Shown here: in pieces, positions 1 through 64,000 of the stretch
Position numbering within the stretch: the first letter of the stretch is position 1
How the letters are laid out: each line of letters opens with the position of its first letter
IMG/VR virus record: IMGVR_UViG_3300024239_000011
Coordinates: 434,001 to 498,000 of that record
Length of the DNA stretch: 64,000 bases
Reading direction: 5' to 3' (one strand)
The notes under the pieces: generated by a model
Databases searched by the model: none
The model's input: only the letters and a program-made list of their open reading frames with translations
Told to the model about the DNA's origin: nothing
Translations under genes and position numbers: made by a program

Positions 1-1274
1 TTGGTAGGAGGTTTGACCCGTTCCGCCGCCCCCGCTGCATCCATCACATCAATTGCCTTGTCAGGTAAGAAGCGCCCATGGACATACCGAACCGTCAAAT
101 CTACCGCAGCCTGTAAAGCTTCATTCTGATATACAACCCCGTGATAACCCTCATAATGATCTTTTAGACCCTGAAGAATTTGTACCGCATCGGTCGAGCT
201 TGGTTCAAACACATCCACCCGATGGAAACAACGATTGAATGTTCGATCTTTCTGAAAATACTTACGATCATCCTGATAAGTCGTGCTACCGATGGTCTGA
301 ATTTCACCCCGATTCAAATACGGCGCTAGAATATTGGCAATGGATGGTCCACCCTCACCACCCGACACACTGGTCATGTGAATATTGTCGATCACAAGAA
401 CCGCATGCGGCTTAGTCAGGAGAGCATTGATCACCAACTTCAGGCGTTCTTCAAATTCACCTCGGAATTTAGCGCCTGCGATCAACGACGGAAGGTCAAG
501 CTGGTATAGCACCGCATCTTTTATGGTATCCGGAACATCCCCATTCACAATCTTCTTGGCAATACCCTCAAGGATCGCAGTCTTCCCAACACCAGCTTCC
601 CCCAACAATAATGCGCTGTTCTTGCGGCGACGCGCCAGGATGCTAATTACCGTTGCTATTTCGTTCTCACGACCAACCAACGGGTCAATTTTTCCCGCCT
701 TGGCAAGATCATTGAGATTGATACACAGCGCCTTGAGAATTTGATCAGTCTTGCTTTCTGCGGCTGGTTTTTGAGTAGGAGACGGAAGACGACCATATTC
801 CGAATTTACGGTATCAGTTGGTACCGCACTCAGCGAACTATCAGCAAGATATTGTATTAAACGAAAATGATCCAAACCGAATGCAGCACATATAGTTGTC
901 GAATGACAATCGTCTTCGGTAAGAATAGCAACCAAAATATCTTTACATCGAAGGGTATCCCGCCCAGATGACAGACATTGCACCACGGTACGATGCTTCA
1001 CCCGTTCTAGTGCGGGAGTTTGACCCGGTATATTTTTAATTACTCTTGTGGGAATAACACCAGAATTCAAATATTCATCAAGTACATCCCGCATACCATC
1101 AATATCAATTCCTAGATCATCTAAAATATCGATAATGTCGTCCTCTTCTAAAAGAGAACGGAGTACATGTTCAGTAGTAACGATTTCATGACGCAACCGC
1201 TGTGCAATATTATAAGCTCTCTGAATTGGAGCAACAACCAGTTGATGGTTTACTTCTATACTAGAAACAGACAT
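1..1274 (-). CDS. clpA: ClpA-like AAA+ chaperone, 5' part (runs off the left edge)
   Basis: Manual translation, absent from the ORF track: MSVSSIEV...AQRLRHEIVTTEHVL (Clp N domain), GKIDPLVGRENEI, ARRRKNSALLLGEAGVGKTA (Walker A), AGAKFRGEFEERLK, RFLPDKAIDVMD. Confidence 0.9.
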   Translation of the reverse strand, partial: MSVSSIEVNHQLVVAPIQRAYNIAQRLRHEIVTTEHVLRSLLEEDDIIDILDDLGIDIDGMRDVLDEYLNSGVIPTRVIKNIPGQTPALERVKHRTVVQCLSSGRDTLRCKDILVAILTEDDCHSTTICAAFGLDHFRLIQYLADSSLSAVPTDTVNSEYGRLPSPTQKPAAESKTDQILKALCINLNDLAKAGKIDPLVGRENEIATVISILARRRKNSALLLGEAGVGKTAILEGIAKKIVNGDVPDTIKDAVLYQLDLPSLIAGAKFRGEFEERLKLVINALLTKPHAVLVIDNIHMTSVSGGEGGPSIANILAPYLNRGEIQTIGSTTYQDDRKYFQKDRTFNRCFHRVDVFEPSSTDAVQILQGLKDHYEGYHGVVYQNEALQAAVDLTVRYVHGRFLPDKAIDVMDAAGAAERVKPPT

Positions 1275-1319
1275 ACCTTAACCTTTAAAGCCTAGGACTC
1301 TTAGGTTAAGGTATGTCTG
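1268..1319 (-). promoter_or_regulatory. 17 bp perfect inverted repeat covering the clpA RBS and start codon
   Basis: CAGACATACCTTAACCT (1268-1284) pairs with AGGTTAAGGTATGTCTG (1303-1319). A minus-strand TTGACA lies just upstream. Confidence 0.7.
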
Positions 1320-1341
1320 ATCTATTTGTACTGTCAATTTA

Positions 1342-1863
1342 TTAGGGCAGCGAATTCTTGATGCTATTGACATCCCGGATTGCCTGCTCCGTGATGGAGC
1401 GGCAGTCGCCCACGTTAGCGCCGTCGTAGCGCACCATTCGCACATCGCGAATGGCAACGTTGACGATCATAACGATCTCGCGCTCGATCTCATGGACAGA
1501 AGCGTGGTCGATGTAGCCGACGCCACCCGTGGGATTGTCGTAGTCCACCCCACGACCGGTCGGGGAGAAGGTTTGATGCCGGGCGTAAAGGTGCGCCAAC
1601 GCATCCTGGCTGGTGTTGTGCAAGTCCATCAACATGTCTTGACACGACCGATTATTCTCATAAAGCGCGGGTTGTCCATTCCCGCCCATGACCCCGGTGC
1701 GCTTGGCTTCCCAGCAGGCGCGGTCGTAGATATCGCAGGCAGCATGTGCCGGGCTGGTAGACAGGATCAGAGCAGATGCGGCAACCAGAGCCGTCGCCGC
1801 AGCGAGGATCACCAGACGATAGTTGGTCATGGCAGAAACGCGGGTCATGGTGTCCTCCTTCAA
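1342..1863 (-). CDS. Hypothetical exported protein
   Basis: Hydrophobic signal peptide ending PAHA; several Cys; GC-rich codon usage. Confidence 0.7.
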   Translation of the reverse strand: MKEDTMTRVSAMTNYRLVILAAATALVAASALILSTSPAHAACDIYDRACWEAKRTGVMGGNGQPALYENNRSCQDMLMDLHNTSQDALAHLYARHQTFSPTGRGVDYDNPTGGVGYIDHASVHEIEREIVMIVNVAIRDVRMVRYDGANVGDCRSITEQAIRDVNSIKNSLP

Positions 1864-1910
1864 ACCTATAATTGCATTCTACCCGTTTGAAGTGGTCATG
1901 TCAACCATGT

Positions 1911-2795
1911 CTACGAATGATTGGGACGTATAAGTTCTCGGTACTTCCTAAGAACTAACTTTTGTTCATCAGTTAGGTTGGTTGGCACTGTAATTTCAAT
2001 ACACACATATAGGTCGCCACGTTCAGTATTTTTGAATTTCGGCAAACCCCGCCCTTTTACCCGAATACGCTGACTATTTTGTGTCCCTGCCGGGATTTTT
2101 ACACGTAAAACCGCACCATCAATTGATGTGAAAGTGATTTCCGATCCGAGTACGGCATCAATTGCGTCCAACTTAGTGGTCATCAACAAGTCCGCTTTAT
2201 CGCGGGTGAACTGTGGATGGGGACTAACGCGGATTGCGACGTAGAGATCAGCCGCCTGAACGTTCGGATCGCTCGATCCGCCCGCACCGGCATACTTGAT
2301 CTTCATACCGTCTTCGATACCCACCGGTATTTTGATGTGCGCAGTCTTCTTTCCCAGCCCTGGCACAACATAAGTCAGTTCTGTCTCTTTCCCCGCAAAC
2401 ACATCTTCAAGATTGATATGGTACGGAACTTCAATATCACGCGCTTTCCGCTGCTGTTCCGCATGGAAGGGGTTCTGCATATTGCGGAACAAATCCTCAA
2501 AAGGAAAATCCTGTCCGGGAGACGCCTTAAACCCAAACGGACCACCGAAGGGATCACCGAACGGCGCCCGCTGACCGGATGCGAATGACCGCTGCTGACT
2601 ATCATAGTCACGACGACGCTGTTGGTCTTTCAGCACATCATACGCAGCATTAATCTCTTTGAATTTCCGCTCGGCATCGGCATTACCAGGGTTCACATCA
2701 GGGTGATACTGCTGCGCAAGCTTACGGAAAGCTTTCTTGATCTCGTCATCGGTCGCAGTTTCAACAACCCCAAGCGTTTTGTAATGGTTTTCCAT
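1911..2795 (-). CDS. dnaJ: DnaJ/CbpA-type co-chaperone without zinc finger
   Basis: J domain YKTLGV...FRKLAQQYHPDVN, G/F-rich linker, C-terminal domain (GDLYV). Probable start MENHY at 2795. Confidence 0.92.
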   Translation of the reverse strand: MENHYKTLGVVETATDDEIKKAFRKLAQQYHPDVNPGNADAERKFKEINAAYDVLKDQQRRRDYDSQQRSFASGQRAPFGDPFGGPFGFKASPGQDFPFEDLFRNMQNPFHAEQQRKARDIEVPYHINLEDVFAGKETELTYVVPGLGKKTAHIKIPVGIEDGMKIKYAGAGGSSDPNVQAADLYVAIRVSPHPQFTRDKADLLMTTKLDAIDAVLGSEITFTSIDGAVLRVKIPAGTQNSQRIRVKGRGLPKFKNTERGDLYVCIEITVPTNLTDEQKLVLRKYRELIRPNHS

Positions 2796-2921
2796 GTCCC
2801 TCAACCAATCAGCAACAAAATAAAAAAAACAATGATTCCAATCGCGTATTTTAACGGAATCGTCCCATGACCCATACACAAAAATTCGTCATCATGGCAT
2901 CCGGCGCACTTATATTCACAA

Positions 2922-3644
2922 TCACACATTGTTTTCTCGCCGTCGTTTAGCGCGTCGTTTAGTTTCTTCAGCAGATTTCTCGCGATGGCATGCGACACAC
3001 TTGGTACCAATATTGTTCAGGTGCCATGCTTCAATGCGCCCGCGACTTTCACTCAACGGAACCAAGTGATCCATGTCCCAATTCCCATGAAGGCGCTCAT
3101 CCACTGTTCCACAAATATGACAGACCCCGCGATCACGCGCAAAAACTGCTTTTCGCTGTTTTGTAAGGTCATAAATCAAGTTGTATTGCTTAGCGCACTC
3201 GGGATGCCAGTGCATTCTTTTATTGATAGTACCATCTTCACGAAGAATAGGCTGACCACAGAACCGGCAATATCCACGTGGGGCGGTATGATACGACGGC
3301 GGTTTTGGGGGACGCCGATGATCACGCTGGGTAATTGCCTTGATAACTTTCTCGGGGGTTTTTCCTGTTGGCCACTTCTTATACAACGCACAAGTGAACC
3401 ATTGCCAATTCTCAACTTCACCAACATCCAATATGTACACAGCATCCATAACCATACGAACTACCTGTACCATTGGTTGCCAGGAATTCTTGGTATCGAT
3501 GTTCTCTACAAAGAACTCAAGCATGTCAGCAAATCGAGAATAAAACTTAAAGCTCAGCCCGTAGCTGTTGTATGTTTCGATCACATCTTGACCGAAATTC
3601 CAGGCATTTTTTCCAAAGTCTAAATTATAGAAATCGTGATCCAT
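2922..3644 (-). CDS. HNH endonuclease domain protein
   Basis: CRFCG...HPEC; VFARDRGVCHICG...DMDHLVPL...N...CVACHREKS. Confidence 0.8.
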   Translation of the reverse strand: MDHDFYNLDFGKNAWNFGQDVIETYNSYGLSFKFYSRFADMLEFFVENIDTKNSWQPMVQVVRMVMDAVYILDVGEVENWQWFTCALYKKWPTGKTPEKVIKAITQRDHRRPPKPPSYHTAPRGYCRFCGQPILREDGTINKRMHWHPECAKQYNLIYDLTKQRKAVFARDRGVCHICGTVDERLHGNWDMDHLVPLSESRGRIEAWHLNNIGTKCVACHREKSAEETKRRAKRRRENNV

Positions 3645-3997
3645 TACTGCTGTTTCGGTTTGGGTTCACCTTCTTTTAACACAGAACGGTAGTATTTGAT
3701 AATTTCTTGTTGTTCAAGAATGTATCGCCGTAGCTCTTGAACGTTCACTGATAGGTTCTCATAACCGTTATCAGTCAATGCGAAGATAACAATTTCTTCA
3801 TCTGTACTGGATGTTTCATCAAGCAACTTGATCAGTTGCTCTCGGTTATAAACCTGCCACTTCACCTCGCGCATCTGAACTTTACTAGGAAGTGGTGGGT
3901 GAATAATTTTCACCACTTCAGTATTGGTTACGACTGGCGGTGGCACATTTGTACATGCTGCCAGCAACACGGCAATAAATGGAACGAATCTTTTCAT
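3644..3997 (-). CDS. o-spanin (Rz1-like outer membrane lipoprotein)
   Basis: Lipobox LLAAC, Pro-rich segment, C-terminal coiled coil; overlaps the i-spanin candidate. Confidence 0.75.
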   Translation of the reverse strand: MKRFVPFIAVLLAACTNVPPPVVTNTEVVKIIHPPLPSKVQMREVKWQVYNREQLIKLLDETSSTDEEIVIFALTDNGYENLSVNVQELRRYILEQQEIIKYYRSVLKEGEPKPKQQ

Positions 3998-4395
3998 TGA
4001 ACACCCCCATAAGTACGAGGATCGGTTTCAGTTTCCAGGGTATTGAAAACCCGTTGGGTACCAGCATTGACACTCTTCTCGACAAGATTTGGTTTCTTGG
4101 ATGCCAGGAACCCAAGGTCATGACGGGCAAACACCTTACTGATCTTGGTAGTTTCTTCCCGAATTTCATTGATACGGTCGGACATCATTGATAACTGTGC
4201 ATTTGCAATTGCAGTCTGCTGCTGAAGCATGTTGATACTTTGCTCCTGGGTTTTAATGGCTTGACCATATTCCCCAACACGCTGACTGAGTTCCGCTTTA
4301 GTACGTTCAGAATCCCGGTAATACAAATAACCAAGTCCAGCCATCACCGCCATTGCAATACCCATGACTACACTAAGTTTTAAGCCAAGTCCCAT
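3994..4395 (-). CDS. i-spanin (Rz-like)
   Basis: Single N-terminal TM helix followed by a long coiled coil, directly upstream of a lipoprotein. Confidence 0.75.
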   Translation of the reverse strand: MGLGLKLSVVMGIAMAVMAGLGYLYYRDSERTKAELSQRVGEYGQAIKTQEQSINMLQQQTAIANAQLSMMSDRINEIREETTKISKVFARHDLGFLASKKPNLVEKSVNAGTQRVFNTLETETDPRTYGGVQ

Positions 4396-4407
4396 GGCGT
4401 CCCTCCA

Positions 4408-4435
4408 TAAATACCCTTTGAACCTTCGCTATTTA
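4408..4435. promoter_or_regulatory. Pair of oppositely oriented TAAATA late-promoter motifs
   Basis: TAAATA at 4408-4413 (+) and 4430-4435 (-), between divergent genes. Confidence 0.6.
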
Positions 4436-4460
4436 TCAGCGGTTTTATGGACCGGAAGAA

Positions 4461-5450
4461 ATGCGCTCAAACAAATTCATAACCCCGGAAGTAATCGAGA
4501 TACCTCTTACTGCATCGTTTGGTACCATTTTGGTTGGACGCTATGCGTACTGGAATCCCCGCAAACAACACAGCTTCAAGCTTGGCGGGGTACAAGCAAC
4601 TCGGTTGATTGGGGAAGAAGTCGAAAAAGTAGCATCTCTATATCCGGGTTTTGACCGCGAAGATCGCTTTGTATGGCTCTCTAATCGCCCTGCTAAAACA
4701 GGCACCGCCTATAAAATCGATCTATCACGGCTCAATATTTTAGAATTGCGATCCCCCAAATGGACACCCGATGTCCTGTATCGAGGAAATATCCCGGCAA
4801 GCGCCATTGTTGGAACTATCCGCCCAGCGCCAATAACTGAATCCAAAGCAAACGACCACATAAAAGAAGTCGTCGGGATGATCCAGCGCGACTGCTCGGA
4901 TTTTCTTGGGGAATGGGACCATCAAACCCCACTTTTTATGGGTCTCCGTGGAGTAAAACCAAATCAACGTTTATTTCCTGACACTTCTCGTTTTATCTAT
5001 AGCTCAGTTGAACCACGAGAGCGCGGCGACGACATCACCGGTAAGCATTTTACCGCGATAATAGATGATGCGATGAAAAAAACCGGGTTTACGGCAACTC
5101 GGTTGAATTCTGTTCGGGTAACTGGCAACCTTGACTTAGCCCATATCGAAGGCGGGGTCTATGCGATCTTCCCGCTAAATGGGTATAATTTTTCATGGTC
5201 AACCATTGTTGGCGACTATGTACGGCATTTCGCGGACTCGCCCATATACCATGCCACCAGTTATCCCCGGACGAAATTCGGGCTGCAATTGAGGATCATG
5301 GATTACTGGAAGAGTATTGAAGGAAGCTACGCGACCACCGACATCAACGCAGCCATAGCGTCCGGTCATGAAATCCTGCTCGCAGGGTCCGGTTTCTATG
5401 GCATCCAGGCACACACGTTCGCTGAGATTGCCAAGAAGGGGCTTCTCTAA
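4461..5450 (+). CDS. Hypothetical two-domain protein, possible head-internal protein
   Basis: 329 aa ORF after a late motif; internal PITES protease-site-like linker; N domain weakly ART/KptA-like (FVWLS, YKIDLS, YRGNIP). Confidence 0.6.
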   Translation: MRSNKFITPEVIEIPLTASFGTILVGRYAYWNPRKQHSFKLGGVQATRLIGEEVEKVASLYPGFDREDRFVWLSNRPAKTGTAYKIDLSRLNILELRSPKWTPDVLYRGNIPASAIVGTIRPAPITESKANDHIKEVVGMIQRDCSDFLGEWDHQTPLFMGLRGVKPNQRLFPDTSRFIYSSVEPRERGDDITGKHFTAIIDDAMKKTGFTATRLNSVRVTGNLDLAHIEGGVYAIFPLNGYNFSWSTIVGDYVRHFADSPIYHATSYPRTKFGLQLRIMDYWKSIEGSYATTDINAAIASGHEILLAGSGFYGIQAHTFAEIAKKGLL

Positions 5451-6067
5451 GCGTTCTCGGAAATGCGGGGACTGTCCGGGTTCCAACTACCTGCATTGTA
5501 AACCGATTTGATGTTGCTTGGGTCAAATATCGCAACATTCATCTTTCCAACTTCGTTGGTCATGTACCCGTCGTACCCAAGGCGTTTCAACGCATTCTGG
5601 ATACGCGGTTGCTCTAATACCTTACAATTCCCTTTGGGAATGTATGTCTGGTACTCTTGAGCTTTCAACCGACCAACCATCGACCCATCGTTCATCACCC
5701 GGCGTATCGAAGGGTCACTAAAAAGTGCATTAAGGTCCGCTTCCTTGGACGGATCGAAAATACGCCCACGAAGATAGACCGGGTAGATAGCAGGCTGATT
5801 GCCCGATACGGCTTGACCGGCATAATTGGACGCATACTCAGGGTTCGTCGTGAAATAGATGGCAGGCGCTCGCTCTTTTTTCTTTAGCTCTTTACCGGTT
5901 CGAAACGCCGCAATGTCCTGCCCGGACCCGGTACCATGAAAGAATACTAGCGGTATGCCATGCTCATCCACCAGATTACTTTCACCAAACCACGCACGGA
6001 ATTTAGGGTCCGATAGGGGATTCCAATTTGCACGTTCGACTAGATTGATGAGGTGACGCATTTCCAT
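5447..6067 (-). CDS. ADP-ribosyltransferase-like protein (ART-PolyVal type)
   Basis: FRAWFGES.LVDE.G.PLVFFHGT, IYFTTNPEYASNYA, IYPVYL, GYDG, AIFDPSNIKS. TAAATA at 6073-6078. Confidence 0.75.
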   Translation of the reverse strand: MEMRHLINLVERANWNPLSDPKFRAWFGESNLVDEHGIPLVFFHGTGSGQDIAAFRTGKELKKKERAPAIYFTTNPEYASNYAGQAVSGNQPAIYPVYLRGRIFDPSKEADLNALFSDPSIRRVMNDGSMVGRLKAQEYQTYIPKGNCKVLEQPRIQNALKRLGYDGYMTNEVGKMNVAIFDPSNIKSVYNAGSWNPDSPRISENA

Positions 6068-6081
6068 GAAACTATTTAGCC

Positions 6082-6129
6082 GACAACAAGAACCCCCGCC
6101 AGTTCGCACCAGCGGGGGTTCTTGTTGTC
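6082..6129. terminator. Intrinsic terminator hairpin
   Basis: GACAACAAGAACCCCCGC...GCGGGGGTTCTTGTTGTC inverted repeat. Confidence 0.75.
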
Positions 6130-6192
6130 CCTTGGGAATGTGAAGGTGTCACCACCAACACCACGTTCACGTCCTACCCAAGGGCGCCCGTC

Positions 6193-6708
6193 TTAGAAAC
6201 TGTAACGGGTACCAACGGTCACGGCGTGGGTCTTGAAATCCCGCTCACCAGTTTCAGTACCGGTCACAGCTTCACTGTGGATGTAACGATACTCACCGAC
6301 CAATTCCCAGTTCTTAGTGAACTGATAGGAAGCACCGGTCGCCAGGATATACGCCCAATCATTCTTGTTGGAAACGCCTTCAACGGCATCATTGCTCAGC
6401 CACACATAGCCGACGCCAGCACCTACAAACGGGGTAATACCAGCAAACGTCACTGGCTCAACATAAGCCATACCCGAAACCATGTTGCCACGGAGAACAT
6501 CCGAACGCAGGTAGTCGTAGTCGCCTTCAAGACGGATCACACCGAAATCGTGACCAGCCTTCAGGTTGATATCCGACTGGTTCTTAATACCATCAAAATC
6601 ATTGAAAGCACCACCAACCGACAGACCAACGTAGTTCTTACCATCTTCAGCCAAAGCCGGGGTAGTGAACAGAAATGCAGCAGCAATAAAAGCAAGAATT
6701 TTCTTCAT
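6193..6708 (-). CDS. 8-stranded outer membrane beta-barrel protein (Omp25/RopB/OmpA-TM-like)
   Basis: Signal peptide MKKILAF...ALA, alternating beta strands, PFVGAGVG, C-terminal RYSF. Confidence 0.85.
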   Translation of the reverse strand: MKKILAFIAAAFLFTTPALAEDGKNYVGLSVGGAFNDFDGIKNQSDINLKAGHDFGVIRLEGDYDYLRSDVLRGNMVSGMAYVEPVTFAGITPFVGAGVGYVWLSNDAVEGVSNKNDWAYILATGASYQFTKNWELVGEYRYIHSEAVTGTETGERDFKTHAVTVGTRYSF

Positions 6709-6727
6709 ATGTTTCCTCATTAGAAAG

Positions 6728-6770
6728 AAAAACTGTGTGTTTATTTACCACGATAAACACACAGTTTTTT
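6728..6770. terminator. Terminator-like hairpin
   Basis: AAAAACTGTGTGTTTAT...ATAAACACACAGTTTTT. Confidence 0.65.
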
Positions 6771-6813
6771 ATTTGTAGTGGCACTAGATTACTTTAATAC
6801 CATACTGTTGTAA

Positions 6814-8457
6814 TTATATCACATACTCTACAAGCCAACGTGTTTCATCACTAGTGCCTTCGTAGGTGAATACCTTATTCCCATCCCCGCTAATGGTAAT
6901 GAATAATGCATCATCATAAGTTGCGGTGTGTTCCCACCCACTACCAGTATTTGTAAACAAATACGAGACCGGATTTGTTGGCGAACTCGTGGCTGTATAA
7001 GATTGAGATACAACCAATTTTGTACCATCGTCACTTAATTTCACATTTACACCAAACCTAGCATCTTGTACGGGAAGTGGATGCTCAATAACAATAGGCG
7101 TGCCCCACGAATTCCACCCAGTCCCTTTTTGATAAATGTACACGGCGCCAGCACTTGTAATACCACCAACCGCAGTATTACCATCGCCGACTGCCAACAC
7201 CGACCCATCCGCTGAGCATGAAATAGATGAGGCAACACGACTAATCGTCCCAACAGGGGTAGAACCGCCACCTTGCTGATAAATTTTAATTTGCGATCCA
7301 ACCAATGCAAAGAGGTACGAAATACCACCTACAAACGCCGTATCCATGTTATATGATTGCGATGTCGTATCCAACTGGTTCCACCCACTAGATGAACCAG
7401 TTGTCGTAGTAAAGGTAAGACCACCATTACATGACCCAAAAACAAAACCATCATTTTGAGAATGAACAATTGCACGATGCACTTTGTTTTGATCGGCATT
7501 ATTTGGTTGGTATACAGAACCGTCACTAGTCCGAATAACTAGATAAGATTTGTACTCCCACGTATTCAAATTTTGATATGAATAGGCATATGCGCCTAAT
7601 TCATTTCCTAACGAAAAAGCACCCAAACTTAAGTTACCAGAACTAGAGGTATACCCACCAACAACATTTGGAGTTTCAACCCAACCCGCCGATTTAACCC
7701 AATATCGCAACGAACGATAACCATTTGCATCGCTCCCAAGCTCACGATTAAACATTATCGCAGTTCCGTTGCGATTTGTCTGAATACCTTTGCCATCCGG
7801 TCCATATGTCCATGCATTAAAATTACTTTTCACAAATGTTGCAACAATAGTCGATCCATTTGTTACATCAATAGTAAACGCCTGATCTGCACTGGCAGCC
7901 TTACTATCAGTGGCTCTAATCGTAAAATTAGCCAATCCTGGCGTTGTAGGTATACCAGATAATTCACCAGTTGCAACATTAAGAGTTATCCCTGCGGGCA
8001 AACTACCGGCAGACACACTATAAGTTATAGTATCTCCATTGGGATCGATGGCAGACAATGCATAGTTAAATGTTGATCCAACAATTACCGTTCCCAAACC
8101 ACCATTGGTAGTGGTCCAAATTGGTGCATCATTCACAATAGTTAATGAAAATGCACGATCATTTGAAAACACACCGTCACTGGCTCTAACTGTAAAATTG
8201 TATACCCCAGGATTGTTTGTTGGCGTCCCAGTGATTTGATTGCTGCTAAGAGACATTCCATTGGGAAGTATACCGGAAAAAATGCTATAAGAAACCAATC
8301 CATTCTCAGGATCAATTGCATTTAACGTATATGTAAAAGGAACATTTGCAGAAATAGTCCCTAAGGAACCTGATATTGTATTCCAAATAGGTGGTAGATT
8401 ACTGGCAACTTTAAATAATCCAGTTGGATTTAAATTTCCTTTAAACAATATACCCAT
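6814..8457 (-). CDS. Virion protein with two putative Ig (He_PIG) repeats and a beta-propeller-like C terminus
   Basis: Repeats PIW.T..G.LGT....F.Y.L.AIDP...YS...G.LP.G..L...G.P; GAVYIY and FGVNVKLSDDG FG-GAP-like motifs. AT-rich; TATAAATA at 8492-8499. Confidence 0.75.
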   Translation of the reverse strand: MGILFKGNLNPTGLFKVASNLPPIWNTISGSLGTISANVPFTYTLNAIDPENGLVSYSIFSGILPNGMSLSSNQITGTPTNNPGVYNFTVRASDGVFSNDRAFSLTIVNDAPIWTTTNGGLGTVIVGSTFNYALSAIDPNGDTITYSVSAGSLPAGITLNVATGELSGIPTTPGLANFTIRATDSKAASADQAFTIDVTNGSTIVATFVKSNFNAWTYGPDGKGIQTNRNGTAIMFNRELGSDANGYRSLRYWVKSAGWVETPNVVGGYTSSSGNLSLGAFSLGNELGAYAYSYQNLNTWEYKSYLVIRTSDGSVYQPNNADQNKVHRAIVHSQNDGFVFGSCNGGLTFTTTTGSSSGWNQLDTTSQSYNMDTAFVGGISYLFALVGSQIKIYQQGGGSTPVGTISRVASSISCSADGSVLAVGDGNTAVGGITSAGAVYIYQKGTGWNSWGTPIVIEHPLPVQDARFGVNVKLSDDGTKLVVSQSYTATSSPTNPVSYLFTNTGSGWEHTATYDDALFITISGDGNKVFTYEGTSDETRWLVEYVI

Positions 8458-8502
8458 AGCACCACCTATTGTTTTGAACAGATTTATTTAGTATTTATAT
8501 CA

Positions 8503-9046
8503 GAACAACTTTAGGTTCTTGACCTAGATTGGAGGATCACCTTCCCCCTTTCGGAGGAAGAAGGTGATTGTTTTGACCTGAGTTGTCGGATTCATCAGAC
8601 GAGGAAATAGCAGTAGGCGGACTGGCGAGTTTCCTACCTTCCTCTTACCTTCCATGCCGAAATCGGCATCCAGTCGGGACCACGGGAGAACCCTGATGAT
8701 GATTCACCGTGGCTGCTCGTTGTGGTTAGTCACAGCGCGAGCATTCTTTCACCAACGCATAACGCGATCCTAAAAACGGAAATTATCGTTTCCATTTAAG
8801 CGTAAATTGACAAAGATAATGGGTATTGTATGTCAATGCGATTGGCTTACCATCAGCAGCACTGATGTGTCCTCTTTGTGGTCTGGCGGGCACCCTACTA
8901 GCCATCTGCGGCATTCGGATTTTTCCAGTCGAGCGAAGGGTGCGCTCTCATACCCCCGGTCAGTCGTCCCGGCAATTCTTGGGCGGTTTAATACAGAACC
9001 CTCTTAACGAGTCGGGACTGTATCCTTGACTACCTATACGAGTCAA
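8503..9046. ncRNA. Candidate large structured non-coding RNA (~540 nt)
   Basis: No credible ORF in a gene-dense genome; at least 12 tiled helices and a possible pseudoknot (see findings). Confidence 0.55.
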
Positions 9047-9047
9047 A

Positions 9048-9569
9048 TTACTTTCGTGCTTGTTTTGTTTCCTGTACCATTCCGGTAGGGATGCTTCCGC
9101 GTTTGATAAAGAAATCCAAGCGAGCGCCGGTTAGAGATGATGATTGATAATCAGACGAACCGGCACCGGTACGAATGTCAATGGTGATGGTCGTAAACGG
9201 CATTAATAGGACGCTATTGATTGCTCGCATCGCCTTGTGAGCATCGCGTTCTGACTTGGCTTCCAAGTTCAAGGCATGCTCGTTGTACTCGATGCGCACC
9301 CAGCCCAATTTGAGCAGTTCGAAGATTAGCTTATCGCTGTAGCCATTGAACGCGATGTCCGACACCACGTCGTCATCAACCACTTCTGGGTCGATGTCGA
9401 ACCGTTCGGCATTCTCCAACGCAAATTCTTGGTGTGATTTCTCGTCGTCTGACTTCCCAACGTAGGCAACGTCGTTGTCGTGGACGTTGAACCAATACTT
9501 CAGACCCCGACTTCCAAGAGCCGGTACGAAATCCATTAGACTTTCTGTAAGTATCTCATTAATGCGCAT
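9048..9569 (-). CDS. Hypothetical 'GWVR' family protein, putative head-internal
   Basis: MRINEILTE N terminus; paralogous to the N domain of 9608-10957. Confidence 0.75.
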   Translation of the reverse strand: MRINEILTESLMDFVPALGSRGLKYWFNVHDNDVAYVGKSDDEKSHQEFALENAERFDIDPEVVDDDVVSDIAFNGYSDKLIFELLKLGWVRIEYNEHALNLEAKSERDAHKAMRAINSVLLMPFTTITIDIRTGAGSSDYQSSSLTGARLDFFIKRGSIPTGMVQETKQARK

Positions 9570-9574
9570 ACGCT

Positions 9575-9599
9575 TATTTAGTTTGTGGATAGCTAAATA
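9575..9599. promoter_or_regulatory. Back-to-back TAAATA late promoters
   Basis: TATTTA at 9575-9580 and TAAATA at 9594-9599, each 5-8 nt from a start codon. Confidence 0.65.
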
Positions 9600-9607
9600 C
9601 CTGCATC

Positions 9608-10957
9608 ATGACCATACCCAGCCTTACCGACTATCTATGTGAGAACTCTTCGGAGCCGTTAACTGAACGGACGACTGAAATTCGTCTCTGGTACAACGTG
9701 AATACCGGGGAAGCGTTGGACACCAAGGGTAAAGATCATTTCGGGTTCGCGGCGGATAACGCCTCTTTGTTTGGTGTCGAGCATATTAATGTCGATGACG
9801 CAGACGTGGATGAAGACGGAGAAATGATCCCGCCTGACGACCGGTTGATGTCTACGGCATTTGCCAATGGCTGGGTCCGGATCAACATGAACGGTTGGGG
9901 TTTGCCCATCATCTGCACCGACCACCCCCGGAAGGCACAAAAGGCGCTCCGGTGGCTCGGGGATCGGCTTGAAGACCGGTCTGAGGTCATGATTGAACTC
10001 TACGCCGAAGGGCGGTGCCAATCGAAGACCTTGCGGGGCGAGGAAGTCTACCAGTTTGCCAAGGATGGGCGGCTATACGAAGCCGCTGCGCGGGGTCCAG
10101 AGGACTATTTCGCGGCAGGGGTGGTTGGTGATGCACGAGTCTGTGTAATCGAAGCCAGCGATCTCCGGACGCTGTGGGAGACATGTGTTCGCGCGGTTGA
10201 TCATGTGGATGAGGTTCGGTGGCACATTCCAGAGCGTGGGTTCGGAACTTTATTGGGTGATGAAATATCTCAATTCATCATGGTACCGGAGTTAGATATC
10301 CCCGCCACCCCATTCAAGTTACGTCGCTCCCTCAAGGAGAACGCGGGAAGCCCAGTAATTATTAATGCCATCAAGCAGTTGTTTGCTCAGTATATTGGGA
10401 CGACCAACCTCAATAATTTTTTTGGGAAACATCGCTGGGTAAATCTACCCGAAATGATGGGACGAAACGCAAAGGGCGGATCGACAGTGATTCGGCGGCA
10501 GCGTGTCGTTATGCAAGTTTCGCAGGAAGTTGTTGACTTCATTCATCGTTTCACTGGTCGAATTGAAGATACCGGGTGGTTTGTATCCGAAATTACCCCG
10601 AAGGATAATGGTTTCGACTTGGTACTAGATGCCACTCCTAACTTTGATGTTATGGGGACATTGTATCATCCAGTACCGTCAGAACAATTGGATGAAATCC
10701 GGCAGAGTGGTATTCAGCCTGAAGGTACCCCCGGTAAGATTTTATTGGGACGCACCCCTGCTGCTGCCCGCTTAATCGCTCTGCGCAAAGTCACACAGGG
10801 TGAATGGAGTGGTGATATCGCCATTATTGAGGTCAATACCAAGAAGGCGCACGTAAAGTTCTATCAGCACCCTGATTTTGCCAATTGTATGTTTGCGTAC
10901 CAGCCGATTTTTACCGGTGCCCTGCGCCATTCGCGAAAGAACGACTTGAAGCTATGA
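9608..10957 (+). CDS. Multidomain hypothetical protein (GWVR domain plus degenerate ART/KptA-like C domain)
   Basis: N domain aligns with 9048-9569; C terminus LYHPVP.E.LDEIRQSGIQP resembles the LYHGT...I...GL.P motif. Confidence 0.7.
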   Translation: MTIPSLTDYLCENSSEPLTERTTEIRLWYNVNTGEALDTKGKDHFGFAADNASLFGVEHINVDDADVDEDGEMIPPDDRLMSTAFANGWVRINMNGWGLPIICTDHPRKAQKALRWLGDRLEDRSEVMIELYAEGRCQSKTLRGEEVYQFAKDGRLYEAAARGPEDYFAAGVVGDARVCVIEASDLRTLWETCVRAVDHVDEVRWHIPERGFGTLLGDEISQFIMVPELDIPATPFKLRRSLKENAGSPVIINAIKQLFAQYIGTTNLNNFFGKHRWVNLPEMMGRNAKGGSTVIRRQRVVMQVSQEVVDFIHRFTGRIEDTGWFVSEITPKDNGFDLVLDATPNFDVMGTLYHPVPSEQLDEIRQSGIQPEGTPGKILLGRTPAAARLIALRKVTQGEWSGDIAIIEVNTKKAHVKFYQHPDFANCMFAYQPIFTGALRHSRKNDLKL

Positions 10958-11400
10958 CGTATCAAGTCCGGTACGGGCAATTACGTGCCCGTGATATTGT
11001 CAATCTACTGGAAATGACCCCCGCCGCCATTCAGCGTAAGGCGACTTTTTATAACAAGCTGGAACATTCAATTCTCCGTGAAGGATTTCGTAACCCCATA
11101 CTGGTGGTCGCTGGATACTGCCCGACCTTCTACGGGCATCGGTTGCCATCATCCATGCAGATGGATCGAACACAAATTTTGGTATGCTTTCGTCTTGGTG
11201 GCAGCCGTCTGTACGTTGCTCAGAAACATGACCTGATGGTTCCCTGTGTCATCAGCGATTTTGTTGGGCGGTTCCCCGATCTGGAACATCTACCTACCGT
11301 TGATGCGGTGGCGGACAAATTCAAAGAACGTCCGGATTGGATCAGGTTCCTCGGTGATGGCGTCTACACCGCTGAGTTACCCCATACTCACCTTTATTGA
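10954..11400 (+). CDS. ParB N-terminal-like protein
   Basis: LEHSILREGFRNPILV...GGSRLYVA; ATGA overlap with the upstream gene. Confidence 0.55.
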   Translation: MTYQVRYGQLRARDIVNLLEMTPAAIQRKATFYNKLEHSILREGFRNPILVVAGYCPTFYGHRLPSSMQMDRTQILVCFRLGGSRLYVAQKHDLMVPCVISDFVGRFPDLEHLPTVDAVADKFKERPDWIRFLGDGVYTAELPHTHLY

Positions 11401-11439
11401 CCCCACCTTTGCGTTAGTGATATCACGGTGCAGTTTTGA

Positions 11440-12399
11440 ATGCGAGGTTACATTATGGGCGGTGCTGCTTTCCCATCAATTGATGGATTGTCGCGGATTT
11501 TTCGCGAGCATCTTGAACCTACATTGCACTACGTCGCAGATGCTTTGGCTATCAAGGGTCTGACCTACGAGTATGTCCATGCGAATCTTGTAGGCAGCGT
11601 TGGGAAACAGCCGTCAAGTGGGGATATTGATATTGCCGTTGATGCCCGATTGTTTCCGCGCGATGTGCTGAGTGAAATTTACAAACACTCTCTGGCGCGC
11701 AACGGCGCGGGAACCGTCATTTTTCGTAACGAGGACGTGGATCATCTGGTGATGACGGCTTGGCCGATTGTCGTGGATTATTACGGCGGCGTCCCGGTGT
11801 TCCTTCATGGTAAGGATGGGCATGAACTATACGTTCAGGTTGATTTCTCCTACGGAAACGCGGATTGGTTGAAATATTCACATTGGTCGCCTGGAAAATA
11901 TCACAGTGCATATCCTGGCGTCATGATCCAGACCTTGATGATGCTGCTGGTCAAGATGAACAAAGAGTTCGTCTGGACGGACGAGCATGGTTTGCTGGCG
12001 GATGTCGGGTTGATCGTGGACGTGAACCGGGGTATGTATCGCCTGTGGCGGCTTCGCAAACGTACCGGGGATGAACCGAGCCGCGTTGATCCCGATTTCT
12101 GGGAGAGTAATTTCCGTCCGGATGGGAGGGAACCGCCGCGTTTCGCGCGTATTGGCTATATTAACGATCCTACGGAAGTCGTGCGCCTGACGTTGGGCGC
12201 GGGGGTGACGCCTGCGGATATCGACACTTTCGAGAAGCTGTGGGCGATTGTGGTTGACCGCAGCGCCAAGGGCGAGTTGCCGCCCGTCGCACAGATCAAG
12301 AGTCGGATGCTCGAAAGCCTAATCAAGCTTCCCATGAAAACGGAGTTCACCCGTGATCAGATGGAAAGCTTCCCGGTCTGGGCGGACGTTAAGGTGTAG
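11440..12399 (+). CDS. Pol-beta-type nucleotidyltransferase domain protein
   Basis: GSVGKQPSSGDIDIAVD and YVQVDF motifs; likely start MGGAAF. Confidence 0.7.
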   Translation: MRGYIMGGAAFPSIDGLSRIFREHLEPTLHYVADALAIKGLTYEYVHANLVGSVGKQPSSGDIDIAVDARLFPRDVLSEIYKHSLARNGAGTVIFRNEDVDHLVMTAWPIVVDYYGGVPVFLHGKDGHELYVQVDFSYGNADWLKYSHWSPGKYHSAYPGVMIQTLMMLLVKMNKEFVWTDEHGLLADVGLIVDVNRGMYRLWRLRKRTGDEPSRVDPDFWESNFRPDGREPPRFARIGYINDPTEVVRLTLGAGVTPADIDTFEKLWAIVVDRSAKGELPPVAQIKSRMLESLIKLPMKTEFTRDQMESFPVWADVKV

Positions 12400-13381
12400 G
12401 GCGGCTCTGGGCGAGGTGTACCATGCGTTGGTATACCCGCTTCAGATACTCTTTCCATGCCTGCTTGGTATCCACCCAGTTGTTCTGGCGAATGTGCTGA
12501 TAATAGCTATGTAGCTTATCGTCGGCAGGACTGGTCCCGTGTTTGAGGATTGACGCTAGGTGCGTTTTGGCTGCGCCGAAGTCCCAATTGTTCTTGTGCA
12601 GAAGGTCCAATGCCGCATTGTTGGCATGGGCATCTACTTCGACTTTCTTGGTCAGGTAGTCGGCATTCAAGAGCGCCGGGTCATAATGCTCATCAGGGTG
12701 TCCCATTTCATCTCGATCATTGGGAAGTCCCCAGGTTTCGTCTTCTTTGGATAGGTATCGATCATCGCTCGTCGTCGCAGACAGGGCATCGGGCCACTTT
12801 TCGGCTTTTTCTTCCGGGGTCATGGACATAAGTTGATCCCATTCAATGCCACGGCGGGACATAAAAATGTCTGCTTTTCTGGTCCACTTCAGATTGGCAC
12901 GTTTCATGCGCTTCGACTGGTGTAGATGAACCAGTTCGTGTGCCATGGTCCGCGCAATTTCGTGACAATAGCGGGCAATCATTGCTTCCCGTTCCGCCTG
13001 CTTCATTTTATATGGGACAAAATCCTTCACATCATCAGGGGACCATGCAGCCGGGATATCGAGTTTGAACATATGGCGGTTGCCACCCGATAAAAGAGTG
13101 TGTTTGCCACTGGGACGGTCAATGTCTTTTTTGGTGGATACGTTGAAGAAGACCGTTTGGAAAGCGGGATCGTGTGATATCCCGAATTCGGTCTTGAGGA
13201 TGTACCCCAAGGTACCGTCTATGCGCCCCCGAAGACGATCAAGGAAGTATCCTCGAAAATCATCTGGCTCGTGCTGGACATGCTTCAACGTGTCTTCATA
13301 GGCGTGTTGAGCATCTTTCTTGAACCAGTGGTACGGGTTCGAGATATCGATACGTTCGTTGAGAAGTTCTTGAAGTTTCAT
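12389..13381 (-). CDS. HExxH zincin-like protein, putative head-internal
   Basis: MKLQELLNE N terminus; AHELVHLHQ...YLTKKVEVDAHA. Confidence 0.7.
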   Translation of the reverse strand: MKLQELLNERIDISNPYHWFKKDAQHAYEDTLKHVQHEPDDFRGYFLDRLRGRIDGTLGYILKTEFGISHDPAFQTVFFNVSTKKDIDRPSGKHTLLSGGNRHMFKLDIPAAWSPDDVKDFVPYKMKQAEREAMIARYCHEIARTMAHELVHLHQSKRMKRANLKWTRKADIFMSRRGIEWDQLMSMTPEEKAEKWPDALSATTSDDRYLSKEDETWGLPNDRDEMGHPDEHYDPALLNADYLTKKVEVDAHANNAALDLLHKNNWDFGAAKTHLASILKHGTSPADDKLHSYYQHIRQNNWVDTKQAWKEYLKRVYQRMVHLAQSRPTP

Positions 13382-13411
13382 CCATACACCAGCTTGTTGC
13401 TGGTGTATTTA

Positions 13412-13602
13412 TCAGAAGAAACCCTTTGGCCACATGGAGTTCTCCATGCCGTGTTTCCGGATCGCATCCACACGGGTCATTACCTCATCGAACTCGTCGT
13501 CCGTGATGCCGAGTTTTTTGGCTTGACGCGCCGCCGAAGTGAATGCGAGGTACCACGAGTCATTGCTCGGGTGCTGGCGGATCGCCGCATGGATCACCGC
13601 CA
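13412..13602 (-). CDS. Small hypothetical protein (start uncertain)
   Basis: Protein-like C-terminal part of ORF 13412-13777; the upstream part overlaps a Cys-rich ORF. Confidence 0.35.
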
Positions 13603-13934
13603 CCAGTACCGCGATCACGGTCCCGGACGAGATACCGGAGAATGCGTTCTCGGTTGTCGTTGAAGAGGGACATGCAGCATCCGGCGCCGAAGGCAGGGTT
13701 CCAGTCGGAACCAGGGCTTTTGACGATTCGCTCATATTCACCACATCGGTAGATGTCGAATCCGTCATGACTTTCATCGATCTCTAAGTACGCGCATTGA
13801 TGCTTCGCCGCATCCCATACGCCAAAAACGCATGGACCCTTCTTACAACACATACCACTTCCGACACAAGGGGCGTAACCTTTCCACGCTCCGTGTTCAC
13901 GTAGGTGGACGATTTCGTCATTGATACGGTACAT
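13560..13934 (-). CDS. Cys-rich protein (YkgJ-like Zn/Fe-S cluster)
   Basis: PCVGSGMCCKKGPC...C.YL...RC..YE.I...GAGCC. Confidence 0.6.
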   Translation of the reverse strand: MYRINDEIVHLREHGAWKGYAPCVGSGMCCKKGPCVFGVWDAAKHQCAYLEIDESHDGFDIYRCGEYERIVKSPGSDWNPAFGAGCCMSLFNDNRERILRYLVRDRDRGTGGGDPCGDPPAPEQ

Positions 13935-14427
13935 GATCCAATCCCGCTGCGGAGCCGTCGCAGTGCATCGTCGCGGCGAGCCGTCCATCAATGTCGCGGT
14001 CGTCACCAGCTATGCCCGATGCCCTGATGCCATTCCAGCGTGTCGCCGTTTTTCATACGGATCAGCAGGTAGTGGTGGTGGTGTTTCGGCGGCTTGGCGG
14101 TCATTGATTTCATCCTGAACGAACATACACGTCGGCTCGTTCAGTTATAGTAATACATTTTTTGTCCAAAGTCAATGCGGGTACCGATGTCCTTTTTATT
14201 GCGCTGCACGGGGCGCAACGTATCTTTATACGCTCGTTGCGCATCCACCGTGAGCTATTCTTCATCCAATGGGTGAACAAATCGTATTTGCTTTATGTGT
14301 GTGACGATTACCTTGTATAGCGGTTTGTAGTTGGGATTGGAATGTATTTTGGTATGAAATGCGCACTTTACTTTAAGAGTAGTCATCAATGACAGCGATG
14401 CCCCACACCATCTGGTCACATGGGTGT

Positions 14428-14790
14428 TTATTTGTTCGCCACAAATTTGTGTCCTTTTGAACCATTACATGGCTGACACATGGTTTGCAGGTTGTTTAGG
14501 GCGTCGGAGCCGCCATGATGCCGGGGTTTGATATGATCAGCGGTCATCATTACCCATTCCCCATCACGCCAGCCGAATAGGTTCAGGGTGGCGACCGTGA
14601 GGGTCGGGGTTTGCTTGACGATGGTTTCTTGCCATTCGGTCCCGACACATCCGCACCGGACGCATACAGGACCGCTATGGGCGATGCAACGCAGGTTGAG
14701 GCTGATCTTGACCCGTGCGCCGCTGGGCAGGAAGAAATGGCTCTGCGCGGCACCAAAAGCGGTCTGAAGATTGGATAAAATCTGGTACAT
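14428..14790 (-). CDS. HNH endonuclease
   Basis: CVRCG...TADHIKPRHHGGSD...NLQTMCQPCNGSKG. Confidence 0.85.
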   Translation of the reverse strand: MYQILSNLQTAFGAAQSHFFLPSGARVKISLNLRCIAHSGPVCVRCGCVGTEWQETIVKQTPTLTVATLNLFGWRDGEWVMMTADHIKPRHHGGSDALNNLQTMCQPCNGSKGHKFVANK

Positions 14791-14807
14791 GTTCTATGCC
14801 ATAAACG

Positions 14808-14837
14808 AAAAAGGCGGGGCGTAACTGCCCCGCCTTT
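14808..14837 (-). terminator. Intrinsic terminator
   Basis: AAAAAGGCGGGGC...GCCCCGCCTTT. Confidence 0.75.
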
Positions 14838-14849
14838 ACGTTACCCCGC

Positions 14850-15758
14850 CTAGTAGCGGGTGTAGTTCAGGTTCTTAGACCACGCCGCGATCCACTGAGC
14901 GTAGCTCGGGTTGCGGGCGTACCAGTCGTTGTTGGCGAACAGCACCGAGGGAATGGCGATGGTGGTCACCGGCTGGTTGAAGAAGGCGTACTTCGGGTTC
15001 TGAAGGTTGCGGTAGAACCGGGGCGGGATCGACGCCATTTCGTAGATCGGCTGACCCCAGCGGTCACGCAGATTGAACAGGGCGGGATCGTTGATACCGA
15101 CCATTTCCAGGGTGGCGCCGTTGTCGTCCACGCGGTTCAGACCCTCGCTCTTCGGAGTGCTGACCACGAACAGGCAGTCCAGGCGGCTGCTGCCAGTGGA
15201 CTTGACGGTTTTCAGGGTGTTGGCGCTGGTCGGCTCGGAGGTGTTGTTCACCTGGGGACCGCCGTTGCGCGGGTCGAGATAGGGCAGCAGACCCATCATA
15301 ATGCGGTAGGTGACGTTACCGCCGCTGCCCTCGGGACCGATGGCGATGGTGTAGTTGCGCGCCTTCGGATTGCGGAAGTCCGAAATATTCATCAGACGAC
15401 CGACGACGCCCATTTCTTCCGCGACGTACTGGTTGCACACCAGATGACCGTATTCCTTGCCCACGGTGGCGACGGCACGAACATTCACGTCGTGACCGTT
15501 CATCACCTTGTAGTACAGGGCGGCGTCAGCCTGGGCAGGACCGGCGTCGCAGCCGCCGCGATCCATGATGGCGAGGTTGTCGAGGCTGCCATTGGTGACC
15601 AGCGGCGCCGGGGCATGGAAGTTGCCCGAAGCGAGAGCCGCCATATTCTGGTAGTAATTGCCCTTCGGCACACCACCACAGAAACGCTGGGCGTGCGCGT
15701 CATTATTGTACACGAACACCATCATGACCGACAGGACGGCCAAAATATAACGGTTCAT
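14850..15758 (-). CDS. TAXI-family (TRAP) solute-binding protein-like
   Basis: Signal peptide, GNYY, TNGSLDNL, AQADA, EYGHLV, IAIGPEGSGG. Confidence 0.7.
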   Translation of the reverse strand: MNRYILAVLSVMMVFVYNNDAHAQRFCGGVPKGNYYQNMAALASGNFHAPAPLVTNGSLDNLAIMDRGGCDAGPAQADAALYYKVMNGHDVNVRAVATVGKEYGHLVCNQYVAEEMGVVGRLMNISDFRNPKARNYTIAIGPEGSGGNVTYRIMMGLLPYLDPRNGGPQVNNTSEPTSANTLKTVKSTGSSRLDCLFVVSTPKSEGLNRVDDNGATLEMVGINDPALFNLRDRWGQPIYEMASIPPRFYRNLQNPKYAFFNQPVTTIAIPSVLFANNDWYARNPSYAQWIAAWSKNLNYTRY

Positions 15759-15894
15759 AAAAACCCCCAATCGAAGTTGTCTGGCGGACACCGTAGCGAT
15801 TTGATATTCATTTGTCAATCGGAGGCTGTAATAGGTTTGACAAATTCAGGAATGGTTTCTATGGTAGAGACATATTTTGCTCGGGGGAAAACCG

Positions 15895-16347
15895 ATGTCT
15901 TTGTTTGTTGATAATCGCCGCGCCCGCCATGAATATTTTCTCGAAGAGAAAATTGAGGCTGGAATCGTTCTTCAAGGTACGGAAGTGCGTGCTATCCGCG
16001 AAAAAGGTATGAATATCGCGGAGTCGTACATCGACGTGCGTGATGATGGGCTGTATCTGGTCAATGCCCATGTGGGTACCTGTAAGACGGTGGGTCCGTT
16101 CTTTCAACACGAGCCACGTCGTCCGCGCAAGCTCCTGTTGAGGGGGCGCGAAATTCGACGGCTGGCGCAGGAAGTTCAACGTAATGGCATGACCATTGTG
16201 CCTGTCAATGTTCATACCTCGGATCGGGGTTTGATCAAGGTGACTATTGCCCTGGCAAAGGGCAAGAAAAACTATGATAAGCGTCAGTCTGCCAAGGAAG
16301 CTGATTGGAAGCGCGACAAGGCACGGTTGATGCGCGAAAAGGGTTGA
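15895..16347 (+). CDS. smpB: SsrA-binding protein SmpB
   Basis: NRRARHEY..EEKIEAGIVLQGTEV, HEPRRPRKLLL, LAKGKKNYDKRQ. Confidence 0.95.
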   Translation: MSLFVDNRRARHEYFLEEKIEAGIVLQGTEVRAIREKGMNIAESYIDVRDDGLYLVNAHVGTCKTVGPFFQHEPRRPRKLLLRGREIRRLAQEVQRNGMTIVPVNVHTSDRGLIKVTIALAKGKKNYDKRQSAKEADWKRDKARLMREKG

Positions 16348-16388
16348 AACGAATAGCCATTGCCTTCGTCAACTGTGCCGATACGATA

Positions 16389-16643
16389 CTATTTAAAGCG
16401 ATACGTGATTCTACCCTTGGTCAGGTCGTATGGGGTCATGACGACCAGAACTTCGTCATCCAGTAGGACGCGAATGCGGTTCTTGCGCATGCTTCCAGCG
16501 ATGTGCGCCAGAATGCTTTGGTTGACGGTTTCGTTGGTTGCGGTTTCCATGGCAACCGAAACACGGAACATTGCGTTGGGAAGTACCTCGGTTACACGCC
16601 CGCGCACTTCGATTTCATCACCCTTGCTCACTTGACCTCCCAT
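16389..16643 (-). CDS. infA: Translation initiation factor IF-1
   Basis: [18 protein letters not shown]...[16 protein letters not shown]...[14 protein letters not shown]. Confidence 0.95.
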
Positions 16644-16700
16644 GGTTCCAAACCGAAATTGGGGAGACGGTAAAACCGCTCCCTATTTCTGGTACCTTAT

Positions 16701-18242
16701 TTAATCGTGACCCGCTTCGTAGCGATGCACCATTTGGTCGTCGGCGTCCCGGCTGTCCAAAACGACTTTGTATCCCCACAGGCGGCTTATATGCTTGAGA
16801 ACTTCCTGGGTGTTCTGTTCATCCAGTGGAATGTCGTCACACATGCGATGATGCAGAACTAGAGTACGGCTACCGCGTAGATTGGCAGCCATCACCTGAA
16901 TGTCGGGTTCCAGGCGCGACACGTTGTATTGGCGCGAGAAAGCCCGACGAATATCTCGAAAACCACTGCCATTGTGGATATGGGTAACATCATATTCATC
17001 TGCATCCTCATCGTCATGCACAAGAAACAACTTCCGCTTCCGCATGACGGTGGGTGAAAGATATTGGAGGATGAAACTTTCGTCGCGATAGTTGGTAACC
17101 GCATCCAGCAGTACCGCCCGCCAATCCAGATTGCCCGCAAAATCAAACCATTCACGGTCTTCATCGGTGGGATTTTCACAGATGCGCTTGATGTCCTGCA
17201 TCATGTCGAAGCCAATGGCATACGGGTTGAAGCCACCATAGCGCGGATCATCGAAATCGGGCTGGAAGACCACGTTGGTGTGGCTCTGGGTGAATTCCAT
17301 CCAGGCACCATCGGTGATCATGCCCTTGTCCCAGAGACGGTTCATGATGTAGTGGTGGACAAAGGTAGCGAAACCTTCATTCATCACCTTGGTCTGTTTT
17401 TGCGGGTAGAAATACTGGCTGATCTTGCGGACAATGCGGATGATCTCGCGCTGCCATGCTTTCAGGGTCGGGCTGTTCTTCTCAAGGAAGTACAGGATGT
17501 TCTCTTCCGGCAGCCGGGCACGCCCACGCAGAGTGTCAGATTCGTCTTTCTCGTCCGCCGTGTCAGCAACCGGACCTTGCGGCACGGTGCGCCACAGATC
17601 GTTGAACGACCGCTCTTCGTATTCCTGCTGCGCCTTGACCCGCTCGCGCTCGCGTTCTGCGCTCAGCTTCTCGGGGCGATGATAGCGATCAACGCCGTGT
17701 GACATCAGGGCGTGGGCAGAATCCAGCAGGGCTTCCACTTCATCAAACCCATACCGTTGTTCGCAGTGGTTGATGTAGTCCTTCGCAAATGCAAGGTAGT
17801 CGAGGATGCCATCAGCATCCGTCCACTGCTTGAACAGATAGTTGTTGGCAAAGAAGTGGTTGTGCCCGAACGCAGCGTGTGCCATCACCAGAGCTTGCAT
17901 GGTCATCGTGTTCTCTTCCATGCAGTAGCTAATGCATGGATTCGAGTTGATCACGATTTCATAAGCAAGACCTTGACGCCCCTTGCGGTAATTCGTCTCG
18001 TCTCTGGCAAAATGCTTGCCAAATGACCAGTGCTGGTACATCAGGGGCATGCCGATGGACGAATAAGCGTCCAACATTTGCTCGGCGCTGATGATCTCGA
18101 TCTGATTTCGATACGGTTTCAGCCCGAGATCATTGATGGCGATGTCTTCGATGGCGTCGTAAGTGCGTTTAAGGGTGTCAAAATCCCATTCAGCACCTTC
18201 AAACAGCGGCTTGACCAACTTACCACGAGGCTTCCGCGCCAT
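16701..18242 (-). CDS. spoVR: SpoVR family protein (YcgB)
   Basis: HWSFGK, GLAYEIVINSNPC, AHAAFGHNHFF, YFYPQKQTKVMNEG. Confidence 0.95.
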   Translation of the reverse strand: MARKPRGKLVKPLFEGAEWDFDTLKRTYDAIEDIAINDLGLKPYRNQIEIISAEQMLDAYSSIGMPLMYQHWSFGKHFARDETNYRKGRQGLAYEIVINSNPCISYCMEENTMTMQALVMAHAAFGHNHFFANNYLFKQWTDADGILDYLAFAKDYINHCEQRYGFDEVEALLDSAHALMSHGVDRYHRPEKLSAERERERVKAQQEYEERSFNDLWRTVPQGPVADTADEKDESDTLRGRARLPEENILYFLEKNSPTLKAWQREIIRIVRKISQYFYPQKQTKVMNEGFATFVHHYIMNRLWDKGMITDGAWMEFTQSHTNVVFQPDFDDPRYGGFNPYAIGFDMMQDIKRICENPTDEDREWFDFAGNLDWRAVLLDAVTNYRDESFILQYLSPTVMRKRKLFLVHDDEDADEYDVTHIHNGSGFRDIRRAFSRQYNVSRLEPDIQVMAANLRGSRTLVLHHRMCDDIPLDEQNTQEVLKHISRLWGYKVVLDSRDADDQMVHRYEAGHD

Positions 18243-18321
18243 TATTTCGCTCCATTACTAACGACCATAACTTGGTCGCAAATTACAGTCAAACGTGTGG
18301 TTTTGTCCACCCATACCGCTA

Positions 18322-19609
18322 TTATGCTTCCTTTTTAAATAGTTCCCGGAAGACAGGGAAAATTTGGTTTGCTGCTCGAATCTTGCGCATTTGGAATTTA
18401 TCCCACCGATCATTAATCGGCTTGTAGGTACGCCATAGATCGGTTTCGCTATTTCCCCAATTTTTGTATTCGTGACCCACTTCAATGAAGGCGTAATACT
18501 GGACGATTGGTAGAATTTTTTCGTTGAGCAAATTTTGGCAGTACGTATTGTCCGACGACACGTTATCGCCATCCGACGCTTGCGCGGCGTAGATGTTCCA
18601 CTGATCCAGGGGATACCGCTCGCGGATGACTTTATCCATCAATTCCAGCGAGGTGGATACCACGGTGCCGCCAGTTTCGGTGTCGTAGAAGAAGGTTTCT
18701 TCATCGACCTCCTTTGCTTCATGGGTGTGACGAATAAACACCACGTCGATACGCTGATACTGACGACGTAGGAAAAGATAGAGCAACATGAAGAACCGCT
18801 TCGCGAGGTCTTTCATGTGTTCGGTCATCGATCCCGATACGTCCATCAGACAGAACATCACCGCTTGTGTTGCCGGGAGGGGATGCTTGACATGAAGGTT
18901 GTACCGCACGTCCACCGGGTCCACAAATGGTACCGATTTCATACGACGCCGAATCGTTTGAACTTCCAAATGGAGTTCAGTCAACCGGTCGGTTTCTTCG
19001 GTAGTGCGCGGAGTTTTGGTTTCCAAGCGGAAGATTTCCGCCTCCAATTCCTTCAATTCTGCCGTCTTCGGACGGCGCAATGCAATCCGGCGACCAACCG
19101 CATTACGCATGGTCTGACGAATGTTCAAATTGCTTGGATTGCCTACGGTTGTGTAGCCACCACGTCGATACTCATATGAGATTGACTGCCGCAATTGCTT
19201 CTTGACCATATCGGGCAGTTCCAAATCCTCAAAGAAAATATCGAGGAATTCGCTGCTGTTAAGCACAAACTGAAAGTCATCCTGCCCTTCGCCGTCCGGG
19301 GAACCTTCGTTCCCTTGACCACCGCCCCGGCGGGATTTGGGGATAGTGTCGCCGGGGACATATTCCTTGTTGCCAGGAACGACGCGATCATGCCGACCAC
19401 CTTCGCCATGGACAATATGCGGCTCGCGGATGCCCTTGCTGGGGATGACAATTTTCCCCTTGGTATTGGCGATATCCTTGATATCGGTTTCGCCAATATG
19501 TTTCTTCACGGCTTCCTTGATTTGCTCTTTCGCCCGGCGAATGAAACGCTGCCGATTAACAAGGCTTTTGCCCTGCGGGTTTTTGCGGCGGTCGATAATG
19601 TCCAGCATA
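18322..19609 (-). CDS. yeaH: YeaH/YhbH (DUF444) vWA-like protein
   Basis: IIDRRKNPQGKSLVNRQRF, PGNKEY, AVMFCLMDVSGSM, ETGGTVVS, QASDGDN. Confidence 0.95.
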
Positions 19610-19891
19610 TCAAATGATCCCAATCCCAATTGTGATGGTTTTGATACCGTCGTTCTTAGCGCGGCACTGAAATTCTGCGACCAGACCACCGCGTTCTTCT
19701 CGAACAAATACCGTGTAATTGGAAATTTTGCGTTTCCACTTCAACATTTCACCCACTCGTGAAAGTCCTGCCTCAACCCCCGCCACCATTGCTAGTGATG
19801 GGGGATCGAAGCTAAAAGGCTCGACTTCTGCCCGAATTGCTTCGGTTAGGTCGAGTTCACCGATGGTGGTGGCACCGGAGAACGAGATCAC
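19610..19891 (-). CDS. Hypothetical protein
   Basis: 93 aa ORF filling the gap between the endonuclease and yeaH. Confidence 0.5.
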   Translation of the reverse strand: MISFSGATTIGELDLTEAIRAEVEPFSFDPPSLAMVAGVEAGLSRVGEMLKWKRKISNYTVFVREERGGLVAEFQCRAKNDGIKTITIGIGII

Positions 19892-19919
19892 GAGAAAAGT
19901 TCCAAACTAATATCGATCA

Positions 19920-20624
19920 TCATACACCCTTTGAAATAGTGCGCCCAGGATACCAACCTTCGCCAACCAAGTCTAACTCAGAAATATGGATTCGTTTGTT
20001 TTCGGTTCCGTTGGTTATCCATTTCCACTCACGTTTTTTCTCGGCACCTTTCTTATGACCTAACAACATTGCTTCAGTAGGTTCATTATGTCTGGCTTTT
20101 ACGGACTCCGCGATTTTCTCTCGCCATTCATCCGTCTTACCCTTGCCCTTCCGAACCTCTGACATTTTCTCCCGTACTTCATCAGGGAGGTTTTTACCGC
20201 GCCAACCTGAACCTATTCGGTGCCGCACATCATCGGCAAGGTCGTAGGTTTTACCTTTTCGCGGCGATGGGCGTCCTTTTTGTACCTTGCTTATTTTCTC
20301 TCGCGTTTCCGGTGATACGTCAGTGAGAACCGCTTGCTGAAGTATGTTATACTCTGGTTGTAATGTATCCAAGTAATGCTGTTCACGCTCAACTAATATT
20401 TTTTGATCACAGGCGGTTAATTCGGTTATTTCAAAGACAAATGCATCTTCACCATATTTGTTCCAAGCATTTTGAAGATGTTTATTGTGATGTTTACCTT
20501 TACGTAGTTCGCAGCGGTGTTCGGAAAATCGTCGTGTTATATCTTTACTTGAGCCGACATACCGTTTTCCGTTCTTTGTATTCCTAATCTGGTAAACACC
20601 TGATCGTTTTATATGCTGTGCCAT
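19920..20624 (-). mobile_element. Free-standing GIY-YIG homing endonuclease with NUMOD3 repeats
   Basis: SGVYQIRN...YVGSS, REQHYLD, ETREKIS/EVREKMS repeats; AT-rich insert within the prkA operon. Confidence 0.9.
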
Positions 20625-20749
20625 CTAGTCCCCGATGATAAACAGGTTATTACACCTATTTATCATCGGAGTTAAATGGAGTACGCGAATGCCCTTTTAT
20701 GCACACGCATATACCATTCTACTAAATGGTGAGATTGGTCGGAGTACGA

Positions 20750-22693
20750 TCAACCCGCCCGACGAACGCGCATGTACCATTCCACGAGACGGCGCACTTG
20801 GCGTTCGGTGTAGCCCTGCTCCACCATCCGGTTAAGGAAGTCGTGGTGTTTCTTCTCGGTGTCCTTGTCCTTCTTGGCACCGAACGAGATCACCGGCAGC
20901 AAATCTTCGGTGGCGCTGAACATGCGCTTTTCGATGACTTCCTTCATTTTCTCGTAGGAAGTCCACTTGGGCATTTTCCCGGCGTTGTTCGCTTTGTTGC
21001 AAAGCACCCACTGGACGATTTCCTGACGGAAATCCTTGGGATTGGCGATGCCGCACGACTTCTCGATTTTCGACAGTTCAGTGTCGAGAACCGTCATGCT
21101 GAACATCTGACCGGTATCCGGGTCTTTATAATCCACGCCCTGACACCACGCATCCGCATAAGACACGTAACGCTCGAAGATGTTCTGACCGTATTCTGAA
21201 TAGCTGTCCAGATAAGCTTTCTGAAGGGTCTTTTCCAGATGCTCGGCATACTTGGGCGCCAGGAACTCCTTGATGAATTCAATGAGTTGCTGTTCTTTTT
21301 CCTCCGGGAACTGCTCGCGTTTGATTTCCTGTTCCAGCACATACATCAGATGCACGGGATCAGCCGCAACTTCGTTCGGGTCGAAGTTGAAGACTTTGGA
21401 CAGGATTTTGAACGCGAAGCGGGTGGAGATGCCCTCCATACCCTCGTTGACGCCCGCGACATCACGATACTCTTGCATCGTCTTTGCCTTGGGGTCAACG
21501 TCCTTCAGACCTTCGCCGTTGTAGACGCGCATTTTTGAGAACAAGTTCGAGTTCTCGTGCTCCTTCAGACGCGACAGCACGCTGAATTGAGCCAGGATAT
21601 CGAGGGTTTGCGGAGCGCACGGCGATTTTCCGAGGCTACCACCATCCAGCATTTTGCGATAGATGTCCACTTCCTCGTCATAGCGCAGGCAATAGGGTAC
21701 CTTGATGACGCAGATACGGTCCAAGAACGCTTCGTTGTTCTTGTTATTGCGGAAAGTTTGCCACTCGGATTCGTTCGAGTGGGCGAGAATGATACCGTTG
21801 AACGGGATCGCGCCCAGTGACTCGGTACCGATGTAGTTGCCTTCCTGCGTGGCGGTCAGCAGCGGATGCAGCACCTTGATGGGCGCCTTGAACATTTCCA
21901 CGAATTCCATCACGCCCTGGTTTGCACGGCACAGAGCGCCGCTGAACGAGTAGCAGTCCGGGTCATTCTGGCTGTAGTGTTCCAGCTTGCGGATGTCCAC
22001 CTTGCCAACTAGGGCGGAAATGTCCTGATTGTTCTCGTCGCCCGGTTCGGTTTTGCAGATCGCAACCTGCTTAAGACGGCTCGGGATCATCTTGACGACT
22101 TTGAATTTGGAATAGTCGCCACCGACTTCCCCCAGCCGCTTGACTGCCCATGGGGAGGTCAGACCGGTGATGTAGCGGGTCGGAATGTTGTATTCCGCTT
22201 CAATTTCGTCTGCCAACGCCACCGGGAATAGGTTCAGGGGCGATTCGAAAACCGGTGACAGTTCGGAACGTTTACCGTCATCGAATTTCAGCACGTAGAT
22301 CGGGTGCTTTTCCATCAGCGCCTTCAGGCGCTCAGCCAGCGAGGACTTACCACCGCCGACCGGACCAAGCAGGTAGAGAACCTGCTTGCGTTCTTCAAGA
22401 CCCTGCGCGGCGTGGCGGAAATAACCAACGATGCGTTCCACGGTTTCTTCCATACCGAAGAAATCCGCAAAAGCCGGATACCGCTTAATCGTGCGATTCA
22501 TGAAGATACGCGACAAACGCGGATCGGTGCTGGTATCAATAACTTCCGGTTCACCAATTGCCTTAACCATGCGTTCTGACGCAGAGGCATACATCAACGG
22601 GTCGGAGGCGCACTGTTGAAGGTATTCCTCCAAAGACATTTCCTCTTCGTGATCCCGTTGGAATGTCGCCTGGAACTTACTCAAAATCGACAT
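20750..22693 (-). CDS. prkA: PrkA/YeaG family AAA+ serine kinase
   Basis: LLGPVGGGKSSLAE, EPGDENNQDIS, FVEMFKAPIKVLHPLLTATQE, AHSNESEW. Confidence 0.96.
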   Translation of the reverse strand: MSILSKFQATFQRDHEEEMSLEEYLQQCASDPLMYASASERMVKAIGEPEVIDTSTDPRLSRIFMNRTIKRYPAFADFFGMEETVERIVGYFRHAAQGLEERKQVLYLLGPVGGGKSSLAERLKALMEKHPIYVLKFDDGKRSELSPVFESPLNLFPVALADEIEAEYNIPTRYITGLTSPWAVKRLGEVGGDYSKFKVVKMIPSRLKQVAICKTEPGDENNQDISALVGKVDIRKLEHYSQNDPDCYSFSGALCRANQGVMEFVEMFKAPIKVLHPLLTATQEGNYIGTESLGAIPFNGIILAHSNESEWQTFRNNKNNEAFLDRICVIKVPYCLRYDEEVDIYRKMLDGGSLGKSPCAPQTLDILAQFSVLSRLKEHENSNLFSKMRVYNGEGLKDVDPKAKTMQEYRDVAGVNEGMEGISTRFAFKILSKVFNFDPNEVAADPVHLMYVLEQEIKREQFPEEKEQQLIEFIKEFLAPKYAEHLEKTLQKAYLDSYSEYGQNIFERYVSYADAWCQGVDYKDPDTGQMFSMTVLDTELSKIEKSCGIANPKDFRQEIVQWVLCNKANNAGKMPKWTSYEKMKEVIEKRMFSATEDLLPVISFGAKKDKDTEKKHHDFLNRMVEQGYTERQVRRLVEWYMRVRRAG

Positions 22694-22931
22694 TTCTCGA
22701 TCCTTGTCCGATTCCACCACCAAGGAACATCAATTCGATGCCCCAATACGATATAGCCACAAGAGCAATAGCCTGTCACTAAGTTTTGGGCCAAAGCGCG
22801 ATTTGATACCGCGCTCTCTGTGGCGATCCCGGTGAAAATATGCATACCCCAAGTCCATGGTGTTTGACTACGAATAAATTGAAGATTCGTTTATGGTTGT
22901 GATAGGACGTATCAAACGACAGGAGACAGTC

Positions 22932-23786
22932 ATGAAGCTTACGTTTTTGGGTTCTGGAAGCGCATTCTTTCCGCCATGGGAAGGAAATTATCAGTCTAAT
23001 ATGCTTCTCGAAACCGTAGATAAGCGACGTTTGATGATTGATTGTGGGACACACGCAGCACAATCTCTTCATGACGCTGGTTTGACGGTTTTCGACCTTG
23101 ATGCCTTTTATGTAAGTCACCAACATGCTGATCATATTGGTGGATTGGAGGAAGTTGCCTTCAAAACCTATTTTTCCCGTCTCGCCACTCTGCGCCAGAA
23201 ATACAACCTCCCCCAGGAAGACATGGTTGACCTGATGCAGATGTTTGCTGATAGTGGCGAAGTGCCCATGAAGACGCTTAAGCCGAAGCTGTTTGCGAAT
23301 GGTTCGATGCTTAACTACATCTGGGCGGAAAGCCTCAAGGGCGGGCTTGCAAGCATTCAGGGTAAAGTGGTCACGCTAGGTGACTACTTCGAATTGGTAG
23401 GTGTGCCGCGCAACGGTTCGTTTACCTGGGAAGGGGTCGAATTTCGGCTCATCCGTACCATCCATATCATGGATGGGTATGATTTTGTTCCGTCCTATGG
23501 GTTGATGTTTGAGGTGAATGGTAAGACCATTTTCATCACAACGGACTCACAACATTGTCCGAACCAGATCATGGACTTCTATCAAATGGCTGACATCATT
23601 TTTCAGGACTGTGAAACTACTCCCTTTAAGAGCGGGGTTCATGCCCATTTCTCGGATTTGTCTACCCTTCCGGCGGAAATCAAAGCCAAGATGTGGTTGT
23701 ACCACTTCAATCCGGGTGAGAAGCCGGATGCGGTGGCGGCGGGGTTCGCCGGATACGTCCAGAAGGGTCAGGTGTTCGATGTCTAA
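22932..23786 (+). CDS. MBL-fold cyclic nucleotide phosphodiesterase, Apyc1-like
   Basis: GSGSAF, IDCG...LHDAG, SHQHADHIGGLEEVA, W..SLKGGL, L.DYF, IFQDC, GVHA. Confidence 0.8.
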   Translation: MKLTFLGSGSAFFPPWEGNYQSNMLLETVDKRRLMIDCGTHAAQSLHDAGLTVFDLDAFYVSHQHADHIGGLEEVAFKTYFSRLATLRQKYNLPQEDMVDLMQMFADSGEVPMKTLKPKLFANGSMLNYIWAESLKGGLASIQGKVVTLGDYFELVGVPRNGSFTWEGVEFRLIRTIHIMDGYDFVPSYGLMFEVNGKTIFITTDSQHCPNQIMDFYQMADIIFQDCETTPFKSGVHAHFSDLSTLPAEIKAKMWLYHFNPGEKPDAVAAGFAGYVQKGQVFDV

Positions 23787-23916
23787 GGATGGATGGTTCG
23801 TAGCGTGGATACAGCGGCTATTTTGCCGTCACGAACGGGCGGGTGTCTTCCGGAACCCCGGTGGTAACAAGCTCATATACCACTGCTGGAATTGTGACAA
23901 GTATTGGACCAAATGA
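23779..23916 (+). CDS. Small Zn-ribbon-like protein
   Basis: MSKDGWF...FCRH...CWNCDKYWTK; start overlaps the upstream stop. Confidence 0.5.
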   Translation: MSKDGWFVAWIQRLFCRHERAGVFRNPGGNKLIYHCWNCDKYWTK

Positions 23917-23919
23917 GTT

Positions 23920-23941
23920 AAGGCGGGATTTCTCCCGCCTT
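23920..23941. terminator. Terminator between convergent genes
   Basis: AAGGCGGGA...TCCCGCCTT. Confidence 0.7.
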
Positions 23942-24416
23942 ATTTTTTGAGCCAAACTTGATCAGGGCGGAAGATGATGTATTCAGCTATATTGTATGAA
24001 TCGCCATCAAACACCACACCATCGTGAACCGACCGATCTACCATTTTCATTGCTTCACGCTTGGCATTTCCAAACGTCATCCCCTTACGCCGGAATTTTT
24101 TGATCAGCGGTGTGATGTTGAGCGGGTTCTGAATTTTCAGGTACGCCGATATAAGACGCTTACGCGGTCCTGATCCCCGGCGTGCAAAACTATAGGCATA
24201 CTCTGGGGATGGAGAGAAGTAAGTTCCCTCAATATCATCATTTCGATGTACCGGCGCCGCTTTGGTATCGAACGTATCAAAATCATGAGAAGTCCCATGG
24301 TAAACCAGAAGCGGTTTGCCAGTTTTCTTATCGACCACCACGCTGTTCCCAAACCATTGGGAGAACTGCGGATCGGTTGCGACTTCATCTTCTAAAAGGA
24401 TTTCGGAAAGGCGCAT
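23940..24416 (-). CDS. ADP-ribosyltransferase-like protein (ART-PolyVal type)
   Basis: MRLSEILLE; FSQWFGNSVVVD...PLLVYHGT, GTYFSPSPEYA, AYLKIQNPL, DGVV, EYIIFRPDQV. Confidence 0.78.
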   Translation of the reverse strand: MRLSEILLEDEVATDPQFSQWFGNSVVVDKKTGKPLLVYHGTSHDFDTFDTKAAPVHRNDDIEGTYFSPSPEYAYSFARRGSGPRKRLISAYLKIQNPLNITPLIKKFRRKGMTFGNAKREAMKMVDRSVHDGVVFDGDSYNIAEYIIFRPDQVWLKK

Positions 24417-24458
24417 TAATACCTCGCTACGACACGAGGTATTTAGGTAGCCACGAAC

Positions 24459-24490
24459 AAAAAAGGCGCTGGTGAAACCAGCGCCTTCTT
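24459..24490 (-). terminator. Terminator of the ancestral DUF932 gene
   Basis: AAAAAAGGCGCTGGT...ACCAGCGCCTT. Confidence 0.7.
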
Positions 24491-24504
24491 GGATGTGACG
24501 TTGA

Positions 24505-24639
24505 TTACGCCGCCATTTCCAGCGCCACCTTCATGGCGTGGTCCTTGATGGTCAGACCGCGCCCAACGGTGTTGTTGAACATGCGGGTTTCGTCATTTGA
24601 ACCCGCGACATGATCCATGAAATAAGTTACAGGATTGAA
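24505..24639 (-). pseudogene. Orphaned 3' end of the DUF932 gene
   Basis: Translates FNPVTYFMDHVAGSNDETRMFNNTVGRGLTIKDHAMKVALEMAA*, homologous to the C terminus of 25590-26684. Confidence 0.85.
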
Positions 24640-24673
24640 TAAATAAAAATATAAACGGAGGAAGGAATTATTA

Positions 24674-25567
24674 ATGTTTACAGCCGTAGATAGAACTCCA
24701 TATACATATCATATTTGTTGGACTAATTATGATGTTCATTACTATGGAATACGATGGGCCAAAGGATGTAGTCCACAAGAACTTTGGTCAAAATACTTTA
24801 CATCGTCTTCGAGCGTGCATAATTTTAGAGCAATTTATGGTGATCCTGATGTTGTTGAGGTGCGTCGAATTTTCGATGATATTACAAAAGCCCGTTTATG
24901 GGAGAATACTGTTCTGCGACGCCTGAAGGTCATCTACCGTGATAAATGGCTGAATAAAACTGACAACATATCTATTGCGCCAGAATGTTGCCGAAGTGCG
25001 TTTGGTAAACCTGCTCTTAATCGAGATACTTCAATCTACCGTTTTTTCCATCCCGAATATGGTCAGCGCGAATATACACGCCATCAATGGATGGTAGAGT
25101 TCCCCTCCTTAAATTCGACCACCGTTTGTATGTTGATACGGGGGCGAGTAAAACAACATCAGGATTGGGTTCTGGGCACCGATGAAGATTATCTTCGTGT
25201 AATGGCGGAAACGCATCAAAGTCGTAGCGCGGCTGCATCAACCCGTATACGTACTAATGAAAGTAATCGGAAACGAAGTGCTACACTAAAAGGTCGGTTA
25301 ATAACCGAAGAACATGCGCAAAAAATAAGTCAATCAAAACGTGGGATAAGGCAAAGTGATAAGACACGTATGAAGTTAAGAGATAAAAAACGCCAAGATA
25401 GTAGAATCTTTAAATTCTACTGTGATGGTCGTGAAATTTTTCATGGTACAAAATATGAATTTTTCGATCAATTCAAAAATGATTATGATTTGAAAAAAGG
25501 TGGTTTTAATTATCTTATCGCAGGGATTTGGTTGACATATAAAGGAATAACAAGCGAAGTGGTCTAG
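24674..25567 (+). mobile_element. Free-standing Seg-like (GIY-YIG variant) homing endonuclease
   Basis: PYTY....YYGIR...YFTSS, WE..VL, WLN; NUMOD3-like EEHAQKIS/KTRMKL; AT-rich. Confidence 0.8.
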
Positions 25568-25580
25568 ACCACTTCGCTTG
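25551..25580. terminator. 30 bp perfect palindrome between convergent genes
   Basis: CAAGCGAAGTGGTCTAGACCACTTCGCTTG. Confidence 0.6.
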
Positions 25581-25589
25581 TTATTGGTG

Positions 25590-26684
25590 TTATGCAGCCT
25601 TTGCAAATTCCAGGGCTACTCGTAGCCCATGTTCCTTGATGGCGACAGAACGACCGATTGTCGCATTGTACATACGACTTTCATCATTATTACCGAATAC
25701 ATGGTCAAGAACATATGTACAGCCGTTCAGCGCCGACCAAACCTTGCCACGCGAGGACGGAAGGTCAAGACCGGGCTGGTCATTGAACGCTTTAGCAGCG
25801 CGCTTGAACAGGTTTTTGCCACTGATCAGTTCACTGTTGATGTTCGCGACCGCATCCAGGGTTTTCGGCATGGTCATCTTGTATTCCTTCCCGTCCACCA
25901 CGACCAGAAGCGTTTTCTCGTTGAGAACCAGCTTGGGGGCGAACACGCGGGCGAGGTAGCGAACGATGCCCTGTTCATTGATGGCGGCAGTCGAGAGGAT
26001 TGCCGCCTGATCCTTGAACGTTGTCATGGCATGTTTCATCCCAAGGGAAACTTTCATTTCCTCGATGGCATCCGCATCGAATTCGCGAGAATGGCTCAGC
26101 CGCCATTCGCCAATTGCCCCATTTTTCCCAGCGGTCAACCCTTTTTCATTAAGACCCACCGCCATCGTATTGGCGCACACCACGCGGGTCATCAGGAACT
26201 TCCAGATCATCGACCGCCCGAACTTGTGGAAGTTGAACCCCGCGAAATAACCACGCACTTCGTCGCCGCCAGCCAGCGAGAACGCCTCGGTCGTCTTGGC
26301 GAGAAACCAGACCACGGTACCATTCTTGAGGGCACCAGCCGTTTCCATGGTCATCTGACCGTTTTCGACATATTCCGCGAAGACATTAGCGGCGTCGATA
26401 TTCTGAACGGGCTTGAACTTGTTGCCCACGATATCGAGACACACGGGATTGGTTTCGCCCTTATAAACGGGCGGACGCACCAGCATGTTGTTGCCGAGAT
26501 TGACGGAGACACCATTGATTTCGGACGGCAACGGCATGACTTCGACGTTCCAACCGAGGTTGGCGCGGTCCACCCACATACACGGCGGCAGATTCTCATC
26601 GATGGGGACGCCAAGATTGTGCCAGGGACGACCGCCCGATACCGCCCATGCCATTGACCGCGCATCAACAAGATCGTGTGCCAT
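25590..26684 (-). CDS. DUF932/DUF945 phage-plasmid family protein
   Basis: MAH, PWHNLG, ANLGWNV, FKPVQN, ETAGALKNG..VW.LA, RVVCANT. Confidence 0.85.
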   Translation of the reverse strand: MAHDLVDARSMAWAVSGGRPWHNLGVPIDENLPPCMWVDRANLGWNVEVMPLPSEINGVSVNLGNNMLVRPPVYKGETNPVCLDIVGNKFKPVQNIDAANVFAEYVENGQMTMETAGALKNGTVVWFLAKTTEAFSLAGGDEVRGYFAGFNFHKFGRSMIWKFLMTRVVCANTMAVGLNEKGLTAGKNGAIGEWRLSHSREFDADAIEEMKVSLGMKHAMTTFKDQAAILSTAAINEQGIVRYLARVFAPKLVLNEKTLLVVVDGKEYKMTMPKTLDAVANINSELISGKNLFKRAAKAFNDQPGLDLPSSRGKVWSALNGCTYVLDHVFGNNDESRMYNATIGRSVAIKEHGLRVALEFAKAA

Positions 26685-26844
26685 GATGTCCTCCTAAATT
26701 ACGTCACCAAATTTATCGTGACGCGCCTAGATTGTCAACCCATCATTTTCGTTGCCAAATTTAGACGTGTTTAACAGACAATCATCCCAAATAGCAAAGC
26801 ATAAATACCTCTAACGGCATGGTTACCTTAGAGGTTCTTTAGTC

Positions 26845-27015
26845 ATGATAGATAAAGCTGACAAGCTTGAGCAGCTTTTCGCGAGCAAAACCAAAGAGAA
26901 GGAAATCCGCGAAAAGAACCCAATAGTTAAGCAGGCGTGGGAACGCTACCAAGAGGTACTTGAGCTTTACATGAAAGCTGATACCCCTCGGCGCGCAAAG
27001 GAAGCCACTGCGTAA
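26845..27015 (+). CDS. Small hypothetical protein (56 aa)
   Basis: MIDKADKLE...REKNPIVKQAWERYQ; preceded by TAAATA and a GAGG SD. Confidence 0.65.
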   Translation: MIDKADKLEQLFASKTKEKEIREKNPIVKQAWERYQEVLELYMKADTPRRAKEATA

Positions 27016-27180
27016 TTATTGTTACGAATTTTCTTACTTTAGAAACCCGTATGGATCAACACAATAACTGGCACACCGTTTCTTGACATTATGTTGTAAA
27101 TTGATATGTCAATACTGTGGGCAGACAACCCAGATTGAGCATAGTTTACTAAACCGTCAATTGCTTTGGTGGTCTGGTTA

Positions 27181-27768
27181 TCACTCGACCCATTTCAGTT
27201 TGAAGAGGGTGGCATCCGAGGATTTTTGAAAGGCATACACGACGGAATTCAGTCCAGCAGTTGCCCAAATCGTCCAGGGCATACGTACTGTTTTCGCGAT
27301 CCATTCGTGTAAATCGTCGTTGTCCAGCGATTCCTTTGGCATTTCCACCCAGTACGGCAGCAGTTCCTTGATTGCATCCCCAAAAGAACTGGTGGTGCAA
27401 TTCTTCACGCGCTCCCACCACGGTCCATTAAAGAAAAATTCCCATTTGAGGCGTTTGTTTTTGTCAATCCACTGTGGGGTGATTTCAATGTGGTTCCCGT
27501 CCAAATACGGATTGAAGGTCGCATTGAAGGTTTCTGGCTCCCATCGGAGGACGTATTTTACAGCGTGGTTGATGTTGGGAATTACCAGCATACAAGAATC
27601 TGCTTCGCAGTAGTTATGAGCGTAGCGTTGAGCAACCGTGATTTTACCATCAGTAGAAGTAAGATGAAATTTGATTTTTTGTTTACGCAACCATAACACT
27701 ATTGTTAGTGGTAACTGCTTTTGGTAGAACTTGAATTGTATGGACATTCCTGACTCCAAAGCCTGCAT
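27181..27768 (-). CDS. ATLFxLxW family protein (two repeats)
   Basis: Ends FQKSSDATLFKLKWVE; internal HAVKYVLRW. Confidence 0.7.
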   Translation of the reverse strand: MQALESGMSIQFKFYQKQLPLTIVLWLRKQKIKFHLTSTDGKITVAQRYAHNYCEADSCMLVIPNINHAVKYVLRWEPETFNATFNPYLDGNHIEITPQWIDKNKRLKWEFFFNGPWWERVKNCTTSSFGDAIKELLPYWVEMPKESLDNDDLHEWIAKTVRMPWTIWATAGLNSVVYAFQKSSDATLFKLKWVE

Positions 27769-28073
27769 CTATCCTGTATACAGGATTGACAGGGTTCCTC
27801 GTCAATTATCGTTTTTTCTTCCCATCGCAGACGGAATAAAGTGGCATCACTTGTTTTTTGGAAATAATAACTGGTGTGTAACTTTCTATTATTGCTCGTT
27901 ATAAAAACCTCGGCAGCACAATGACCAACAATCCATAGGTCAATTTCTTTAGTATGGGATTGATCCAGTATCACGCATTGACGCATTTTAGTCGTCAATG
28001 CAATACCCCAGCGTCGGGAAATTGTTCCCACGTTATCACCGGTATTTCTGGAAAGCACTGTACCCATCAGCAC
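27705..28073 (-). CDS. ATLFxLxW family protein
   Basis: YYFQKTSDATLFRLRW. Confidence 0.65.
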   Translation of the reverse strand: MLMGTVLSRNTGDNVGTISRRWGIALTTKMRQCVILDQSHTKEIDLWIVGHCAAEVFITSNNRKLHTSYYFQKTSDATLFRLRWEEKTIIDEEPCQSCIQDRCRLWSQECPYNSSSTKSSYH

Positions 28074-28336
28074 CAGCGTATCTTAAACAGGGTCGCGTGT
28101 TGGCTCTGTTTGAAGCGGAATTGCCCTGAATTCCACGTCACGTAGCACCACAGGTTTTCGCCTGTTTTTTTGACCCGTTTCTCGGTACCAAAAATACTTC
28201 GAAGGCTTTGGGGGCATTTTGGACAATCCCCAATGGTTTCCCAAAGCCAGAATACGATAGGCTGACGGGAATTGACTGGAAATGGAATGGTTACCAAGTA
28301 GGGGTATTCAACCTCAACACCCATCATCAGCACCAT
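28067..28336 (-). CDS. ATLFxLxW family protein
   Basis: FRFKQSQHATLFKIRWC. Confidence 0.7.
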   Translation of the reverse strand: MVLMMGVEVEYPYLVTIPFPVNSRQPIVFWLWETIGDCPKCPQSLRSIFGTEKRVKKTGENLWCYVTWNSGQFRFKQSQHATLFKIRWC

Positions 28337-29085
28337 TTCATACGGAAAAGGGTTGCGTGTTTTTTTTCTTTAAACATGATTTTTCTGGGGGCGCGAATTA
28401 CCGGGAACGGGTAGCGGTCATATTCTTTCGTCATGAGGTGGGTTGGGCGGTACCCGTGTGGGGCGATGTGTTCCAACCAATCAAACAACCGCCACTCATT
28501 GAAATTGAACCGGGGACTGAAATCGTATTCCACCGCCGCTTTTGCAGTTGCCATTCCCATACCAATTTCATATTGATGCGTCGTGTATATCTGCTCATGA
28601 ACCGGACGGTCAATTTGTGCGATTAGTTGATCACGGGCAACCATTTGTGTCATTACTAGTTCAGCCATCCGACTACAAATTTGGTTGTATATCGGATCAT
28701 TGCGGCTTTCTTCATCATCAAAGCCTTTAATGTCGAATGCAATCCATCCTCCTGATCGCCAACCATCAAATTCGCTGTGAAAATTCCAGGCGCGAGCTAC
28801 GCATGCAATTTTGTTTTCATGCTGGACTACCTCGGTATCAAGATTTCGGATTGCCAGGATCGTTCCGTCTTCGAGCGTGACCGATCCCTTCTTCATTGCT
28901 GCTTGTACCCTAGGGTCGTGTTGACGCACGACATGGGCGATGCCCGCACTCCATTCGCGAAGGTATTCCTCTTCGTCACCAATACGTTGACCGTTATCAA
29001 CAATCCCATTTACCTGCTTAACAAATTCTGGGTTTTGTTCTTCTTCACCAAGCTTGGTAAGAAATTCTTGAAGTCGCTGGTTCAT
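28327..29085 (-). CDS. Hypothetical protein with C-terminal ATLFxLxW domain
   Basis: IMFKEKKHATLFRMKWC. Confidence 0.7.
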   Translation of the reverse strand: MNQRLQEFLTKLGEEEQNPEFVKQVNGIVDNGQRIGDEEEYLREWSAGIAHVVRQHDPRVQAAMKKGSVTLEDGTILAIRNLDTEVVQHENKIACVARAWNFHSEFDGWRSGGWIAFDIKGFDDEESRNDPIYNQICSRMAELVMTQMVARDQLIAQIDRPVHEQIYTTHQYEIGMGMATAKAAVEYDFSPRFNFNEWRLFDWLEHIAPHGYRPTHLMTKEYDRYPFPVIRAPRKIMFKEKKHATLFRMKWC

Positions 29086-30125
29086 GCGACATTCCAATCG
29101 GTAAATTGTCGCACGATGAATTGCCCACATGCTGCACGAACCTCGCTGCCAACGCTGATCTGAACCTTTAAGAACGGGATTTCAGCAGCAAGACGATCCA
29201 AAATCGTTTCGAACCGGTCGCTTTCGGACAACGGGGTGTTATCGCAATGATTGTAGCGCAGGATGCGGAATTCGTATTTTTCCAGACCGTGCTTTTTATG
29301 GAAGTTGATTAAAGCGTCGATTTCCCGGTCACTATCGTTCACGCCATGGATGAACATGTGGTGGAAAATGACGTTATGCTGGTTTCCCTCCGCATACTCT
29401 TTCAATGTCACCACGGACTCGTCTAGGGGCGTGGCACCAGGGATGATTTCGTTTCGAGTTTCTTGAATTGCCGAGTGCAAAGAGTAAAAAACTCGAAAAC
29501 GGCTGCGGTTGATATATTCCTGGGGACCAGTTGCGTCTTGGGCATGAACCATCAGTTTGTTGTTGGGGTTGGTTGGAAACTGCTTTAGCTGATAGTCCAA
29601 CTCGTGAAATACATCCATCCAGCGTCGGTGAATGTGGGGCGGAAGTACCGTCGCTAGATCGACGCCATCCACACCAGCCGCTAATTTATTATCCATCACA
29701 TGAGTGAGGAAATCCATCGTCAGTCGGGCGGTGCGATCTGGGCGAATCATTTGATCTTCGCCCATACCCATCCAACACAGCTTCACGTAACGATCAGCAA
29801 TGCCAGGATCATGGTCGGCTTGTACCGCAAGCGCAGATTTAAGGTTTTCCAGAATCGCGCTTTCATCCAGTTTTGCGTATTTCATCCCCTTCATAGTGAG
29901 ATAACAAAACTTACATTTCATGAAGCATCCAGCCGATGCCGAGGCAAACACGCTGTACTTATTGCGGTCAATGGAATTATGTTCAAGCTTGCCAGTCACC
30001 GGATTGCGAATAGTATCGCACGAACTAACCATTTTCACGGCGGTTTCACTGTTATCCGCGTGAATAATTTTGGTAGTTAACGAATCATCACTGACAAATA
30101 CTTCCTGCTCATCTAGCATGGACAT
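29082..30125 (-). CDS. RlmN/Cfr-like radical SAM enzyme
   Basis: GCFMKCKFC, MGMGE, YSLHS, GVNDS, G.EVRAACGQ. Confidence 0.85.
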   Translation of the reverse strand: MSMLDEQEVFVSDDSLTTKIIHADNSETAVKMVSSCDTIRNPVTGKLEHNSIDRNKYSVFASASAGCFMKCKFCYLTMKGMKYAKLDESAILENLKSALAVQADHDPGIADRYVKLCWMGMGEDQMIRPDRTARLTMDFLTHVMDNKLAAGVDGVDLATVLPPHIHRRWMDVFHELDYQLKQFPTNPNNKLMVHAQDATGPQEYINRSRFRVFYSLHSAIQETRNEIIPGATPLDESVVTLKEYAEGNQHNVIFHHMFIHGVNDSDREIDALINFHKKHGLEKYEFRILRYNHCDNTPLSESDRFETILDRLAAEIPFLKVQISVGSEVRAACGQFIVRQFTDWNVA

Positions 30126-30173
30126 TTCCCTCTCTTTTGAAGAGGGAATTATATCGAAGCTAGACCATTAAGG

Positions 30174-30641
30174 TCAATTTTTCGACTTACGTTCTGGACC
30201 AAAGTATTTCTCAGATTTAATGAAGTTTGTTGGTTGAAAAAGGCAGGCATTAACCCGTTCTTCTAATTGAGAAATGGTTGTCCCAGCGGTGATAATCGCG
30301 TTTGCCCCGTACTGTGCTGCTTGGTTTACTCGGTTTTTGTCTGGGTCATCAAATAAGATGATTACCGGGACATATGGATTGGAGCCATATGCTCCATGCC
30401 GTACATCGTCCAAAAGGGACAGTCCCGATATACCGGGGAGGTCAGCCGATAAAATTAGAAGATCATGAGGCTGTCGCATCGCATTCAAGGTTTCGACCCC
30501 ATCATTCACCTGAATTACCCAGAACCCCAAATTGAACAGTGACATTCCAAGCTGGGTACCTTTACTGGTGTCAGCAATAGCCACAATAATGACGATTTGT
30601 GATCGAGTTTTGGTATTGGGGTTGATTTTAATTAATTGCAT
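30174..30641 (-). CDS. Single-domain pseudo-receiver (response regulator-like)
   Basis: DLLILSADLPGISGLSLL..VR...NPYVPVIIL...GAN...YFGPERK. Confidence 0.75.
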   Translation of the reverse strand: MQLIKINPNTKTRSQIVIIVAIADTSKGTQLGMSLFNLGFWVIQVNDGVETLNAMRQPHDLLILSADLPGISGLSLLDDVRHGAYGSNPYVPVIILFDDPDKNRVNQAAQYGANAIITAGTTISQLEERVNACLFQPTNFIKSEKYFGPERKSKN

Positions 30642-30962
30642 CTATGCCCATCGCAAGCGGAATAAGGTAGCCTCTTGTGAAAGAGAGAATCTGGCAAAGT
30701 ACCATGCCCCATTCATGGAAAAATAATTGGTTTTCAGATTATACACGAAAATGATTTTCGTTAAAAAATTGACGGTACCCTGACAGGTTTCCTGGCACCA
30801 TTCCTTCATACGCGGATAGTCGTAATCATTAGTGAAAAGAATATCCAAACGGGTCTTTTTGTATGGCAGCGATTGTTCAAAAAGAAGATGCATTGGAATC
30901 CGCGTGGGGTCAATACTATCCTCATATGGGCATAATCGAGTTGCTTGTTTTCTCATGCCCAC
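30642..30962 (-). CDS. ATLFxLxW family protein
   Basis: MKEWCQE...FSLSQEATLFRLRWA. Confidence 0.7.
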   Translation of the reverse strand: MGMRKQATRLCPYEDSIDPTRIPMHLLFEQSLPYKKTRLDILFTNDYDYPRMKEWCQETCQGTVNFLTKIIFVYNLKTNYFSMNGAWYFARFSLSQEATLFRLRWA

Positions 30963-31174
30963 TTCAGTCTGAACATGGTTGCTTGCCGCCGGTCTTCAAA
31001 CCGAAAGGTTCGGGAAACTTTCGAGTCCGGACACACCGCCCCAAAAAAAGCAACCAACCCCGATGTTTCTTCTTGATCCACGTCTACAATACCGAAACCG
31101 ATGTCTTTACACCACGAGAGCATCTGAAATACCTGCTCTTGTGTCGCATCAATATTCACGCATACGGAATTCAT
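30953..31174 (-). CDS. ATLFxLxW family protein
   Basis: MLSWCKD...FRFEDRRQATMFRLKWA. Confidence 0.7.
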   Translation of the reverse strand: MNSVCVNIDATQEQVFQMLSWCKDIGFGIVDVDQEETSGLVAFFGAVCPDSKVSRTFRFEDRRQATMFRLKWA

Positions 31175-31479
31175 TTAAGCCTCGCAAAGGGTGCGGTAAA
31201 TTTGTTTTGATCCTCGCATGCCTTCATTTTAGCAAGCGTCGCAAATTGGGGATCATCAAATGCAATGATTATCTCCAACGCGGACCCGACCGTAGAGAAA
31301 ACCGGCTTTAAATCAATGCGATATTGTCCTGCGCAAAAACTGTCCAACCACGTGAATGTATCAGGGTATTCTTCTCTCGCTTCACCCATCATAAATTGGA
31401 TGTCTTCGGCGGTTGCCCCTCGGCGCCCGGCGTGTCGAACTCGTGTGCCCATACGGCCAATGGATACAGCTACAGTCAT
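31171..31479 (-). CDS. ATLFxLxW family protein (divergent)
   Basis: TWLDSFC...IAFDDPQFATLAKMK. Confidence 0.6.
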   Translation of the reverse strand: MTVAVSIGRMGTRVRHAGRRGATAEDIQFMMGEAREEYPDTFTWLDSFCAGQYRIDLKPVFSTVGSALEIIIAFDDPQFATLAKMKACEDQNKFTAPFARLK

Positions 31480-31620
31480 TTTGTACCTCTTTGATTCGTA
31501 AGATAATGTTCACGTTATGTTCCGTCGATTTATTTTTCATTGCTATCGAGAAAAATTCACACAGCGGTAACATAGTATGGTGATACAAGTCGGTAAATAA
31601 CCTCAACTAGGAGGCAAATA

Positions 31621-32379
31621 ATGAAGGCTTATCGTACTATTTGGATTAGTGATACGCATTTAGGGACTAAAGGTTGTAAAGCATCATTTTTAGTCGATTT
31701 CTTAAAACACAATACTTGCGATACACTTTATCTTGTTGGCGACATCATCGATGGATGGCGCATGAAAAGTGGCATGTTTTGGCCGCAAGAACATACAAAT
31801 GTAGTCCGTCGAATATTGACCAAGGCAAAACGCGGTACGAGCGTTGTTTATATTCCAGGGAACCATGACGATTTTCTTCGGGCGTGGTTGGAGTATCATC
31901 CTCAATTCGGGAACATAGTAATACAGAACGAAGCGATTCATACCTTGAGTGATGGACGTAAGGTGTTGGTAACTCATGGCGATCTTTTTGATGGCATCAC
32001 GTGTTATGCGCCGTGGCTTTCAAAACTAGGTGATCACGGATATGGTTTTTTGCTAACATTCAATCATTTGTTCAATAAGGTTAGGAGTAAATTAGGGTAC
32101 AAATATTGGTCCTTGAGTTCTTTTGTAAAAGGAAAGGTCAAATCCGCTGTGAACTTTATTACCAGTTTCGAGCAATCACTTGCACGTGAGGCAAAAACAC
32201 GGGGACTGGATGGGGTGATTTGTGGACATATTCACCATGCGGAGATACGCGAGATTGACGGAATACTCTATGCCAATGATGGTGATTGGGTAGAAAGTTG
32301 TACCGCACTAGTCGAACATCATGACGGGCGTCTTGAGATCGTCAAATGGGTTGAAATTTCACATGAGCAAGAAATATGA
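31621..32379 (+). CDS. PlcP/LpxH2-like metallophosphoesterase (putative phospholipase C)
   Basis: ISDTHLG, LVGDIIDGW, PGNHD, HGDLFD, ICGHIH, NDGDWVESCTALVE. Confidence 0.85.
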   Translation: MKAYRTIWISDTHLGTKGCKASFLVDFLKHNTCDTLYLVGDIIDGWRMKSGMFWPQEHTNVVRRILTKAKRGTSVVYIPGNHDDFLRAWLEYHPQFGNIVIQNEAIHTLSDGRKVLVTHGDLFDGITCYAPWLSKLGDHGYGFLLTFNHLFNKVRSKLGYKYWSLSSFVKGKVKSAVNFITSFEQSLAREAKTRGLDGVICGHIHHAEIREIDGILYANDGDWVESCTALVEHHDGRLEIVKWVEISHEQEI

Positions 32380-33383
32380 AGATAGTAATTTGCACAGATG
32401 CCTCCCGTCCACAGATCAACGGGGTCGTAACTACTCTGGAACATACAAAAACAGAGCTTGAAAACCTTGGTCATGAAGTCATTATGATCGAGCCATCGTT
32501 ATTCGCAACGATACCTTGTCCAAGTTATTCGGAAATTCGCTTAGCGTATAATGCTTTTTGGCATCTACCCCGCCTTATAAATGAAATTGACCCGGATTCC
32601 ATACATATAGCAACGGAAGGTCCGATTGGCGCTGCGGCGCGGTTATACTGTGCGTTAAAACAGATACCATATTCAACATCTTACCATACAAAATTTCCAG
32701 AATATGTTCGCAAACGTTGGCCGATACCGTTATGGGTTACGTATGGTTACCTTCGCTTGATACACGGCAGCGCCAAGGCAATATTGGTTACGACTGGATC
32801 AATGGCTACCGAATTACATGAGCGTGGATTTAAAAACCTAGTCGTATGGTCTAGAGGCGTGGATTCGGATTTGTTTTCACCATCGCGTGCGACTGATCTC
32901 GGGTTGCCACGCCCAATTCATCTGTCGGTAGGGCGTATATCAATAGAGAAAGGTTTGGATGATTTTCTCGCCCTACAAATACCCGGCACCAAATTGGTAG
33001 TTGGGGATGGTCCACAATTGAAGGATATGAAGAGCCGATATCCTGATGCGATTTTTGTAGGAGCAAAGCGTGGAACCGATCTGGCGACATATTACGCCTC
33101 TGCTGACGTTTTTGTATTTCCGAGTAAGACCGACACATTTGGGGTGGTAATGCTTGAAGCAATGGCGTCCGGTACCCCCGTCGCGGCTTATCCGGTTACC
33201 GGACCAAAAGATGTGATCACCAATGGGAGCGGTAAGCTGGATACCGATCTCAAAAGGGCAATTGAACATTGTTATACGATTGACCGGCGTCAATGCGCTG
33301 AGTTGGGGCGCACATTCACCTGGGAGTCATGCGCCCGCACTTTCCTCAATTCATTGGCGATCATCCCCAAATTTACGCGCTAA
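32376..33383 (+). CDS. GT4 glycosyltransferase, Agt-like
   Basis: TDA..PQINGVV.TL, HIATEGPIG, SYHTKFPEY, FPSKTDTFGVVMLEAMASGTPVAAYPV. Confidence 0.88.
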   Translation: MKIVICTDASRPQINGVVTTLEHTKTELENLGHEVIMIEPSLFATIPCPSYSEIRLAYNAFWHLPRLINEIDPDSIHIATEGPIGAAARLYCALKQIPYSTSYHTKFPEYVRKRWPIPLWVTYGYLRLIHGSAKAILVTTGSMATELHERGFKNLVVWSRGVDSDLFSPSRATDLGLPRPIHLSVGRISIEKGLDDFLALQIPGTKLVVGDGPQLKDMKSRYPDAIFVGAKRGTDLATYYASADVFVFPSKTDTFGVVMLEAMASGTPVAAYPVTGPKDVITNGSGKLDTDLKRAIEHCYTIDRRQCAELGRTFTWESCARTFLNSLAIIPKFTR

Positions 33384-33411
33384 ATAGAAAAACCGATGTT
33401 ATTTGGAGTAG

Positions 33412-33909
33412 GTGATGAGGTTGATTGAGGTGCTGGAAGAGAGCGCAACCGATAGCCTTCAGCGCAGAATTGCAAGTCTCGAAGCCATTATGAACGATCC
33501 TGCTGCAACAGCCGGGGAACGGGAGAATGCTCGTCTCTTGAAGGACAATTTGGAGCGGAAACGCGCATCAAGCATACCTACGGTGGAAACCGTTCTTATT
33601 CAAGTCCTTCAGAACATGAACGCTTATTGCGAACCGCCTTATTACGGGGCGCAACTTTGGGGTTTGAACTGGATACGTTTCATCGAATTTCTAACATCTG
33701 CGTTGCGTCCGTACTGCACCATCGTTGGGCGTAGTCCAACAAGTGGCGACTATTCCATCAGTATGGACTACTCCCGGCGTATAATCACAATTAGTTATAA
33801 CAGCAGTTATATGAAAGTCGCCAGCCCCCAACATTTCATTGGGAAGTTGCTATTTGCAGACCTAAAGCCAATCGTTGAACGGATGGTCGCGACGAGTAGA
33901 GCCGCTTAA
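33412..33909 (+). CDS. Hypothetical protein, putative head-internal
   Basis: MRLIEVLEE N terminus; DPAATAGERENA; TAAATA at 33381-33386. Confidence 0.65.
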   Translation: MMRLIEVLEESATDSLQRRIASLEAIMNDPAATAGERENARLLKDNLERKRASSIPTVETVLIQVLQNMNAYCEPPYYGAQLWGLNWIRFIEFLTSALRPYCTIVGRSPTSGDYSISMDYSRRIITISYNSSYMKVASPQHFIGKLLFADLKPIVERMVATSRAA

Positions 33910-34667
33910 CCATTTTGTAGGATAAGCGCCCGATCATCTAGTGCATGGGTGAGGATGATCGTCTCCCCTACCATGGCGGCGGACCACGCCGCACCAAGTA
34001 TACCTTCAAGCGTATTGCATTGCCAACGGGCAGATTCGTCCAGTCGGAATGGACTGTTTAGGTTGTGACGGCGCATTGTGCGATCTGCGGTACCGAAGTC
34101 AATCACATTGAACCGGTATTTTTGGGTCGGTGTCTCGATCACCAGCTTTTCGTCAATAATGCCAACGCGATCTGCAAATGAATTCATAAGGAAAGCTGTC
34201 GCCGCCTCATTGGTGTTACGTTTTTTCTTGCCAGTGGATTCGTGACCATCGTCCCCAATATTAATATACTTTTCAACATTCTCTTTGGTCAGGTTTTCGA
34301 CCTTCTTGTGCTTATACGGTTTAAATTTCCATATATCGACATCCACCAAAACTTTTATTTCGCCTATGAGTTCCATAAGCTCTTCGGGGAATTTGTCCCC
34401 ACGGGGGTATTCCACAAATACGAGGTAGTACCCATCTTCATTGGGTGCCGGTGATGGTTCCGTATCCAGTATCTTGTTCGCCCCTTTTTCGATAAACCGA
34501 GACAAATCGTTCGCGGGGTCTTCGTCCTCAACGAAGAAGGCGACGACGATCACCTCCTTGTCGTTACCGAGTTTGCTCTTATATTCATCGATAGAGATGA
34601 GAGGTAGCACAAGCTCCTTGAGATCGCCAGCGCGTAAACCTTCATAGATGTTATATCGCATAGGCAA
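33906..34667 (-). CDS. Hypothetical phage protein
   Basis: 253 aa acidic ORF, EGLRAGDLKELV...ISIDEYKSKLG; operonic with the upstream gene. Confidence 0.75.
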   Translation of the reverse strand: MPMRYNIYEGLRAGDLKELVLPLISIDEYKSKLGNDKEVIVVAFFVEDEDPANDLSRFIEKGANKILDTEPSPAPNEDGYYLVFVEYPRGDKFPEELMELIGEIKVLVDVDIWKFKPYKHKKVENLTKENVEKYINIGDDGHESTGKKKRNTNEAATAFLMNSFADRVGIIDEKLVIETPTQKYRFNVIDFGTADRTMRRHNLNSPFRLDESARWQCNTLEGILGAAWSAAMVGETIILTHALDDRALILQNG

Positions 34668-34673
34668 ACTCCC

Positions 34674-35249
34674 TTATAGGTTTAGGTCTAATTGGTCATC
34701 GCCTTGGGCGGGTTGACTATCTGGGTTATCCGCGCCGCCCTGGGCATCGGTATCGGCATTGTTAAGACCCATGTCCAAACCTTCATCTTCGGCGGATTCA
34801 ACATCTTCAATTTCCACCTCGTCATCATACATTTCGATGGATTGATCAATAATTTCATCAATAAAACGGCGTGGTATTCGCATACTCACTAGCCAAATTT
34901 TGGTATGTTCCAATTTTGGTTTACGGGTGCCATCGCGGAAGTCGTTGGGTGTTTCTACTTTGATTGGATTAAGTTCAGTGCTTTCTTTAAAAGAAACTCG
35001 CACGTCATGCTCGACCAACCGCATCCCTCCTTTTGGATCAGGCATCTTGCTGTAAGGATATTTGAGAGTCATTTCACACCAATACCGACTAACCACCGGA
35101 CCTTCGACTACCTCGCCATCTATCCAATTCTTAAAGGCATACAGGTCGAGGCTGTCGAGGAAGTCTTCCATCTCAATAAGGATATCAAGCAAGCTTTCAT
35201 TCTCGTTTAAACGCTTGATCACTTCTGCGGGGTTCAGTTCTCTCGGCAT
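34674..35249 (-). CDS. Hypothetical phage protein
   Basis: LYAFKNW..GEVVEGP...RYW...MPDPKGG.RL; acidic tail; late motif upstream. Confidence 0.75.
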   Translation of the reverse strand: MPRELNPAEVIKRLNENESLLDILIEMEDFLDSLDLYAFKNWIDGEVVEGPVVSRYWCEMTLKYPYSKMPDPKGGMRLVEHDVRVSFKESTELNPIKVETPNDFRDGTRKPKLEHTKIWLVSMRIPRRFIDEIIDQSIEMYDDEVEIEDVESAEDEGLDMGLNNADTDAQGGADNPDSQPAQGDDQLDLNL

Positions 35250-35429
35250 TGGAAATCCTCGGTTTTCATGCCTTCATCCATAGGCACCGAGGTATTTATC
35301 ATCGCTCTTCGAAAAAATTTTGAAAATAGTGTTGACAACCTGAAGCTGGGTAAGTAAATTGATCTTCAGACGGGGAGCCGAACCCAGTCGAAGACAACAG
35401 ATCGGCACATGGACTACGGAGAACAAAAT

Positions 35430-35906
35430 ATGTCTGCCCAAAACACCGAACGTAATGCCTTCATCACCCAGGGCGTCAACGCCTTCCTCAACGGCGCTGG
35501 TGCCGGTGTCACCCGCGAGAAGATCGCTGAAGTCACCGCCGCGCTGGGCGATGCCTTCGACAGCATGAACAAGCCCGCCGAAGTCGTCGCCGAGAAGCCG
35601 GTGCCCGCCATCGCGGTCAAGAAGTCGATCAACCCCGATTTCATCGTCTGCCTGGAAGACGGCAAGAAGCTGAAGATGCTGAAGCGCCATCTGCGCACCA
35701 CCTACAACCTGTCCCCCGAGGAATATCGGGAAAAGTGGGGTCTGCCCGCCGACTACCCGATGGTCGCCCCGAACTACGCCGCTCAGCGTTCGTCGCTGGC
35801 GAAGGAACACGGTCTGGGTCGCAAGCCCGCCGCTGCCGCCCCGGCTGCCCAGCCCGCCGACGCCAAGCCGCGCCATCGCCGCAAGAGTGCCGACAAGGCG
35901 GCGTAA
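35430..35906 (+). CDS. mucR: MucR/Ros family transcriptional regulator
   Basis: PAIAVKKSI.PDFIVCLEDGKKLKMLKRHL...YREKWGLPADYPMVAPNY...RS.LAK..GLG. Confidence 0.95.
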   Translation: MSAQNTERNAFITQGVNAFLNGAGAGVTREKIAEVTAALGDAFDSMNKPAEVVAEKPVPAIAVKKSINPDFIVCLEDGKKLKMLKRHLRTTYNLSPEEYREKWGLPADYPMVAPNYAAQRSSLAKEHGLGRKPAAAAPAAQPADAKPRHRRKSADKAA

Positions 35907-35967
35907 CAGCCGCCTACCCCTCCCCAATGTCACTAACTAGGGGAGGCGGCAATGCCCGAAAGCTAAG

Positions 35968-35994
35968 AGGGGTCGTCTTAACGGGCGACCCCTT
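35968..35994 (+). terminator. Hairpin terminator after mucR
   Basis: AGGGGTCGTC...GGCGACCCCT. Confidence 0.6.
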
Positions 35995-36018
35995 ATGCAT
36001 TTTCTTCGGAGTATTTAA

Positions 36019-36322
36019 TATGCAAACATTTCACTTAAAGAATATACAAATCCTTATTCCGCTTCCGGGATTGGATTCAACAAATGAGGCTCATCAAGAA
36101 ATTTTGAGTGACCTCTGTTACAATATGCACCAAGCAACATATCCATGCACATTCGTCAAGTGGTGTTATCTGGGACGAGATGAGGCGTCTGGATACGGCA
36201 TTGTGATGTTGATGCATTGTAATGAACAGGATACTCTTGAAACATTAGCAACGCGCTTTACCAAGATGGATGAGGCTATTAAGAAATTACTAGCCCAGTA
36301 TATTCCATCCAGTGTTGAGTGA
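36019..36322 (+). CDS. Hypothetical protein
   Basis: MQTFHLKN..., preceded by a GGAG SD. Confidence 0.55.
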
Positions 36323-36394
36323 TCGCTAGTCGCTAGTAGCGATCATCTTATAGTATTTTGGTAGGGATGAGTTGCCTCATCCCTACCAATATGC

Positions 36395-37135
36395 TTATTC
36401 TTCGCCGTAGAGTTCGAGGACTTCTTTCACCACTGGGTGACGCTTCACATCTTCGCGGCTGAATTCCACCACCGTGATGTGGCTGGATTTCTTGATGCGA
36501 CCCAGGAAATCCTTCAGACCGTTGGCTTCGTAACCACGGTCGTGCTGCTGAAGGTCGCCAGTAATGAAAATGCGGCTACCATCACCGATACGAGTTAGGA
36601 TCATCTTGGTCTGTGACGGAGTGGAGTTCTGCATTTCGTCAGCGATGACGTAGGCGTTCTTGAAGGTACGCCCGCGCATATAAGCGAGCGGGGCGATTTC
36701 AAGGATTCCTTCTTGGAGCATGTTGGCGATCTCTTTAACCGAGTAATGCTCCTTGAACACGTCCAGAATGGGCAGAACCCATGGTTCCATTTTCTGGTTG
36801 ATGTCACCGGGCAGGAAGCCATGTTGCTCGTCGGTTGAAACCGCCGGGCGAGTAATCACGATTCTTTCAATTTTTCCCTCTTGGAGGTCTTGAATTGCCT
36901 TCATGGTTGCCAAGAGCGTCTTACCACAGCCCGCAGGACCAACCGCTGCGACGATGTACATTTCATCATCGTCCAGTGCGAGGACATATTCTTCTTGGTT
37001 GATGGAACGGGGAACTATTTCGATGCGTTTCTTGCGCTGGTGCGGACGGTAATTATCGAGATCAATAAGCGTGGCAGTGGGCTGGTAGTCTGTAGCGAGT
37101 TTGCGATTAACTCGACGCTGCTGCTTTTTAGCCAA
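36395..37135 (-). CDS. phoH: PhoH family ATPase
   Basis: GPAGCGKT, ITRPAV, GFLPGD, LAYMRGRTF, ADEMQN, TGDLQQHD. Probable TTG start at 37135 after GGAGG. Confidence 0.95.
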   Translation of the reverse strand: MAKKQQRRVNRKLATDYQPTATLIDLDNYRPHQRKKRIEIVPRSINQEEYVLALDDDEMYIVAAVGPAGCGKTLLATMKAIQDLQEGKIERIVITRPAVSTDEQHGFLPGDINQKMEPWVLPILDVFKEHYSVKEIANMLQEGILEIAPLAYMRGRTFKNAYVIADEMQNSTPSQTKMILTRIGDGSRIFITGDLQQHDRGYEANGLKDFLGRIKKSSHITVVEFSREDVKRHPVVKEVLELYGEE

Positions 37136-37267
37136 TGGAAACCTCCGTAATAGGGCACCCGACACCGCGTGGGTGCAAAAGTATTTACGGAGGCAGAAAT
37201 GATTAAGAGTGGTGTTTTATCCATACTGCGTGCGCAGCTAAATACTCTACTGTTGACGTGTGATCTG

Positions 37268-37304
37268 AAAAAACCCACCCGGTGTTAACACCGGGTGGGT
37301 TTTT
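37268..37304. terminator. Bidirectional intrinsic terminator
   Basis: AAAAAACCCACCCGGTG TTAA CACCGGGTGGGTTTTT. Confidence 0.8.
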
Positions 37305-37331
37305 ATTTTTTGGAAACGGTATTTGCAGGTG

Positions 37332-37643
37332 TTACGCTGCATTTACCTTCTTGCGACCACGCCCGCTGCGGGTGTTGTACACCGCGTGAAATTCGCGGAA
37401 GGTATCCGGCAGCGCGTCAAAAGCAGCCATTCCTTCCGGAGACACTTCAAAACCATAACGCTTGATGGCGCGCATCAGACCACTCTTGTGTTGCGCAATG
37501 AAATGTTGACTGACCCACACGGTCTTGCCGCCGGTCACGACACGTTTCTGAAGCATCCACTGAAGGCTATCGGCGCCGATACGCCAATCGTTGTTGAGTG
37601 CCAGGGCGAAATCATCGTTGATGGGAGCAGTTTCGGCAGTCAT
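37332..37643 (-). CDS. Hypothetical protein
   Basis: WRIGADSLQWMLQKR; GAGG SD upstream and terminator downstream. Confidence 0.65.
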   Translation of the reverse strand: MTAETAPINDDFALALNNDWRIGADSLQWMLQKRVVTGGKTVWVSQHFIAQHKSGLMRAIKRYGFEVSPEGMAAFDALPDTFREFHAVYNTRSGRGRKKVNAA

Positions 37644-37697
37644 GGCATACCCTCGATCTCGTTTATGTGAGTATACTACCTTACCATGTATTACATG

Positions 37698-38288
37698 TCA
37701 AGCAACCGGCCAAATATTTTTGCTGTATTCGTATATTTCTTTCCAGCCAGTTACAACGGTTGGACCCTCATGGGCTTCCATTGTATTGTATTCACGGTCA
37801 ATAAGGAATGCTTTATGCCCTAGCCGATGCCCTGCGTTCGCATGGCGCCACGTGTCTTCTACCCAGATTGTGGGGTCGTATTTAGACAACCAGTGTTCCT
37901 TGCTGTCATGTACACCAACCGTGTGGATATGATCGAAGATCGGACCAAAGCACGTTTCGAGGTTCTGCTTCCGCATCCGGTAGGTGATGTCAGCAGGACC
38001 GCAGGCAGTGATGGCGACAAATCGCCATCCATCCTCCACAAATTTCGGGATGTATTCCAGTGCATCGTCAAAGGGCGGTAGCGTGGAAAGTGCATCCCCG
38101 TCGTGAAATTCACTGATTATACGGGTGGCTTCGTCCGGATGAATGTCAAGCCAATCCTCGACGTGGTAATGGCTCGCCCAATCCTTGGTGATTGGGAGCT
38201 TGAGGACGTTTCGTACATAATCCTCAAAGGCTTTCTTCCAGTATAAAAGTACACCGTCTACATCCGTGAGAATAGTTCTCATTTGCAT
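37698..38288 (-). CDS. HAD-family 5'-nucleotidase-like hydrolase
   Basis: ILTDVDGVLL, FVAITA, WVED...A..G..LG. Confidence 0.85.
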   Translation of the reverse strand: MQMRTILTDVDGVLLYWKKAFEDYVRNVLKLPITKDWASHYHVEDWLDIHPDEATRIISEFHDGDALSTLPPFDDALEYIPKFVEDGWRFVAITACGPADITYRMRKQNLETCFGPIFDHIHTVGVHDSKEHWLSKYDPTIWVEDTWRHANAGHRLGHKAFLIDREYNTMEAHEGPTVVTGWKEIYEYSKNIWPVA

Positions 38289-38821
38289 TTCTTTGACGCC
38301 TGCGGGAGATCGTTGTATTCGCTCGTCCAATACGAGCCAAGTTGTTTTCGTGCCCAATCCATGACTTTGTGGCTATAATTCCATACGTAACCATGCTCAT
38401 ACGCCAACCCGAAGCCAACTTCCCACGCGGTGCCTTCTGCGGACATAGTAGACATGGTGTAGCCACGACCACGGAGAACGGTTGTAGACATGACATGATG
38501 CCCAAGTTCATGGAAGAATGCGGCTATTTCAATCTCTGGGTCGTCAAACTCACCCATGAAGATTTCGTTCCCTGCGCATGCAGCATGATTACGACCGCAA
38601 TTCTCGGTATCGCGATAAACGGTGACCTTGTAAAGCTTTGCAATCCGATTGATTTCTGGTGACAAATCGTTGGATACGGGTCCACGATATTTCTCACGAA
38701 ATCGCCATATTCCGGTCAGCCGGGTATGTACCATCGCCATTTTGTGATGGTATTCGCGCATCATATAACATAATGCCCGCAAATAATCAAAACCCGTTTT
38801 GTGATCTTCAGTTTTACTCAT
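38279..38821 (-). CDS. HExxH metallopeptidase-like protein
   Basis: FFHELGHH...E..AW. Confidence 0.6.
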   Translation of the reverse strand: MSKTEDHKTGFDYLRALCYMMREYHHKMAMVHTRLTGIWRFREKYRGPVSNDLSPEINRIAKLYKVTVYRDTENCGRNHAACAGNEIFMGEFDDPEIEIAAFFHELGHHVMSTTVLRGRGYTMSTMSAEGTAWEVGFGLAYEHGYVWNYSHKVMDWARKQLGSYWTSEYNDLPQASKKCK

Positions 38822-39314
38822 CCCATTTCAACCTATAAAGGGTGGCGTATTTTTTCTCTTTAAAAATGTAAAACTGCCGTTGTGGTTTATCGGCTTTGAA
38901 TTGATAGCGAATGTATTCAGTTTCGTTTAATGTCTCACGTTGCCAAGCCCATTCTTCATCAGTACATGGACCTGTGACTATGGCACACCCCGTCATATCG
39001 ATGATTTCTTCAATAACTTGAGCAAGGAATTCAGCTTGGCGTTGCCAATACCCGGCTAGTTCTTCATACTCTTCAGCTTTTTTAATAAATGTTTCCGCGT
39101 AATCGAGATCACCAGATTCGCTTTCCGCTTCTTTTATAAACCGATACAACGTCGCTTGGTCATCATCTGCATCGGCTTTGCAAACGGCGTTCTGGATGGT
39201 TCTAATCGCCCCCAGAAGGCGTCGTTTCTCGTAATCGGATGATGAAGGCTCCGCTGGTGCTTCAGCGGCAAATCCCGCCAAGACCTCTTTCAGCGAAGCC
39301 CCCATAATCTTCAC
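38814..39314 (-). CDS. Hypothetical protein with C-terminal ATLFxLxW domain
   Basis: YIFKEKKYATLYRLKWDE. Confidence 0.7.
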   Translation of the reverse strand: MKIMGASLKEVLAGFAAEAPAEPSSSDYEKRRLLGAIRTIQNAVCKADADDDQATLYRFIKEAESESGDLDYAETFIKKAEEYEELAGYWQRQAEFLAQVIEEIIDMTGCAIVTGPCTDEEWAWQRETLNETEYIRYQFKADKPQRQFYIFKEKKYATLYRLKWDE

Positions 39315-39724
39315 TCCGCAGCGACAACAGTTGCGCTGATGTCAGGCGATTGCTCGGACGACTCAAGCTCAATTCCATTGATCTTAATATCGTCTTCAAC
39401 AACATCCGGGACGCGACCATGCAGCATCATATACTGCATTACGACCTTTGATACCTGTTCCTTGTACTTGTCGATGTAGAAATCAACCAAATCCTTTTCC
39501 GGGACGGTATCGCCAACGCGGTTGCGCACCAGTTTCTTGCTCAGCAAGTCGATGATGAAGGTCGCGCTGATCATGACCTTGGATTTGATCTGAAGGTCGA
39601 ACGAAACCTGTTCGTTAACATTCATTTCACCCTTTTGCATCCAGTTCTTTTCCGCAGTGTTGGAGCCGGGTACCGGCGTGCGGGTGTGATGGACGATCAT
39701 ATATGGGCGCTTCTTGACGGTCAT
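39311..39724 (-). CDS. Hypothetical phage protein
   Basis: 137 aa operonic ORF. Confidence 0.7.
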   Translation of the reverse strand: MTVKKRPYMIVHHTRTPVPGSNTAEKNWMQKGEMNVNEQVSFDLQIKSKVMISATFIIDLLSKKLVRNRVGDTVPEKDLVDFYIDKYKEQVSKVVMQYMMLHGRVPDVVEDDIKINGIELESSEQSPDISATVVAAE

Positions 39725-39726
39725 TC

Positions 39727-40167
39727 TCAGTTCTCTCCAATGTCATGAAAAATCGTAGGACCGGCGATGTCGGGGTCCAGGGCAAAAGGAATCAACCACC
39801 GGAGGTTCGGTATCACCGGAGTTGACCATAGCGCCGTTACATCGATTATCGCAATTTCTTCGTCAGTTTTGTTTTCGAAGTCTTCGTAGATTGCGCTTAC
39901 AGTGCTAAAGCAGTGAACGCGGTACATTCGTTCTTCGCTCACAATCACCGCAAAGTGCTTCCAGTTCATCGGCTGGATATATAGCCCAGATTCCTCATTA
40001 CATTCTCGTACCATTGCTTCGATAGGTTCTTCGCCCTCTTCGATCTTCCCACCTATACCGTTGTAATGGTTTCGCTGCCACGCTGGTCGGTTTTTCTGTA
40101 TCAATAGCACTTTGGTGTGGTCTGGTGAAAAAACAAATCCCACCACGTATTGCTGTATATAAGACAT
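39727..40167 (-). CDS. NUDIX hydrolase
   Basis: GGKIEEGEEPIEAMVRECNEESGL Nudix box. Confidence 0.92.
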   Translation of the reverse strand: MSYIQQYVVGFVFSPDHTKVLLIQKNRPAWQRNHYNGIGGKIEEGEEPIEAMVRECNEESGLYIQPMNWKHFAVIVSEERMYRVHCFSTVSAIYEDFENKTDEEIAIIDVTALWSTPVIPNLRWLIPFALDPDIAGPTIFHDIGEN

Positions 40168-40234
40168 TGTTCACCTTCTATGTTATTTTTACTTCGCTAA
40201 ATACCACCGCTTCATGAATAATAGGTGGTGTTAA

Positions 40235-40786
40235 ATGGGAAAGAGGTCTGATTTTGAACGAGTTGAACGCGATTTCTATCCAAGCCCCTATGCTGCTGTT
40301 ATCCCGTTATTTCCGCACCTTGCTGCCGGTACTCACTTTGACGAGCCGTGTTGCGGCGATGGGGCACTAATCAAGCATCTTGAAAAGAACGGGCACGTTT
40401 GTTCGTTTTTCTCGGACATCGAGCCACAAATCGACGCGCCGCGCCTGGATGTATTTTCGCTGACCGAATGTCGCGGCGATGTGTTCATTACCAATCCCCC
40501 ATGGGATCGCAAAATTCTTCACCCTCTCATCGATCACCTGACCAATTTGGCCCCAACTTGGCTCTTGTTTGATGCGGATTGGGCACATACCGTTCAGTCT
40601 GGTCCCTACATGCAATATTGCCGTAAGATCGTAAGTATCGGTCGCGTCAAGTGGATTGAAGACTCAAAGATGACCGGAAAGGATAATGCCTGTTGGTACC
40701 TCTTCGATAAGAAAGCAGACGGACCAACTGTGTTTTACGGTCGAAAAACCGACCAGTCCTTGAATTCAGCGTTGTTTCAGTTTTGA
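40235..40786 (+). CDS. Amino-DNA methyltransferase (probably N6-adenine)
   Basis: DFYPSP, EPCCGDG (motif I), ITNPPW (motif IV). Confidence 0.85.
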   Translation: MGKRSDFERVERDFYPSPYAAVIPLFPHLAAGTHFDEPCCGDGALIKHLEKNGHVCSFFSDIEPQIDAPRLDVFSLTECRGDVFITNPPWDRKILHPLIDHLTNLAPTWLLFDADWAHTVQSGPYMQYCRKIVSIGRVKWIEDSKMTGKDNACWYLFDKKADGPTVFYGRKTDQSLNSALFQF

Positions 40787-41763
40787 TAGCGCCACCCATA
40801 GCCTCCGGTGGATTTGCGTTTGCCTTTGCATACTGCGGCGATGTTCGCTCCATTGAGCATGTTCATCGCCGCTGCCGCCGACGCAATGCATTCAAAGGAT
40901 TCTAGAACTTCGCCGGTCACCAAATCAATTTTCTCCACCGGGCGCATCTGATCGCGGTTTCCTTCACGGATTCGCTGTTTGTGATCGTCAGACAATTGGC
41001 GGGCATCTTTAGTTGGTTCGGTGACATATCGCCAGCCGAAACCTCCGTGAGTCTTAGATGGTCCCCCTTTGCACACTCGACTAATGCTTGCTGCTTGCAA
41101 ATCTAACGTTTTTGCTGCCTCGCTAATCGACTGAAATACCCGAATAAGCGTTCTATAGTCCGGGGTAAATTGTTGAACAGCAAGCCATTGATGGGAATTT
41201 GCAAGCCTTCTCTTTTCAACCACGTCTTGCGGTTGTTTCTTTCCCCAACGATGACTTTCTTGCCCTCGTTTATGGGGGTTATTTTGCTTCCAAAACTCAG
41301 ACCGAGTTTCTTTTTGTTCATCCGACATTTGCTTACCAAACATTGGGTTTTTGTCCCCAAGTTTCGCTTGGCGAATGTGGTCGGCGTGCGTGTCAGATTT
41401 TTTCTTCCCTTTAAGGGATTTGCTGAGATTTTGACGGTGTAGGGCGGTGGCAATGTACCCATAGGTACCTTCACCACCGTCCGTCATATTCATCCCGATA
41501 CCAGTTGGATACCGAACCATGTTGGTTTGGTATTCTTCTATAAGCATGATCTCTTTCATCATTGCTTCTTCTGGCGACCCATACGAGGCAACTTCGACCA
41601 TGACAAAGTTCTCTCTGCCGTATTTCTGGATGCAATTTTGGAGATAGCAGTTTTTCTTGTCACCACGACAGTGACGTTCAAACCGCTTCTCCAAAGGTTG
41701 CCGTGTCCAGCCAAAGTATACTTTGCCGGTTATTGTGCATGTGATCTTGTAGACTGTGTTCAT
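40777..41763 (-). mobile_element. Free-standing GIY-YIG homing endonuclease (NUMOD3 plus two NUMOD1)
   Basis: VYKITC...VYFG.T, GMNMTDGGEG, KNPMFGK; two F.SI.EAA...I..VCKG....GG.GWRY repeats. Confidence 0.9.
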
Positions 41764-41811
41764 AGTGATGTCTCTGACTTTGGTTACTCCATCACTATTT
41801 ATAAAACAGCC

Positions 41812-42972
41812 TTAATATGCCCGACATATGGTCAATTTCTTTGCTGCGCGGGTTATAGCAGTGTATGCCCATTCGGCTCTTATGGACGAATCCCACATAC
41901 CAAATCCGTCGTCGTAGATGAATACTTCCTCCCATTGTGATCCCTGCGATTTGTGACAAGTTACGGCAAAACCGTAATCGAACAGTTGTATTGTCCGACT
42001 TCTTAACTCGTCCATCACTTCTTTGTCTGTTCGCTTACGCGAATAGTCAATGAAAGCGCCGGTACCGATCTCCAAGTCCTCAAGTACGGTTTGGTCTTCA
42101 TCCACCACGGACTGAAGGATGAATTTGCCATTCTTGCTGATGTAGGGTTTCTCACCAGCAGTCCAGAAAGTCATACCGTTGAGAAGACCTAAATTGTGTC
42201 GATTGCGAAGGCATATGAGCTTGATCCCCTGTTTAAGAGGATAAGCATCCGTGAAACCATGGGCATCCTTGATTTCTTTGTTGAGCATGCGCCGGGTGTC
42301 GTTCTTACCCGTGATGATCTGCTCGGCATTCAGGAGGTGATTGAAATCCAGCGTGGTGCTGTTGATATCGACCACCCGTACACCATCGCCGTAGTCGCCC
42401 AGCGGGATCGTCTTCTTCTCTCGCGCCCACGTTGCCAGTTTGATAATTGGCGAATCCGCAGCTTGACGATGCACTTCGGTGAGGAAGTGATCAGGGGTTT
42501 GGCGCGTGAAGGCGCCCTCGCCCTTGATGGGACGAATCTGCCCCGGATCACCCAGGACAAGAATTTTGACTCCAAACGACTTCAAGTCGTTCGCCATGTT
42601 GTCATCAATCATCGAGCATTCGTCCAGCACCACCAGCTTGGTGCTACGAAGCATGCTATCCTTGTTCAGGCGAAACTTGATATGCCCATGTTCGTCCTCA
42701 TACGGCTGGTAGATCATGCGGTGAATGGTCGTGCTGGTAATCAATCCGTTCTTTCGCATGACCAGCGCCGCTTTGCCGGTATACGCACCGAACATCACAT
42801 CCAGATCGCTTGCAATTGACAGTCCGAGAGCGTCAATGGCGTACTGGGTGATCGTGGTTTTACCGGTACCAGCATAGCCCGCCAGATAGAAAACCTGATT
42901 ATCACCTTGCCTGAACCACTGGATGATCTTGCGGATACCTTCGTTCTGTTGTTCTGTAGGTTTGAAATCCAC
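41812..42972 (-). CDS. Dda/RecD-like SF1B DNA helicase
   Basis: GYAGTGKT, AYTGKAA, LDECSM, GDPGQI, LTEVHRQ, TCHKSQGSQW, YTAITRA. Confidence 0.92.
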   Translation of the reverse strand: MDFKPTEQQNEGIRKIIQWFRQGDNQVFYLAGYAGTGKTTITQYAIDALGLSIASDLDVMFGAYTGKAALVMRKNGLITSTTIHRMIYQPYEDEHGHIKFRLNKDSMLRSTKLVVLDECSMIDDNMANDLKSFGVKILVLGDPGQIRPIKGEGAFTRQTPDHFLTEVHRQAADSPIIKLATWAREKKTIPLGDYGDGVRVVDINSTTLDFNHLLNAEQIITGKNDTRRMLNKEIKDAHGFTDAYPLKQGIKLICLRNRHNLGLLNGMTFWTAGEKPYISKNGKFILQSVVDEDQTVLEDLEIGTGAFIDYSRKRTDKEVMDELRSRTIQLFDYGFAVTCHKSQGSQWEEVFIYDDGFGMWDSSIRAEWAYTAITRAAKKLTICRAY

Positions 42973-43320
42973 TTAGGTAATCCTTTGTCCGGTGACGATT
43001 CGCTCCCGTGGGGGGAGCGAATCGACGTGCGCTTCAAAAAGGCGCATTTGTTCTTCTGTCGGGAAATAGATTTCGATGAACCACTTATGCTCGAAGCACT
43101 TGATCCAACCTGGGCAATGTTCATCGAGCCATGGATGTAGTTCATCACGAACATTTTTTTCCGGTAGCCGCCAATGAAGACCCCAAGATAAACCCACCAC
43201 TTTATCAAAAAACGACGGGTCGTCTTGTACATCCACGCGAATGACAAAGCCATCCGTTTTGCCTTCAAGTGCGACGTATCGCAGTTCTGGAAACCATACT
43301 GGTCCAAACCGCATTCTCAT
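42973..43320 (-). CDS. Hypothetical protein
   Basis: Probable start MRMRFG overlapping the upstream stop; WLDEHC...IYFPTEEQMRLF distantly resembles the ATLF family. Confidence 0.55.
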   Translation of the reverse strand: MRMRFGPVWFPELRYVALEGKTDGFVIRVDVQDDPSFFDKVVGLSWGLHWRLPEKNVRDELHPWLDEHCPGWIKCFEHKWFIEIYFPTEEQMRLFEAHVDSLPPRERIVTGQRIT

Positions 43321-43625
43321 CCTCGACACCTTTCCATGTATTTCCACATGGTACGGACACGAACGTTTCGTAGGAAGCTCTCGATGACTTCCGGTTCCCC
43401 GTCCATTGTGGTTTTGATTTTTTCTTTCTTGAACATGCGGTCGATTACGTCTTCGGGACACCGAAGACGTATCATCCAGTCTTCGATTTTGACTGGCTCC
43501 CCTGCTTGCTGTTTTCGTTTATTCACGCAAAGATCGGCAATCTGATCGGAAAAACGCTCTACTTCTTGAGCGAGATTTACTTCTCGATCACCGATTTTTG
43601 TATTGATGGTAGTAAGATCGATCAT
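43317..43625 (-). CDS. Hypothetical protein
   Basis: Operonic ORF after the clamp loader. Confidence 0.6.
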   Translation of the reverse strand: MIDLTTINTKIGDREVNLAQEVERFSDQIADLCVNKRKQQAGEPVKIEDWMIRLRCPEDVIDRMFKKEKIKTTMDGEPEVIESFLRNVRVRTMWKYMERCRG

Positions 43626-43627
43626 GC

Positions 43628-44578
43628 TTACCCCCGACGAATTTTTGCCAAAGATACAATCGTGGCGCTCAAATTTATTTCTGGATCGCAGACCAATGCA
43701 TGTTTATAAAGCCCGTCACGGATCACCAGAATTGCTTCATCCTGCTGTTCCAGTTTGTCGCCCCACCAATCTAGATTACGGTAGAACATGGTGTATAGTT
43801 CCTCGTATTCATCGGCTTTGGCCTGCTCCACAATCATCTTGCGGGCTTCCGTGATCTTCCCCTTCTTGAAGAGATCAATAGCGGCAACTTTGTAATCTTG
43901 TGATCCAGAAGTATCACTGGAATTGGGCTTGACGAGTCTGCCATCAATGACATTGTTTTGAACATCGTTGATGCATTTGCGCAGATCGGGATACGCCGCT
44001 TGAACAAAGGTGTTCAAGATGTCCACGTCTTCAGCCGTCGCAATAGCGACACCTTCAGCCTGAAGAATGGTAATCATACGCATAAGGAATTCTTCGAAAT
44101 CCAACTTCTCGATATGGAATCGTTGACAACGGCTATTTGAAAGTGCCGGAATGATTTTTTGGGGATAATTACACGTGAGAATGAAGCGGCAATTGTTGTG
44201 ATATTGCTCGGTGACACCACGTAGTACCGCCTGGGCGCTCAGCGACAGGTAATCCGCTTCGTCCAGCACGACGTACTTGAAGTCGTAATCACCAAACGGC
44301 ATTGTCGAGGCAAAGTTCACGACTTTTTCGCGGATGGTATCGACATTGTTTTCCTGAGATGCATTGATCTTCAGAATGTCGCCATTTTTGACGCCCAATT
44401 CATTGAGCAGCACATAAGCAAGGCTGGTTTTTCCGACGCCTTGAGTGCCCGACAAGAGCAAATGGGGTAGGGCGCCATCTTTGACCCAATCAAAGCACTT
44501 ACGTTTCTGATCGCTATCACGGAATACATATTCGGACAGTTTCTTCGGGCGGTATTTTTCAGTCCAAAGTTCGCGCAT
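43628..44578 (-). CDS. Clamp loader AAA+ subunit (T4 gp44/RFC-small-like)
   Basis: WTEKYRP, PHLLLSG..GVGKTS, INAS, VVLDEADYL..AQ..LR, FILTCNYP.KII, SRC. Confidence 0.93.
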   Translation of the reverse strand: MRELWTEKYRPKKLSEYVFRDSDQKRKCFDWVKDGALPHLLLSGTQGVGKTSLAYVLLNELGVKNGDILKINASQENNVDTIREKVVNFASTMPFGDYDFKYVVLDEADYLSLSAQAVLRGVTEQYHNNCRFILTCNYPQKIIPALSNSRCQRFHIEKLDFEEFLMRMITILQAEGVAIATAEDVDILNTFVQAAYPDLRKCINDVQNNVIDGRLVKPNSSDTSGSQDYKVAAIDLFKKGKITEARKMIVEQAKADEYEELYTMFYRNLDWWGDKLEQQDEAILVIRDGLYKHALVCDPEINLSATIVSLAKIRRG

Positions 44579-44717
44579 AACCCAAATTTCTCCTTCTGTT
44601 CTGCCAGGACGATAGCAGAACGCCTCGATAGGGGTCAATTTACGGCGTCGAGGGGAGAATGGTCAATTTAAGAGAAATAAAGCCGCCAGCGAAGTAATCG
44701 TGGCGGCTTTACATGGA

Positions 44718-45324
44718 TTAAGCAGTAATGGGACGCGGTGTTCGCGCTCGTACTATATGAGCGGTGACAATTCCCGCTAACATACCACAAAGATGACCTT
44801 CCCATGAGATACCGGGTTGACCCGGTAGGACACCGAAGATGATCGTTCCGTAGTAAAATACAACACCAATGGTGGTTATTATGGCAAGGGCAGATCGTTC
44901 CGTAGTAAAATACAACACCAATGGTGGTTATTATGGCAAGGGCAGATCGTTCCGTGAAAGCCAGCGCCAGTACGTAGCCGAACAGTCCGAAAATTAAGCC
45001 ACTGGCGCCGATGTGGACGCTATGGGGGTTTCCCAAGACCCACGTTCCCAATCCACCCATGAAGATAACCAGCATAGATACCATCAAGAACCGGAACATC
45101 CCGCGAGCAGCGACCAGACACCCAAGGATGAACATAGGACCGGTATTACTGATTAAATGTCCACGCCCGCCGTGCAGGAAAGGTGAAGCGAAGATTCCCG
45201 GAAAAGGATTTGAAGAACCCGGTTTGATACCATATTGGTCAAGCCGGTGTCCCATGCCCTGGTTAATGAACTCGATTATCCATATCGCGGCAATGAACAG
45301 GACAACCGGCGCAAAACGTTTCAT
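44718..45324 (-). pseudogene. Rhomboid intramembrane protease, frameshifted
   Basis: PFLHGG..HL.SN and HIGASG in one frame, ISWEGHL.G in another, separated by a 52 bp tandem duplication. Confidence 0.85.
44841..44955. repeat. 52 bp perfect tandem duplication plus 11 bp terminal microhomology
   Basis: 44841-44892 equals 44893-44944; GATCGTTCCGT recurs at 44945-44955. Confidence 0.95.
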
Positions 45325-45369
45325 TCTTTGTCCTCGACTTGAATTTACACCAGTTTCGGTTTAAGCCTT

Positions 45370-45843
45370 TTAGGGAAGGATGTAAACCACTGGCTGAATG
45401 TCAGTGAACGAAGTTTCGATGATCTCAGCGATCACTTCCCATTTCCCGCCCCCTCGGTCGGCACCAATAAGGGGCATGCCGACGCGGGTTCCCATGGTAC
45501 CTCCGGTTGCGGTATTGACCGCTACCATGTCAGCGTTAATTTTTGCAAAGCAGTCTGCCAGGGCGTCATAGCTGACGTATCGCTTCCCATCATACCCATA
45601 GAATTGCTGGGTAATGCAATTTGCAATCATCTTCGAACCGCAATCTGCCCATATTACTTGTCCGAGGTGCAGAACATTACCTTGATCAATGTACGTTTTG
45701 CGGTATTCGGTGAAAGCTGGGGGAAAATGGTTTTTAATAGCTAAAGCGACCCCTGACCCTTGCACCCCCATGGAATTGCAACCATGTAAAATGCAATATT
45801 CCTCTGCGCGTAACAAATCACCTTCAATATATTCGATTTTCAT
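45370..45843 (-). CDS. Macro domain protein (ADP-ribose processing)
   Basis: IEYIEGDLL, HGCN..G..GSGVA.AI, MPLIGA..GGG.W. Confidence 0.88.
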   Translation of the reverse strand: MKIEYIEGDLLRAEEYCILHGCNSMGVQGSGVALAIKNHFPPAFTEYRKTYIDQGNVLHLGQVIWADCGSKMIANCITQQFYGYDGKRYVSYDALADCFAKINADMVAVNTATGGTMGTRVGMPLIGADRGGGKWEVIAEIIETSFTDIQPVVYILP

Positions 45844-46259
45844 GCCCATAACCTGAATAGAGTGGCATCGCGTTTGTTGTCGAATGCCACTATGGTGTGC
45901 CGTGTCATGGGACCGCCGGTCGCCGGGGCATAGGCGACAACGGCAATTTCGGCAGTGCCGGTGATTCGTACATCCAACCATGCCCTGAAAGCGTCGGTGC
46001 GGTCTTCCATGCCGTCAACTGTAACATAGGTGGATGGTTCAAACGAAAAAAGAAATGGGGTGATCCGGGCAAGCATAACTTTGACCGTATCAATGTTAGG
46101 GAAGTATTTGTATGTATAGGATGTTGTACTGATGTCTGGTACAAGACCAGTCAAGCCGAGGTCGCGTAGCAAAATACGACGACACTCGGCTTGAAAATCT
46201 AGAGCTTGCTGGGGAACCCAAGCAGGATTTCTTGGGAGATACAGGCGGTACTCAGTCAC
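45840..46259 (-). CDS. ATLFxLxW family protein
   Basis: FRAWLD...VAFDNKRDATLFRLWA. Confidence 0.65.
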   Translation of the reverse strand: MTEYRLYLPRNPAWVPQQALDFQAECRRILLRDLGLTGLVPDISTTSYTYKYFPNIDTVKVMLARITPFLFSFEPSTYVTVDGMEDRTDAFRAWLDVRITGTAEIAVVAYAPATGGPMTRHTIVAFDNKRDATLFRLWA

Positions 46260-46579
46260 ACACCCTCGGGATTTTCGTCCGCCACAACCAATACGCCTTC
46301 CGGATACTTGATGCGTTGGATGTCTTTTTCACCCTCGGAAGTCTGAACTTTGACCCGGTAGGTCCACTGACCATGTTCAACCAAAACCCAGTTACCGGGA
46401 TGAATATCTGTTATATTCGCCCCTACCGCATAGACCTTGGCCCAACGTGGTCTAACACCCGTATCACGACCATTATCATCCAAACGGATAATGCCATTGA
46501 CCAGTTTTTCACCCACATCCATATTCTCGACTAGAACATGGTTGCGCAGTGGGGTAACGTCACCAGAAATGGTTTGCAT
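46256..46579 (-). CDS. GroES-like co-chaperonin
   Basis: PLRNHVLV...GII...AKVYAVG...I.PG.WVLV. Confidence 0.85.
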   Translation of the reverse strand: MQTISGDVTPLRNHVLVENMDVGEKLVNGIIRLDDNGRDTGVRPRWAKVYAVGANITDIHPGNWVLVEHGQWTYRVKVQTSEGEKDIQRIKYPEGVLVVADENPEGV

Positions 46580-47103
46580 TAGTCCTTCTCCACTATTTTT
46601 CTAGTGCGAGCAGGTTTACGCACGGTTTCCTGCTCGTCAAACTCATCCTCTATATCAGAGGTCAGGGGGTCGCGTGCAATTTTATTCTGCTGGGCAAATT
46701 GTTCAACAAGTTCTGCTTGCCGTGCGAGTTGAGCCGCACGGGTTTCTGCGAAGATTTGTTCAGGTGTTTTGAATTCAATATCCGGTGCATTCTGTTGTTG
46801 ATTACGAAAGAAATTTGGATCAGCCGCATAAACACGCGATCCATCGGCAACCAATGGGGCATCCGGAATTGCAAGCATCTGCTCACGTTCGCGCAAATTA
46901 ACATGGCGAACAGACCGGGCATTACTTCGATGATATTCTTCCGCAATTTGCTCACGAGAATGGACAACCTCACCGCCACGCCCGATAATATCACCGCGTG
47001 CATTCATCCGAGCATTGCCGAGCGCAGGTTCCTTTGCGTTCTGGGTACGTAACGTATCTATGTCAATCGGAATACCGCGCATGGTACGATGAACAATTTT
47101 CAT
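46579..47103 (-). CDS. Hypothetical phage protein
   Basis: RTMRG..ID...L...N....ALGN..MNARGD.IG.GG; TATAAATA upstream. Confidence 0.75.
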   Translation of the reverse strand: MKIVHRTMRGIPIDIDTLRTQNAKEPALGNARMNARGDIIGRGGEVVHSREQIAEEYHRSNARSVRHVNLREREQMLAIPDAPLVADGSRVYAADPNFFRNQQQNAPDIEFKTPEQIFAETRAAQLARQAELVEQFAQQNKIARDPLTSDIEDEFDEQETVRKPARTRKIVEKD

Positions 47104-47175
47104 TCTATAACTCCCGCTAATCTGATACCAGATGTCCTTATTTATATTCTGGAAATAGCAGGTTTTATACTTATA

Positions 47176-47733
47176 CTACTTAAGGAATTCGTGGATATCT
47201 AAATCATAGCGGAGTGAGTTGATTTTATGCACGCCGATGAGAAATAGAACATACGATGCAACCGAACTACCACGACCAACACCCCAAACTATGTTGTTCT
47301 TGCGCAAGGTATCCACAAGATAGATCATGAGGCGCAGAAGATCAGTTAAGTCGCGTTCCTCATACATAGTCATTTCTTCGTGAACACGAATACGTTCACT
47401 ATCAGTTTTGCACCGTGACAAAACATACTCGCGGACATTGATGCTGCGGTAAGGTTCTGGGGTAAACCATTCAAGCCGCTCGATGGGTTTATCCATCGAC
47501 GGATCGTAGATATTCAATGGACGATAAACATTGTTATGAAGTCGTGCGAACTGATTGAATAATTCCGCATCGCTGGAATGTTCAACGGTCAGCCCTTCGA
47601 TATTTGCATTCCCTGAGTACATCAGATCGAAAAGACCGGAACCGTCAAAAACAACGGTTCCGGTATCGGTTACGTGGCGACCTTTAAGTGTCAGCATTGT
47701 TCTCAGATCAGTCGTCTTTTTTCGTCCCGTCAA
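47176..47733 (-). CDS. DNA polymerase III alpha (DnaE)-like fragment
   Basis: R...EM...VD.LR...IVWGVGRGSSVASYVLFLIGVHKINSLRYDL...F. Confidence 0.8.
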   Translation of the reverse strand: MTGRKKTTDLRTMLTLKGRHVTDTGTVVFDGSGLFDLMYSGNANIEGLTVEHSSDAELFNQFARLHNNVYRPLNIYDPSMDKPIERLEWFTPEPYRSINVREYVLSRCKTDSERIRVHEEMTMYEERDLTDLLRLMIYLVDTLRKNNIVWGVGRGSSVASYVLFLIGVHKINSLRYDLDIHEFLK

Positions 47734-48352
47734 TAACGGTGGGGCGAAATGTGGGGCGAATCACTTCTGCTTTTTTTGGTGCAGCAGGCTCATGGAATTC
47801 GAATTGTACGAACCAGTGCGGGCGTTGGTCAATTTTATCCTTGTTACGTGGACGCACATCACGGGTGGTCGCATCAGGACGCATCCACCATGAATGTTCA
47901 AAGTACCGACGCGGACCAAGCCACTCTTCTGCCGTGGGAAGGTAGGCAACCGCGTCACCACCGAAGGTGAATTCCAGACCACCCGTATCGCTAGTCATTT
48001 GGACAATACCAAAGTGAACTCCCCGCTCTGATATCGCATTCATTTTCGCCTGGAATACCATTGTCAGCCATTCTTCAGACGGCTCGAACGGACAAACGAC
48101 GAGGTTATTTGCAGACTGACGGAACGCTTTGTCTGCCCATTTGTTATCAACAAAATAGAAGACGCTGTTACCAATAATATAGTCGAAGAAATAATCCACT
48201 TTGGCGAACGCAAGGTTCACGTCATTATCCCCTGCTTCCTCAGTCACGATGACTTCAGCTTTCAGGGTCCACAAGGTCGGGAAAATGTTGCGTCCAATCA
48301 CCTTAATGCCGCGAAATTCGGTCTTATACGTAATGGAGAAATCGTCGCTCAT
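47708..48352 (-). CDS. Hypothetical phage protein
   Basis: Long operonic ORF, WW.RPD..T motif. Confidence 0.7.
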   Translation of the reverse strand: MSDDFSITYKTEFRGIKVIGRNIFPTLWTLKAEVIVTEEAGDNDVNLAFAKVDYFFDYIIGNSVFYFVDNKWADKAFRQSANNLVVCPFEPSEEWLTMVFQAKMNAISERGVHFGIVQMTSDTGGLEFTFGGDAVAYLPTAEEWLGPRRYFEHSWWMRPDATTRDVRPRNKDKIDQRPHWFVQFEFHEPAAPKKAEVIRPTFRPTVIDGTKKDD

Positions 48353-48545
48353 ATGTTGTCTTTCTTTCGATAGTACCATGGCGTGTAGCTCAAGGGACAG
48401 ATGTCGTCATGATCAAACCGCGTGTCGAAATCGACGGCTGGTGAACGGGGAAAGACCCATACAGATTAGCTGGACACAAAATGGTAGTTTTGCGTAACCC
48501 ATTGCCTATTATCTGTATTTATAGGGTGTTTGTCCTGTCACTATA

Positions 48546-48828
48546 TCAGCCTTTAATCTCGAAATCCTTGCGGGCTTTCTCCATCTTCAACGCACGCTCT
48601 TTTTCTTGACGTTCCATTTCCTTACGGAGACGGTCGTTCGCTAAATCATAGAGTTCATTGGCCAGCATTCGAAGCTGGTTAATCATTTGCGTGTTCCCTG
48701 TCCCTTGAGCATACACCATACGCTTGTTTAGTTCAGAGATTTTTTCATGGATTTTGTCGATACTGAGGTTAGTCAAGTCCTCATTATGTTCTGCCATCCA
48801 AATCTCTGCCAAAAACGGATGCAGCATT
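48546..48828 (-). CDS. Hypothetical coiled-coil protein
   Basis: MLHPF...DLTNLS...I.EL.KR; GAGG SD upstream. Confidence 0.65.
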
Positions 48829-48946
48829 TTGCACCTCCCCGTCAACTTAAAACCACTAAATAAGAACGGTAATCGAATCGGACCAACGATTCGAAACCTT
48901 CGCGGAGACAAAGGCTGTCCCGTTCTCTATTTAGCGGAGAAAAATC

Positions 48947-49870
48947 ATGCCTAAGGGCAATCCCTTTACAACAGAAATGTTCATCGAGAAATGTCGCCAT
49001 ATTCATGGTGATCGTTATGATTATTCTCTAGTAGAGTATAAGAACGCACAGGAGAAGGTCAAAATTATTTGCCTCGCCCATGGTGTGTTTGTGATGTACG
49101 CGAAACATCATACACGTGGGCATGGATGTCCTGAATGTGGTAAAATTTCTACAGGAAAGAAGAAAAGACTTGATTTGCCGGAATTTCTAACGAAAGCCAA
49201 ATCAATTCACGGTGATCGGTATGATTATTCATTAGTCGTCTACGAGACTGCTAAAGTACCCGTTGAAATTATTTGTCCGATCCATGGAAGTTTCTGGCAA
49301 ACCCCTGATTGTCACATTGGTTTAAAAGAATCAGGTTGTAGCAAATGCAGCGGTATGTTCAAAAAAGATACACAGTATTTTATCGAACAAGCTAAATTGA
49401 TACATGGTGATACTTACGATTATTCAAAAGTTGTTTATCAAACCGTAAAAGATCAAGTAGAAATTATTTGTCGAATGCATGGAAGTTTTTTACAAACCCC
49501 GGATAGTCATCTAAATACAAAAAGTGGATGTCCGCGATGCGTTTCTCTAATATCTGATCAAGAAACTGCATGGTTAAATCATCTTGGAATCCCCAATGAT
49601 CCCACTCATAGGCAGGTATATCTCAGGCTAGATGATGGGTCGCGAATCCACGCAGACGGGTATGTTGCGTCAACTAATACCATTTATGAATATTATGGTG
49701 ACTATTACCACGGGAACCCAAATGTGTATGATCATCGAAAAATGAATACGACGTGTAAAAAGACCTTTGGTGAATTACACGAGCGTACCATAAAACGAGA
49801 AGAACGGATATTACGCTCCGGGTACAAGCTTGTAACTATGTGGGAAGCACAATGGAAGAGTGGCGGCTAA
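48947..49870 (+). mobile_element. Putative homing endonuclease (three Zn-binding repeats plus C-terminal nuclease)
   Basis: Three FI.KA..IHGD.YDYS.V.Y......V.IIC..HG.F...P..H....GC..C repeats; ADGY...IYEYYGDYYHGNP...WE. Opposite strand to its neighbours. Confidence 0.8.
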
Positions 49871-49887
49871 ACGCCGCCACTTTCTAT

Positions 49888-50307
49888 TTAAATATCTCCT
49901 TCGGCACGATTCTCCGAACGTTCAATAGAAAATCCACCCGGATACCGAGCCGAGAGTTTATTGACGTTCTTTATTATTACGTCTTCCATTGAAATGCCCA
50001 GAGCGATACATCCATTCATTGCATACCATAGAACGTCACTTAATTCACTACAAAGATGGGCATGAAGGTCGGCGGTCATGGGCTTGCCATGAAAAAAAAC
50101 CTTTTTCATGATGCCCAAAAATTCACCACTTTCATCATTCAACCCGATTGCAGCAGTGGTGAGACGGGAAATCTGCCCGCCCATACCAACGGCGGCAAAT
50201 TCGGTTTTGAGGGCAGCAAGGCGCTCGAACCAAGCGTCATCGTTCTTGCTGGCTTCGCTGGTTACACCGTCAACAAATGTGGCGTACTGAGTAAGGATAT
50301 CGGACAA
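49888..50307 (-). CDS. MazG-like nucleotide pyrophosphohydrolase
   Basis: GL..ESGE....KK..FHG...ELSDVLWY...NV.KL..RYP. Confidence 0.88.
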   Translation of the reverse strand: MSDILTQYATFVDGVTSEASKNDDAWFERLAALKTEFAAVGMGGQISRLTTAAIGLNDESGEFLGIMKKVFFHGKPMTADLHAHLCSELSDVLWYAMNGCIALGISMEDVIIKNVNKLSARYPGGFSIERSENRAEGDI

Positions 50308-50374
50308 GGAAGCTTCTCCTGTTCATGGAATGTTCTCATGAGAAACTACCGCCGGGTTCTCGGTGTGGTCAATT

Positions 50375-50617
50375 TTATTTGTTCTTTGTGAATGCCGGAT
50401 TACCAACTTTATGAAGATGACCACAGTTTGCACAATAGAACTCAATCGTGCGGAAGATCATGTTCGATAAATTGAAATTTGCTTTGGTGAGGCAATGTGG
50501 GCAGGTAAATTGGAGTTCACCCATCAAGATATCGAGACCTTGTGGTGGCTTGATATACTTAGGCTTTGTGCCCTTTTTTCCCAATTCCGATGTACCCGGA
50601 AACTGGATCACCTTCAT
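50375..50617 (-). CDS. Small Zn-ribbon protein
   Basis: CPHC...CANCG. Confidence 0.65.
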   Translation of the reverse strand: MKVIQFPGTSELGKKGTKPKYIKPPQGLDILMGELQFTCPHCLTKANFNLSNMIFRTIEFYCANCGHLHKVGNPAFTKNK

Positions 50618-50728
50618 GGCATCCTCCTATGTTCCGGTTACGCAAAAACTACCGTACATATTTAGTGTCCGGGTACTTGACTTATCAGCGGTTATCTCTA
50701 ATATAGGCAGACGGATGGAGGAAATCAG

Positions 50729-51121
50729 ATGGGTGATTCGGTTCAGGCTGTTCCTCTGGACGCGCTCAAGGAATTGTGCAATCCATTCGATGGCATCTGT
50801 TGGCGGGGTCTGGAAAAACCGGTCACCCGACAGGAAATCGCCGCTGCGCTGGCATCTAATACGCTGTTAGCCCCGGATGGTTCTTCGACGTTGACCCTGG
50901 ACCGTGCTGGGCATATTGCTCGCATTGCGTGGTTCGTCGTTCATGGATGGACCGACCATATCGAAATCGATGTTGGGGTTCCATCTATGGGCTGTTACGT
51001 TCAATGGCCGGTCGAAGACGGCAACCACCGATATGCAGCGGCAATCTATCGTGATGATGCGACGATTGCTGCTGAAATCTCGGGGTCACTGAACTATGCT
51101 GAAGAGATCGGTTTGTTTTAA
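50729..51121 (+). CDS. ParB-like nuclease domain protein
   Basis: VEDGNHRYAAA; GGAGG SD. Confidence 0.65.
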   Translation: MGDSVQAVPLDALKELCNPFDGICWRGLEKPVTRQEIAAALASNTLLAPDGSSTLTLDRAGHIARIAWFVVHGWTDHIEIDVGVPSMGCYVQWPVEDGNHRYAAAIYRDDATIAAEISGSLNYAEEIGLF

Positions 51122-51732
51122 AGCTTGCGCCCGCTGAAATAATGCGTCAAGTGGCTCTTGCAATACGGCAAGATTGCCTTGATGCGGATATTATGGGTGC
51201 CTTCCGACGCCAGTTTCAATTCAATGGTTGAATTGTTTTCCACGATCACTTTACGGATAGAAGAGTCGTGTCCATTAATTTCCATGGTTGACGGGTCGGT
51301 TTCGCTAAAGCGAGGACGCATATTTTTTACTGACAATTCACTGACATCGGAAACCAATTTCTTTTGATCGTCAACCACCGCAACTTTGAATTTGAGAACG
51401 TTTGTGTGGCTGTAGTAGCTTTCGCTGGCTTCATCATAAAACGTACCATCCTCGGGAATCAGTGATATCCCCTCATATCGAATTGCGTTGTTCCCTTCAT
51501 CAAGGAACGCGAACATTGACCAATTCGAGCAAACCACCTTCAGTGACTTGTACAAATCTTTGTGAATGCGTCCGAGCAGTTTCACCTTCAGCCGAGGGTC
51601 TGGAAAATTAATGTTCTCAATCGGAAGTAGAAACCCAAAGAGCATGGTTATCCGGTTTCTCTCGGTTGGGTCGTATACCACCCAATAGAAACTGTCAGGG
51701 TTGTATTTCGGGTTGGAGGTGAATTCAACCAT
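51118..51732 (-). CDS. Hypothetical protein coupled to the U32 gene
   Basis: Start overlaps the U32 stop. Confidence 0.65.
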   Translation of the reverse strand: MVEFTSNPKYNPDSFYWVVYDPTERNRITMLFGFLLPIENINFPDPRLKVKLLGRIHKDLYKSLKVVCSNWSMFAFLDEGNNAIRYEGISLIPEDGTFYDEASESYYSHTNVLKFKVAVVDDQKKLVSDVSELSVKNMRPRFSETDPSTMEINGHDSSIRKVIVENNSTIELKLASEGTHNIRIKAILPYCKSHLTHYFSGRKL

Positions 51733-52738
51733 TCCCTTTCTCCTTCAGAATGGTTTCGAAGACCTTATCACAAAAATTGCAAGTGACGCACTGATTTCGA
51801 CATGTTGAAACCTTCTCGGAATACCCAAGGGTTTCAAGATCGCTGAAGTAAATCGTCCGGTAGCCCACGTGATGGGTGGTGGCGAAAAAATCGTACAAGC
51901 TGAACGAAGAGTTTCCATACATGTACGCGGTTACCAGTGTTTTCAGGCGTTTCTTGTCGATCATACGTCCGACAATCTTTACGCTGTCGGCATATGGCTC
52001 AAACAATTTCAGCCCAGCAGGCGTGATAAAGGGGCTTTTGAGGGTGTCAGCCGGGTTACGTTGGTAGTGCATCGTACAGAGGTGGTTCTTGTGCCACATC
52101 TGAAGTTCCTGTACTTCGGCTGGCTGTTGTTTCGGATACTGGCTGATCAAATTGTCGCAGTGCTGTTTCCACACACAGGACGGTAAGCAACCTTCATTTG
52201 CCATCACCGTCAGGGTGATGTTGCGTTCCTTGGTCCACTCATGGACACGCTGAAGTTCTTCGAGGTTGCGGTTGATCGCCCTGTCGAGGATAAAATGCCG
52301 CAGACCAATGTTCTCGAAGCAGAACTTGACGCTTTCAAGCGTGCCTATCTTGTTGTTGGTGCTGGTTTTCACAACCATCGGCGGGAGGTTGCCAAAGAAC
52401 GTCTCGTCGCGCAACAGAACGGTGTTGTTAAACGTGATGACTTCACATCCTTCGCGCCAGACTGAATAGAACAGGCGCAACATATGATCCACGCCCGAAG
52501 CACTGTAGATGTCGTTATCATAAACAGCGGAATTGACAACATAATTCAATTTGATACCAAAATCATCTTTGATCCGCTTTATCTCATCCCAGTATTCGGG
52601 GGAGAATTTGATGTCGCGGTTGCTGATCGATTTTGAAGGATCGCTGAAATAGATATCGTCTATTTTTAGACGAGTGTCGTCGGGAAGCTCCGTAATTATA
52701 TCATATAACCCCGGTGCGTAAGGAAGTGAATACTTCAT
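51725..52738 (-). CDS. Peptidase U32-like (Fe-S) protein
   Basis: LNYVVN, ILDRAINRN, ANEGCLPSC, VKIVGR, CRNQCVTCNFC. Confidence 0.75.
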   Translation of the reverse strand: MKYSLPYAPGLYDIITELPDDTRLKIDDIYFSDPSKSISNRDIKFSPEYWDEIKRIKDDFGIKLNYVVNSAVYDNDIYSASGVDHMLRLFYSVWREGCEVITFNNTVLLRDETFFGNLPPMVVKTSTNNKIGTLESVKFCFENIGLRHFILDRAINRNLEELQRVHEWTKERNITLTVMANEGCLPSCVWKQHCDNLISQYPKQQPAEVQELQMWHKNHLCTMHYQRNPADTLKSPFITPAGLKLFEPYADSVKIVGRMIDKKRLKTLVTAYMYGNSSFSLYDFFATTHHVGYRTIYFSDLETLGYSEKVSTCRNQCVTCNFCDKVFETILKEKGNG

Positions 52739-52746
52739 AATTGCCT

Positions 52747-55098
52747 TTACTGTTGTATACCTTGGATGTCACCTTTGTTCGTCGTCACAACACCGGTCGA
52801 ATCAATCCATGTGATCTTATTCAGTCCTGATATTGCCGCCCCTGGCGCTCCACCAATGGCACCATTGACTACATTGTTACCACCGAATAACGTTGGCTGC
52901 AATTTTTGAACAGATACACTTAGTCCATTACCGCCTGATATTGAAAAGTCTTGTGTAATATCAGGAAGATCAATGACGCGATATTCTAGCCACATTCCGC
53001 GATTACCAGAGACAGTATACGTTTTATAGAACCCAAAACTGTTAAGCGGGTTGTTTGATCCGTTCAATTCTTGAACAAGATTACTGATTGTCGTCAGTAT
53101 GTCATGAGTGTCGATATGTACTTCGTTGACCCCAGGTACCGATTCGACAAACGTATAGGTGACATTATTCACGGTGATGGTTTGACCATTTGTTATTGTT
53201 GCCGGGAACAGTACGAGATAAGATTCGTAAAGAAAACGACAGCCGCTTCCCGTGCCCGGTTCAACAATAAATGTATTTCCGATATCACTCACGGTTTTAT
53301 GCTCGATGAATAACCCTTGCGTGCTTTCTTGATTTCCATTTTTTGTATACATAATAGTTGGGGCATTTTGTACCGTATAGGATGCAGTGTTAATATTCGC
53401 GTGTAGGGTCATGCGTAAATTTTCCAATGTGTCCGCAATTGATGTGCCAATGGCAATTTGCGAACCGAATGTAAAGGGTGTTCCCCCGACCCGGATAGTA
53501 GACCCCAAGGTTGGCTGGTCATACATGACCACATAGCCACGTGCCGGTTCCGCCGGTAGCGGTTGGGATGCACCACCGGAAACATTGGTGTCACCTCCAT
53601 AGCCGCCTGCTCGCCCAAGTGCCCTTGCGGTACCACCAGCACCACCCGTAACGATATTCCCCGATTGACCATTATTACCATGGCGTTCGTTAGTGCGTTC
53701 CACCAGACGATTTTCAGTTTTGCTGAATTTGGAACTCACCGTGCCACCAATACCAGCATTGAAATCTGATCCGCCAGCACCACCGCCGCCGCCACTACCA
53801 CCGACGTAAATTTTCATGAGGTTTACGTCATCCCAAATGATATTGGATGGCGCACCACCACCACCACCGCCGGTTCCAAAAATATGACCTTCGATGTTGC
53901 AGATGGAAATTGGATACGATAGCATCATGGATACACCACCGGTCTTACCAGGGGCACCAATTTGCGGTGTGCGCGGGATATCATCGGTAGTGATATCACC
54001 ACCATCACCACCCGCCCCACCGGCTCCAACAATATAGCCTTTGTTAATGAGTTTAACCGTGGTAGCGGTATTCGTGAAATTACCAAGCATGAAAGCCGGT
54101 ACGCTTTCGTCCATGCTACTGATCAATACCGACCGCCCAACACGTACCGTAATATTCAGCGGTTGCGTTGCTTCATTCCACAAAGGGTATTTTGTTAGAA
54201 TGTAGTTTTTCAAACTGAAATTGTATGTGTTGCTATCAAGGTTGATCGTGATATTGCTTGGTACGGTCGAATCAGGGACCGCCGCAGGCGGTATATAAAC
54301 GTTGTTGCCTGTCTGAAAACCTTTGATCTTGAACAGGTTACAGAACCATCGAATGCCCACGGTTGCAGTTGAACTGTCTGAATGCAGCACCGCCTTAAGG
54401 ACGAATTTACCGTACTTTGCGGTTCCTTCCTCACCGTCAGCCCAATAGGGGCTGAACGTCGTAAAGCCTGCTGGAATACCATAGTTGTTGTATGGTATGT
54501 AGAAATCATACTTGTAGAGAACTGAAAATCCTTTGAATGCGTAGTTGGCGCGCTCAGTTCCATCCAGTCCTGAGAATAGGAATGGGTCAATAATTGCTTC
54601 AAACACTACGGGGGCAGTGGAACCGTAACCACTACTGTATGTTTGCTGACCGGTGTTTACTTTACCATTTGCGACGTATGAATTGCCACCGAACGCAGGT
54701 AATGTATCAGTCAATTTACCACGTATTACGTCAAATCCCAGGACGGTTGATCCATTAATCGTTTGAACCCCAGGGGTATCATTGTTGATGTATTGCAACT
54801 CGATTGCACCAGTCACATTTCGTTGTATCTTGTTCAATACTTGTGACATTGCTTCAATCGTCGGGTTACTGCTCGTACCAGTGTTTGTAGTTGTACCGGT
54901 TACAAGGTCACGGTCGGTGACCAAGTTGGTCCACGTGTCTCGTATGTATGCTTCGATCCGATTATTCGAATAGCGCACCATTCCGTTGATCGAATCCGCC
55001 GGTAGCGGGCGTTGAACTGTTGTTCCCTCGGGAATACCTAAGTGGCTGGTATCGGTCTGGGCTATGTTACCCTTTTGTATGGACTTACCTACGCGCAT
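52747..55098 (-). CDS. Tail fibre-like protein with Gly-rich region
   Basis: GMVRYSNNRIEAY, GAGGAGGDGG, GGGGGG; N domain paralogous to adjacent genes. Confidence 0.75.
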   Translation of the reverse strand: MRVGKSIQKGNIAQTDTSHLGIPEGTTVQRPLPADSINGMVRYSNNRIEAYIRDTWTNLVTDRDLVTGTTTNTGTSSNPTIEAMSQVLNKIQRNVTGAIELQYINNDTPGVQTINGSTVLGFDVIRGKLTDTLPAFGGNSYVANGKVNTGQQTYSSGYGSTAPVVFEAIIDPFLFSGLDGTERANYAFKGFSVLYKYDFYIPYNNYGIPAGFTTFSPYWADGEEGTAKYGKFVLKAVLHSDSSTATVGIRWFCNLFKIKGFQTGNNVYIPPAAVPDSTVPSNITINLDSNTYNFSLKNYILTKYPLWNEATQPLNITVRVGRSVLISSMDESVPAFMLGNFTNTATTVKLINKGYIVGAGGAGGDGGDITTDDIPRTPQIGAPGKTGGVSMMLSYPISICNIEGHIFGTGGGGGGAPSNIIWDDVNLMKIYVGGSGGGGGAGGSDFNAGIGGTVSSKFSKTENRLVERTNERHGNNGQSGNIVTGGAGGTARALGRAGGYGGDTNVSGGASQPLPAEPARGYVVMYDQPTLGSTIRVGGTPFTFGSQIAIGTSIADTLENLRMTLHANINTASYTVQNAPTIMYTKNGNQESTQGLFIEHKTVSDIGNTFIVEPGTGSGCRFLYESYLVLFPATITNGQTITVNNVTYTFVESVPGVNEVHIDTHDILTTISNLVQELNGSNNPLNSFGFYKTYTVSGNRGMWLEYRVIDLPDITQDFSISGGNGLSVSVQKLQPTLFGGNNVVNGAIGGAPGAAISGLNKITWIDSTGVVTTNKGDIQGIQQ

Positions 55099-55108
55099 AT
55101 ACCCACCT

Positions 55109-55909
55109 TTAGAATTGATCGAAATTGCGGAATTTATAAAGCATTACCATCCAGCGAACGCCAATTTGGGTGTAGTCATTGCTGTTGAAGAAACTTTGTA
55201 GTCGCATAGTAAGACGGAACTTTCCGTAATCCTGGGAGGCAGTGTCGGTTGTTATTGGCAGCATCGTAGTTGAGTTGTGCCAATATTTGTTACCGCTGTT
55301 CATGCCATCCATGATTTCGAACAAACAACTGAATGCATCGTATTTGTAGTTTCCACGATTTGACTGATCAAAACCAACCAACGCCGCAATATCGATTATG
55401 AAACGCGCTTCAAACCAACCATTTTGTACCGAATTCGACCCAGCGTTGGGAATATTTCCCACGATGAAGTTTGATTCCGCGTCGTATAGTCCGATGGTAA
55501 TATTGTCAGATGACGGGTTTTCTACGGTAATCCATGATGGTTGAATAGTTGGTTGTCCTACCCCATAACTGTACCCAATCGTAGGATATTTACCAACCCC
55601 AAGTACCACACTTCCGGTTCGTGTTTCATTCAGGCGTTTGAGAATTTCCGAAATAACCCCACGGGTCAGATTACTCGAAGTATCTGTCGTGTCGGGCGTA
55701 TACCCTTCTGGGGTTAAGTCTTTAGTTGTGATCAAGTTGACCCAATGACCATTAATGTAGGCTTCATAGCGACTACTATTATTGTTGAAGCGAACTTCAC
55801 CACCCCCTGCATTTGCCGGTTGTTCAGAAGTTCTCCCACGTGGAAACTGGTAGTAGTTTTTCGCAGTAACAGACACATCAGTTGTGAAATCAATCTTTCC
55901 CGTGCGCAT
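55109..55909 (-). CDS. Tail/baseplate-associated protein
   Basis: P.G.T..QP....GEVRFN....YEAY..G.W. Confidence 0.7.
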   Translation of the reverse strand: MRTGKIDFTTDVSVTAKNYYQFPRGRTSEQPANAGGGEVRFNNNSSRYEAYINGHWVNLITTKDLTPEGYTPDTTDTSSNLTRGVISEILKRLNETRTGSVVLGVGKYPTIGYSYGVGQPTIQPSWITVENPSSDNITIGLYDAESNFIVGNIPNAGSNSVQNGWFEARFIIDIAALVGFDQSNRGNYKYDAFSCLFEIMDGMNSGNKYWHNSTTMLPITTDTASQDYGKFRLTMRLQSFFNSNDYTQIGVRWMVMLYKFRNFDQF

Positions 55910-57279
55910 CAGAAATTCCTATACTTGGTTAGCTGCCCAACCCACGAAATACCAACCGCATTTGCATAGTATCCAGCAGCACCGTATAATCCGATGTGGA
56001 CGTTGAAGATGCCATAGTTGGTATCGTTAACACTGGTCCATGCAGGGGTCATATTAACGGTATAGCGAAGAGGAACGCCCGCATATCCCGAGTTGCCTGA
56101 CGCGGTGTAATACCAGTCGAAAATTTTGGTCAAACCCGTGAAGATGTTGATTTTATAGTCTTTGACCTTGGATGCAGGGACACCACAGGCTTTGAATATA
56201 TCAAACTGAAAATCCAGCGAGAAACTGGTGCCGTGAACTGACGCATAGAAATAGGTTTCGAGACGAACATACGATCCGTTTTTCGGAAGCGTTATATAGG
56301 CATCGGTAGTATACCCGGCACCTTTATCGACAACCGAGAATGCTTTGATGGCGCCATTATCTACGATAGGCTGAAATACTGCTGGGGTTGTATGGGTACC
56401 GTGAATGGTAATTGGACCGAGATTGGAGGCATATCCGGCGCCGGAATCGATCACGCGCACAGCAAGTATTTTACCGTTACCCAGCGTGACAGAGATCGCC
56501 CCGCCGGTTCCTGAAGTATCTTCGATGACGACGGTTGGGTTGGTATAATCGCGCCCGCGCGTAATCATTCGCGCTCCCGTGATCACACCATTGGTGACAT
56601 CAAGCGCCATTTCCGCGCCATATCCAGTTGGATCGGTAATGCGGGCAGTCGGTTCGGTGTATCCATGACCGCCAGCAGTTACCGTAACAGTGTCAATCAA
56701 CCCATCACCGAGAATCGGTACCGCGTATGCACGCATGTAGTTTAGGTTTTCATTGACGAATGGATTGAGAGTAATCCCGCCGGTACTCGTACCGGAGTAC
56801 GTGAAACCCTCATTAGCCGCACTACCATTGACGATGTACAGAGGCATTGCACTGTTCGAGTCGTCTGGCATGTAGTCTTCTACCGATGGTGGGAAGAAAC
56901 TTCCACCGGTTCCGGTATGGCTGGTGTTGTGCCAAATATCGAACGACCCCACCGACATCTTGAAGAAGTCGGAGATCATCCCGGCCAACATTTCCACGGT
57001 CATGTTGGCGTTTGGGTCCACAAATTCCAGATCACTGCTATTAGTGACCAGATCGAGCAACGATACCAGCGGGGTCCATTCTCCATCCTGATACACTTCA
57101 AGAGCGCCAGTTGAACCACCACCAACGTTGATGTCGGTGTTATAGCGGATTTGCCCAGAAGTGGGGCTACGATCACCAACTACAGTGCTTTCACGGTCAT
57201 CGGTAGACCCGGATGGCATCGCAATAAAGCCATGTCCATTCACTTCTACGGTTGATGGTTCCAGTCTACCAAATTTCAT
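55909..57279 (-). CDS. Tail/baseplate-associated protein
   Basis: PSGSTDDR, GQIRYNTD; repeated V...G.GYT.P beta repeats. Confidence 0.72.
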   Translation of the reverse strand: MKFGRLEPSTVEVNGHGFIAMPSGSTDDRESTVVGDRSPTSGQIRYNTDINVGGGSTGALEVYQDGEWTPLVSLLDLVTNSSDLEFVDPNANMTVEMLAGMISDFFKMSVGSFDIWHNTSHTGTGGSFFPPSVEDYMPDDSNSAMPLYIVNGSAANEGFTYSGTSTGGITLNPFVNENLNYMRAYAVPILGDGLIDTVTVTAGGHGYTEPTARITDPTGYGAEMALDVTNGVITGARMITRGRDYTNPTVVIEDTSGTGGAISVTLGNGKILAVRVIDSGAGYASNLGPITIHGTHTTPAVFQPIVDNGAIKAFSVVDKGAGYTTDAYITLPKNGSYVRLETYFYASVHGTSFSLDFQFDIFKACGVPASKVKDYKINIFTGLTKIFDWYYTASGNSGYAGVPLRYTVNMTPAWTSVNDTNYGIFNVHIGLYGAAGYYANAVGISWVGQLTKYRNF

Positions 57280-58019
57280 CGGGTCACCTTTATGCACCAC
57301 ATATTAGTTGGATTATCAACATGTCCCGGTCCCGTTAAAGGCAATGTGCCATTAACGAGGAAAGATGACACGTCGAGATATAGTCGATTGGTATTATACA
57401 AATATATTTCATCAGGAATTACCATGCGTCCCTGATTGTCGTAAACTAATGCCATGACAACGCGCTTATTCAATCCATGATCAATTGGAATTAAGCGCGA
57501 CCCAGCCGTAATACCCATTGCCAGCATAGTGGCATCCAATAGAATTTGCCCACCAACCGGATTGTTCAATACTACGGTAACGATGTTGCTGTGGTCAAAA
57601 AAAACGTCATTTGTTTGGGCATCTGGGGGTCCAACAAGTTCCCAATGTGGTGTAGGTTGAAATGTCCACGCATAAAGCTTACGCCGGTCAGTATCCCAAA
57701 ATAATTGCCCTTCAATAAGACCATTGGGTAGGGTATTCCCAACTTGTACGCCGGTAGCAATAACCCAATGCGTTCCGTCGTACACATACAACTTGAAATC
57801 AGTTGTATTGAACCAGATTTGCCCAGTTAACGGATTGCCTTCAGGTGCGGTCGGATTGGCAAAATTTTCAAGTAAGTGAACAAGGTTTTCTGCCCAAATT
57901 TCACCATAGTTGACGAAATTACGCCCAAGTAGTTTCAATGAAGTGTGGGTGGAATCAACAACACCATCTTCGAGGGTAACTACGGCTTCACCGTTGTATT
58001 TGTTAATCAAATAGGACAT
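57276..58019 (-). CDS. Baseplate/tail fibre connector-like protein
   Basis: MSY.IN..NG...L.L.GRN...YGE...EN...LLENFA...P..P..GQIWF. Confidence 0.75.
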   Translation of the reverse strand: MSYLINKYNGEAVVTLEDGVVDSTHTSLKLLGRNFVNYGEIWAENLVHLLENFANPTAPEGNPLTGQIWFNTTDFKLYVYDGTHWVIATGVQVGNTLPNGLIEGQLFWDTDRRKLYAWTFQPTPHWELVGPPDAQTNDVFFDHSNIVTVVLNNPVGGQILLDATMLAMGITAGSRLIPIDHGLNKRVVMALVYDNQGRMVIPDEIYLYNTNRLYLDVSSFLVNGTLPLTGPGHVDNPTNMWCIKVTR

Positions 58020-58037
58020 TATTCACCATCCACGTAT

Positions 58038-59108
58038 TTATCGGCTAATTTTTACACACCATTTATTCGTGCTGTTGTCCGGAAGACTTGGCCCGTTATT
58101 TGGCAGTATCCCAGAAAACAAGAAAGACGACACATCAATCAATGCGACTGTGGTAGAATACAAATACACTTCGTCGGGAATGACCATCTTCCCCTGGTTG
58201 TCGAATACCTGAACAATGTTGTAGCGGTTATCGAGGTCATGGAAGACACGAAGCAATTTCATCCCTGGCTCAATACCCATAGACATCATGGTAGAATCGA
58301 TCTGTATTTGTCCTGCCCCTGCCGTACCAGTTACTACGGTTAGGAAGTTGGTGTGGTCGAACAATTCCGTATGAGTATTTGCCCCGGTTAATGGCACCCA
58401 CCCTTTTTTGGCATTGAAATATTCAGGGCAGTCATAATCAGTATTGAAACGAAAATCACCGGGTACCGCTACACCTGGGCGATCTACTGTCGTACTGGAA
58501 GGTAGCTTTAAGCTTCCCTTTCGATCCATGATGAAACGGGCATTGGTATCTGAATAGAAGTCGTCCAGTTTGAAAATATCATCGGTGATTTTTAGTCGTT
58601 CAACGGCATTTACAACTACACGGAATCGGGGATTTCCTGCCGACGTACCGTGCTGGGTAAATTCCGTCTTGGTTTGATTGACATATTGGTAGGTATTTCC
58701 ATTGATTCCGACCGAATAATCGTCGTCGGTCACGATCAGACGATCACGATTGTCCACGATTACGTGGAACCGCGAGTTCCCAGGTGAAGTGCCATACTTG
58801 CGAAAAATTGTGCGCGTCTCGGTGATATTCAAATGGGTATTCCCATTGATATCAAGGTTGAGATCGCCCCCGGACGGAAGTTGTCCATCAATCCGGGTCT
58901 GTGTAACGATTACTTTATCTGTACCAGCCACCGAGAGCTTAAGCGAACCTGTCGTGGGGGCGATATTCAGCCGGGCATACGTATCGGCAGCAACAAGGTA
59001 ATCCTTGGTGTCGTCGGTGGTGATCTTGAAACGAACGTTATCACTCCCGGTGAAATGAGGGATGTTCGTAACAAGGATTTGGTTTTTGTCTTTTATGACA
59101 CCAGTCAT
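58038..59108 (-). CDS. Tail fibre-like protein
   Basis: LKLPS.TT..RP....G.FRFNTD; C domain paralogous to 57276-58019. Confidence 0.72.
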   Translation of the reverse strand: MTGVIKDKNQILVTNIPHFTGSDNVRFKITTDDTKDYLVAADTYARLNIAPTTGSLKLSVAGTDKVIVTQTRIDGQLPSGGDLNLDINGNTHLNITETRTIFRKYGTSPGNSRFHVIVDNRDRLIVTDDDYSVGINGNTYQYVNQTKTEFTQHGTSAGNPRFRVVVNAVERLKITDDIFKLDDFYSDTNARFIMDRKGSLKLPSSTTVDRPGVAVPGDFRFNTDYDCPEYFNAKKGWVPLTGANTHTELFDHTNFLTVVTGTAGAGQIQIDSTMMSMGIEPGMKLLRVFHDLDNRYNIVQVFDNQGKMVIPDEVYLYSTTVALIDVSSFLFSGILPNNGPSLPDNSTNKWCVKISR

Positions 59109-59119
59109 GTATTCACCAC

Positions 59120-60916
59120 TTAACAGAAGTTGTGCCGGATAAAGCCGTAAAGGTATTTACCGTCGCAATGAAACTCGATAACGTCGGTTGCGTTCGGTAC
59201 AGTAGTCAGACGTGGTTTCCCGCCGGGGAACTTAATCATGTCTGCAAATTTGATGTCGTGACCACCAACATCGTCTTGATGGATGAAGAGGACATAGGTG
59301 TGACCCGCCACGCACCCATCCACCGACAGTTCGATAGGTTTGTCCAAGAAAAGGGTCATGGTCCGCGAGCGATTCATCAACCAAACCGTTTTTGCATCAC
59401 ACGGAAGTTCACCATGTGAGACGGTCATTACTTCGTTCCAGCCGGTTACCTCGCAGACTTCAAAGCTGGTCGTCTCTTCGTTGTAGCGAATCAGCCCGGT
59501 TTCATGCTCGCCTCGGTCATAGGTTCGGCCACATGGAACTTTCAAACCGCGCCGCCCACCAACACGTAGATTGGACGCCAGAGAAATGACCGGATTACCA
59601 AGGGCACCGTCTCCATTTACTATGTCGATTTGATCTGGTTGACCAACCAGGGTACGACCAACCAGATTATCACCCACCTTGATCATCACCCCACCGAGGA
59701 CACCCGTAACCTTATCAACTACGGCACCGTCTTGCTTCAGGTCGCGCCCATCAATCACTCCACCATCTGGGAATACGATACTGCCACGGATGTACAGATC
59801 GCCTTTGATTGCATCACCCGTTTTGGTAATGAAACGGTCGTCCGCCTCTGACTTGGTGTAGTGGTTCGGAAGCTGGGTCTGAATGATTGCGTTCGACAAA
59901 CCCTTGACCACGCCAGAACCGCGCACGTCGCCCTGGAAGGTTAGTTTGAAATCGGAGGCACCGATCTCTGGGTTCCCATCGAAACCGTCTCCATGGCGTA
60001 CCGTAATACCACTGACACCCTTAATTTCACGCGGGGCAGTCTCGGTACCGGGACGACGTTGAACCACGAAGCCTGCGGCGTTGCCCAAGGTGGAACGCAA
60101 ATATCGAGTATCATTGTAATCGCGGTCGCCAATATGAGTACCATAGATGGGTTCCTTGACGCCCTTCAGGTAATTACCATTGAGATCAAGGGTTCCCATC
60201 ATCTTCCCACCGGTCGTGGAAAGCACTTCATTGGTGTCAAGACGGAGGTTCAGAACTATGTCCTCAAGGTTTTTAACCTTCACCGAGCCTTTGACATCGC
60301 CCCGCACCACCAGATTGAAGCCCTTAATACCCACGGTCGGCGGACCCTGTACACCGTCATGATTTAGGACGCGCAAGCCATCAATGGCTTCAAGATGACG
60401 CCCAGTGAATACGCCATCTGCTTGCCGCACCAGAATACCACTTTTGGTATTTATGCGGTCTAGCAGCAGTCCATCCTTGGTTAAATCACGACCAGCAACC
60501 GTGAAACCGTCATCAACATGAATGTTGGCGTTCTTCATGACCAGATCACCTGTCATGGTATCGCCGGTTTGGTTGACGTAGGTGTTTGAGCCATCTTCGA
60601 CTGAAACAATACGTCCTTTTATATCCACTGTGATTTTAGCTGCATCGTATGTACCGGCAACAACACCGGTTTCTGTCAGGCACAACTTGATTTTGAGGGG
60701 GTCGCTGCCTTCAGCAATGTATGAGGAAACGCCAACAACATCACCCTCTACCTTGATGAACTTGTTCTGGATGCGACTAATTTCATCTGCCGCCTGTCCT
60801 AGATTATCTGCGATAGAGGCAAAGTTGTCCCGAAAACCCTGTGTTGAATTTGCCTGCTTGGCCTTCGGAAAGTCTTTGTCAATGCCGGTAATGTCTATTT
60901 TTGACCCAAATGCCAT
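59120..60916 (-). CDS. Tail fibre protein
   Basis: FP...Q.N..QGFRDNF, GV.AGTY...TVD.KGR, GD.M.GDL and NGDG..GNP repeats, L.I.QD..GG. Confidence 0.8.
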   Translation of the reverse strand: MAFGSKIDITGIDKDFPKAKQANSTQGFRDNFASIADNLGQAADEISRIQNKFIKVEGDVVGVSSYIAEGSDPLKIKLCLTETGVVAGTYDAAKITVDIKGRIVSVEDGSNTYVNQTGDTMTGDLVMKNANIHVDDGFTVAGRDLTKDGLLLDRINTKSGILVRQADGVFTGRHLEAIDGLRVLNHDGVQGPPTVGIKGFNLVVRGDVKGSVKVKNLEDIVLNLRLDTNEVLSTTGGKMMGTLDLNGNYLKGVKEPIYGTHIGDRDYNDTRYLRSTLGNAAGFVVQRRPGTETAPREIKGVSGITVRHGDGFDGNPEIGASDFKLTFQGDVRGSGVVKGLSNAIIQTQLPNHYTKSEADDRFITKTGDAIKGDLYIRGSIVFPDGGVIDGRDLKQDGAVVDKVTGVLGGVMIKVGDNLVGRTLVGQPDQIDIVNGDGALGNPVISLASNLRVGGRRGLKVPCGRTYDRGEHETGLIRYNEETTSFEVCEVTGWNEVMTVSHGELPCDAKTVWLMNRSRTMTLFLDKPIELSVDGCVAGHTYVLFIHQDDVGGHDIKFADMIKFPGGKPRLTTVPNATDVIEFHCDGKYLYGFIRHNFC

Positions 60917-60976
60917 ATTCCCGCCCTCGTGCTGTTCTGAATATTTATCCAGAGAGAGGGTTGCCTAAATACTGGC

Positions 60977-61495
60977 ATGAAGATGATCGAGCTATTCGAG
61001 TATACAGTTGATGGTTTCGTGATCCAAAATAGCGCGAGCATGATCACACCGGCTGGTGAAGTCATACCGTGTGATTTCGCTGGGCACAGTGATACCGTGG
61101 TACATTGGATGGAAGTTAATGATCCAGACACTCTAGCACAGTGGATCAACGATGGGATTGTTGGCTGGACTGCCGTTAATGGGCACAAAACTGTAAGTGA
61201 TGAGCAAAAAGTGATGGAAGCAGCCATTCTACATGGGTGGGTACGGTATTACTTTAGCGGCAAGGTCAATGATTGGGACGAATTTATTCTTCGTTATGTC
61301 AGAAATGCTCGTTATCTGGTAGGTTTTACATGTTCCCCCTCCCACCTCAATGGGAATACTGCTACTGCTTGCTTTCGATTATTAACAAATTTGCAGAAGA
61401 TGCAGCCGATTGCAGTGGAATTGGGCGGATATACAGAGTCGTCATATTCGGTGGTACCGTACCGGAAGGCGGTGGAATTCTTCCGATCAATATGA
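60977..61495 (+). CDS. Hypothetical 'GWVR' family protein, putative head-internal
   Basis: MKMIELFE; ITPAGE...H...AILHGWVR; TAAATA shortly before the ATG. Confidence 0.7.
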   Translation: MKMIELFEYTVDGFVIQNSASMITPAGEVIPCDFAGHSDTVVHWMEVNDPDTLAQWINDGIVGWTAVNGHKTVSDEQKVMEAAILHGWVRYYFSGKVNDWDEFILRYVRNARYLVGFTCSPSHLNGNTATACFRLLTNLQKMQPIAVELGGYTESSYSVVPYRKAVEFFRSI

Positions 61496-61561
61496 CTTTT
61501 ATGCGGTTATAAATACCTCCACACACAGGGAGTAATTCCACACACATCACCGGAGGTAATT

Positions 61562-62566
61562 ATGACGGATAACCCGTTTTCGATTCGTTTTTCCTGTCTT
61601 GAACTTGCTCTAAAGTCGTCCATCGACCCAGAGAATGTGCTTCTCACCGCCACCAAATACTACAATTTCGTCAATGGTGATTTTACTTCCATTCCTGAAT
61701 TGTCAGACAAAGTGAAGTTAGTTCAGCGCGAAAACTCTCCCAACCTTTCCAAGGTGTCGGTCCAAATCCGTGACACTGGTTACGAAACCACAGTGCTTGA
61801 GCGTATTCGCAAGGCACCGGAGCGCAAGATTTTTGCCATCGATTTGGAAGACAAGTCTCCTGAAGACATTGTTGAAGCTCTTGAGGAATACAAATCCAAG
61901 TTCGAAACGTTGATTGAACTCAAGGCCATGAAGAAGCTTGCTGGTGTTAGCGAAGACATCGACCTAGATGCGCTCTCGCCAACAGATGATAGTCCAACCC
62001 TTTGTGAGTTTAATCGTGCAGAAGTTCTCGAAATGAAGAACCTACGCAACCTTGTTGCCGATGAGTCAACGGCGGAAAATGAAGAACTTGCCAACGCGAT
62101 CACCAAACTGAAAGCGTCGATCAATTACAAACCGAAATTTGGTGGTAAGATCACCAATCCCATCGAAACTTTGTTCCGCGCTGCTGATACCAAGATCGCT
62201 GAAGTAGCAGAAGATGGCGAAAGCATCAATGCCACCCTACAGTACGCAGTGGATAAAGCGATCAATGAAGCTGCTCGTGTATTGATCGTGGCTAAGGTAG
62301 ATCAAATCATGGTGCCAATGTCGGTTATTCTAGCACTAGATCACGCAGCATTGGGTACCAAGAGCATCAATCCGGATAATGGCATGGCAATGTTCTCGTT
62401 CTTGTCAGGTGGGTATGTGGAGATTCGTGAAAGCGTTGATCCGGAAACTGAAAATCTTGCACCGTATGATTATTTGGTTATGCGGGGGACGATGGGTAGT
62501 CAGTCACCGAAAGATTATAATGGGCGTACCATATATTTGGTACGGGATGCTTCTCCACGAGCATAA
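61562..62566 (+). CDS. Hypothetical acidic protein
   Basis: TATAAATA and GGAGG upstream; IR..CLELAL...VL.TA.KYY.FV; MKKLAG. Confidence 0.75.
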   Translation: MTDNPFSIRFSCLELALKSSIDPENVLLTATKYYNFVNGDFTSIPELSDKVKLVQRENSPNLSKVSVQIRDTGYETTVLERIRKAPERKIFAIDLEDKSPEDIVEALEEYKSKFETLIELKAMKKLAGVSEDIDLDALSPTDDSPTLCEFNRAEVLEMKNLRNLVADESTAENEELANAITKLKASINYKPKFGGKITNPIETLFRAADTKIAEVAEDGESINATLQYAVDKAINEAARVLIVAKVDQIMVPMSVILALDHAALGTKSINPDNGMAMFSFLSGGYVEIRESVDPETENLAPYDYLVMRGTMGSQSPKDYNGRTIYLVRDASPRA

Positions 62567-62572
62567 ACCAAC

Positions 62573-62594
62573 GGGGCGGGAGAACTCTCGCCCC
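62573..62594 (+). terminator. Intrinsic terminator
   Basis: GGGGCGGGAG...CTCTCGCCCC followed by TTCTTCTTT. Confidence 0.7.
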
Positions 62595-62638
62595 TTCTTC
62601 TTTCCGCTAAATACCCTGGAATCAAACCAGGGGGCAGC

Positions 62639-63532
62639 ATGGCTTTGCAAAATATTGTTGGGGAGTTGAACCCCTATATCGAAAATGGTGTGCAAATCGA
62701 AGAAACGTTTGGTAAGTACAAAACAAAATTACTTCGTTCCGATAATGACCATTTTACGTTTGATTTTTATCCATCATTTGATGAATTATCAGTATATTAC
62801 GATCAGGTTTACCCGAATACTGGGGGTCGCCCATTCTGGTATAATGCCGATAACAATTATGCAGATGAACGATGGGTTGGGGTGGTTCCAGCAATTGAAC
62901 AATGGATTGAACACCACTTCGGTCGCCGCGATATCACGATCCATGAGGTTGGGTGCGGTTTTGGTGGGCTTGTCGCCAAGCTTCGATCTTTAGGACTGGA
63001 TGCTTCCGGTACCGATCTCAACACAAAAGCTATCAGCGATGGACGCACCCGGAAGGGTAATCAACACATCCATGGTCGAAGTGTATATGAGTTCCTTGCG
63101 GAGTATGGCAGTCAGGATATGATCTTGATGCAACATTTCCTTGAGCATGTGACTGATCCAGTAGAAATTCTCAAAAATATGAAGGATCATATCAATCCCG
63201 GTGGATTGATATTCGGGCGCGTTCCAAATAGCCAATTCTACCTAGCGAAACATCGCACTATTCGCTCGCACTGGTATGGATACCCACACCATCTACATTA
63301 TTTTTCCGCAGCGTCCATTGAGAAAATCCTGACTCATTGTGGATATACGGTATTGATGGTTGGCGCGACCGACGCGGAAATGTTTGGTGATCGTCAATGG
63401 AAGAAATTCGATGAAATCGAAGAGGTTGCTCGTGAACGCGGAGACTGGAATGGGTCATGGGATGATTTGGTAAACCTGCTCATTACGCGAAATGAAGCGA
63501 AAGAAGTTCAATTTGTAGCGCGAGTGGACTAA
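62639..63532 (+). CDS. Class I SAM-dependent methyltransferase
   Basis: EVGCGFG, GTDLN, HFLEHVTDP, PGG....VPN, PHHLHYFS. Confidence 0.88.
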   Translation: MALQNIVGELNPYIENGVQIEETFGKYKTKLLRSDNDHFTFDFYPSFDELSVYYDQVYPNTGGRPFWYNADNNYADERWVGVVPAIEQWIEHHFGRRDITIHEVGCGFGGLVAKLRSLGLDASGTDLNTKAISDGRTRKGNQHIHGRSVYEFLAEYGSQDMILMQHFLEHVTDPVEILKNMKDHINPGGLIFGRVPNSQFYLAKHRTIRSHWYGYPHHLHYFSAASIEKILTHCGYTVLMVGATDAEMFGDRQWKKFDEIEEVARERGDWNGSWDDLVNLLITRNEAKEVQFVARVD

Positions 63533-64000
63533 TGCCAAAAGGATTAATTCAGCCTAAAGACTATGGCGACATCATTGCCTTGCAAGGTATTGCCAATTTT
63601 CACGGGGTAACGGCTTGGCCGGTATGTCCTCATGTAATTGAAGTCTTCCGGCACTTCCCCGATATCGAACCAATCCTATTAGATGGATGTACTGATCTGG
63701 CACAACATTACTATCACCAAGCTTATGATGTACTCGTAAGGCGTGGATTTGATGTGGTTGATACTATGTGGCATGGACGGGCAAATGGGTGGGAACGACA
63801 ACGTACCGTGGAAGGTCTTAAGAGGTGGCCGCAGCAAGTTCGCGAGACGCTGTTCGTAGACGAACTCAAGTACCTGATGGCGGAAGTACCGATTGAAGAG
63901 AAACATCGGGGTTTCCGGTGGAAGCGTTTCCCAGACAAAGAAAATACTTTGCTTGACCATGCTCGACAAATAGCGGGTGGGTCGCGGTATGTAGTGGTTC
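63532..64000 (+). CDS. Partial ORF, possibly glycosyltransferase-like (runs off the right edge)
   Basis: Manual translation MPKGLIQPKDYGDIIALQGIANF..., open to the window end; N-terminal GD motif as in GT9-like proteins. Confidence 0.5.
   Translation, partial: MPKGLIQPKDYGDIIALQGIANFHGVTAWPVCPHVIEVFRHFPDIEPILLDGCTDLAQHYYHQAYDVLVRRGFDVVDTMWHGRANGWERQRTVEGLKRWPQQVRETLFVDELKYLMAEVPIEEKHRGFRWKRFPDKENTLLDHARQIAGGSRYVVV

What the first reader, a model, noticed from the sequence alone, without database searches (positions are those of the whole stretch)
24459..25760. Homing endonuclease insertion that replaced the 3' end of its target gene
Seen: the DUF932 gene ends LNGCTYVLDHVFGNNDESRMYNATIGRSVAIKEHGLRVALEFAKAA in AT-richer codons. 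Beyond the antisense endonuclease lies a start-less homologous tail, FNPVTYFMDHVAGSNDETRMFNNTVGRGLTIKDHAMKVALEMAA* (24505-24639), in GC-rich codons like the gene body and followed by a terminator. Inference: the element inserted about 45 codons before the stop and supplied a diverged, cleavage-resistant replacement C terminus, giving intron-less gene repair and predicting the cut region.
Basis: partly seen in the sequence, partly recalled or inferred. Interest (0 to 1): 0.68.

Follow-up and report, generated by a model that had tools for sequence, protein, structure and literature searches.

The report
Homing endonuclease cassette replaced a gene end
In a 543-kb phage genome, a 1.1-kb selfish cassette (a GIY-YIG homing endonuclease gene plus a foreign copy of the last 43 codons of its target gene) sits inside a DUF932 gene and has pushed the gene's own tail downstream as an orphan; this layout is known from fungal mitochondria, and I found no description of it in phages.

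Summary
The DUF932 gene (25590-26684, minus strand) switches codon composition after codon 321. GC3 falls from 0.70 to 0.33, a drop reached by 0 of 2000 permutations. Downstream lie an 18-bp perfect hairpin, an antisense 297-aa Seg-like GIY-YIG endonuclease (GC3 0.29), and then a start-less copy of the gene's last ~41 codons. That copy has body-like GC3 (0.68), its own stop codon and a strong intrinsic terminator. The two tails share 23 of 42 residues but only 57% of nucleotides. Joining the body to the orphan gives SALNG|VTYFMDHV; the closest endonuclease-free relative (51% identity, syntenic) has SLNG|VTFFLDHV.

Three other phage contigs carry endonucleases of this family in the same convergent position on DUF932 3' ends. 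One of those genes has its own GC3 break in the same conserved motif.

Endonuclease activity, the cut site and cleavage resistance of the new tail remain inferred. No close endonuclease-free allele exists in any collection searched.

The arrangement matches the mobile-ORF gene hybrids of fungal mitochondria (Allomyces atp6, Glomus atp6/atp9/cox2/nad3). I rate it a new member of a known kind, of moderate interest.

The parts
25722..26684 (-). DUF932 gene body, codons 1-321 (resident, GC3 0.70)
   Evidence: Pfam PF06067 E 1.1e-26. Maximum-likelihood GC3 change point after codon 321. The AlphaFold model has pLDDT 88, and the junction lies inside helix 315-329.
25590..25721 (-). Replacement C-terminal tail, codons 322-364 plus stop. 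It is in frame and completes the expressed gene; GC3 is 0.33-0.37.
   Evidence: It keeps the family-invariant T323, H328 and G344 and the near-invariant D327, G331, K350 and A357. It deviates at the near-invariant V322 (Cys) and A353 (Gly).
25546..25585 (.). Perfect 18-bp inverted repeat with a 4-nt loop, between the new tail's stop and the endonuclease's stop; it overlaps the last endonuclease codons. Likely a bidirectional terminator or RNA-stabilising hairpin of the cassette.
   Evidence: Folding gives -29 kcal/mol on either strand, z -10.3 and -8.0. No good U-tract follows on either strand. Logan contigs break here.
24674..25567 (+). Free-standing Seg-like GIY-YIG homing endonuclease gene, 297 aa, antisense and convergent to DUF932; GC3 0.29.
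   Evidence: PHROG 314 E 4e-9. All 13 invariant columns of the family alignment are kept, including Y12, Y23, G25, E77 and N94; Y10, Y24 and R27 are >=90% conserved. Of 30 aligned family sequences (the window protein itself hits neither family), 20 hit NUMOD3 and 12 hit SegE_GIY-YIG. The best structural matches are the I-TevI catalytic domain, then UvrC GIY-YIG domains.
24631..24673 (+). AT-rich leader of the endonuclease gene with a GGAGGAAGG ribosome-binding site; right end of the insert.
   Evidence: Read directly from the sequence. No promoter was called here by the consensus scan.
24505..24630 (-). Orphan native C-terminal tail of DUF932, 41 codons plus stop, no start codon; GC3 0.68.
   Evidence: It keeps V and A at the two near-invariant family positions where the new tail deviates.
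24456..24490 (-). Intrinsic terminator of the original DUF932 gene: 10-bp GC-rich stem, 5-nt loop, U-tract.
   Evidence: Fold -27.2 kcal/mol, z -6.5. The endonuclease-free relative L012 has the same stop-then-terminator layout.
26710..26738 (-). Promoter-like site upstream of DUF932 (TTGACA-17-TAAATT).
   Evidence: Consensus scan, 10 of 12 matches. This is a consensus match only.

Best explanation
Proposed history and mechanism:

1. A free-standing GIY-YIG homing endonuclease gene originally sat just downstream of, and convergent to, a DUF932 gene in a lower-GC phage.
2. During a mixed infection the enzyme cut the DUF932 gene of this megaphage's ancestor, in or beside the conserved helix motif LNG-VTY-x-x-DH about 43 codons before the stop.
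3. The break was repaired from the donor. On the left, repair crossed over inside the conserved motif. It then copied the donor's last 43 codons, the hairpin and the endonuclease gene.
4. On the right there was no homology beyond the endonuclease gene. That end was joined illegitimately to the recipient's broken end, so the recipient's own last ~41 codons, stop and terminator survive as an untranslated orphan.
5. The result is an intact chimeric DUF932 gene with no intron or intein. The insertion splits the original target sequence, and the new tail shares only 57% of nucleotides with the old one (longest common word 10 nt). Neither recombination between the copies nor re-cleavage is therefore expected.
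6. Flanked by body and orphan tail, the 1.1-kb cassette could now home into endonuclease-free relatives by ordinary double-strand-break repair.

Shown: the anatomy, the compositional chimerism, and the recurrent association of this endonuclease family with DUF932 3' ends. Inferred: enzyme activity, the cut position, the repair route and immunity of the new tail.
For: - The GC3 change point falls after codon 321 (0.70 to 0.33, log-likelihood ratio 11.2, 0 of 2000 permutations). This coincides with the start of the duplication.
- The new tail's GC3 cannot be told from the endonuclease's (p 0.30), and the orphan's cannot be told from the body's (p 0.86).
- The tails share 23/42 residues, 13 of them through different codons, and 57% nucleotide identity. 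They are each other's best match among 70 family tails: score 138 against at most 117.
- The orphan keeps its stop and a strong terminator, as in the endonuclease-free syntenic relative L012.
- Body plus orphan gives SALNG|VTYFMDHV, against SLNG|VTFFLDHV in L012.
- The endonuclease is intact, with all invariant GIY-YIG family residues and an I-TevI-like fold as best match.
- Related endonucleases lie convergent and overlapping on DUF932 3' ends in L006, L097 and L107. These three cluster in the catalytic-domain tree (SH-aLRT 85).
- The L107 DUF932 gene has its own GC3 break 39 codons before the stop, in the same motif (0.58 to 0.26, p 0.004). The endonuclease-free L012 has none.
- The arrangement is present in contigs of three sequencing runs, all from one study, two of them from samples not flagged as a possible source of this DNA, and in a separate JGI contig.
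- No group I or II intron was found.
Against: - No closely related endonuclease-free allele and no donor were found. Polarity therefore rests on composition and layout, not on a before-and-after comparison.
- Overall identity to L012 does not separate the tails (48% each). The current tail ends in AKAA like most relatives, while the orphan ends in EMAA, although L097 also ends in EMAA.
- The window's endonuclease is not resolved into the clade of the three other DUF932-associated endonucleases. Its DNA-binding region is unrelated to that of L006.
- The window protein itself has no significant Pfam hit, and the Foldseek E-value is weak (0.19).
- No promoter for the endonuclease was identified.
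- Gene composition in this genome is heterogeneous: GC3 ranges from 0.29 to 0.80 among long ORFs.
Confidence: 0.72

Rival explanations
1. The endonuclease is only a passenger. An illegitimate recombination or module exchange between two phages, not started by this enzyme, brought in the foreign tail together with the neighbouring endonuclease gene.
For: No activity data exist. Phage genomes are mosaic. The region between DUF932 and PrkA also holds accessory genes (ART-PolyVal, Apyc1-like) that are absent from the relative L012. The right junction is non-homologous.
Against: The left junction falls in the most conserved motif of the C-terminal third. The insert is a minimal unit of tail plus hairpin plus endonuclease. 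Four independent genomes place this endonuclease family at DUF932 3' ends. One of them has a composition break in the same motif.
Confidence: 0.12
2. The polarity is reversed. The current AT-rich tail is native, and the GC-rich orphan is a fragment of a previous host's DUF932 gene that the endonuclease cassette dragged in and dropped after the stop codon.
For: The current tail ends in AKAA like the closest relatives. Identity to L012 is equal for both tails.
Against: This would need a native gene that changes GC3 from 0.70 to 0.33 exactly where the homology to the orphan starts. It would also need a foreign fragment that happens to match the resident body's GC3 (0.68 vs 0.70) and carries a resident-type terminator. 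The orphan, not the current tail, keeps the near-invariant V322 and A353.
Confidence: 0.08
3. The 3' end was duplicated in place, the endonuclease gene later landed between the copies, and the upstream copy diverged in situ.
For: The two tails are each other's best match within the family.
Against: Synonymous sites are saturated (13 of 23 conserved residues use different codons; 57% nucleotide identity), yet the orphan shows no decay. A shift of GC3 from about 0.68 to 0.37 within one genome, restricted to 43 codons and matching the adjacent endonuclease, is not expected from in-place drift.
Confidence: 0.06
4. Assembly artefact: a chimeric join at the palindromic hairpin.
For: The k-mer-based Logan contigs all break at the 40-nt palindrome.
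Against: Each flank is contiguous with its unique neighbours up to the palindrome in three runs. The 543-kb record and a separate 5.5-kb JGI contig both span the palindrome identically. The only alternative joins at a palindrome are fold-backs.
Confidence: 0.02

Closest known systems
Mobile-ORF (mORF) gene hybrids of fungal mitochondria: Allomyces macrogynus atp6, Glomus sp. atp6/atp9/cox2/nad3, Rhizopus oryzae atp9, Mortierella verticillata cox2 (as described in PMC3630166)
   Same: An endonuclease ORF moves together with a foreign carboxy-terminal coding segment. That segment joins the resident gene in frame, and the native carboxy-terminus is left downstream as a duplicate. The copies are strongly diverged at the DNA level (63.5% in Glomus atp6, 57% here). 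The Glomus atp9 element also encodes a GIY-YIG enzyme.
   Different: The host here is a 543-kb phage, not an organelle. The endonuclease is antisense and convergent to the target gene, with a shared hairpin, whereas the mitochondrial elements are drawn as following the inserted C-terminal, in two cases in phase with the gene. The target is a gene of unknown function. Here there is no close endonuclease-free relative to show that the native tail is the resident one, as Allomyces arbusculus did for A. macrogynus.
Intronless homing and marker exclusion by free-standing Seg and Mob endonucleases of T-even phages (review PMC2988022)
   Same: A free-standing GIY-YIG endonuclease next to a conserved gene. 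Cleavage occurs in genomes that lack it, and flanking gene sequence is co-converted from the donor. L006, L097 and L107 look like this classical arrangement.
   Different: The T-even cases are described as intergenic insertions or as gene-splitting insertions (mobE in nrdA, mobA in gene 60). The review does not mention a duplicated or displaced gene end (the word 'duplicat' occurs 0 times).
Integrative elements that carry a replacement 3' end of their target gene (e14 and phage 21 in icd; elements in tRNA genes) - recalled from my own knowledge, not checked here
   Same: The outcome is the same: the target gene stays intact because the incoming element supplies a new 3' end, and the old 3' end remains as a pseudo-fragment.
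   Different: Those elements use a site-specific recombinase and attachment sites. The 1.1-kb insert here encodes only the endonuclease.

Membership tests
GIY-YIG homing endonuclease (Seg-like, free-standing) | Catalytic motif residues: Tyr pair of 'GIY', 'YxG', Arg, Glu, Asn | tested here: met
   Y10/Y12, Y23-Y24-G25, R27, E77 and N94 are invariant or >=90% conserved in a 30-sequence alignment, and all are present in the window protein.
GIY-YIG homing endonuclease (Seg-like, free-standing) | Significant match to a curated GIY-YIG profile | tested here: inconclusive
   The window protein has no Pfam hit at E<=1. It matches PHROG 314 'homing endonuclease' at E 4e-9. Twelve of 30 relatives hit SegE_GIY-YIG (best E 5.6e-5), and 20 of 30 hit NUMOD3.
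GIY-YIG homing endonuclease (Seg-like, free-standing) | GIY-YIG alpha/beta fold | tested here: inconclusive
   The N-terminal ~100 residues are modelled at pLDDT 85-97. The top three Foldseek hits are the I-TevI catalytic domain (prob 0.82-0.89, target TM 0.58-0.62), followed by UvrC GIY-YIG domains, but E is about 0.2.
GIY-YIG homing endonuclease (Seg-like, free-standing) | Presence/absence polymorphism among related genomes at the same site | tested here: inconclusive
   The syntenic relative L012 (51% identity) lacks it. No closer relative exists in the collections. No endonuclease-free joint was seen in 4 runs.
GIY-YIG homing endonuclease (Seg-like, free-standing) | Site-specific cleavage of the endonuclease-free allele | not testable with these tools
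   Needs protein expression and a cleavage assay.
mORF-type gene hybrid with carboxy-terminal replacement (Allomyces atp6 type) | Endonuclease ORF flanked by two copies of the target gene's 3' coding segment, the upstream copy in frame with the gene | tested here: met
mORF-type gene hybrid with carboxy-terminal replacement (Allomyces atp6 type) | The downstream copy is the resident one and the upstream copy is foreign | tested here: met
   Met by composition (change point, Fisher tests), by terminator layout and by the junction motif. Not resolved by overall identity to the nearest relative.
mORF-type gene hybrid with carboxy-terminal replacement (Allomyces atp6 type) | Only the inserted tail is expressed with the gene | not tested
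   No RNA data were examined. The new tail has its own stop and a hairpin, and the orphan lacks a start codon.
Group I/II intron or intein carrying the endonuclease | Self-splicing RNA structure, or an in-frame protein-splicing domain, joining the body to the orphan tail | tested here: not met
   No intron family in Rfam at E<=1. The endonuclease is on the opposite strand, and the new tail ends in a stop codon.
Recombinase-driven island with a replacement gene end (e14/icd type) | Integrase or recombinase gene within the insert | tested here: not met
   The 1091-bp insert holds only the tail, the hairpin and the endonuclease ORF.

The most novel reading that the evidence does not exclude
A lineage of Seg-like GIY-YIG endonucleases is specialised on the conserved C-terminal helix motif of phage DUF932 genes. 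It travels as a two-part cassette: a recoded end of the target gene plus the endonuclease. Because the cassette brings its own functional gene end, it can invade the coding sequence of very distant phages (from ~150-kb phage contigs, one with T4-type genes nearby, to a 543-kb megaphage) even where no downstream homology exists. This would be a phage counterpart of the mitochondrial mORF elements and an intron-free route into coding sequence.
Probability: 0.35. Interest if true: 0.6.

Novelty: new member of a known kind. Interest (0 to 1): 0.42.

Why it matters
It shows, in an uncultivated megaphage, how a free-standing homing endonuclease can enter a coding sequence without an intron or intein and without destroying the gene. 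It does so by bringing a diverged replacement for the gene end that it displaces.

It gives a concrete, testable target site: the LNG|VTY..DH motif of DUF932, window 25722|24630. It also marks DUF932, a widespread phage and plasmid protein of unknown function, as a recurrent endonuclease target, which usually signals a conserved and important gene.

For annotation, orphan gene ends next to endonuclease genes are fossils that date and orient lateral transfers. Sharp GC3 change points in gene tails can reveal the same transfers where no orphan remains, as in L107.

Tried and rejected
- DNA search of the 2.5-kb region against 50,697 phage records: no match.
- Protein-pattern search for close DUF932 relatives in IMG/VR: none.
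- Word-index protein search: the nearest DUF932 relative other than self has 51% identity, and the nearest endonuclease relative has 38%.
- Donor searches in IMG/VR with the hairpin and with a degenerate new-tail pattern: no match.
- Metagenome scan with a degenerate orphan-tail pattern: only the genome itself.
- Reads and contigs of 4 runs: no endonuclease-free joint. The one run from a second study held only two 151-nt pieces, one on the orphan tail and one on the gene body, so it is uninformative.
- PDB sequence searches with the endonuclease and with its family profile: nothing meaningful.
- DUF932 fold search in the PDB: no match, so the target gene's function stays unknown.
- Tail-versus-relatives scoring does not separate the native tail from the foreign one.
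- 80 further DUF932 loci from IMG/VR: none has an endonuclease of this family immediately downstream, and none has a second DUF932-like tail segment.
- L006, L097 and L107: no orphan tails.
- The PrkA gene next to a second GIY-YIG gene: no tail duplicate and no composition break.
- Genome-wide scan for orphan gene ends: the only other candidate followed up (an N-terminal duplicate in L094) is a paralogue pair with no recognisable endonuclease between the copies, though the intervening 159-aa ORF was not scanned against any profile library.
- Literature searches found no phage case of a displaced gene end next to a homing endonuclease. This is not proof that none is published.
- No promoter for the endonuclease could be named.
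- The large representative-protein search and the complex predictor were not used, because they were not needed.
Full report
**Source and setting.** The window is positions 434001-498000 of a 543,035-bp virus record, a megaphage that CheckV rates 100% complete. Its genome GC is 0.487. Contigs identical or nearly identical to the region occur in three subsurface or soil metagenome runs of one study and in a separate 5.5-kb JGI contig.

**Observation.**
- The minus strand carries a 364-aa DUF932 gene at 25590-26684 (Pfam PF06067, E 1.1e-26; PHROG 1221).
- Twenty-two bases beyond its stop, on the opposite strand and converging on it, a 297-aa ORF ends (24674-25567).
- A perfect 18-bp inverted repeat (25546-25585) lies between the two stops and overlaps the last codons of that ORF. 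It folds at about -29 kcal/mol on either strand.
- Upstream of the ORF's ATG are 43 AT-rich bases with a GGAGGAAGG ribosome-binding site.
- Next, on the minus strand, comes a start-less reading frame (24505-24639) that matches DUF932 residues 318-362 at 53% identity. In a six-frame search of the whole genome this is the only second DUF932 match (E 1.2e-11).
- The frame ends in its own stop. About 17 bases later lies a GC-rich hairpin with a U-tract (24456-24490; -27.2 kcal/mol, z -6.5).

**Composition.**
- GC3 is 0.70 in the first 318 codons of DUF932, 0.37 in the last 46, 0.68 in the orphan and 0.29 in the antisense ORF.
- A two-segment likelihood scan puts the break after codon 321 (0.70 against 0.33, log-likelihood ratio 11.2). 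None of 2000 permutations reached that value.
- The current tail differs from the body (Fisher p 2e-5) and from the orphan (p 0.0035), but not from the antisense ORF (p 0.30). The orphan does not differ from the body (p 0.86).
- The break coincides with the start of the duplication. The orphan's first three codons (FNP) match the body's LNG at only 3 of 9 bases, and convincing homology begins at Val-Thr-Tyr.
- I therefore place the insert at 24631-25721 (1091 bp). It comprises 43 replacement codons plus stop, the hairpin, the ORF and its leader.

**The two tails.**
- Over 42 aligned codons, 23 residues are the same. Thirteen of those use different codons, nucleotide identity is 57%, and the longest shared word is 10 nt. 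This is an old divergence between two functional coding sequences, not a recent copy.
- Among 70 family members, each tail's best partner is the other tail (score 138, against at most 117 for any other), so the donor gene belonged to the same DUF932 subfamily.
- Both tails keep the invariant T323, H328 and G344. The orphan also keeps the near-invariant Val322 and Ala353, where the current tail has Cys and Gly.
- Joining the body to the orphan gives SALNG|VTYFMDHV. The closest endonuclease-free relative has SLNG|VTFFLDHV.
- In the structure model of DUF932 (pLDDT 88), the junction lies inside helix 315-329, in the most conserved block of the C-terminal third.

**The antisense ORF.**
- It is a member of a large family of phage proteins. 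The first ~100 residues are highly conserved within the family, and it keeps every invariant position: the Tyr pair, Tyr-Tyr-Gly, Arg, Glu and Asn, which make up the GIY-YIG signature.
- It matches PHROG 314 'homing endonuclease' (E 4e-9).
- Of 30 aligned relatives, 20 hit NUMOD3 and 12 hit SegE_GIY-YIG, though the window protein itself has no Pfam hit.
- Its N-terminal domain is modelled confidently. Its best structural matches are the I-TevI catalytic domain and then UvrC GIY-YIG domains, at weak E-values.
- I call it a Seg-like free-standing GIY-YIG homing endonuclease. The fold and profile tests are supportive rather than conclusive.
- It is a single-copy gene in the genome.
- No intron family is detected in the region. 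The opposite-strand orientation and the stop codon of the new tail rule out an intron or intein reading.

**Relatives.**
- The nearest DUF932 relative is P0002, on a 252-kb contig (locus L012), at 51% identity. It is syntenic: DUF932 is followed by PrkA, DUF444 and SpoVR. It has no endonuclease, one tail, a stop-then-terminator layout and no GC3 change point.
- Nothing closer exists in the 5.8-billion-protein index, in IMG/VR or in the JGI metagenome contigs. No endonuclease-free joint appears in the sequencing runs that hold the region.

**Recurrence of the association.**
- I looked at about 14 distinct genomic contexts of endonuclease relatives. Three have the endonuclease convergent on, and overlapping, the 3' end of a DUF932 gene: L006, L097 and L107.
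- Two others sit in the same way on a YAcAr-domain gene. The rest are beside unrelated genes.
- The three DUF932-associated endonucleases group together in a catalytic-domain tree (SH-aLRT 85). The window's enzyme is unresolved, and a single origin is not excluded. Its DNA-binding region is unrelated to that of L006.
- None of the three loci has an orphan tail.
- L107 is informative. Its DUF932 gene shows a significant GC3 break (0.58 to 0.26, p 0.004) 39 codons before the stop, at NCVTYL|CDH. That is four codons from the equivalent of the window's break, and its endonuclease has GC3 0.32.
- This is what co-conversion of the gene end together with the endonuclease would leave when both flanks are homologous. 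It points independently to the same motif as the site of breakage or crossover.

**Mechanism.**
- The simplest history is as follows. The donor had the classical arrangement of L006, L097 and L107, with DUF932 and the endonuclease convergent.
- The enzyme cut the recipient's DUF932 in or near the conserved motif.
- Repair invaded the donor within the motif on the left and copied the donor tail, hairpin and endonuclease.
- Lacking homology on the far side, repair ended in an illegitimate join to the recipient's broken end. This preserved the recipient's own tail and terminator as an orphan.
- The insertion separates the two halves of the presumed recognition region, and the new tail is too diverged to restore it.
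- The enzymatic steps in this history are inference.

**Rivals.**
- The endonuclease as a mere passenger of an unrelated recombination (about 0.12).
- Reversed polarity, with the orphan as the foreign piece (about 0.08). This requires two compositional coincidences.
- In-place duplication followed by divergence (about 0.06).
- Assembly artefact (about 0.02).

**Comparison with what is known.**
- The arrangement is that of the mobile-ORF gene hybrids of fungal mitochondria. There, an endonuclease ORF brings a foreign carboxy-terminal segment that joins the gene in frame, while the native carboxy-terminus stays downstream.
- Examples are Allomyces macrogynus atp6, Rhizopus atp9, Mortierella cox2 and four genes of a Glomus species. 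In Glomus atp6 the two copies share 63.5% nucleotide identity (PMC3630166).
- It also fits the logic of intronless homing and co-conversion by T-even Seg endonucleases (PMC2988022). That review describes intergenic and gene-splitting insertions but no displaced gene end.
- Four literature searches found no phage example.
- I therefore class it as a new member of a known kind. It is the same device and the same enzyme family in a new genetic system, with an antisense orientation and a shared hairpin as local peculiarities.

**Generality within this genome.** A scan of all ORFs of at least 120 aa for orphan copies of their ends within 4 kb found only this endonuclease-linked case in the 543-kb genome. 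The second GIY-YIG gene in the window, beside PrkA, has left no such trace.

Noticed in passing
window 19920-20624 (-): A second GIY-YIG + NUMOD3 homing endonuclease gene (234 aa, Pfam GIY-YIG E 1e-13, GC3 0.38) lies directly downstream of PrkA (20750-22723). It is unrelated in sequence to the DUF932-linked one. PrkA shows no tail duplicate or composition break.
   Followed up: yes
window 40777-41763 (-) and 48947-49870 (+): Two further likely endonuclease-type genes. The first has an N-terminus similar to the PrkA-linked GIY-YIG protein. The second carries a DUF723 zinc-finger domain (a DNA-binding domain of T5orf172-type homing endonucleases) and has GC3 0.33. Four of the seven lowest-GC3 long ORFs in the window are endonuclease-like.
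   Followed up: partly
window 22893-24416: An ART-PolyVal ADP-ribosyltransferase gene (23940-24416, -) and an Apyc1-like anti-Pycsar metallo-beta-lactamase gene (22893-23786, +) lie between the orphan tail and PrkA. The relative L012 has only a 118-aa ORF there, so this interval is a variable accessory, possibly counter-defence, spot.
   Followed up: partly
window 27181-29130 (-), also 38814-39314 (-): Four tandem ORFs with no Pfam match in the two scanned (27181-27768, 28327-29130) all end in a shared motif, (D/H)ATLF(K/R)(L/I/M)(K/R)W. A fifth ORF 10 kb away shares it. They look like a paralogous family with a conserved C-terminal tag.
   Followed up: no
window 57276-58019 and 58038-59108 (-): Adjacent genes share a 56-residue C-terminal segment at 61% identity (E 1e-21). 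The shorter gene has low GC3 (0.40) and no Pfam match.
   Followed up: no
L107 3513-4454 (-): A DUF932 gene on a 66-kb phage contig with T4-type genes nearby (gp59) has a GC3 break (0.58 to 0.26, p 0.004) 39 codons before its stop. It lies next to a convergent endonuclease of the same family. This suggests a co-converted gene end with no orphan.
   Followed up: yes
L095 3001-4173 and L098 3001-4096: Two relatives of the endonuclease sit in the same convergent, overlapping position on the 3' end of a YAcAr-domain gene. This may be a second recurrent target of the family.
   Followed up: no
window 26556-26592 and 26787-26856: Two runs of the same study carry a strain variant with four substitutions in the 5' part of DUF932, plus substitutions and a 2-nt deletion upstream of it. 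The endonuclease cassette is identical in all runs.
   Followed up: partly
L094 939-1599 and 2219-3442 (genome 11938-14441): Outside the window, a 407-aa Ig-repeat-like protein shares its first 55 residues (65% identity) with a short ORF 1.1 kb upstream that seems to continue in another frame. This is a paralogue pair or a frameshifted copy, and it is not linked to an endonuclease.
   Followed up: partly

What the first reader, a model, noticed from the sequence alone, without database searches (positions are those of the whole stretch)
27181..46259. Expanded family with the C-terminal motif F-x5-A-T-[LM]-F-[RK]-[LIM]-[RK]-W
Seen in nine ORFs (27181, 27705, 28067, 28327, 30642, 30953, 31171, 38814, 45840), often with an upstream W-[CL] helix and otherwise divergent sequence. 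They form two tandem, translationally coupled arrays flanking the RlmN-like and receiver genes, and some are fused to unrelated N domains. Inference: a small alpha/beta module diversified as a library of adaptors, for example host-target binding with a shared docking helix.
Basis: partly seen in the sequence, partly recalled or inferred. Interest (0 to 1): 0.6.

Follow-up and report, generated by a model that had tools for sequence, protein, structure and literature searches.

The report
Unnamed multi-copy small-domain family of giant phages
Nine genes in this stretch of a 543-kb phage genome encode copies of one small, undescribed protein domain that other very large phages carry in up to dozens of copies; its function is unknown, so it is a good target for naming and testing.

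Summary
All nine ORFs carry the motif: seven match the strict pattern (5.5e-5 expected by chance) and two are degenerate. An iterated HMM finds five more copies elsewhere in the same 543,035-bp virus genome.

The motif is the end of a module of about 65-75 residues. AlphaFold predicts it as beta-alpha-beta-beta-alpha, a ferredoxin-like fold without the last strand (pLDDT 80). The conserved positions look like the domain's core, not an active site.

Seven copies lie with a receiver gene and a radical-SAM gene in one minus-strand operon. Every junction but two is an ATGA, TGATG or TAGATG overlap. dN/dS against a related strain is 0.06-0.19, so these are real genes.

The family is not private to this genome. 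A profile search found about 100 cluster representatives, nearly all metagenomic proteins of 55-100 aa. Whole-record profile matches: Sinorhizobium phage Phosso 48, PA5oct 4, Atu_ph07 4; a freshwater phage contig has 26-35 copies within 20 kb. All are annotated hypothetical. Nothing matches in Pfam, PHROGs, NCBIfam, PADLOC or PDB sequences.

The paralogues are old: their nearest relatives are in other phages. I infer diversified non-virion binding modules for host takeover or counter-defence. A shared docking helix remains possible but untested.

The parts
31171..31479 (-). m7, first gene of the operon (102 aa). Degenerate member: W-L helix, then F-x5-ATLAKMKA and a 15-aa tail.
   Evidence: ORF. 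The outside-built HMM gives E 6e-10. AGAGG lies 8 nt before the ATG, and an ATGA overlap joins it to m6.
30953..31174 (-). m6, the minimal member (73 aa), which is the bare module.
   Evidence: HMM E 5e-17. AlphaFold pLDDT 80: b1 4-11, a1 12-25, b2 30-34, b3 52-59, a2 62-72.
30642..30962 (-). m5. Likely start is the ATG at 30956 (104 aa). It has the W-C-x3-C-x-G helix and ends ATLFRLRW-A.
   Evidence: ATGA overlap with m6, and TAGATG abutting the receiver gene. dN/dS 0.06 against L006.
30174..30641 (-). Context, not a family member: stand-alone receiver-domain gene inside the same coupled operon.
   Evidence: Pfam Response_reg E 2.5e-7. Junction.
29082..30125 (-). Context, not a family member: radical-SAM gene (CX3CX2C) inside the same operon.
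   Evidence: Weak Pfam Radical_SAM hit, E 4e-4. ATGA overlap with m4. dN/dS 0.02.
28327..29130 (-). m4. Likely start 29085 (about 251 aa). N-domain of about 190 aa of unknown fold plus a C-terminal module ending ATLFRMKW-C.
   Evidence: Full-length homologue P0086 in another phage contig: 36% identity over 231 aa, E 2e-47. dN/dS 0.08.
28067..28336 (-). m3 (86-89 aa), ends ATLFKIRW-C.
   Evidence: TGATG junctions on both sides. dN/dS 0.12.
27705..28073 (-). m2. Likely start is the ATG at 28067. The module ends at RLRW and is followed by a 38-aa Cys-rich tail (C-x2-C-x4-C-x6-C) that overlaps the start of m1.
   Evidence: The tail is conserved in L006/L007. HMM E 2e-16. dN/dS 0.19.
27181..27768 (-). 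m1, last gene of the operon. Likely start 27747 (188 aa, GGAG 9 nt upstream). C-terminal module ends ATLFKLKW-VE. The N-terminal 70 aa resemble a decayed module.
   Evidence: The N-terminal resemblance is not significant: hhalign probability 3.7%, and the AlphaFold model of the whole protein has pLDDT 37. dN/dS 0.10.
38814..39314 (-). m8 (163-166 aa). Helical N-terminal part plus a module ending ATLYRLKW-DE. It lies in another coupled gene string, between a 137-aa ORF and an HExxH-motif ORF.
   Evidence: HMM E 7e-9.
45840..46259 (-). m9 (139 aa), module ending ATLFRLWA. It is coupled between the GroES-like gene (4-nt overlap at its start) and the macro-domain gene (ATGA if the latter starts at 45843).
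   Evidence: HMM E 8e-10. Phosso also has family members between its GroES and clamp-loader genes.

Best explanation
Shown:
- The nine ORFs are real, selected genes that share one homologous module of about 65-75 residues, normally at the C-terminal end of the protein.
- The module is predicted to fold as beta1-alpha1-beta2-beta3-alpha2. That is a three-stranded sheet backed by two helices, i.e. a ferredoxin-like (ACT/RRM-like) fold without the fourth strand.
The upstream W-[CL] is in alpha1.
- The family is confined to phages as far as seen. It is multi-copy in very large T4-related phages and has no entry in any family library searched.
- The copies here are ancient paralogues kept in tightly coupled operons.

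Inferred:
- The conserved residues form the hydrophobic core and helix caps.
- Everything else varies freely: the beta2-beta3 segment, the strand surfaces, the N-terminal extensions, and net charge (pI 4.7 to 9.3).
- The module is therefore a stable scaffold on which each paralogue presents a different binding surface.
- I take these to be non-virion accessory proteins. Each would bind a different host or phage target during takeover or counter-defence.
- The two conserved basic residues and the fixed W-x-COOH end may add a function common to all copies.
For: Motif and family:
- 7 strict motif hits against 5.5e-5 expected.
- 14 copies in the genome.
- A profile built almost wholly from other phages hits all nine ORFs.

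Fold:
- AlphaFold model of m6 with pLDDT 80, and 88-94 over beta3 and alpha2.
- Structural neighbours are ACT, RRM and similar ferredoxin-like domains at Z 7 or below.
- The nearest viral models are uncultured-phage hypothetical proteins.

Conservation:
- Per-column conservation shows invariant W and A, and near-invariant F, F, L and W, with variable positions between them. K/R is conserved at two helix positions.
- pI is spread widely: 43% acidic, 34% basic.

Genes and age:
- Purifying selection, dN/dS 0.06-0.19.
- ATGA, TGATG and TAGATG junctions.
- Nearest neighbours of most copies are proteins of other phages at 30-42% identity.
- DNA repeats between copies exist only over the motif.

Distribution:
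- About 100 cluster representatives.
- 48, 4 and 4 profile matches in Phosso, PA5oct and Atu_ph07.
- 26-35 copies within 20 kb of contig L009.
- 3-12 copies in each of five IMG/VR fragments that CheckV rates 1-26% complete.

Non-virion status: the PA5oct members carry no ESI-MS/MS virion note in the record, while neighbouring genes do.
Against: - No partner, ligand or phenotype is known for any member, so the function is inference from pattern alone.
- Core versus surface was judged from residue type and helical spacing, not from model coordinates, which the tool does not return.
- The fold model rests on one member with a 14-sequence alignment. Its beta2-beta3 segment is poorly predicted (pLDDT 58).
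- Two conserved basic residues, and a C-terminus fixed at exactly one residue after W in 42 of the 78 outside members that carry the helix motif, suggest something common to all copies that a pure scaffold model does not need.
- Timing of expression is unknown.
Confidence: 0.5

Rival explanations
1. Adaptor library with a common partner. The last helix, with its two conserved basic residues and terminal Trp, docks every paralogue onto one shared host or phage machine. The variable part brings in different targets.
For: - The only conserved polar surface candidates are the K/R pair in the last helix and an acidic residue before the Trp of helix 1.
- The end of the protein is fixed at W plus one residue in 42 of 78 outside members.
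- Copies are co-expressed in coupled operons.
Against: - Most of the conserved helix is hydrophobic and fits a buried face.
- Several members carry C-terminal tails of 15-38 aa (m2, m7, and the copy at genome 328333) or lose the terminal W. This is hard to square with an obligatory C-terminal docking site.
- No candidate partner is conserved next to the family in other phages.
Confidence: 0.2
2. Small nucleic-acid-binding regulators. The module would be an RRM/KH/ACT-like domain that binds RNA or DNA, and each paralogue tunes translation or stability of a set of transcripts.
For: - Fold neighbours include an RRM (6exx, Z 6.4), KH domains, ribosomal protein S6, PrfH and an RNA ligase domain.
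- The basic pair in the last helix is conserved.
By eye it has a CX3CX2C motif and an A-A-C-G-Q stretch near its end.
Against: - All fold scores are in the range the tool itself calls a common arrangement (Z under 8).
- No Pfam RRM, KH or ACT hit at E up to 1.
- The conserved aromatic residues of beta3 sit at the alternating positions that face the core in an RRM, not at the RNA-stacking positions. This is my reading of the alignment.
- 43% of members are acidic.
- The fourth strand of those folds is absent.
Confidence: 0.15
3. Substrates or partners of the operon's radical-SAM enzyme. The small proteins would be precursor-like substrates recognised through the shared C-terminal motif.
For: Seven members are translationally coupled in one operon with the radical-SAM gene, and a related strain keeps this arrangement.
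Against: - The family occurs in dozens of copies without any radical-SAM gene nearby: L009, L012, Phosso and PA5oct.
- The 344-aa gene next to the PA5oct members is unrelated to the radical-SAM protein.
- The full-length homologue of m4 sits next to a DNA methyltransferase instead.
- The motif is predicted to be a packed helix of a folded domain, not a free peptide.
Confidence: 0.03
4. No function: a chance motif, decaying duplicates, or overprinted ORFs.
For: Two copies are degenerate. One copy has lost its usual stop and runs into the next gene.
Against: - Chance expectation of 5.5e-5.
- dN/dS 0.06-0.19 at dS 0.3-0.9.
- Profile hits to about 100 independent clusters.
- Conserved coupling signals at the gene junctions.
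Confidence: 0.02

Closest known systems
Hypothetical proteins of jumbo phages PA5oct (RefSeq tags PQE65_gp209, gp210, gp202), Sinorhizobium phage Phosso (e.g. XYS97292, 97294-97296, 97301-97302, 97635-97636) and Atu_ph07
   Same: True family members. They show the same W-[CL] helix and ...F-x-F-x4-[DE]-A-x-[LM]-F-x-L-x-[WF] end, the same size, and the same multi-copy habit and coupled small-gene strings. In Phosso some lie between the GroES and clamp-loader genes, as m9 does here.
   Different: None has a name or a tested function. Copy numbers differ widely (48, 4, 4). The receiver and radical-SAM genes inside the array are seen only here and in close strains.
ACT domain (e.g. TyrA of Bacillus anthracis, PDB 5uyy/5v0s) and other ferredoxin-like regulatory domains (PII, DUF2007, DUF1330)
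   Same: Best structural matches: Z 7.0, rmsd 2.3-2.5 A over 60-63 residues. The order of beta-alpha-beta-beta-alpha elements is the same.
   Different: No sequence match. The last strand is missing. No ligand-binding glycine loop was seen. The Z score lies within the range expected for a common arrangement.
RRM (RNA recognition motif)
   Same: Same element order. By my own comparison the spacing also resembles the RRM pattern of aromatic-x-aromatic at the end of beta3, then four residues, then D/E-A opening helix 2. An RRM scores Z 6.4.
   Different: No RNP1/RNP2 signature and no Pfam hit. The conserved aromatics fall on the core-facing positions. There is no beta4, and many members are acidic.
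Lineage-specific expansions of small domains in giant phages, e.g. the roughly 35-copy zinc ribbon of Bacillus phage G (PMC7824862)
   Same: Same kind of phenomenon: one small domain multiplied to tens of copies in a very large phage genome, with an unknown and probably binding role.
   Different: A different fold and family. That review, in the passages found with the five search terms used, does not mention the present family.

Membership tests
Unnamed phage family defined here (W-[CL] helix plus F-x-F-x4-[DE]-A-x-[LM]-F-x-L-[RK]-W end) | Significant match to a profile built from members in other phages | tested here: met
   All nine ORFs match the A2 profile (64 of 65 rows from other phages) at E 5e-17 to 7e-9. 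Twelve places in the whole genome match by the genome search.
Unnamed phage family defined here (W-[CL] helix plus F-x-F-x4-[DE]-A-x-[LM]-F-x-L-[RK]-W end) | Invariant Trp in helix 1 and invariant Ala at the start of helix 2 | tested here: met
   W21 and A65 (m6 numbering) are invariant in A1 (14 sequences) and A2 (65 sequences).
Unnamed phage family defined here (W-[CL] helix plus F-x-F-x4-[DE]-A-x-[LM]-F-x-L-[RK]-W end) | Module ends the protein, with 0-3 residues after the last aromatic | tested here: met
   Seven of the nine ORFs meet this; m2 and m7 have tails of 38 and 15 aa. Outside this genome, 70% of members have a tail of 3 residues or fewer.
Any family in Pfam-A, PHROGs v4, NCBIfam 20, PADLOC-DB 2 or PDB sequences | Sequence match at or near the curated threshold | tested here: not met
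   No consistent hit for the nine ORFs, the 14 own-genome copies, the 65 outside members or the members in isolates.
ACT domain (PF01842) | beta-alpha-beta-beta-alpha-beta fold with a Pfam match | tested here: not met
   No Pfam hit. The model lacks the last strand. Fold similarity of Z 7.0 is only a common arrangement by the tool's own caveat.
RRM (PF00076) | RNP1 and RNP2 motifs with exposed aromatics on beta3 and beta1, and four strands | tested here: not met
   No Pfam hit. Three strands in the model. The placement of the aromatics was judged from the alignment only.
Radical-SAM-modified precursor peptides | Constant genomic association of precursor genes with the modifying enzyme | tested here: not met
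   There is no radical-SAM gene beside the family in L009, L012, L024, PA5oct or Phosso.
Virion (structural) proteins | Detection in purified particles | not testable with these tools
   The only indirect evidence is that the PA5oct members lack the ESI-MS/MS note that neighbouring genes carry in the record.

The most novel reading that the evidence does not exclude
The module is the building block of a phage 'multigene family' system comparable to those of large eukaryotic DNA viruses. Tens of paralogues per genome would each recognise a different host defence or housekeeping protein through the variable face. All would hand their target to one common machine through the conserved basic, Trp-ended C-terminal helix. 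That would make it a new, widespread class of phage takeover adaptors specific to giant T4-related phages.
Probability: 0.12. Interest if true: 0.75.

Novelty: new variant of a known kind. Interest (0 to 1): 0.45.

Why it matters
Giant phages owe much of their size to unexplained small genes. Here one recognisable domain accounts for 14 genes of a 543-kb genome. It gives 48 profile matches in the cultured Sinorhizobium phage Phosso and makes up roughly half of a 20-kb small-gene array in a freshwater phage, yet it has no name in any library searched.

Defining the family would turn many 'hypothetical proteins' into one testable class. Members exist in phages with laboratory hosts: PA5oct on P. 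aeruginosa PAO1, Atu_ph07 on A. tumefaciens C58, and Phosso on S. meliloti. Binding partners, toxicity and counter-defence roles can therefore be tested directly. If the copies prove to be diversified binders on a fixed scaffold, the family would also be a natural model for how phages evolve target-recognition repertoires.

Tried and rejected
- Megablast of the array against GenBank phages: no match.
- tblastn of single outside members against phages: nothing for P0025 or P0021. P0026 gave only a weak hit (E 0.1), which nevertheless led to Phosso.
- Word-based protein search with the 14-copy alignment: found only this genome's proteins and near-identical strains. The exhaustive profile search was needed to reach the wider family. 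Two of its hits, P0068 and P0102, are false positives made of fn3 and InlB-type repeats.
- Second AlphaFold job on the whole 188-aa m1, to test for tandem modules: pLDDT 37, unusable.
- hhalign of the m1 N-terminus against the family: probability 3.7%, not supported.
- Homodimer prediction for m6: no answer. This is not evidence either way.
- Conserved synteny with the neighbouring glycosyltransferase and metallophosphatase genes in L009 and L012: only superfamily-level similarity, so rejected.
- The PA5oct 344-aa neighbour as a homologue of the radical-SAM gene: rejected.
- Word search for relatives of the m4 N-domain: found itself only. The Atlas look-alike search for m4 gave no named family and holds no model.
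It was replaced by a degenerate DNA pattern for D-A-T-L-F-K-L-R-W.
I did not try to reach reads another way, so expression was not examined.
- The PA5oct paper holds no supplementary per-gene expression table in the library.
- Text searches of the jumbo-phage review and of the Atu_ph07 and AP-J-162 papers found no mention of such a family.
Full report

All nine ORFs are present on the minus strand at the given coordinates.

- The strict motif F-x5-A-T-[LM]-[FY]-[RK]-[LIM]-[RK]-W occurs seven times in the six-frame translation of the whole genome. All seven lie inside the finding's span, and six end one or two residues before a stop; the seventh is the 27705 copy described below.
- From the genome's own residue frequencies 5.5e-5 such hits are expected, and twenty shuffles gave none.
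- Two ORFs are degenerate. ORF 31171-31479 has ATLAKMKA and a 15-aa tail. ORF 45840-46259 ends ATLFRLWA.
- In 27705-28073 the motif is internal. The frame runs on for 38 residues into the next gene.
- The upstream W-[CL] is also real. That Trp is invariant in every copy aligned.

**2. The genome**

- The window is positions 434,001-498,000 of a single 543,035-bp contig with 48.7% G+C. It is held as an IMG/VR virus record, linear, and rated 100% complete by CheckV.
- Neighbouring genes are typical of T4-related giant phages: gp44-type clamp loader, PhoH, a Dda/RecD-like helicase, a GIY-YIG homing endonuclease, NUDIX, a macro domain, a GroES-like gene and MucR/Ros.
- The clamp loader is closest to the PA5oct group (56% identity), then Sinorhizobium phage Phosso (469 kb, 47%), Agrobacterium phage Atu_ph07 (490 kb, 44%) and Ralstonia phage RsoM2USA.

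**3. How many copies, and how are they arranged?**

- An HMM built from the nine modules and iterated over all stop-to-stop frames converges on 14 members. The five extra copies lie at genome positions 42272, 199623, 246588, 328333 and 353848. The last has an N-terminal hydrophobic segment.
- Nine of 14 copies in 19 kb of a 543-kb genome is far from random (binomial P 1e-10 for this window, chosen post hoc).
- Seven copies lie in one minus-strand operon running from 31479 to 27181: m7-m6-m5-receiver-radical SAM-m4-m3-m2-m1.
- Read base by base, the junctions are ATGA (m7/m6, m6/m5, radical SAM/m4), TGATG (m4/m3, m3/m2) and TAGATG (m5/receiver). The two exceptions are a 48-nt gap before the radical-SAM gene, which holds a promoter-like site, and the m2/m1 junction, where the m2 tail overlaps the m1 start.
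- The other two copies sit in other coupled strings. m8 lies between a 137-aa ORF and an HExxH-motif ORF. m9 lies between the GroES-like and macro-domain genes.
- Likely true starts, from ribosome-binding sites, junctions and gene calls in public assemblies, are 27747 (m1), 28067 (m2), 29085 (m4), 30956 (m5) and 39305 (m8).

**4. Are they genes?**

A related strain is available on two JGI contigs (L006 and L007, 82-93% nucleotide identity). It keeps the gene order.

| Gene | dN/dS against L006 |
|---|---|
| m1 | 0.10 |
| m2 | 0.19 |
| m3 | 0.12 |
| m4 | 0.08 |
| m5 | 0.06 |

These values hold at dS 0.3-0.9. The genes are under purifying selection.

**5. What is the module?**

- AlphaFold on the 73-aa m6 with the 14-copy alignment gives pLDDT 80. 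The elements are beta1 (4-11), alpha1 (12-25), beta2 (30-34), a poorly predicted segment, beta3 (52-59) and alpha2 (62-72).
- In the 65-sequence alignment of the wider family the informative columns are:
  - V and I/V/L in beta1.
  - I/M-x-[DE]-W-[CL]-x2-N-C-x-G at the end of alpha1.
  - W/Y in beta2.
  - F-Y-F in beta3.
  - D-A-T-L-F-[KR]-L-[RK]-W in alpha2.
  - Little information elsewhere.
- These are mostly hydrophobic residues spaced as core positions, plus helix caps. The only conserved polar candidates for a surface site are the two basic residues of alpha2 and the acidic residue before the Trp of alpha1.
- Isoelectric points range from 4.7 to 9.3 here. In the wider family 43% of members are acidic and 34% basic.
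- Fold searches give only generic ferredoxin-like neighbours:
  - ACT of TyrA at Z 7.0, an RRM at Z 6.4, and PII, S6 and EF-G domains lower.
  - Foldseek's best hit is E 0.085.
  - The search tool warns that Z under 8 may mean only a common arrangement.
- The nearest predicted viral structures are hypothetical proteins of uncultured tailed phages with about 22% identity. These are probably members.

**6. The wider family**

- No Pfam, PHROGs, NCBIfam or PADLOC model, and no PDB sequence, matches any copy or 65 outside members.
- The exhaustive profile search found 101 cluster representatives at E 1e-3 or better. Two are repeat-protein false positives.
- The rest are almost all metagenomic proteins of 55-100 aa with the same two signatures.
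- Of the 78 outside members that carry the helix motif, 42 have exactly one residue after the last Trp.
- They come in crowds, as these counts show:

| Record | Size | Matches or copies |
|---|---|---|
| Contig L009 (freshwater) | 154-kb contig; 20-kb one-strand array of about 65 small ORFs | 26-35 copies, depending on threshold |
| Contig L012 (has haem oxygenase and bilin reductase genes) | 29-kb contig | 6-8 copies |
| Sinorhizobium phage Phosso | 469 kb | 48 profile matches |
| PA5oct | 287 kb | 4 |
| Atu_ph07 | 490 kb | 4 |
| RsoM2USA | 344 kb | 0 |
| P-SSM2, T4, RaK2, SCTP-2, HTVC008M | 147-440 kb | 0 each |

- Five IMG/VR fragments that contain the exact D-A-T-L-F-K-L-R-W each carry 3-12 copies. 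CheckV rates them 1-26% complete at 4-149 kb, which implies parent genomes of several hundred kb.
- In the cultured phages all members are annotated 'hypothetical protein'. The PA5oct members lack the virion mass-spectrometry note that neighbouring genes carry.
- Searches of the jumbo-phage review and of the Atu_ph07 and AP-J-162 papers found no description of the family.

**7. Age of the copies**

- For most copies the best BLAST partners are proteins of other phages at 30-42% identity, not the neighbouring paralogues.
- DNA-level repeats between copies exist only over the motif, at 64-82% identity over 28 nt.
- The repertoire is therefore old, or exchanged between phages. It is not a recent local burst.
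- m4 has a full-length homologue in an unrelated context: P0086, 36% identity over 231 residues, next to a DNA methyltransferase.
- Tandem two-module proteins occur elsewhere in the family: P0029, P0030, P0036, P0039 and P0079.
- The first 70 residues of m1 look like a decayed module, with a W-L helix and I-x5-A-V-K-Y-V-L-R-W at the right spacing. This is not significant by hhalign (probability 3.7%), and the whole-protein model failed.

**8. Mechanism**

What is shown is a phage-restricted, multi-copy, selected domain family with a predicted split beta-alpha-beta fold whose signature is its core.

What I infer, at about 0.5, is that the domain is a stable scaffold. Each paralogue would present a different binding surface and act as a non-virion accessory protein in host takeover or counter-defence.

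The rivals are:

The conserved K/R pair and the fixed C-terminal end keep it alive. Members with long tails, and the lack of any conserved neighbour, weaken it.
- **Nucleic-acid binding (0.15).** It rests only on weak fold resemblance and the basic pair.
- **Substrates of the radical-SAM enzyme (0.03).** The family's distribution without any such enzyme contradicts this.
- **No function (0.02).** Selection and distribution rule this out.

The homodimer prediction gave no answer and counts for nothing.

**9. Limits**

I did not seek reads by another route, so transcription was not examined.
- Burial of the conserved residues was inferred from residue type and spacing, not measured on coordinates.

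**10. Verdict**

- The family is real, widespread in very large T4-related phages, unnamed and of unknown function.
- I rate it a new variant of a known kind, namely lineage-expanded small domains of giant phages on a common fold, with moderate interest (0.45).

Noticed in passing
window 44841-44944 (inside the rhomboid-like ORF 44668-45324, minus strand): A perfect 52-nt tandem duplication (two copies, 100% identical) shifts the frame of the rhomboid-like gene. The same 20-residue stretch appears in two overlapping ORFs. This is either a real disruption or an assembly artefact.
   Followed up: partly
L008 (ENA ERZ27245855, contig k141_178484): The same array, with identical proteins, lies on a public metagenome contig of 869,618 bp. 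That is much longer than the 543,035-bp record rated 100% complete. By position it would extend past both ends of the record. Whether it is a concatemer, a misassembly or a larger genome was not checked.
   Followed up: no
L007 versus window 27181-28336: Mosaic strain. On contig L007 the m1 gene is 100% identical to the window in nucleotides, while the adjacent m2 and m3 are only 82-89% identical and match the L006 type. This suggests recombination inside the array.
   Followed up: partly
window 27705-27821 (tail of m2): The 38-aa extension after the motif carries four Cys spaced C-x2-C-x4-C-x6-C and overlaps the start of m1 in another frame. The related strain keeps it. It may be a small metal-binding tail.
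   Followed up: no
genome 353848-354222 (L004:3001-3375, minus strand): One dispersed family member has an N-terminal hydrophobic, probably membrane-spanning segment before the module. It ends with a 7-aa tail and has A-A-R-F-K-L-E-W in place of the usual helix.
   Followed up: no
window 29082-30125 and 30174-30641: A phage radical-SAM gene sits in the middle of the small-gene operon, together with a stand-alone receiver-domain gene. The radical-SAM protein has CX3CX2C and an A-A-C-G-Q stretch near its C-terminus, reminiscent by eye of RlmN/Cfr. It is very strongly conserved (dN/dS 0.02). A promoter-like TTGACC-18-TATAAT lies in the 48-nt gap between the two genes (30177-30148).
   Followed up: partly
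window 38279-38821: The ORF downstream of m8 (180 aa, no Pfam hit) carries an H-E-L-G-H motif and may be a small metallopeptidase. It overlaps the end of m8 by 8 nt.
   Followed up: no
window 35409-35906: A full-length ROS/MucR-type regulator (Pfam E 2e-39) is encoded by the phage. To my knowledge this family is typical of alphaproteobacteria, which hints at the host group, as does the kinship with rhizobial jumbo phages.
   Followed up: no
L009 (JGI 3300025723, Ga0208741_10000012, record positions 116408-136641): A 20-kb one-strand run of about 65 ORFs of 50-150 aa in a 154-kb phage contig. Roughly half belong to this family. It is the densest array seen here.
   Followed up: partly

What the first reader, a model, noticed from the sequence alone, without database searches (positions are those of the whole stretch)
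31621..33383. Phage-borne PlcP plus Agt-like membrane lipid remodelling cassette
Seen: overlapping (ATGA) metallophosphoesterase and GT4 genes with TAAATA upstream, and phoH 3 kb away. Known: in Alphaproteobacteria, PlcP releases diacylglycerol from phospholipids and the adjacent Agt makes glucosyl or glucuronosyl DAG under P starvation. Inference: the phage could mine host membrane phosphate for DNA synthesis while substituting glycolipids, an unusual auxiliary system. LpxH-like lipid A chemistry is the alternative.
Basis: partly seen in the sequence, partly recalled or inferred. Interest (0 to 1): 0.7.

Follow-up and report, generated by a model that had tools for sequence, protein, structure and literature searches.

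The report
Phage PlcP–Agt membrane lipid remodelling cassette
A giant phage carries the two-enzyme bacterial pathway that strips phosphate head groups from membrane phospholipids and rebuilds them as sugar lipids, and the same cassette is widespread but mislabelled in hundreds of other phage genomes.

Summary
Two translationally coupled genes overlap in ATGA: ORF1 (31621-32379, metallophosphoesterase) and ORF2 (32376-33383, GT4). They follow a TAAATA motif, and phoH lies 3 kb away.

The PlcP/Agt reading is supported and the LpxH alternative is rejected. ORF1 scores 46 bits on the LpxH model (cut-off 190). It keeps His in GNHD where all LpxH have Arg. It is 57% identical to the Burkholderia cepacia-complex counterpart of the characterised PlcP. 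Five bacterial genomes with an ORF1-like gene each hold a separate LpxH (four above the model's cut-off, one just under).

ORF2 carries the Agt/GTcp signature (His104, Asp253, FPSKTDTFG, Arg160, Trp316). In five bacterial genomes its best hit is always the GT4 gene beside plcP.

The cassette is not rare. At least 582 IMG/VR contigs encode a relative. In 61 of 63 assessable loci plcP is directly followed by a glycosyltransferase: 28 Agt-type and 33 GT2/GT21-type. Both genes group with other phage copies in trees, including the one in Pelagibacter phage Mosig.

TAAATA is this phage's own promoter-like motif (126 of 623 genes, 12.8-fold enriched). No Pho box was found.

The enzyme chemistry is well supported by sequence evidence. 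Phosphate scavenging as the purpose is inferred. I found no paper describing phage PlcP.

The parts
31594..31599 (+). TAAATA promoter-like motif of the phage, 21 nt upstream of the ORF1 start
   Evidence: Sequence. Genome-wide it precedes 126 of 623 ORFs against about 9.8 expected, with consensus [A/C]TAAATA[C] peaking 20-35 nt before starts.
31610..31614 (+). GGAGG ribosome-binding site of ORF1
   Evidence: Read directly from the sequence.
31621..32379 (+). plcP-like gene: Mn-type metallophosphoesterase, predicted phospholipase C releasing diacylglycerol (252 aa)
   Evidence: Pfam Metallophos. LpxH models score 46 and 41 bits against cut-offs 190 and 134. All metal-binding motifs are present, with His82 in GNHD. 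It is 57% identical to the Burkholderia latens PlcP counterpart. It sits in the PlcP clade apart from LpxH. The AF2 model has an LpxH-like fold with a helical insertion.
32376..32379 (+). ATGA start/stop overlap coupling ORF1 and ORF2
   Evidence: A near-identical short overlap, read from alignment coordinates, appears in at least eight other viral loci.
32376..33383 (+). agt-like gene: GT4 diacylglycerol glucosyl/glucuronosyl-transferase (335 aa)
   Evidence: GT4 Pfam domains. GTcp/Agt signature residues are present (against PMC8231724). It is 49% identical over its full length to the Burkholderia Agt counterpart. Its best hit in 5 bacterial genomes is always the GT4 next to plcP, at 319-363 bits, while ordinary GT4 paralogues score 37 bits or less. 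AF2 pLDDT is 94. The nearest Swiss-Prot folds are glycolipid GT4 enzymes: MgtA, SQD2 and MGlc-DAG synthases, TM 0.80-0.88.
33412..33909 (+). downstream ORF3 (165 aa, no family) with its own TAAATA at 33381-33386; probably not part of the cassette
   Evidence: No Pfam, NCBIfam or PHROG hit. Not homologous to the gene in the same position of the related phage L006. Absent from 160 related loci.
36395..37165 (-). phoH, a neighbouring phosphate-starvation-type phage gene preceded by the same TAAATA motif
   Evidence: Pfam PhoH E 3e-68. TAAATA lies 16 nt upstream.

Best explanation
ORF1 and ORF2 are a phage-encoded copy of the bacterial PlcP-Agt lipid-remodelling pathway. ORF1 is a PlcP-type, dinuclear-metal (Mn) phospholipase C. 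It cleaves the phospho-head group from host phosphatidylethanolamine, phosphatidylglycerol or phosphatidylcholine and leaves diacylglycerol in the membrane. ORF2 is an Agt/GTcp-type GT4 transferase that moves glucose or glucuronic acid from a UDP-sugar onto that diacylglycerol, giving phosphorus-free glycolipids that keep the bilayer intact. The two genes are translationally coupled (ATGA) and are preceded by the phage's own TAAATA promoter-like motif, so the pathway would run during infection whatever the host's Pho status. What the evidence shows: family membership, catalytic residues, synteny, and long co-inheritance of both genes within phages. What is inferred: the enzyme activities themselves, and the purpose. 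The proposed purpose is to free membrane phosphorus for replication of a very large genome while postponing membrane failure. Rough arithmetic from my own knowledge: a bacterial cell holds on the order of 2e7 phospholipids, and a 0.54-0.87 Mb dsDNA genome needs 1.1-1.7e6 P atoms. The membrane pool is therefore worth roughly 10-20 genomes.
For: Not LpxH:
- LpxH models score 46 and 41 bits against cut-offs 190 and 134.
- The whole family scores 37-60 bits on these models.
- ORF1 has His82 in GNHD, whereas LpxH has Arg 'in all species' (PMC5016852). The five true LpxH fetched here all have GNRD.
- Five genomes with an ORF1-like gene each hold a separate LpxH at 182-261 bits, four of them over the cut-off.

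Is PlcP:
- ORF1 is 54-62% identical to the homologues in 80 proteobacterial genomes, including Burkholderia latens (57%).
- According to PMC13691135, cepacia-complex species carry a PlcP more than 84% identical to the characterised BCAL2364, in a plcP-agt-dagK operon.
- Characterised PlcPs are only 46-47% identical to one another (PMC8528852).
- The careful tree places ORF1 inside the PlcP family, with LpxH split off at 100/100.

Is Agt:
- ORF2 has G16, G82, G85, H104, S159-R160, GRISIEKG, FPSKTDTFG with D253, E261 and W316. These match the residues shown essential in GTcp (PMC8231724).
- The orthology test is, and 49% identity to the Burkholderia Agt counterpart is.
- The nearest folds are glycolipid GT4 enzymes.

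Functional unit:
- An ORF2-like GT4 directly follows plcP in about 58 of 80 bacterial loci, often with a divergent DagK.
- A glycosyltransferase directly follows plcP in 61 of 63 assessable viral loci.
- The PlcP and Agt trees both put the window with phage L006 inside a phage clade (98/91 for PlcP; 100/98 for Agt).

Phosphorus link:
- phoH lies 3 kb away under the same promoter motif.
- pstS is adjacent in phage Mosig.
- A bona fide pstS lies 3 kb upstream in L126.
- phoH lies within a few kb in 8 viral loci.
Against: - No enzyme activity was measured.
- The link to a characterised PlcP goes through an uncharacterised Burkholderia counterpart. I could not fetch PA3219, SMc00171 or the MED193 protein themselves.
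- No canonical Pho box lies upstream, unlike the bacterial operons.
- This phage has no dagK, pstS or fatty-acid desaturase.
- PlcP releases phospho-head groups, not free phosphate, so host phosphatases would still be needed.
- One metatranscriptome holds pieces of neighbouring genes but none of the cassette.
- The host is unknown.
- The helical insertion of the ORF1 model has only moderate confidence (pLDDT about 50-80 over residues 120-190).
Confidence: 0.75

Rival explanations
1. The enzymes act as proposed (phospholipid to diacylglycerol to glycolipid), but the selected benefit is a changed membrane rather than phosphorus supply. Possibilities include blocking superinfection or altering receptor and porin display, tuning lysis timing, or changing susceptibility to cationic antimicrobials or grazers.
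For: The cassette is preceded by a phage promoter-like motif with no Pho box, so it would run whatever the phosphorus status. This phage has no pstS. Eleven viral loci carry a DesA-family fatty-acid desaturase next to the cassette, which points to membrane tailoring in general. In bacteria, PlcP-dependent remodelling changes membrane protein content, polymyxin resistance and grazing susceptibility (PMC8528852, PMC9804370, PMC9457565).
Against: plcP is repeatedly linked to pstS and phoH in independent phages. Genome sizes of 160 kb to at least 543 kb mean a high phosphorus demand. The two purposes do not exclude each other.
Confidence: 0.2
2. ORF1 is an LpxH-type UDP-2,3-diacylglucosamine diphosphatase and the pair acts on lipid A or LPS.
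For: The closest solved and Swiss-Prot structures are LpxH (TM about 0.55-0.65, about 20% identity). Automatic names of homologues, including those in phages Mosig and S-SRM01, say LpxH.
Against: Scores are far below both LpxH cut-offs. The LpxH-specific Arg is His here (PMC5016852). Genomes with an ORF1-like gene also carry a separate LpxH. A long, fully supported branch separates the two families. The partner gene corresponds to a diacylglycerol glycosyltransferase, not an LPS enzyme.
Confidence: 0.03
3. The two genes are passenger DNA picked up recently from a host, or a metagenome chimera, with no role in infection.
For: Bacterial homologues are very common and about 60% identical.
Against: Identical gene order appears in four independent assemblies. 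A related phage, L006, keeps both genes at 65% and 60% identity. Both genes fall in phage clades. All catalytic residues are intact. The phage's own promoter-like motif and a strong ribosome-binding site precede the cassette. GC content matches the surroundings.
Confidence: 0.02

Closest known systems
Bacterial PlcP-Agt(-DagK) lipid-remodelling operon (S. meliloti SMc00171; Phaeobacter MED193_17359/17354; P. aeruginosa PA3219/PA3218; B. cenocepacia BCAL2364-2366; Pelagibacter HTCC7211 PlcP/GTcp)
   Same: Same two enzyme families in the same order and orientation, often overlapping. All catalytic and substrate-binding residues described for GTcp are present, as are the metallophosphoesterase motifs. 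ORF1 is 57% and ORF2 48-49% identical to the Burkholderia cepacia-complex counterparts.
   Different: It is carried by a phage. No Pho box is present; a phage TAAATA promoter-like motif takes its place. There is no dagK. PlcP is shorter, lacking the 25-50 aa C-terminal tail of the bacterial proteins. Both genes belong to phage-specific clades.
LpxH (UDP-2,3-diacylglucosamine diphosphatase, lipid A pathway)
   Same: Same metallophosphoesterase fold with a helical insertion domain for a lipid substrate. It is the nearest solved structure.
   Different: About 20% identity. His rather than the LpxH-specific Arg. Below the family cut-offs. A separate paralogue in the same genomes. PMC5016852 already argued that the P. 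aeruginosa paralogue 'LpxH2' has a different substrate.
Known phage phosphate-stress auxiliary genes (pstS, phoH, phoA in cyanophages and pelagiphages) and cyanophage lipid desaturases
   Same: Phage genes that copy host phosphorus-starvation or membrane-lipid functions. In several phages the cassette sits beside pstS, phoH or desA.
   Different: Those genes import phosphate or alter acyl chains. This cassette would take phosphorus out of the host's own membrane and replace the lipid class. I found no paper describing it.
Unrecognised copies in cultured phages: Pelagibacter phage Mosig (Mosig_00120) and Synechococcus phage S-SRM01
   Same: The Mosig protein is 52% identical to ORF1, lies next to pstS, and falls in the same phage PlcP clade.
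   Different: Both are annotated as UDP-2,3-diacylglucosamine hydrolase and neither has an adjacent glycosyltransferase. The genome papers do not mention them. The S-SRM01 copy is only 37% identical and very divergent.

Membership tests
PlcP (metallophosphoesterase phospholipase C of lipid remodelling) | Complete calcineurin-like metal-binding motifs (DxH, GDxxD, GNH[D/E], HGD, GHxH) | tested here: met
   D11/H13, D41, N81/H82, H119, H203/H205 are present and invariant across 55-57 homologues.
PlcP (metallophosphoesterase phospholipase C of lipid remodelling) | Groups with PlcP counterparts of characterised lineages, apart from LpxH | tested here: met
   In the careful tree LpxH splits off at 100/100. 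ORF1 lies inside the family that holds the Burkholderia cepacia-complex, Azospirillum and Caulobacter homologues. It is 57% identical to B. latens. The characterised proteins themselves could not be fetched, so the link is indirect, via PMC13691135.
PlcP (metallophosphoesterase phospholipase C of lipid remodelling) | Helical, aromatic-rich insertion domain between the HGD and GHxH motifs | tested here: met
   The AF2 model shows helices at 120-193. By my count on the sequence, 13 of about 74 residues there are F, Y or W. Compare the description of 'PaLpxH2' in PMC5016852.
PlcP (metallophosphoesterase phospholipase C of lipid remodelling) | Glycolipid glycosyltransferase gene immediately downstream | tested here: met
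   ATGA overlap with ORF2. The same arrangement appears in about 58 of 80 bacterial loci and 61 of 63 viral loci.
PlcP (metallophosphoesterase phospholipase C of lipid remodelling) | Pho box and induction by phosphate starvation | tested here: not met
   No CTGTCAT-N4-CTGTCA-type site lies upstream of the cassette, and only one loose TGTCA repeat exists in 543 kb. A phage TAAATA motif is there instead. This is a regulatory trait of the host operons, not of the enzyme.
PlcP (metallophosphoesterase phospholipase C of lipid remodelling) | Mn-dependent phospholipase C activity on PE, PG or PC yielding diacylglycerol | not testable with these tools
   Needs an enzyme assay or lipidomics.
LpxH | Score above the curated equivalog cut-offs (TIGR01854 190 bits; NF003743 134 bits) | tested here: not met
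   46.2 and 41.4 bits. True LpxH from the same bacterial genomes score 182-261 bits, four of five above the cut-off.
LpxH | Arg replacing the His of the GNH(D/E) motif (Arg80 of PaLpxH), invariant in LpxH | tested here: not met
   ORF1 has GNHD with His82. All five LpxH fetched have GNRD. The rule is stated in PMC5016852.
Agt / GTcp clade of GT4 (diacylglycerol glucosyl/glucuronosyl-transferase) | GT4 GT-B fold of about 335 aa | tested here: met
   Pfam Glyco_transf_4 plus Glycos_transf_1. AF2 pLDDT 94 with two Rossmann-like halves. GT4 structures match at TM up to 0.79 and Swiss-Prot glycolipid GT4 enzymes at 0.80-0.88.
Agt / GTcp clade of GT4 (diacylglycerol glucosyl/glucuronosyl-transferase) | Catalytic dyad His104-Asp256, with Asp in place of the usual GT4 Glu | tested here: met
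   His104 and Asp253, the latter within FPSKTDTFG. Both positions are invariant or nearly invariant in 54 homologues. The feature is defined in PMC8231724.
Agt / GTcp clade of GT4 (diacylglycerol glucosyl/glucuronosyl-transferase) | UDP-sugar motifs GRVAxEKN and FPSxTDTFG plus the Gly-rich motif | tested here: met
   GRISIEKG at 186-193, a variant that keeps Arg187 and Lys192; FPSKTDTFG at 248-256; G16, G82, G85 and E261.
Agt / GTcp clade of GT4 (diacylglycerol glucosyl/glucuronosyl-transferase) | Diacylglycerol-binding residues (His104, Thr162, Arg163, Trp320 of GTcp) | tested here: met
   His104, Ser159 (a conservative Thr-to-Ser change), Arg160 and Trp316. Equivalence was judged from motif context, not from a direct alignment with GTcp.
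Agt / GTcp clade of GT4 (diacylglycerol glucosyl/glucuronosyl-transferase) | Corresponds specifically to the plcP-linked GT4, not to other GT4 paralogues | tested here: met
   In 5 bacterial genomes the top hit (319-363 bits, 48-51% identity, full length) is the gene next to plcP. Ordinary GT4 paralogues score 37 bits or less. One genome has a second Agt-like copy at 301 bits.
Agt / GTcp clade of GT4 (diacylglycerol glucosyl/glucuronosyl-transferase) | Sugar donor specificity (UDP-Glc, UDP-GlcA or UDP-Gal) and the alpha-linked product | not testable with these tools
   Characterised members differ: Agt1 uses Glc only, Agt2 GlcA only, and GTcp all three (PMC8528852, PMC8231724).

The most novel reading that the evidence does not exclude
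Dismantling host membrane phospholipids and rebuilding them as glycolipids is a widespread, old and so far unrecognised phage strategy. A phage-specific plcP lineage, present in at least 582 IMG/VR contigs and in the cultured Pelagibacter phage Mosig, is almost always coupled to one of two interchangeable glycolipid transferases (Agt-type GT4 or a small GT2/GT21-type enzyme). It often sits beside pstS, phoH or desA. If correct, infected cells in phosphorus-poor waters change lipid class under viral control. This would affect phosphorus budgets and the use of glycolipid-to-phospholipid ratios as markers of bacterial phosphorus stress.
Probability: 0.5. Interest if true: 0.75.

Novelty: new variant of a known kind. 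Interest (0 to 1): 0.62.

Why it matters
Phages are known to carry phosphate-uptake genes (pstS, phoA, phoH). A phage-borne route that extracts phosphorus from the host's own membrane while keeping the bilayer intact has not, as far as I could find, been described.

The genes are already in public phage genomes, including a cultured SAR11 phage, but under the wrong name (LpxH, lipid A synthesis). As a result they are filed under LPS metabolism in catalogues of phage metabolic genes.

Correcting this gives a directly testable hypothesis. Expression in E. coli followed by lipidomics is a simple experiment, and Mosig with Pelagibacter is a cultured system.

It also bears on how lipid-based indicators of phosphorus stress are read in nature, because part of the signal could come from infected cells.

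Tried and rejected
**Pho box.** Regex scans of the whole 543-kb genome found no canonical site upstream of the cassette. A sigma-70 scan gave no more sites than shuffled sequence.

**Upstream direct repeat.** An 11-bp-spaced repeat (TGTTCACGTTA / TGTTCCGTCGA, 31507-31528) is only partly echoed in phage L006 and does not recur in the genome. It remains unexplained.

**ORF3 as a third member.** It has no family hit, no homologue at the same place in L006, and none in 160 related loci. Rejected.

**Transcription evidence.** One wastewater metatranscriptome holds exact pieces of neighbouring genes but none of plcP or agt. As the tool warns, this does not show transcription either way.

**Independent acquisition.** The quick 173-row tree put the window outside the main viral clade. 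A constrained search found a tree 46.7 log-likelihood units better with them together (p-AU 0.84). The careful 67-row tree supports one phage clade. I therefore withdrew the 'separate capture' reading.

**Named characterised proteins.** The named control genomes yield no sequences, and the genome scan returns only the 80 nearest relatives. The link therefore runs through Burkholderia cepacia-complex counterparts.

- The paper on PlcP's manganese dependence (PMC6052262) is not held.
I rebuilt the alignment without them.
- Two contig look-ups failed through an off-by-one on minus-strand coordinates, and one comparison used a wrong reading frame.
- tblastn and family searches found no dagK, pstS, fatty-acid desaturase or terminase in the 543-kb record.
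Full report
**1. What is in the sequence**

The window is bases 434,001-498,000 of a 543,035-bp IMG/VR virus record. It is a very large phage. It has tail-fibre, baseplate and Dda-helicase matches, 66 tRNA genes and 48.7% GC.

At the reported coordinates there are two intact + strand ORFs. ORF1 is 31621-32379 (252 aa) and ORF2 is 32376-33383 (335 aa). They overlap in ATGA. ORF1 is a calcineurin-like metallophosphoesterase and ORF2 a GT4 glycosyltransferase. phoH lies at 36395-37165 on the opposite strand.

The same gene order occurs in four independent assemblies, and sequencing runs from subsurface, soil, groundwater, freshwater and wastewater samples also hold the region.

**2. The TAAATA motif is a real feature**

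TAAATA sits at 31594-31599, 21 nt before the ORF1 start, followed by a GGAGG ribosome-binding site.
- Across the 543-kb genome it is the most enriched hexamer in the 60 nt before ORFs.
- It precedes 126 of 623 ORFs, against about 9.8 expected.
- Its consensus is [A/C]TAAATA[C], and it peaks 20-35 nt before start codons.
- It also precedes phoH, ORF3 and the tail-fibre-like genes at 57-61 kb.

I read it as the phage's own promoter element. From my own knowledge it resembles the T4 late promoter TATAAATA. No canonical Pho box was found.

**3. ORF1 is not LpxH**

- It scores 46 and 41 bits on the two NCBI LpxH equivalog models, whose cut-offs are 190 and 134.
- Its bacterial and phage relatives all score 37-60 bits.
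- Okada et al. (PMC5016852) state that only in LpxH is the His of the GNH(D/E) motif replaced by Arg, in all species. ORF1 has GNHD (His82). The five true LpxH I fetched all have GNRD.
- Five bacterial genomes that contain an ORF1-like gene each contain a separate LpxH scoring 182-261 bits (four of them over the cut-off). Where their ORF1-like gene was reported, in two of the five, it scored about 34 bits.
- LpxH is nevertheless the nearest solved fold (TM about 0.55-0.65, about 20% identity). This fits PlcP being a paralogue with the same catalytic core and a helical lipid-binding insertion.

**4. ORF1 is a PlcP**

A scan of one genome per prokaryotic species found at least 594 relatives. The 80 nearest are Alpha-, Beta- and Gammaproteobacteria at 54-62% identity. 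They include Burkholderia latens and another cepacia-complex strain at 57%.

PMC13691135 shows experimentally that BCAL2364-2366 of B. cenocepacia is a plcP-agt-dagK lipid-remodelling operon. It also reports that cepacia-complex species carry PlcP counterparts more than 84% identical in the same operon. Characterised PlcPs from Pseudomonas, Phaeobacter and Sinorhizobium are only 46-47% identical to one another (PMC8528852). ORF1 therefore lies well inside the family's known range.

All metal-binding residues are present and invariant in 55 homologues.

**5. ORF2 is an Agt**

Wei et al. (PMC8231724) define the Agt/GTcp clade by these features:
- a length of about 334 aa;
- a His104-Asp256 dyad, with Asp in place of the usual GT4 Glu;
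- the motifs GRVAxEKN and FPSxTDTFG;
- a Gly-rich motif;
- the diacylglycerol-binding residues His104, Thr162, Arg163 and Trp320.

ORF2 (335 aa) has G16, G82, G85, H104, S159-R160, GRISIEKG, FPSKTDTFG with D253, E261 and W316.

In five bacterial genomes its best match is always the GT4 gene adjacent to plcP (319-363 bits, 48-51% identity, full length). Ordinary GT4 paralogues score 37 bits or less, and one genome has a second Agt-like copy. It is 49% identical to the Burkholderia counterpart of the characterised BCAL2365.

The AF2 model is confident (pLDDT 94). Its nearest reviewed proteins are glycolipid GT4 enzymes: MgtA, plant SQD2, and the monoglucosyl-diacylglycerol synthases of Streptococcus and Acholeplasma, with TM 0.80-0.88.

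**6. The pair is a unit, in bacteria and in phages**

An ORF2-like GT4 follows plcP on the same strand in about 58 of 80 bacterial loci, often with a divergent diacylglycerol kinase gene.

Five of the large records (160-360 kb) each have a large terminase, and one has terminal repeats.

Among 67 non-identical viral loci:

| Gene directly after plcP | Loci |
|---|---|
| Agt-type GT4 | 28 |
| 253-aa GT2/GT21-type glycosyltransferase | 33 |
| contig ends at the gene | 4 |
| no glycosyltransferase | 2 |

Neighbouring genes include a bona fide pstS, phoH, and a DesA-family desaturase in 11 loci. SegE endonucleases and ribonucleotide reductase also occur, which suggests T4-like phages.

A second large phage contig (L006) has both genes at 65% and 60% identity. 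A TnsA-like/DUF7487 endonuclease gene is inserted between them.

**7. Phylogeny**

A quick tree of 173 rows placed the window's gene outside the main viral clade. A constrained search then found a better tree with them together (46.7 log-likelihood units, p-AU 0.84).

The careful tree of 67 rows gives one phage clade. The window plus L006 (98/86) is sister to Mosig plus 24 IMG/VR sequences, and the whole clade has support 98/91. This clade is sister to a Nevskia/Thiomicrorhabdus-type gammaproteobacterial group (100/99) and is nested among Alphaproteobacteria. LpxH is the outgroup at 100/100.

The Agt tree mirrors this. The window plus L006 has support 99/97. All 20 viral sequences, the window and one bacterial sequence lie on one side of a 100/98 branch. 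The cassette is therefore an old phage module, not a recent capture.

**8. How it most likely works**

Shown by the evidence: family membership, intact catalytic residues, translational coupling, a phage promoter-like motif, and conservation as a pair.

Inferred:
- ORF1 removes phospho-head groups from host PE, PG or PC.
- ORF2 glycosylates the resulting diacylglycerol.
- The membrane stays intact while phosphorus becomes available to the phage.

The phosphorus rationale rests on linkage to phoH and pstS in several phages, and on rough arithmetic from my own knowledge. A cell holds about 2e7 phospholipids, and one genome of this size needs 1.1-1.7e6 P atoms.

A membrane-property role (superinfection, lysis timing, antimicrobial or grazer resistance) is a serious rival and may coexist with phosphorus supply.

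**9. Novelty**

Ten full-text searches found papers on bacterial PlcP-Agt but none on phage-encoded PlcP. The genome papers for Mosig and S-SRM01 do not mention the gene, and GenBank names it LpxH.

The library does not cover subscription journals, so prior description cannot be excluded. I rate this a new variant of a known kind: a known bacterial pathway, found here as a phage-lineage cassette with phage regulation.

Noticed in passing
whole record; L181 12737-20825 and L185 1-9700: The 543,035-bp IMG/VR record, which CheckV rates '100% complete', is not the whole genome. ENA contig ERZ27245855 k141_178484 (869,618 bp) continues past both ends with phage-type genes. These include the large terminase (split by DUF7487 endonuclease genes), a GyrA/ParC-like gene with an intein, TnpB and a Peptidase_M32. 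If the contig is not chimeric, this is a phage genome of at least 870 kb, larger than any I know of.
   Followed up: partly
genome-wide; in the window e.g. 31594-31599, 33381-33386, and upstream of 36395-37165 and 59120-60916: [A/C]TAAATA[C] precedes 126 of 623 ORFs (12.8-fold enrichment), mostly 20-35 nt before the start codon. It is likely the phage's own promoter class and is shared by plcP, phoH and tail-fibre-like genes.
   Followed up: partly
viral loci L097, L129, L156 and 30 others (e.g. L156:8686-9444): In half of the related phages, plcP is followed not by Agt but by a small (about 253 aa) GT2/GT21-type glycosyltransferase. This is a second, uncharacterised partner that may make other glycolipids. 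A DesA-family desaturase lies next to it in 11 loci.
   Followed up: partly
L001:5001-5738 (Pelagibacter phage Mosig) and L010:3998-4702 (Synechococcus phage S-SRM01): Cultured phages carry plcP-like genes annotated as UDP-2,3-diacylglucosamine hydrolase. In Mosig the gene sits back to back with pstS. The annotation is probably wrong.
   Followed up: partly
window 16701-22723 (- strand): Three neighbouring genes resemble the bacterial PrkA/YeaG kinase (657 aa; its best phage-database match is annotated YeaG), an adjacent protein that I take from my own knowledge to be YeaH-like (513 aa), and a SpoVR-like sporulation protein (461 aa). The kinase also matches other huge phages (LR756502 and others) and Ralstonia phage RsoM2USA.
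   Followed up: no
window 35409-35906 (+) and 30174-30641 (-): A Ros/MucR-family zinc-finger regulator (E 2e-39) and a stand-alone response-regulator receiver protein flank the cassette. From my own knowledge Ros/MucR is typical of Alphaproteobacteria, so it may hint at the host.
   Followed up: no
window 31507-31528: An 11-bp-spaced direct repeat (TGTTCACGTTA / TGTTCCGTCGA) lies in the plcP upstream region. It is partly echoed upstream of plcP in phage L006 and does not recur elsewhere in the genome. It could be an operator, or chance.
   Followed up: partly
L006:10713-11687 (- strand): In the related phage a DUF7487/TnsA-like endonuclease gene is inserted between plcP and agt. The same family interrupts the terminase region of the 870-kb contig, and a DUF723/DUF7487 gene lies near the end of the 543-kb record. 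This looks like a mobile endonuclease family spreading in these phages.
   Followed up: no
genome C1:77,583-160,000: ARAGORN reports 66 tRNA genes. The part of the list I saw, about 55 of them, lies in an 80-kb stretch on one strand and includes one call with a four-base anticodon.
   Followed up: no
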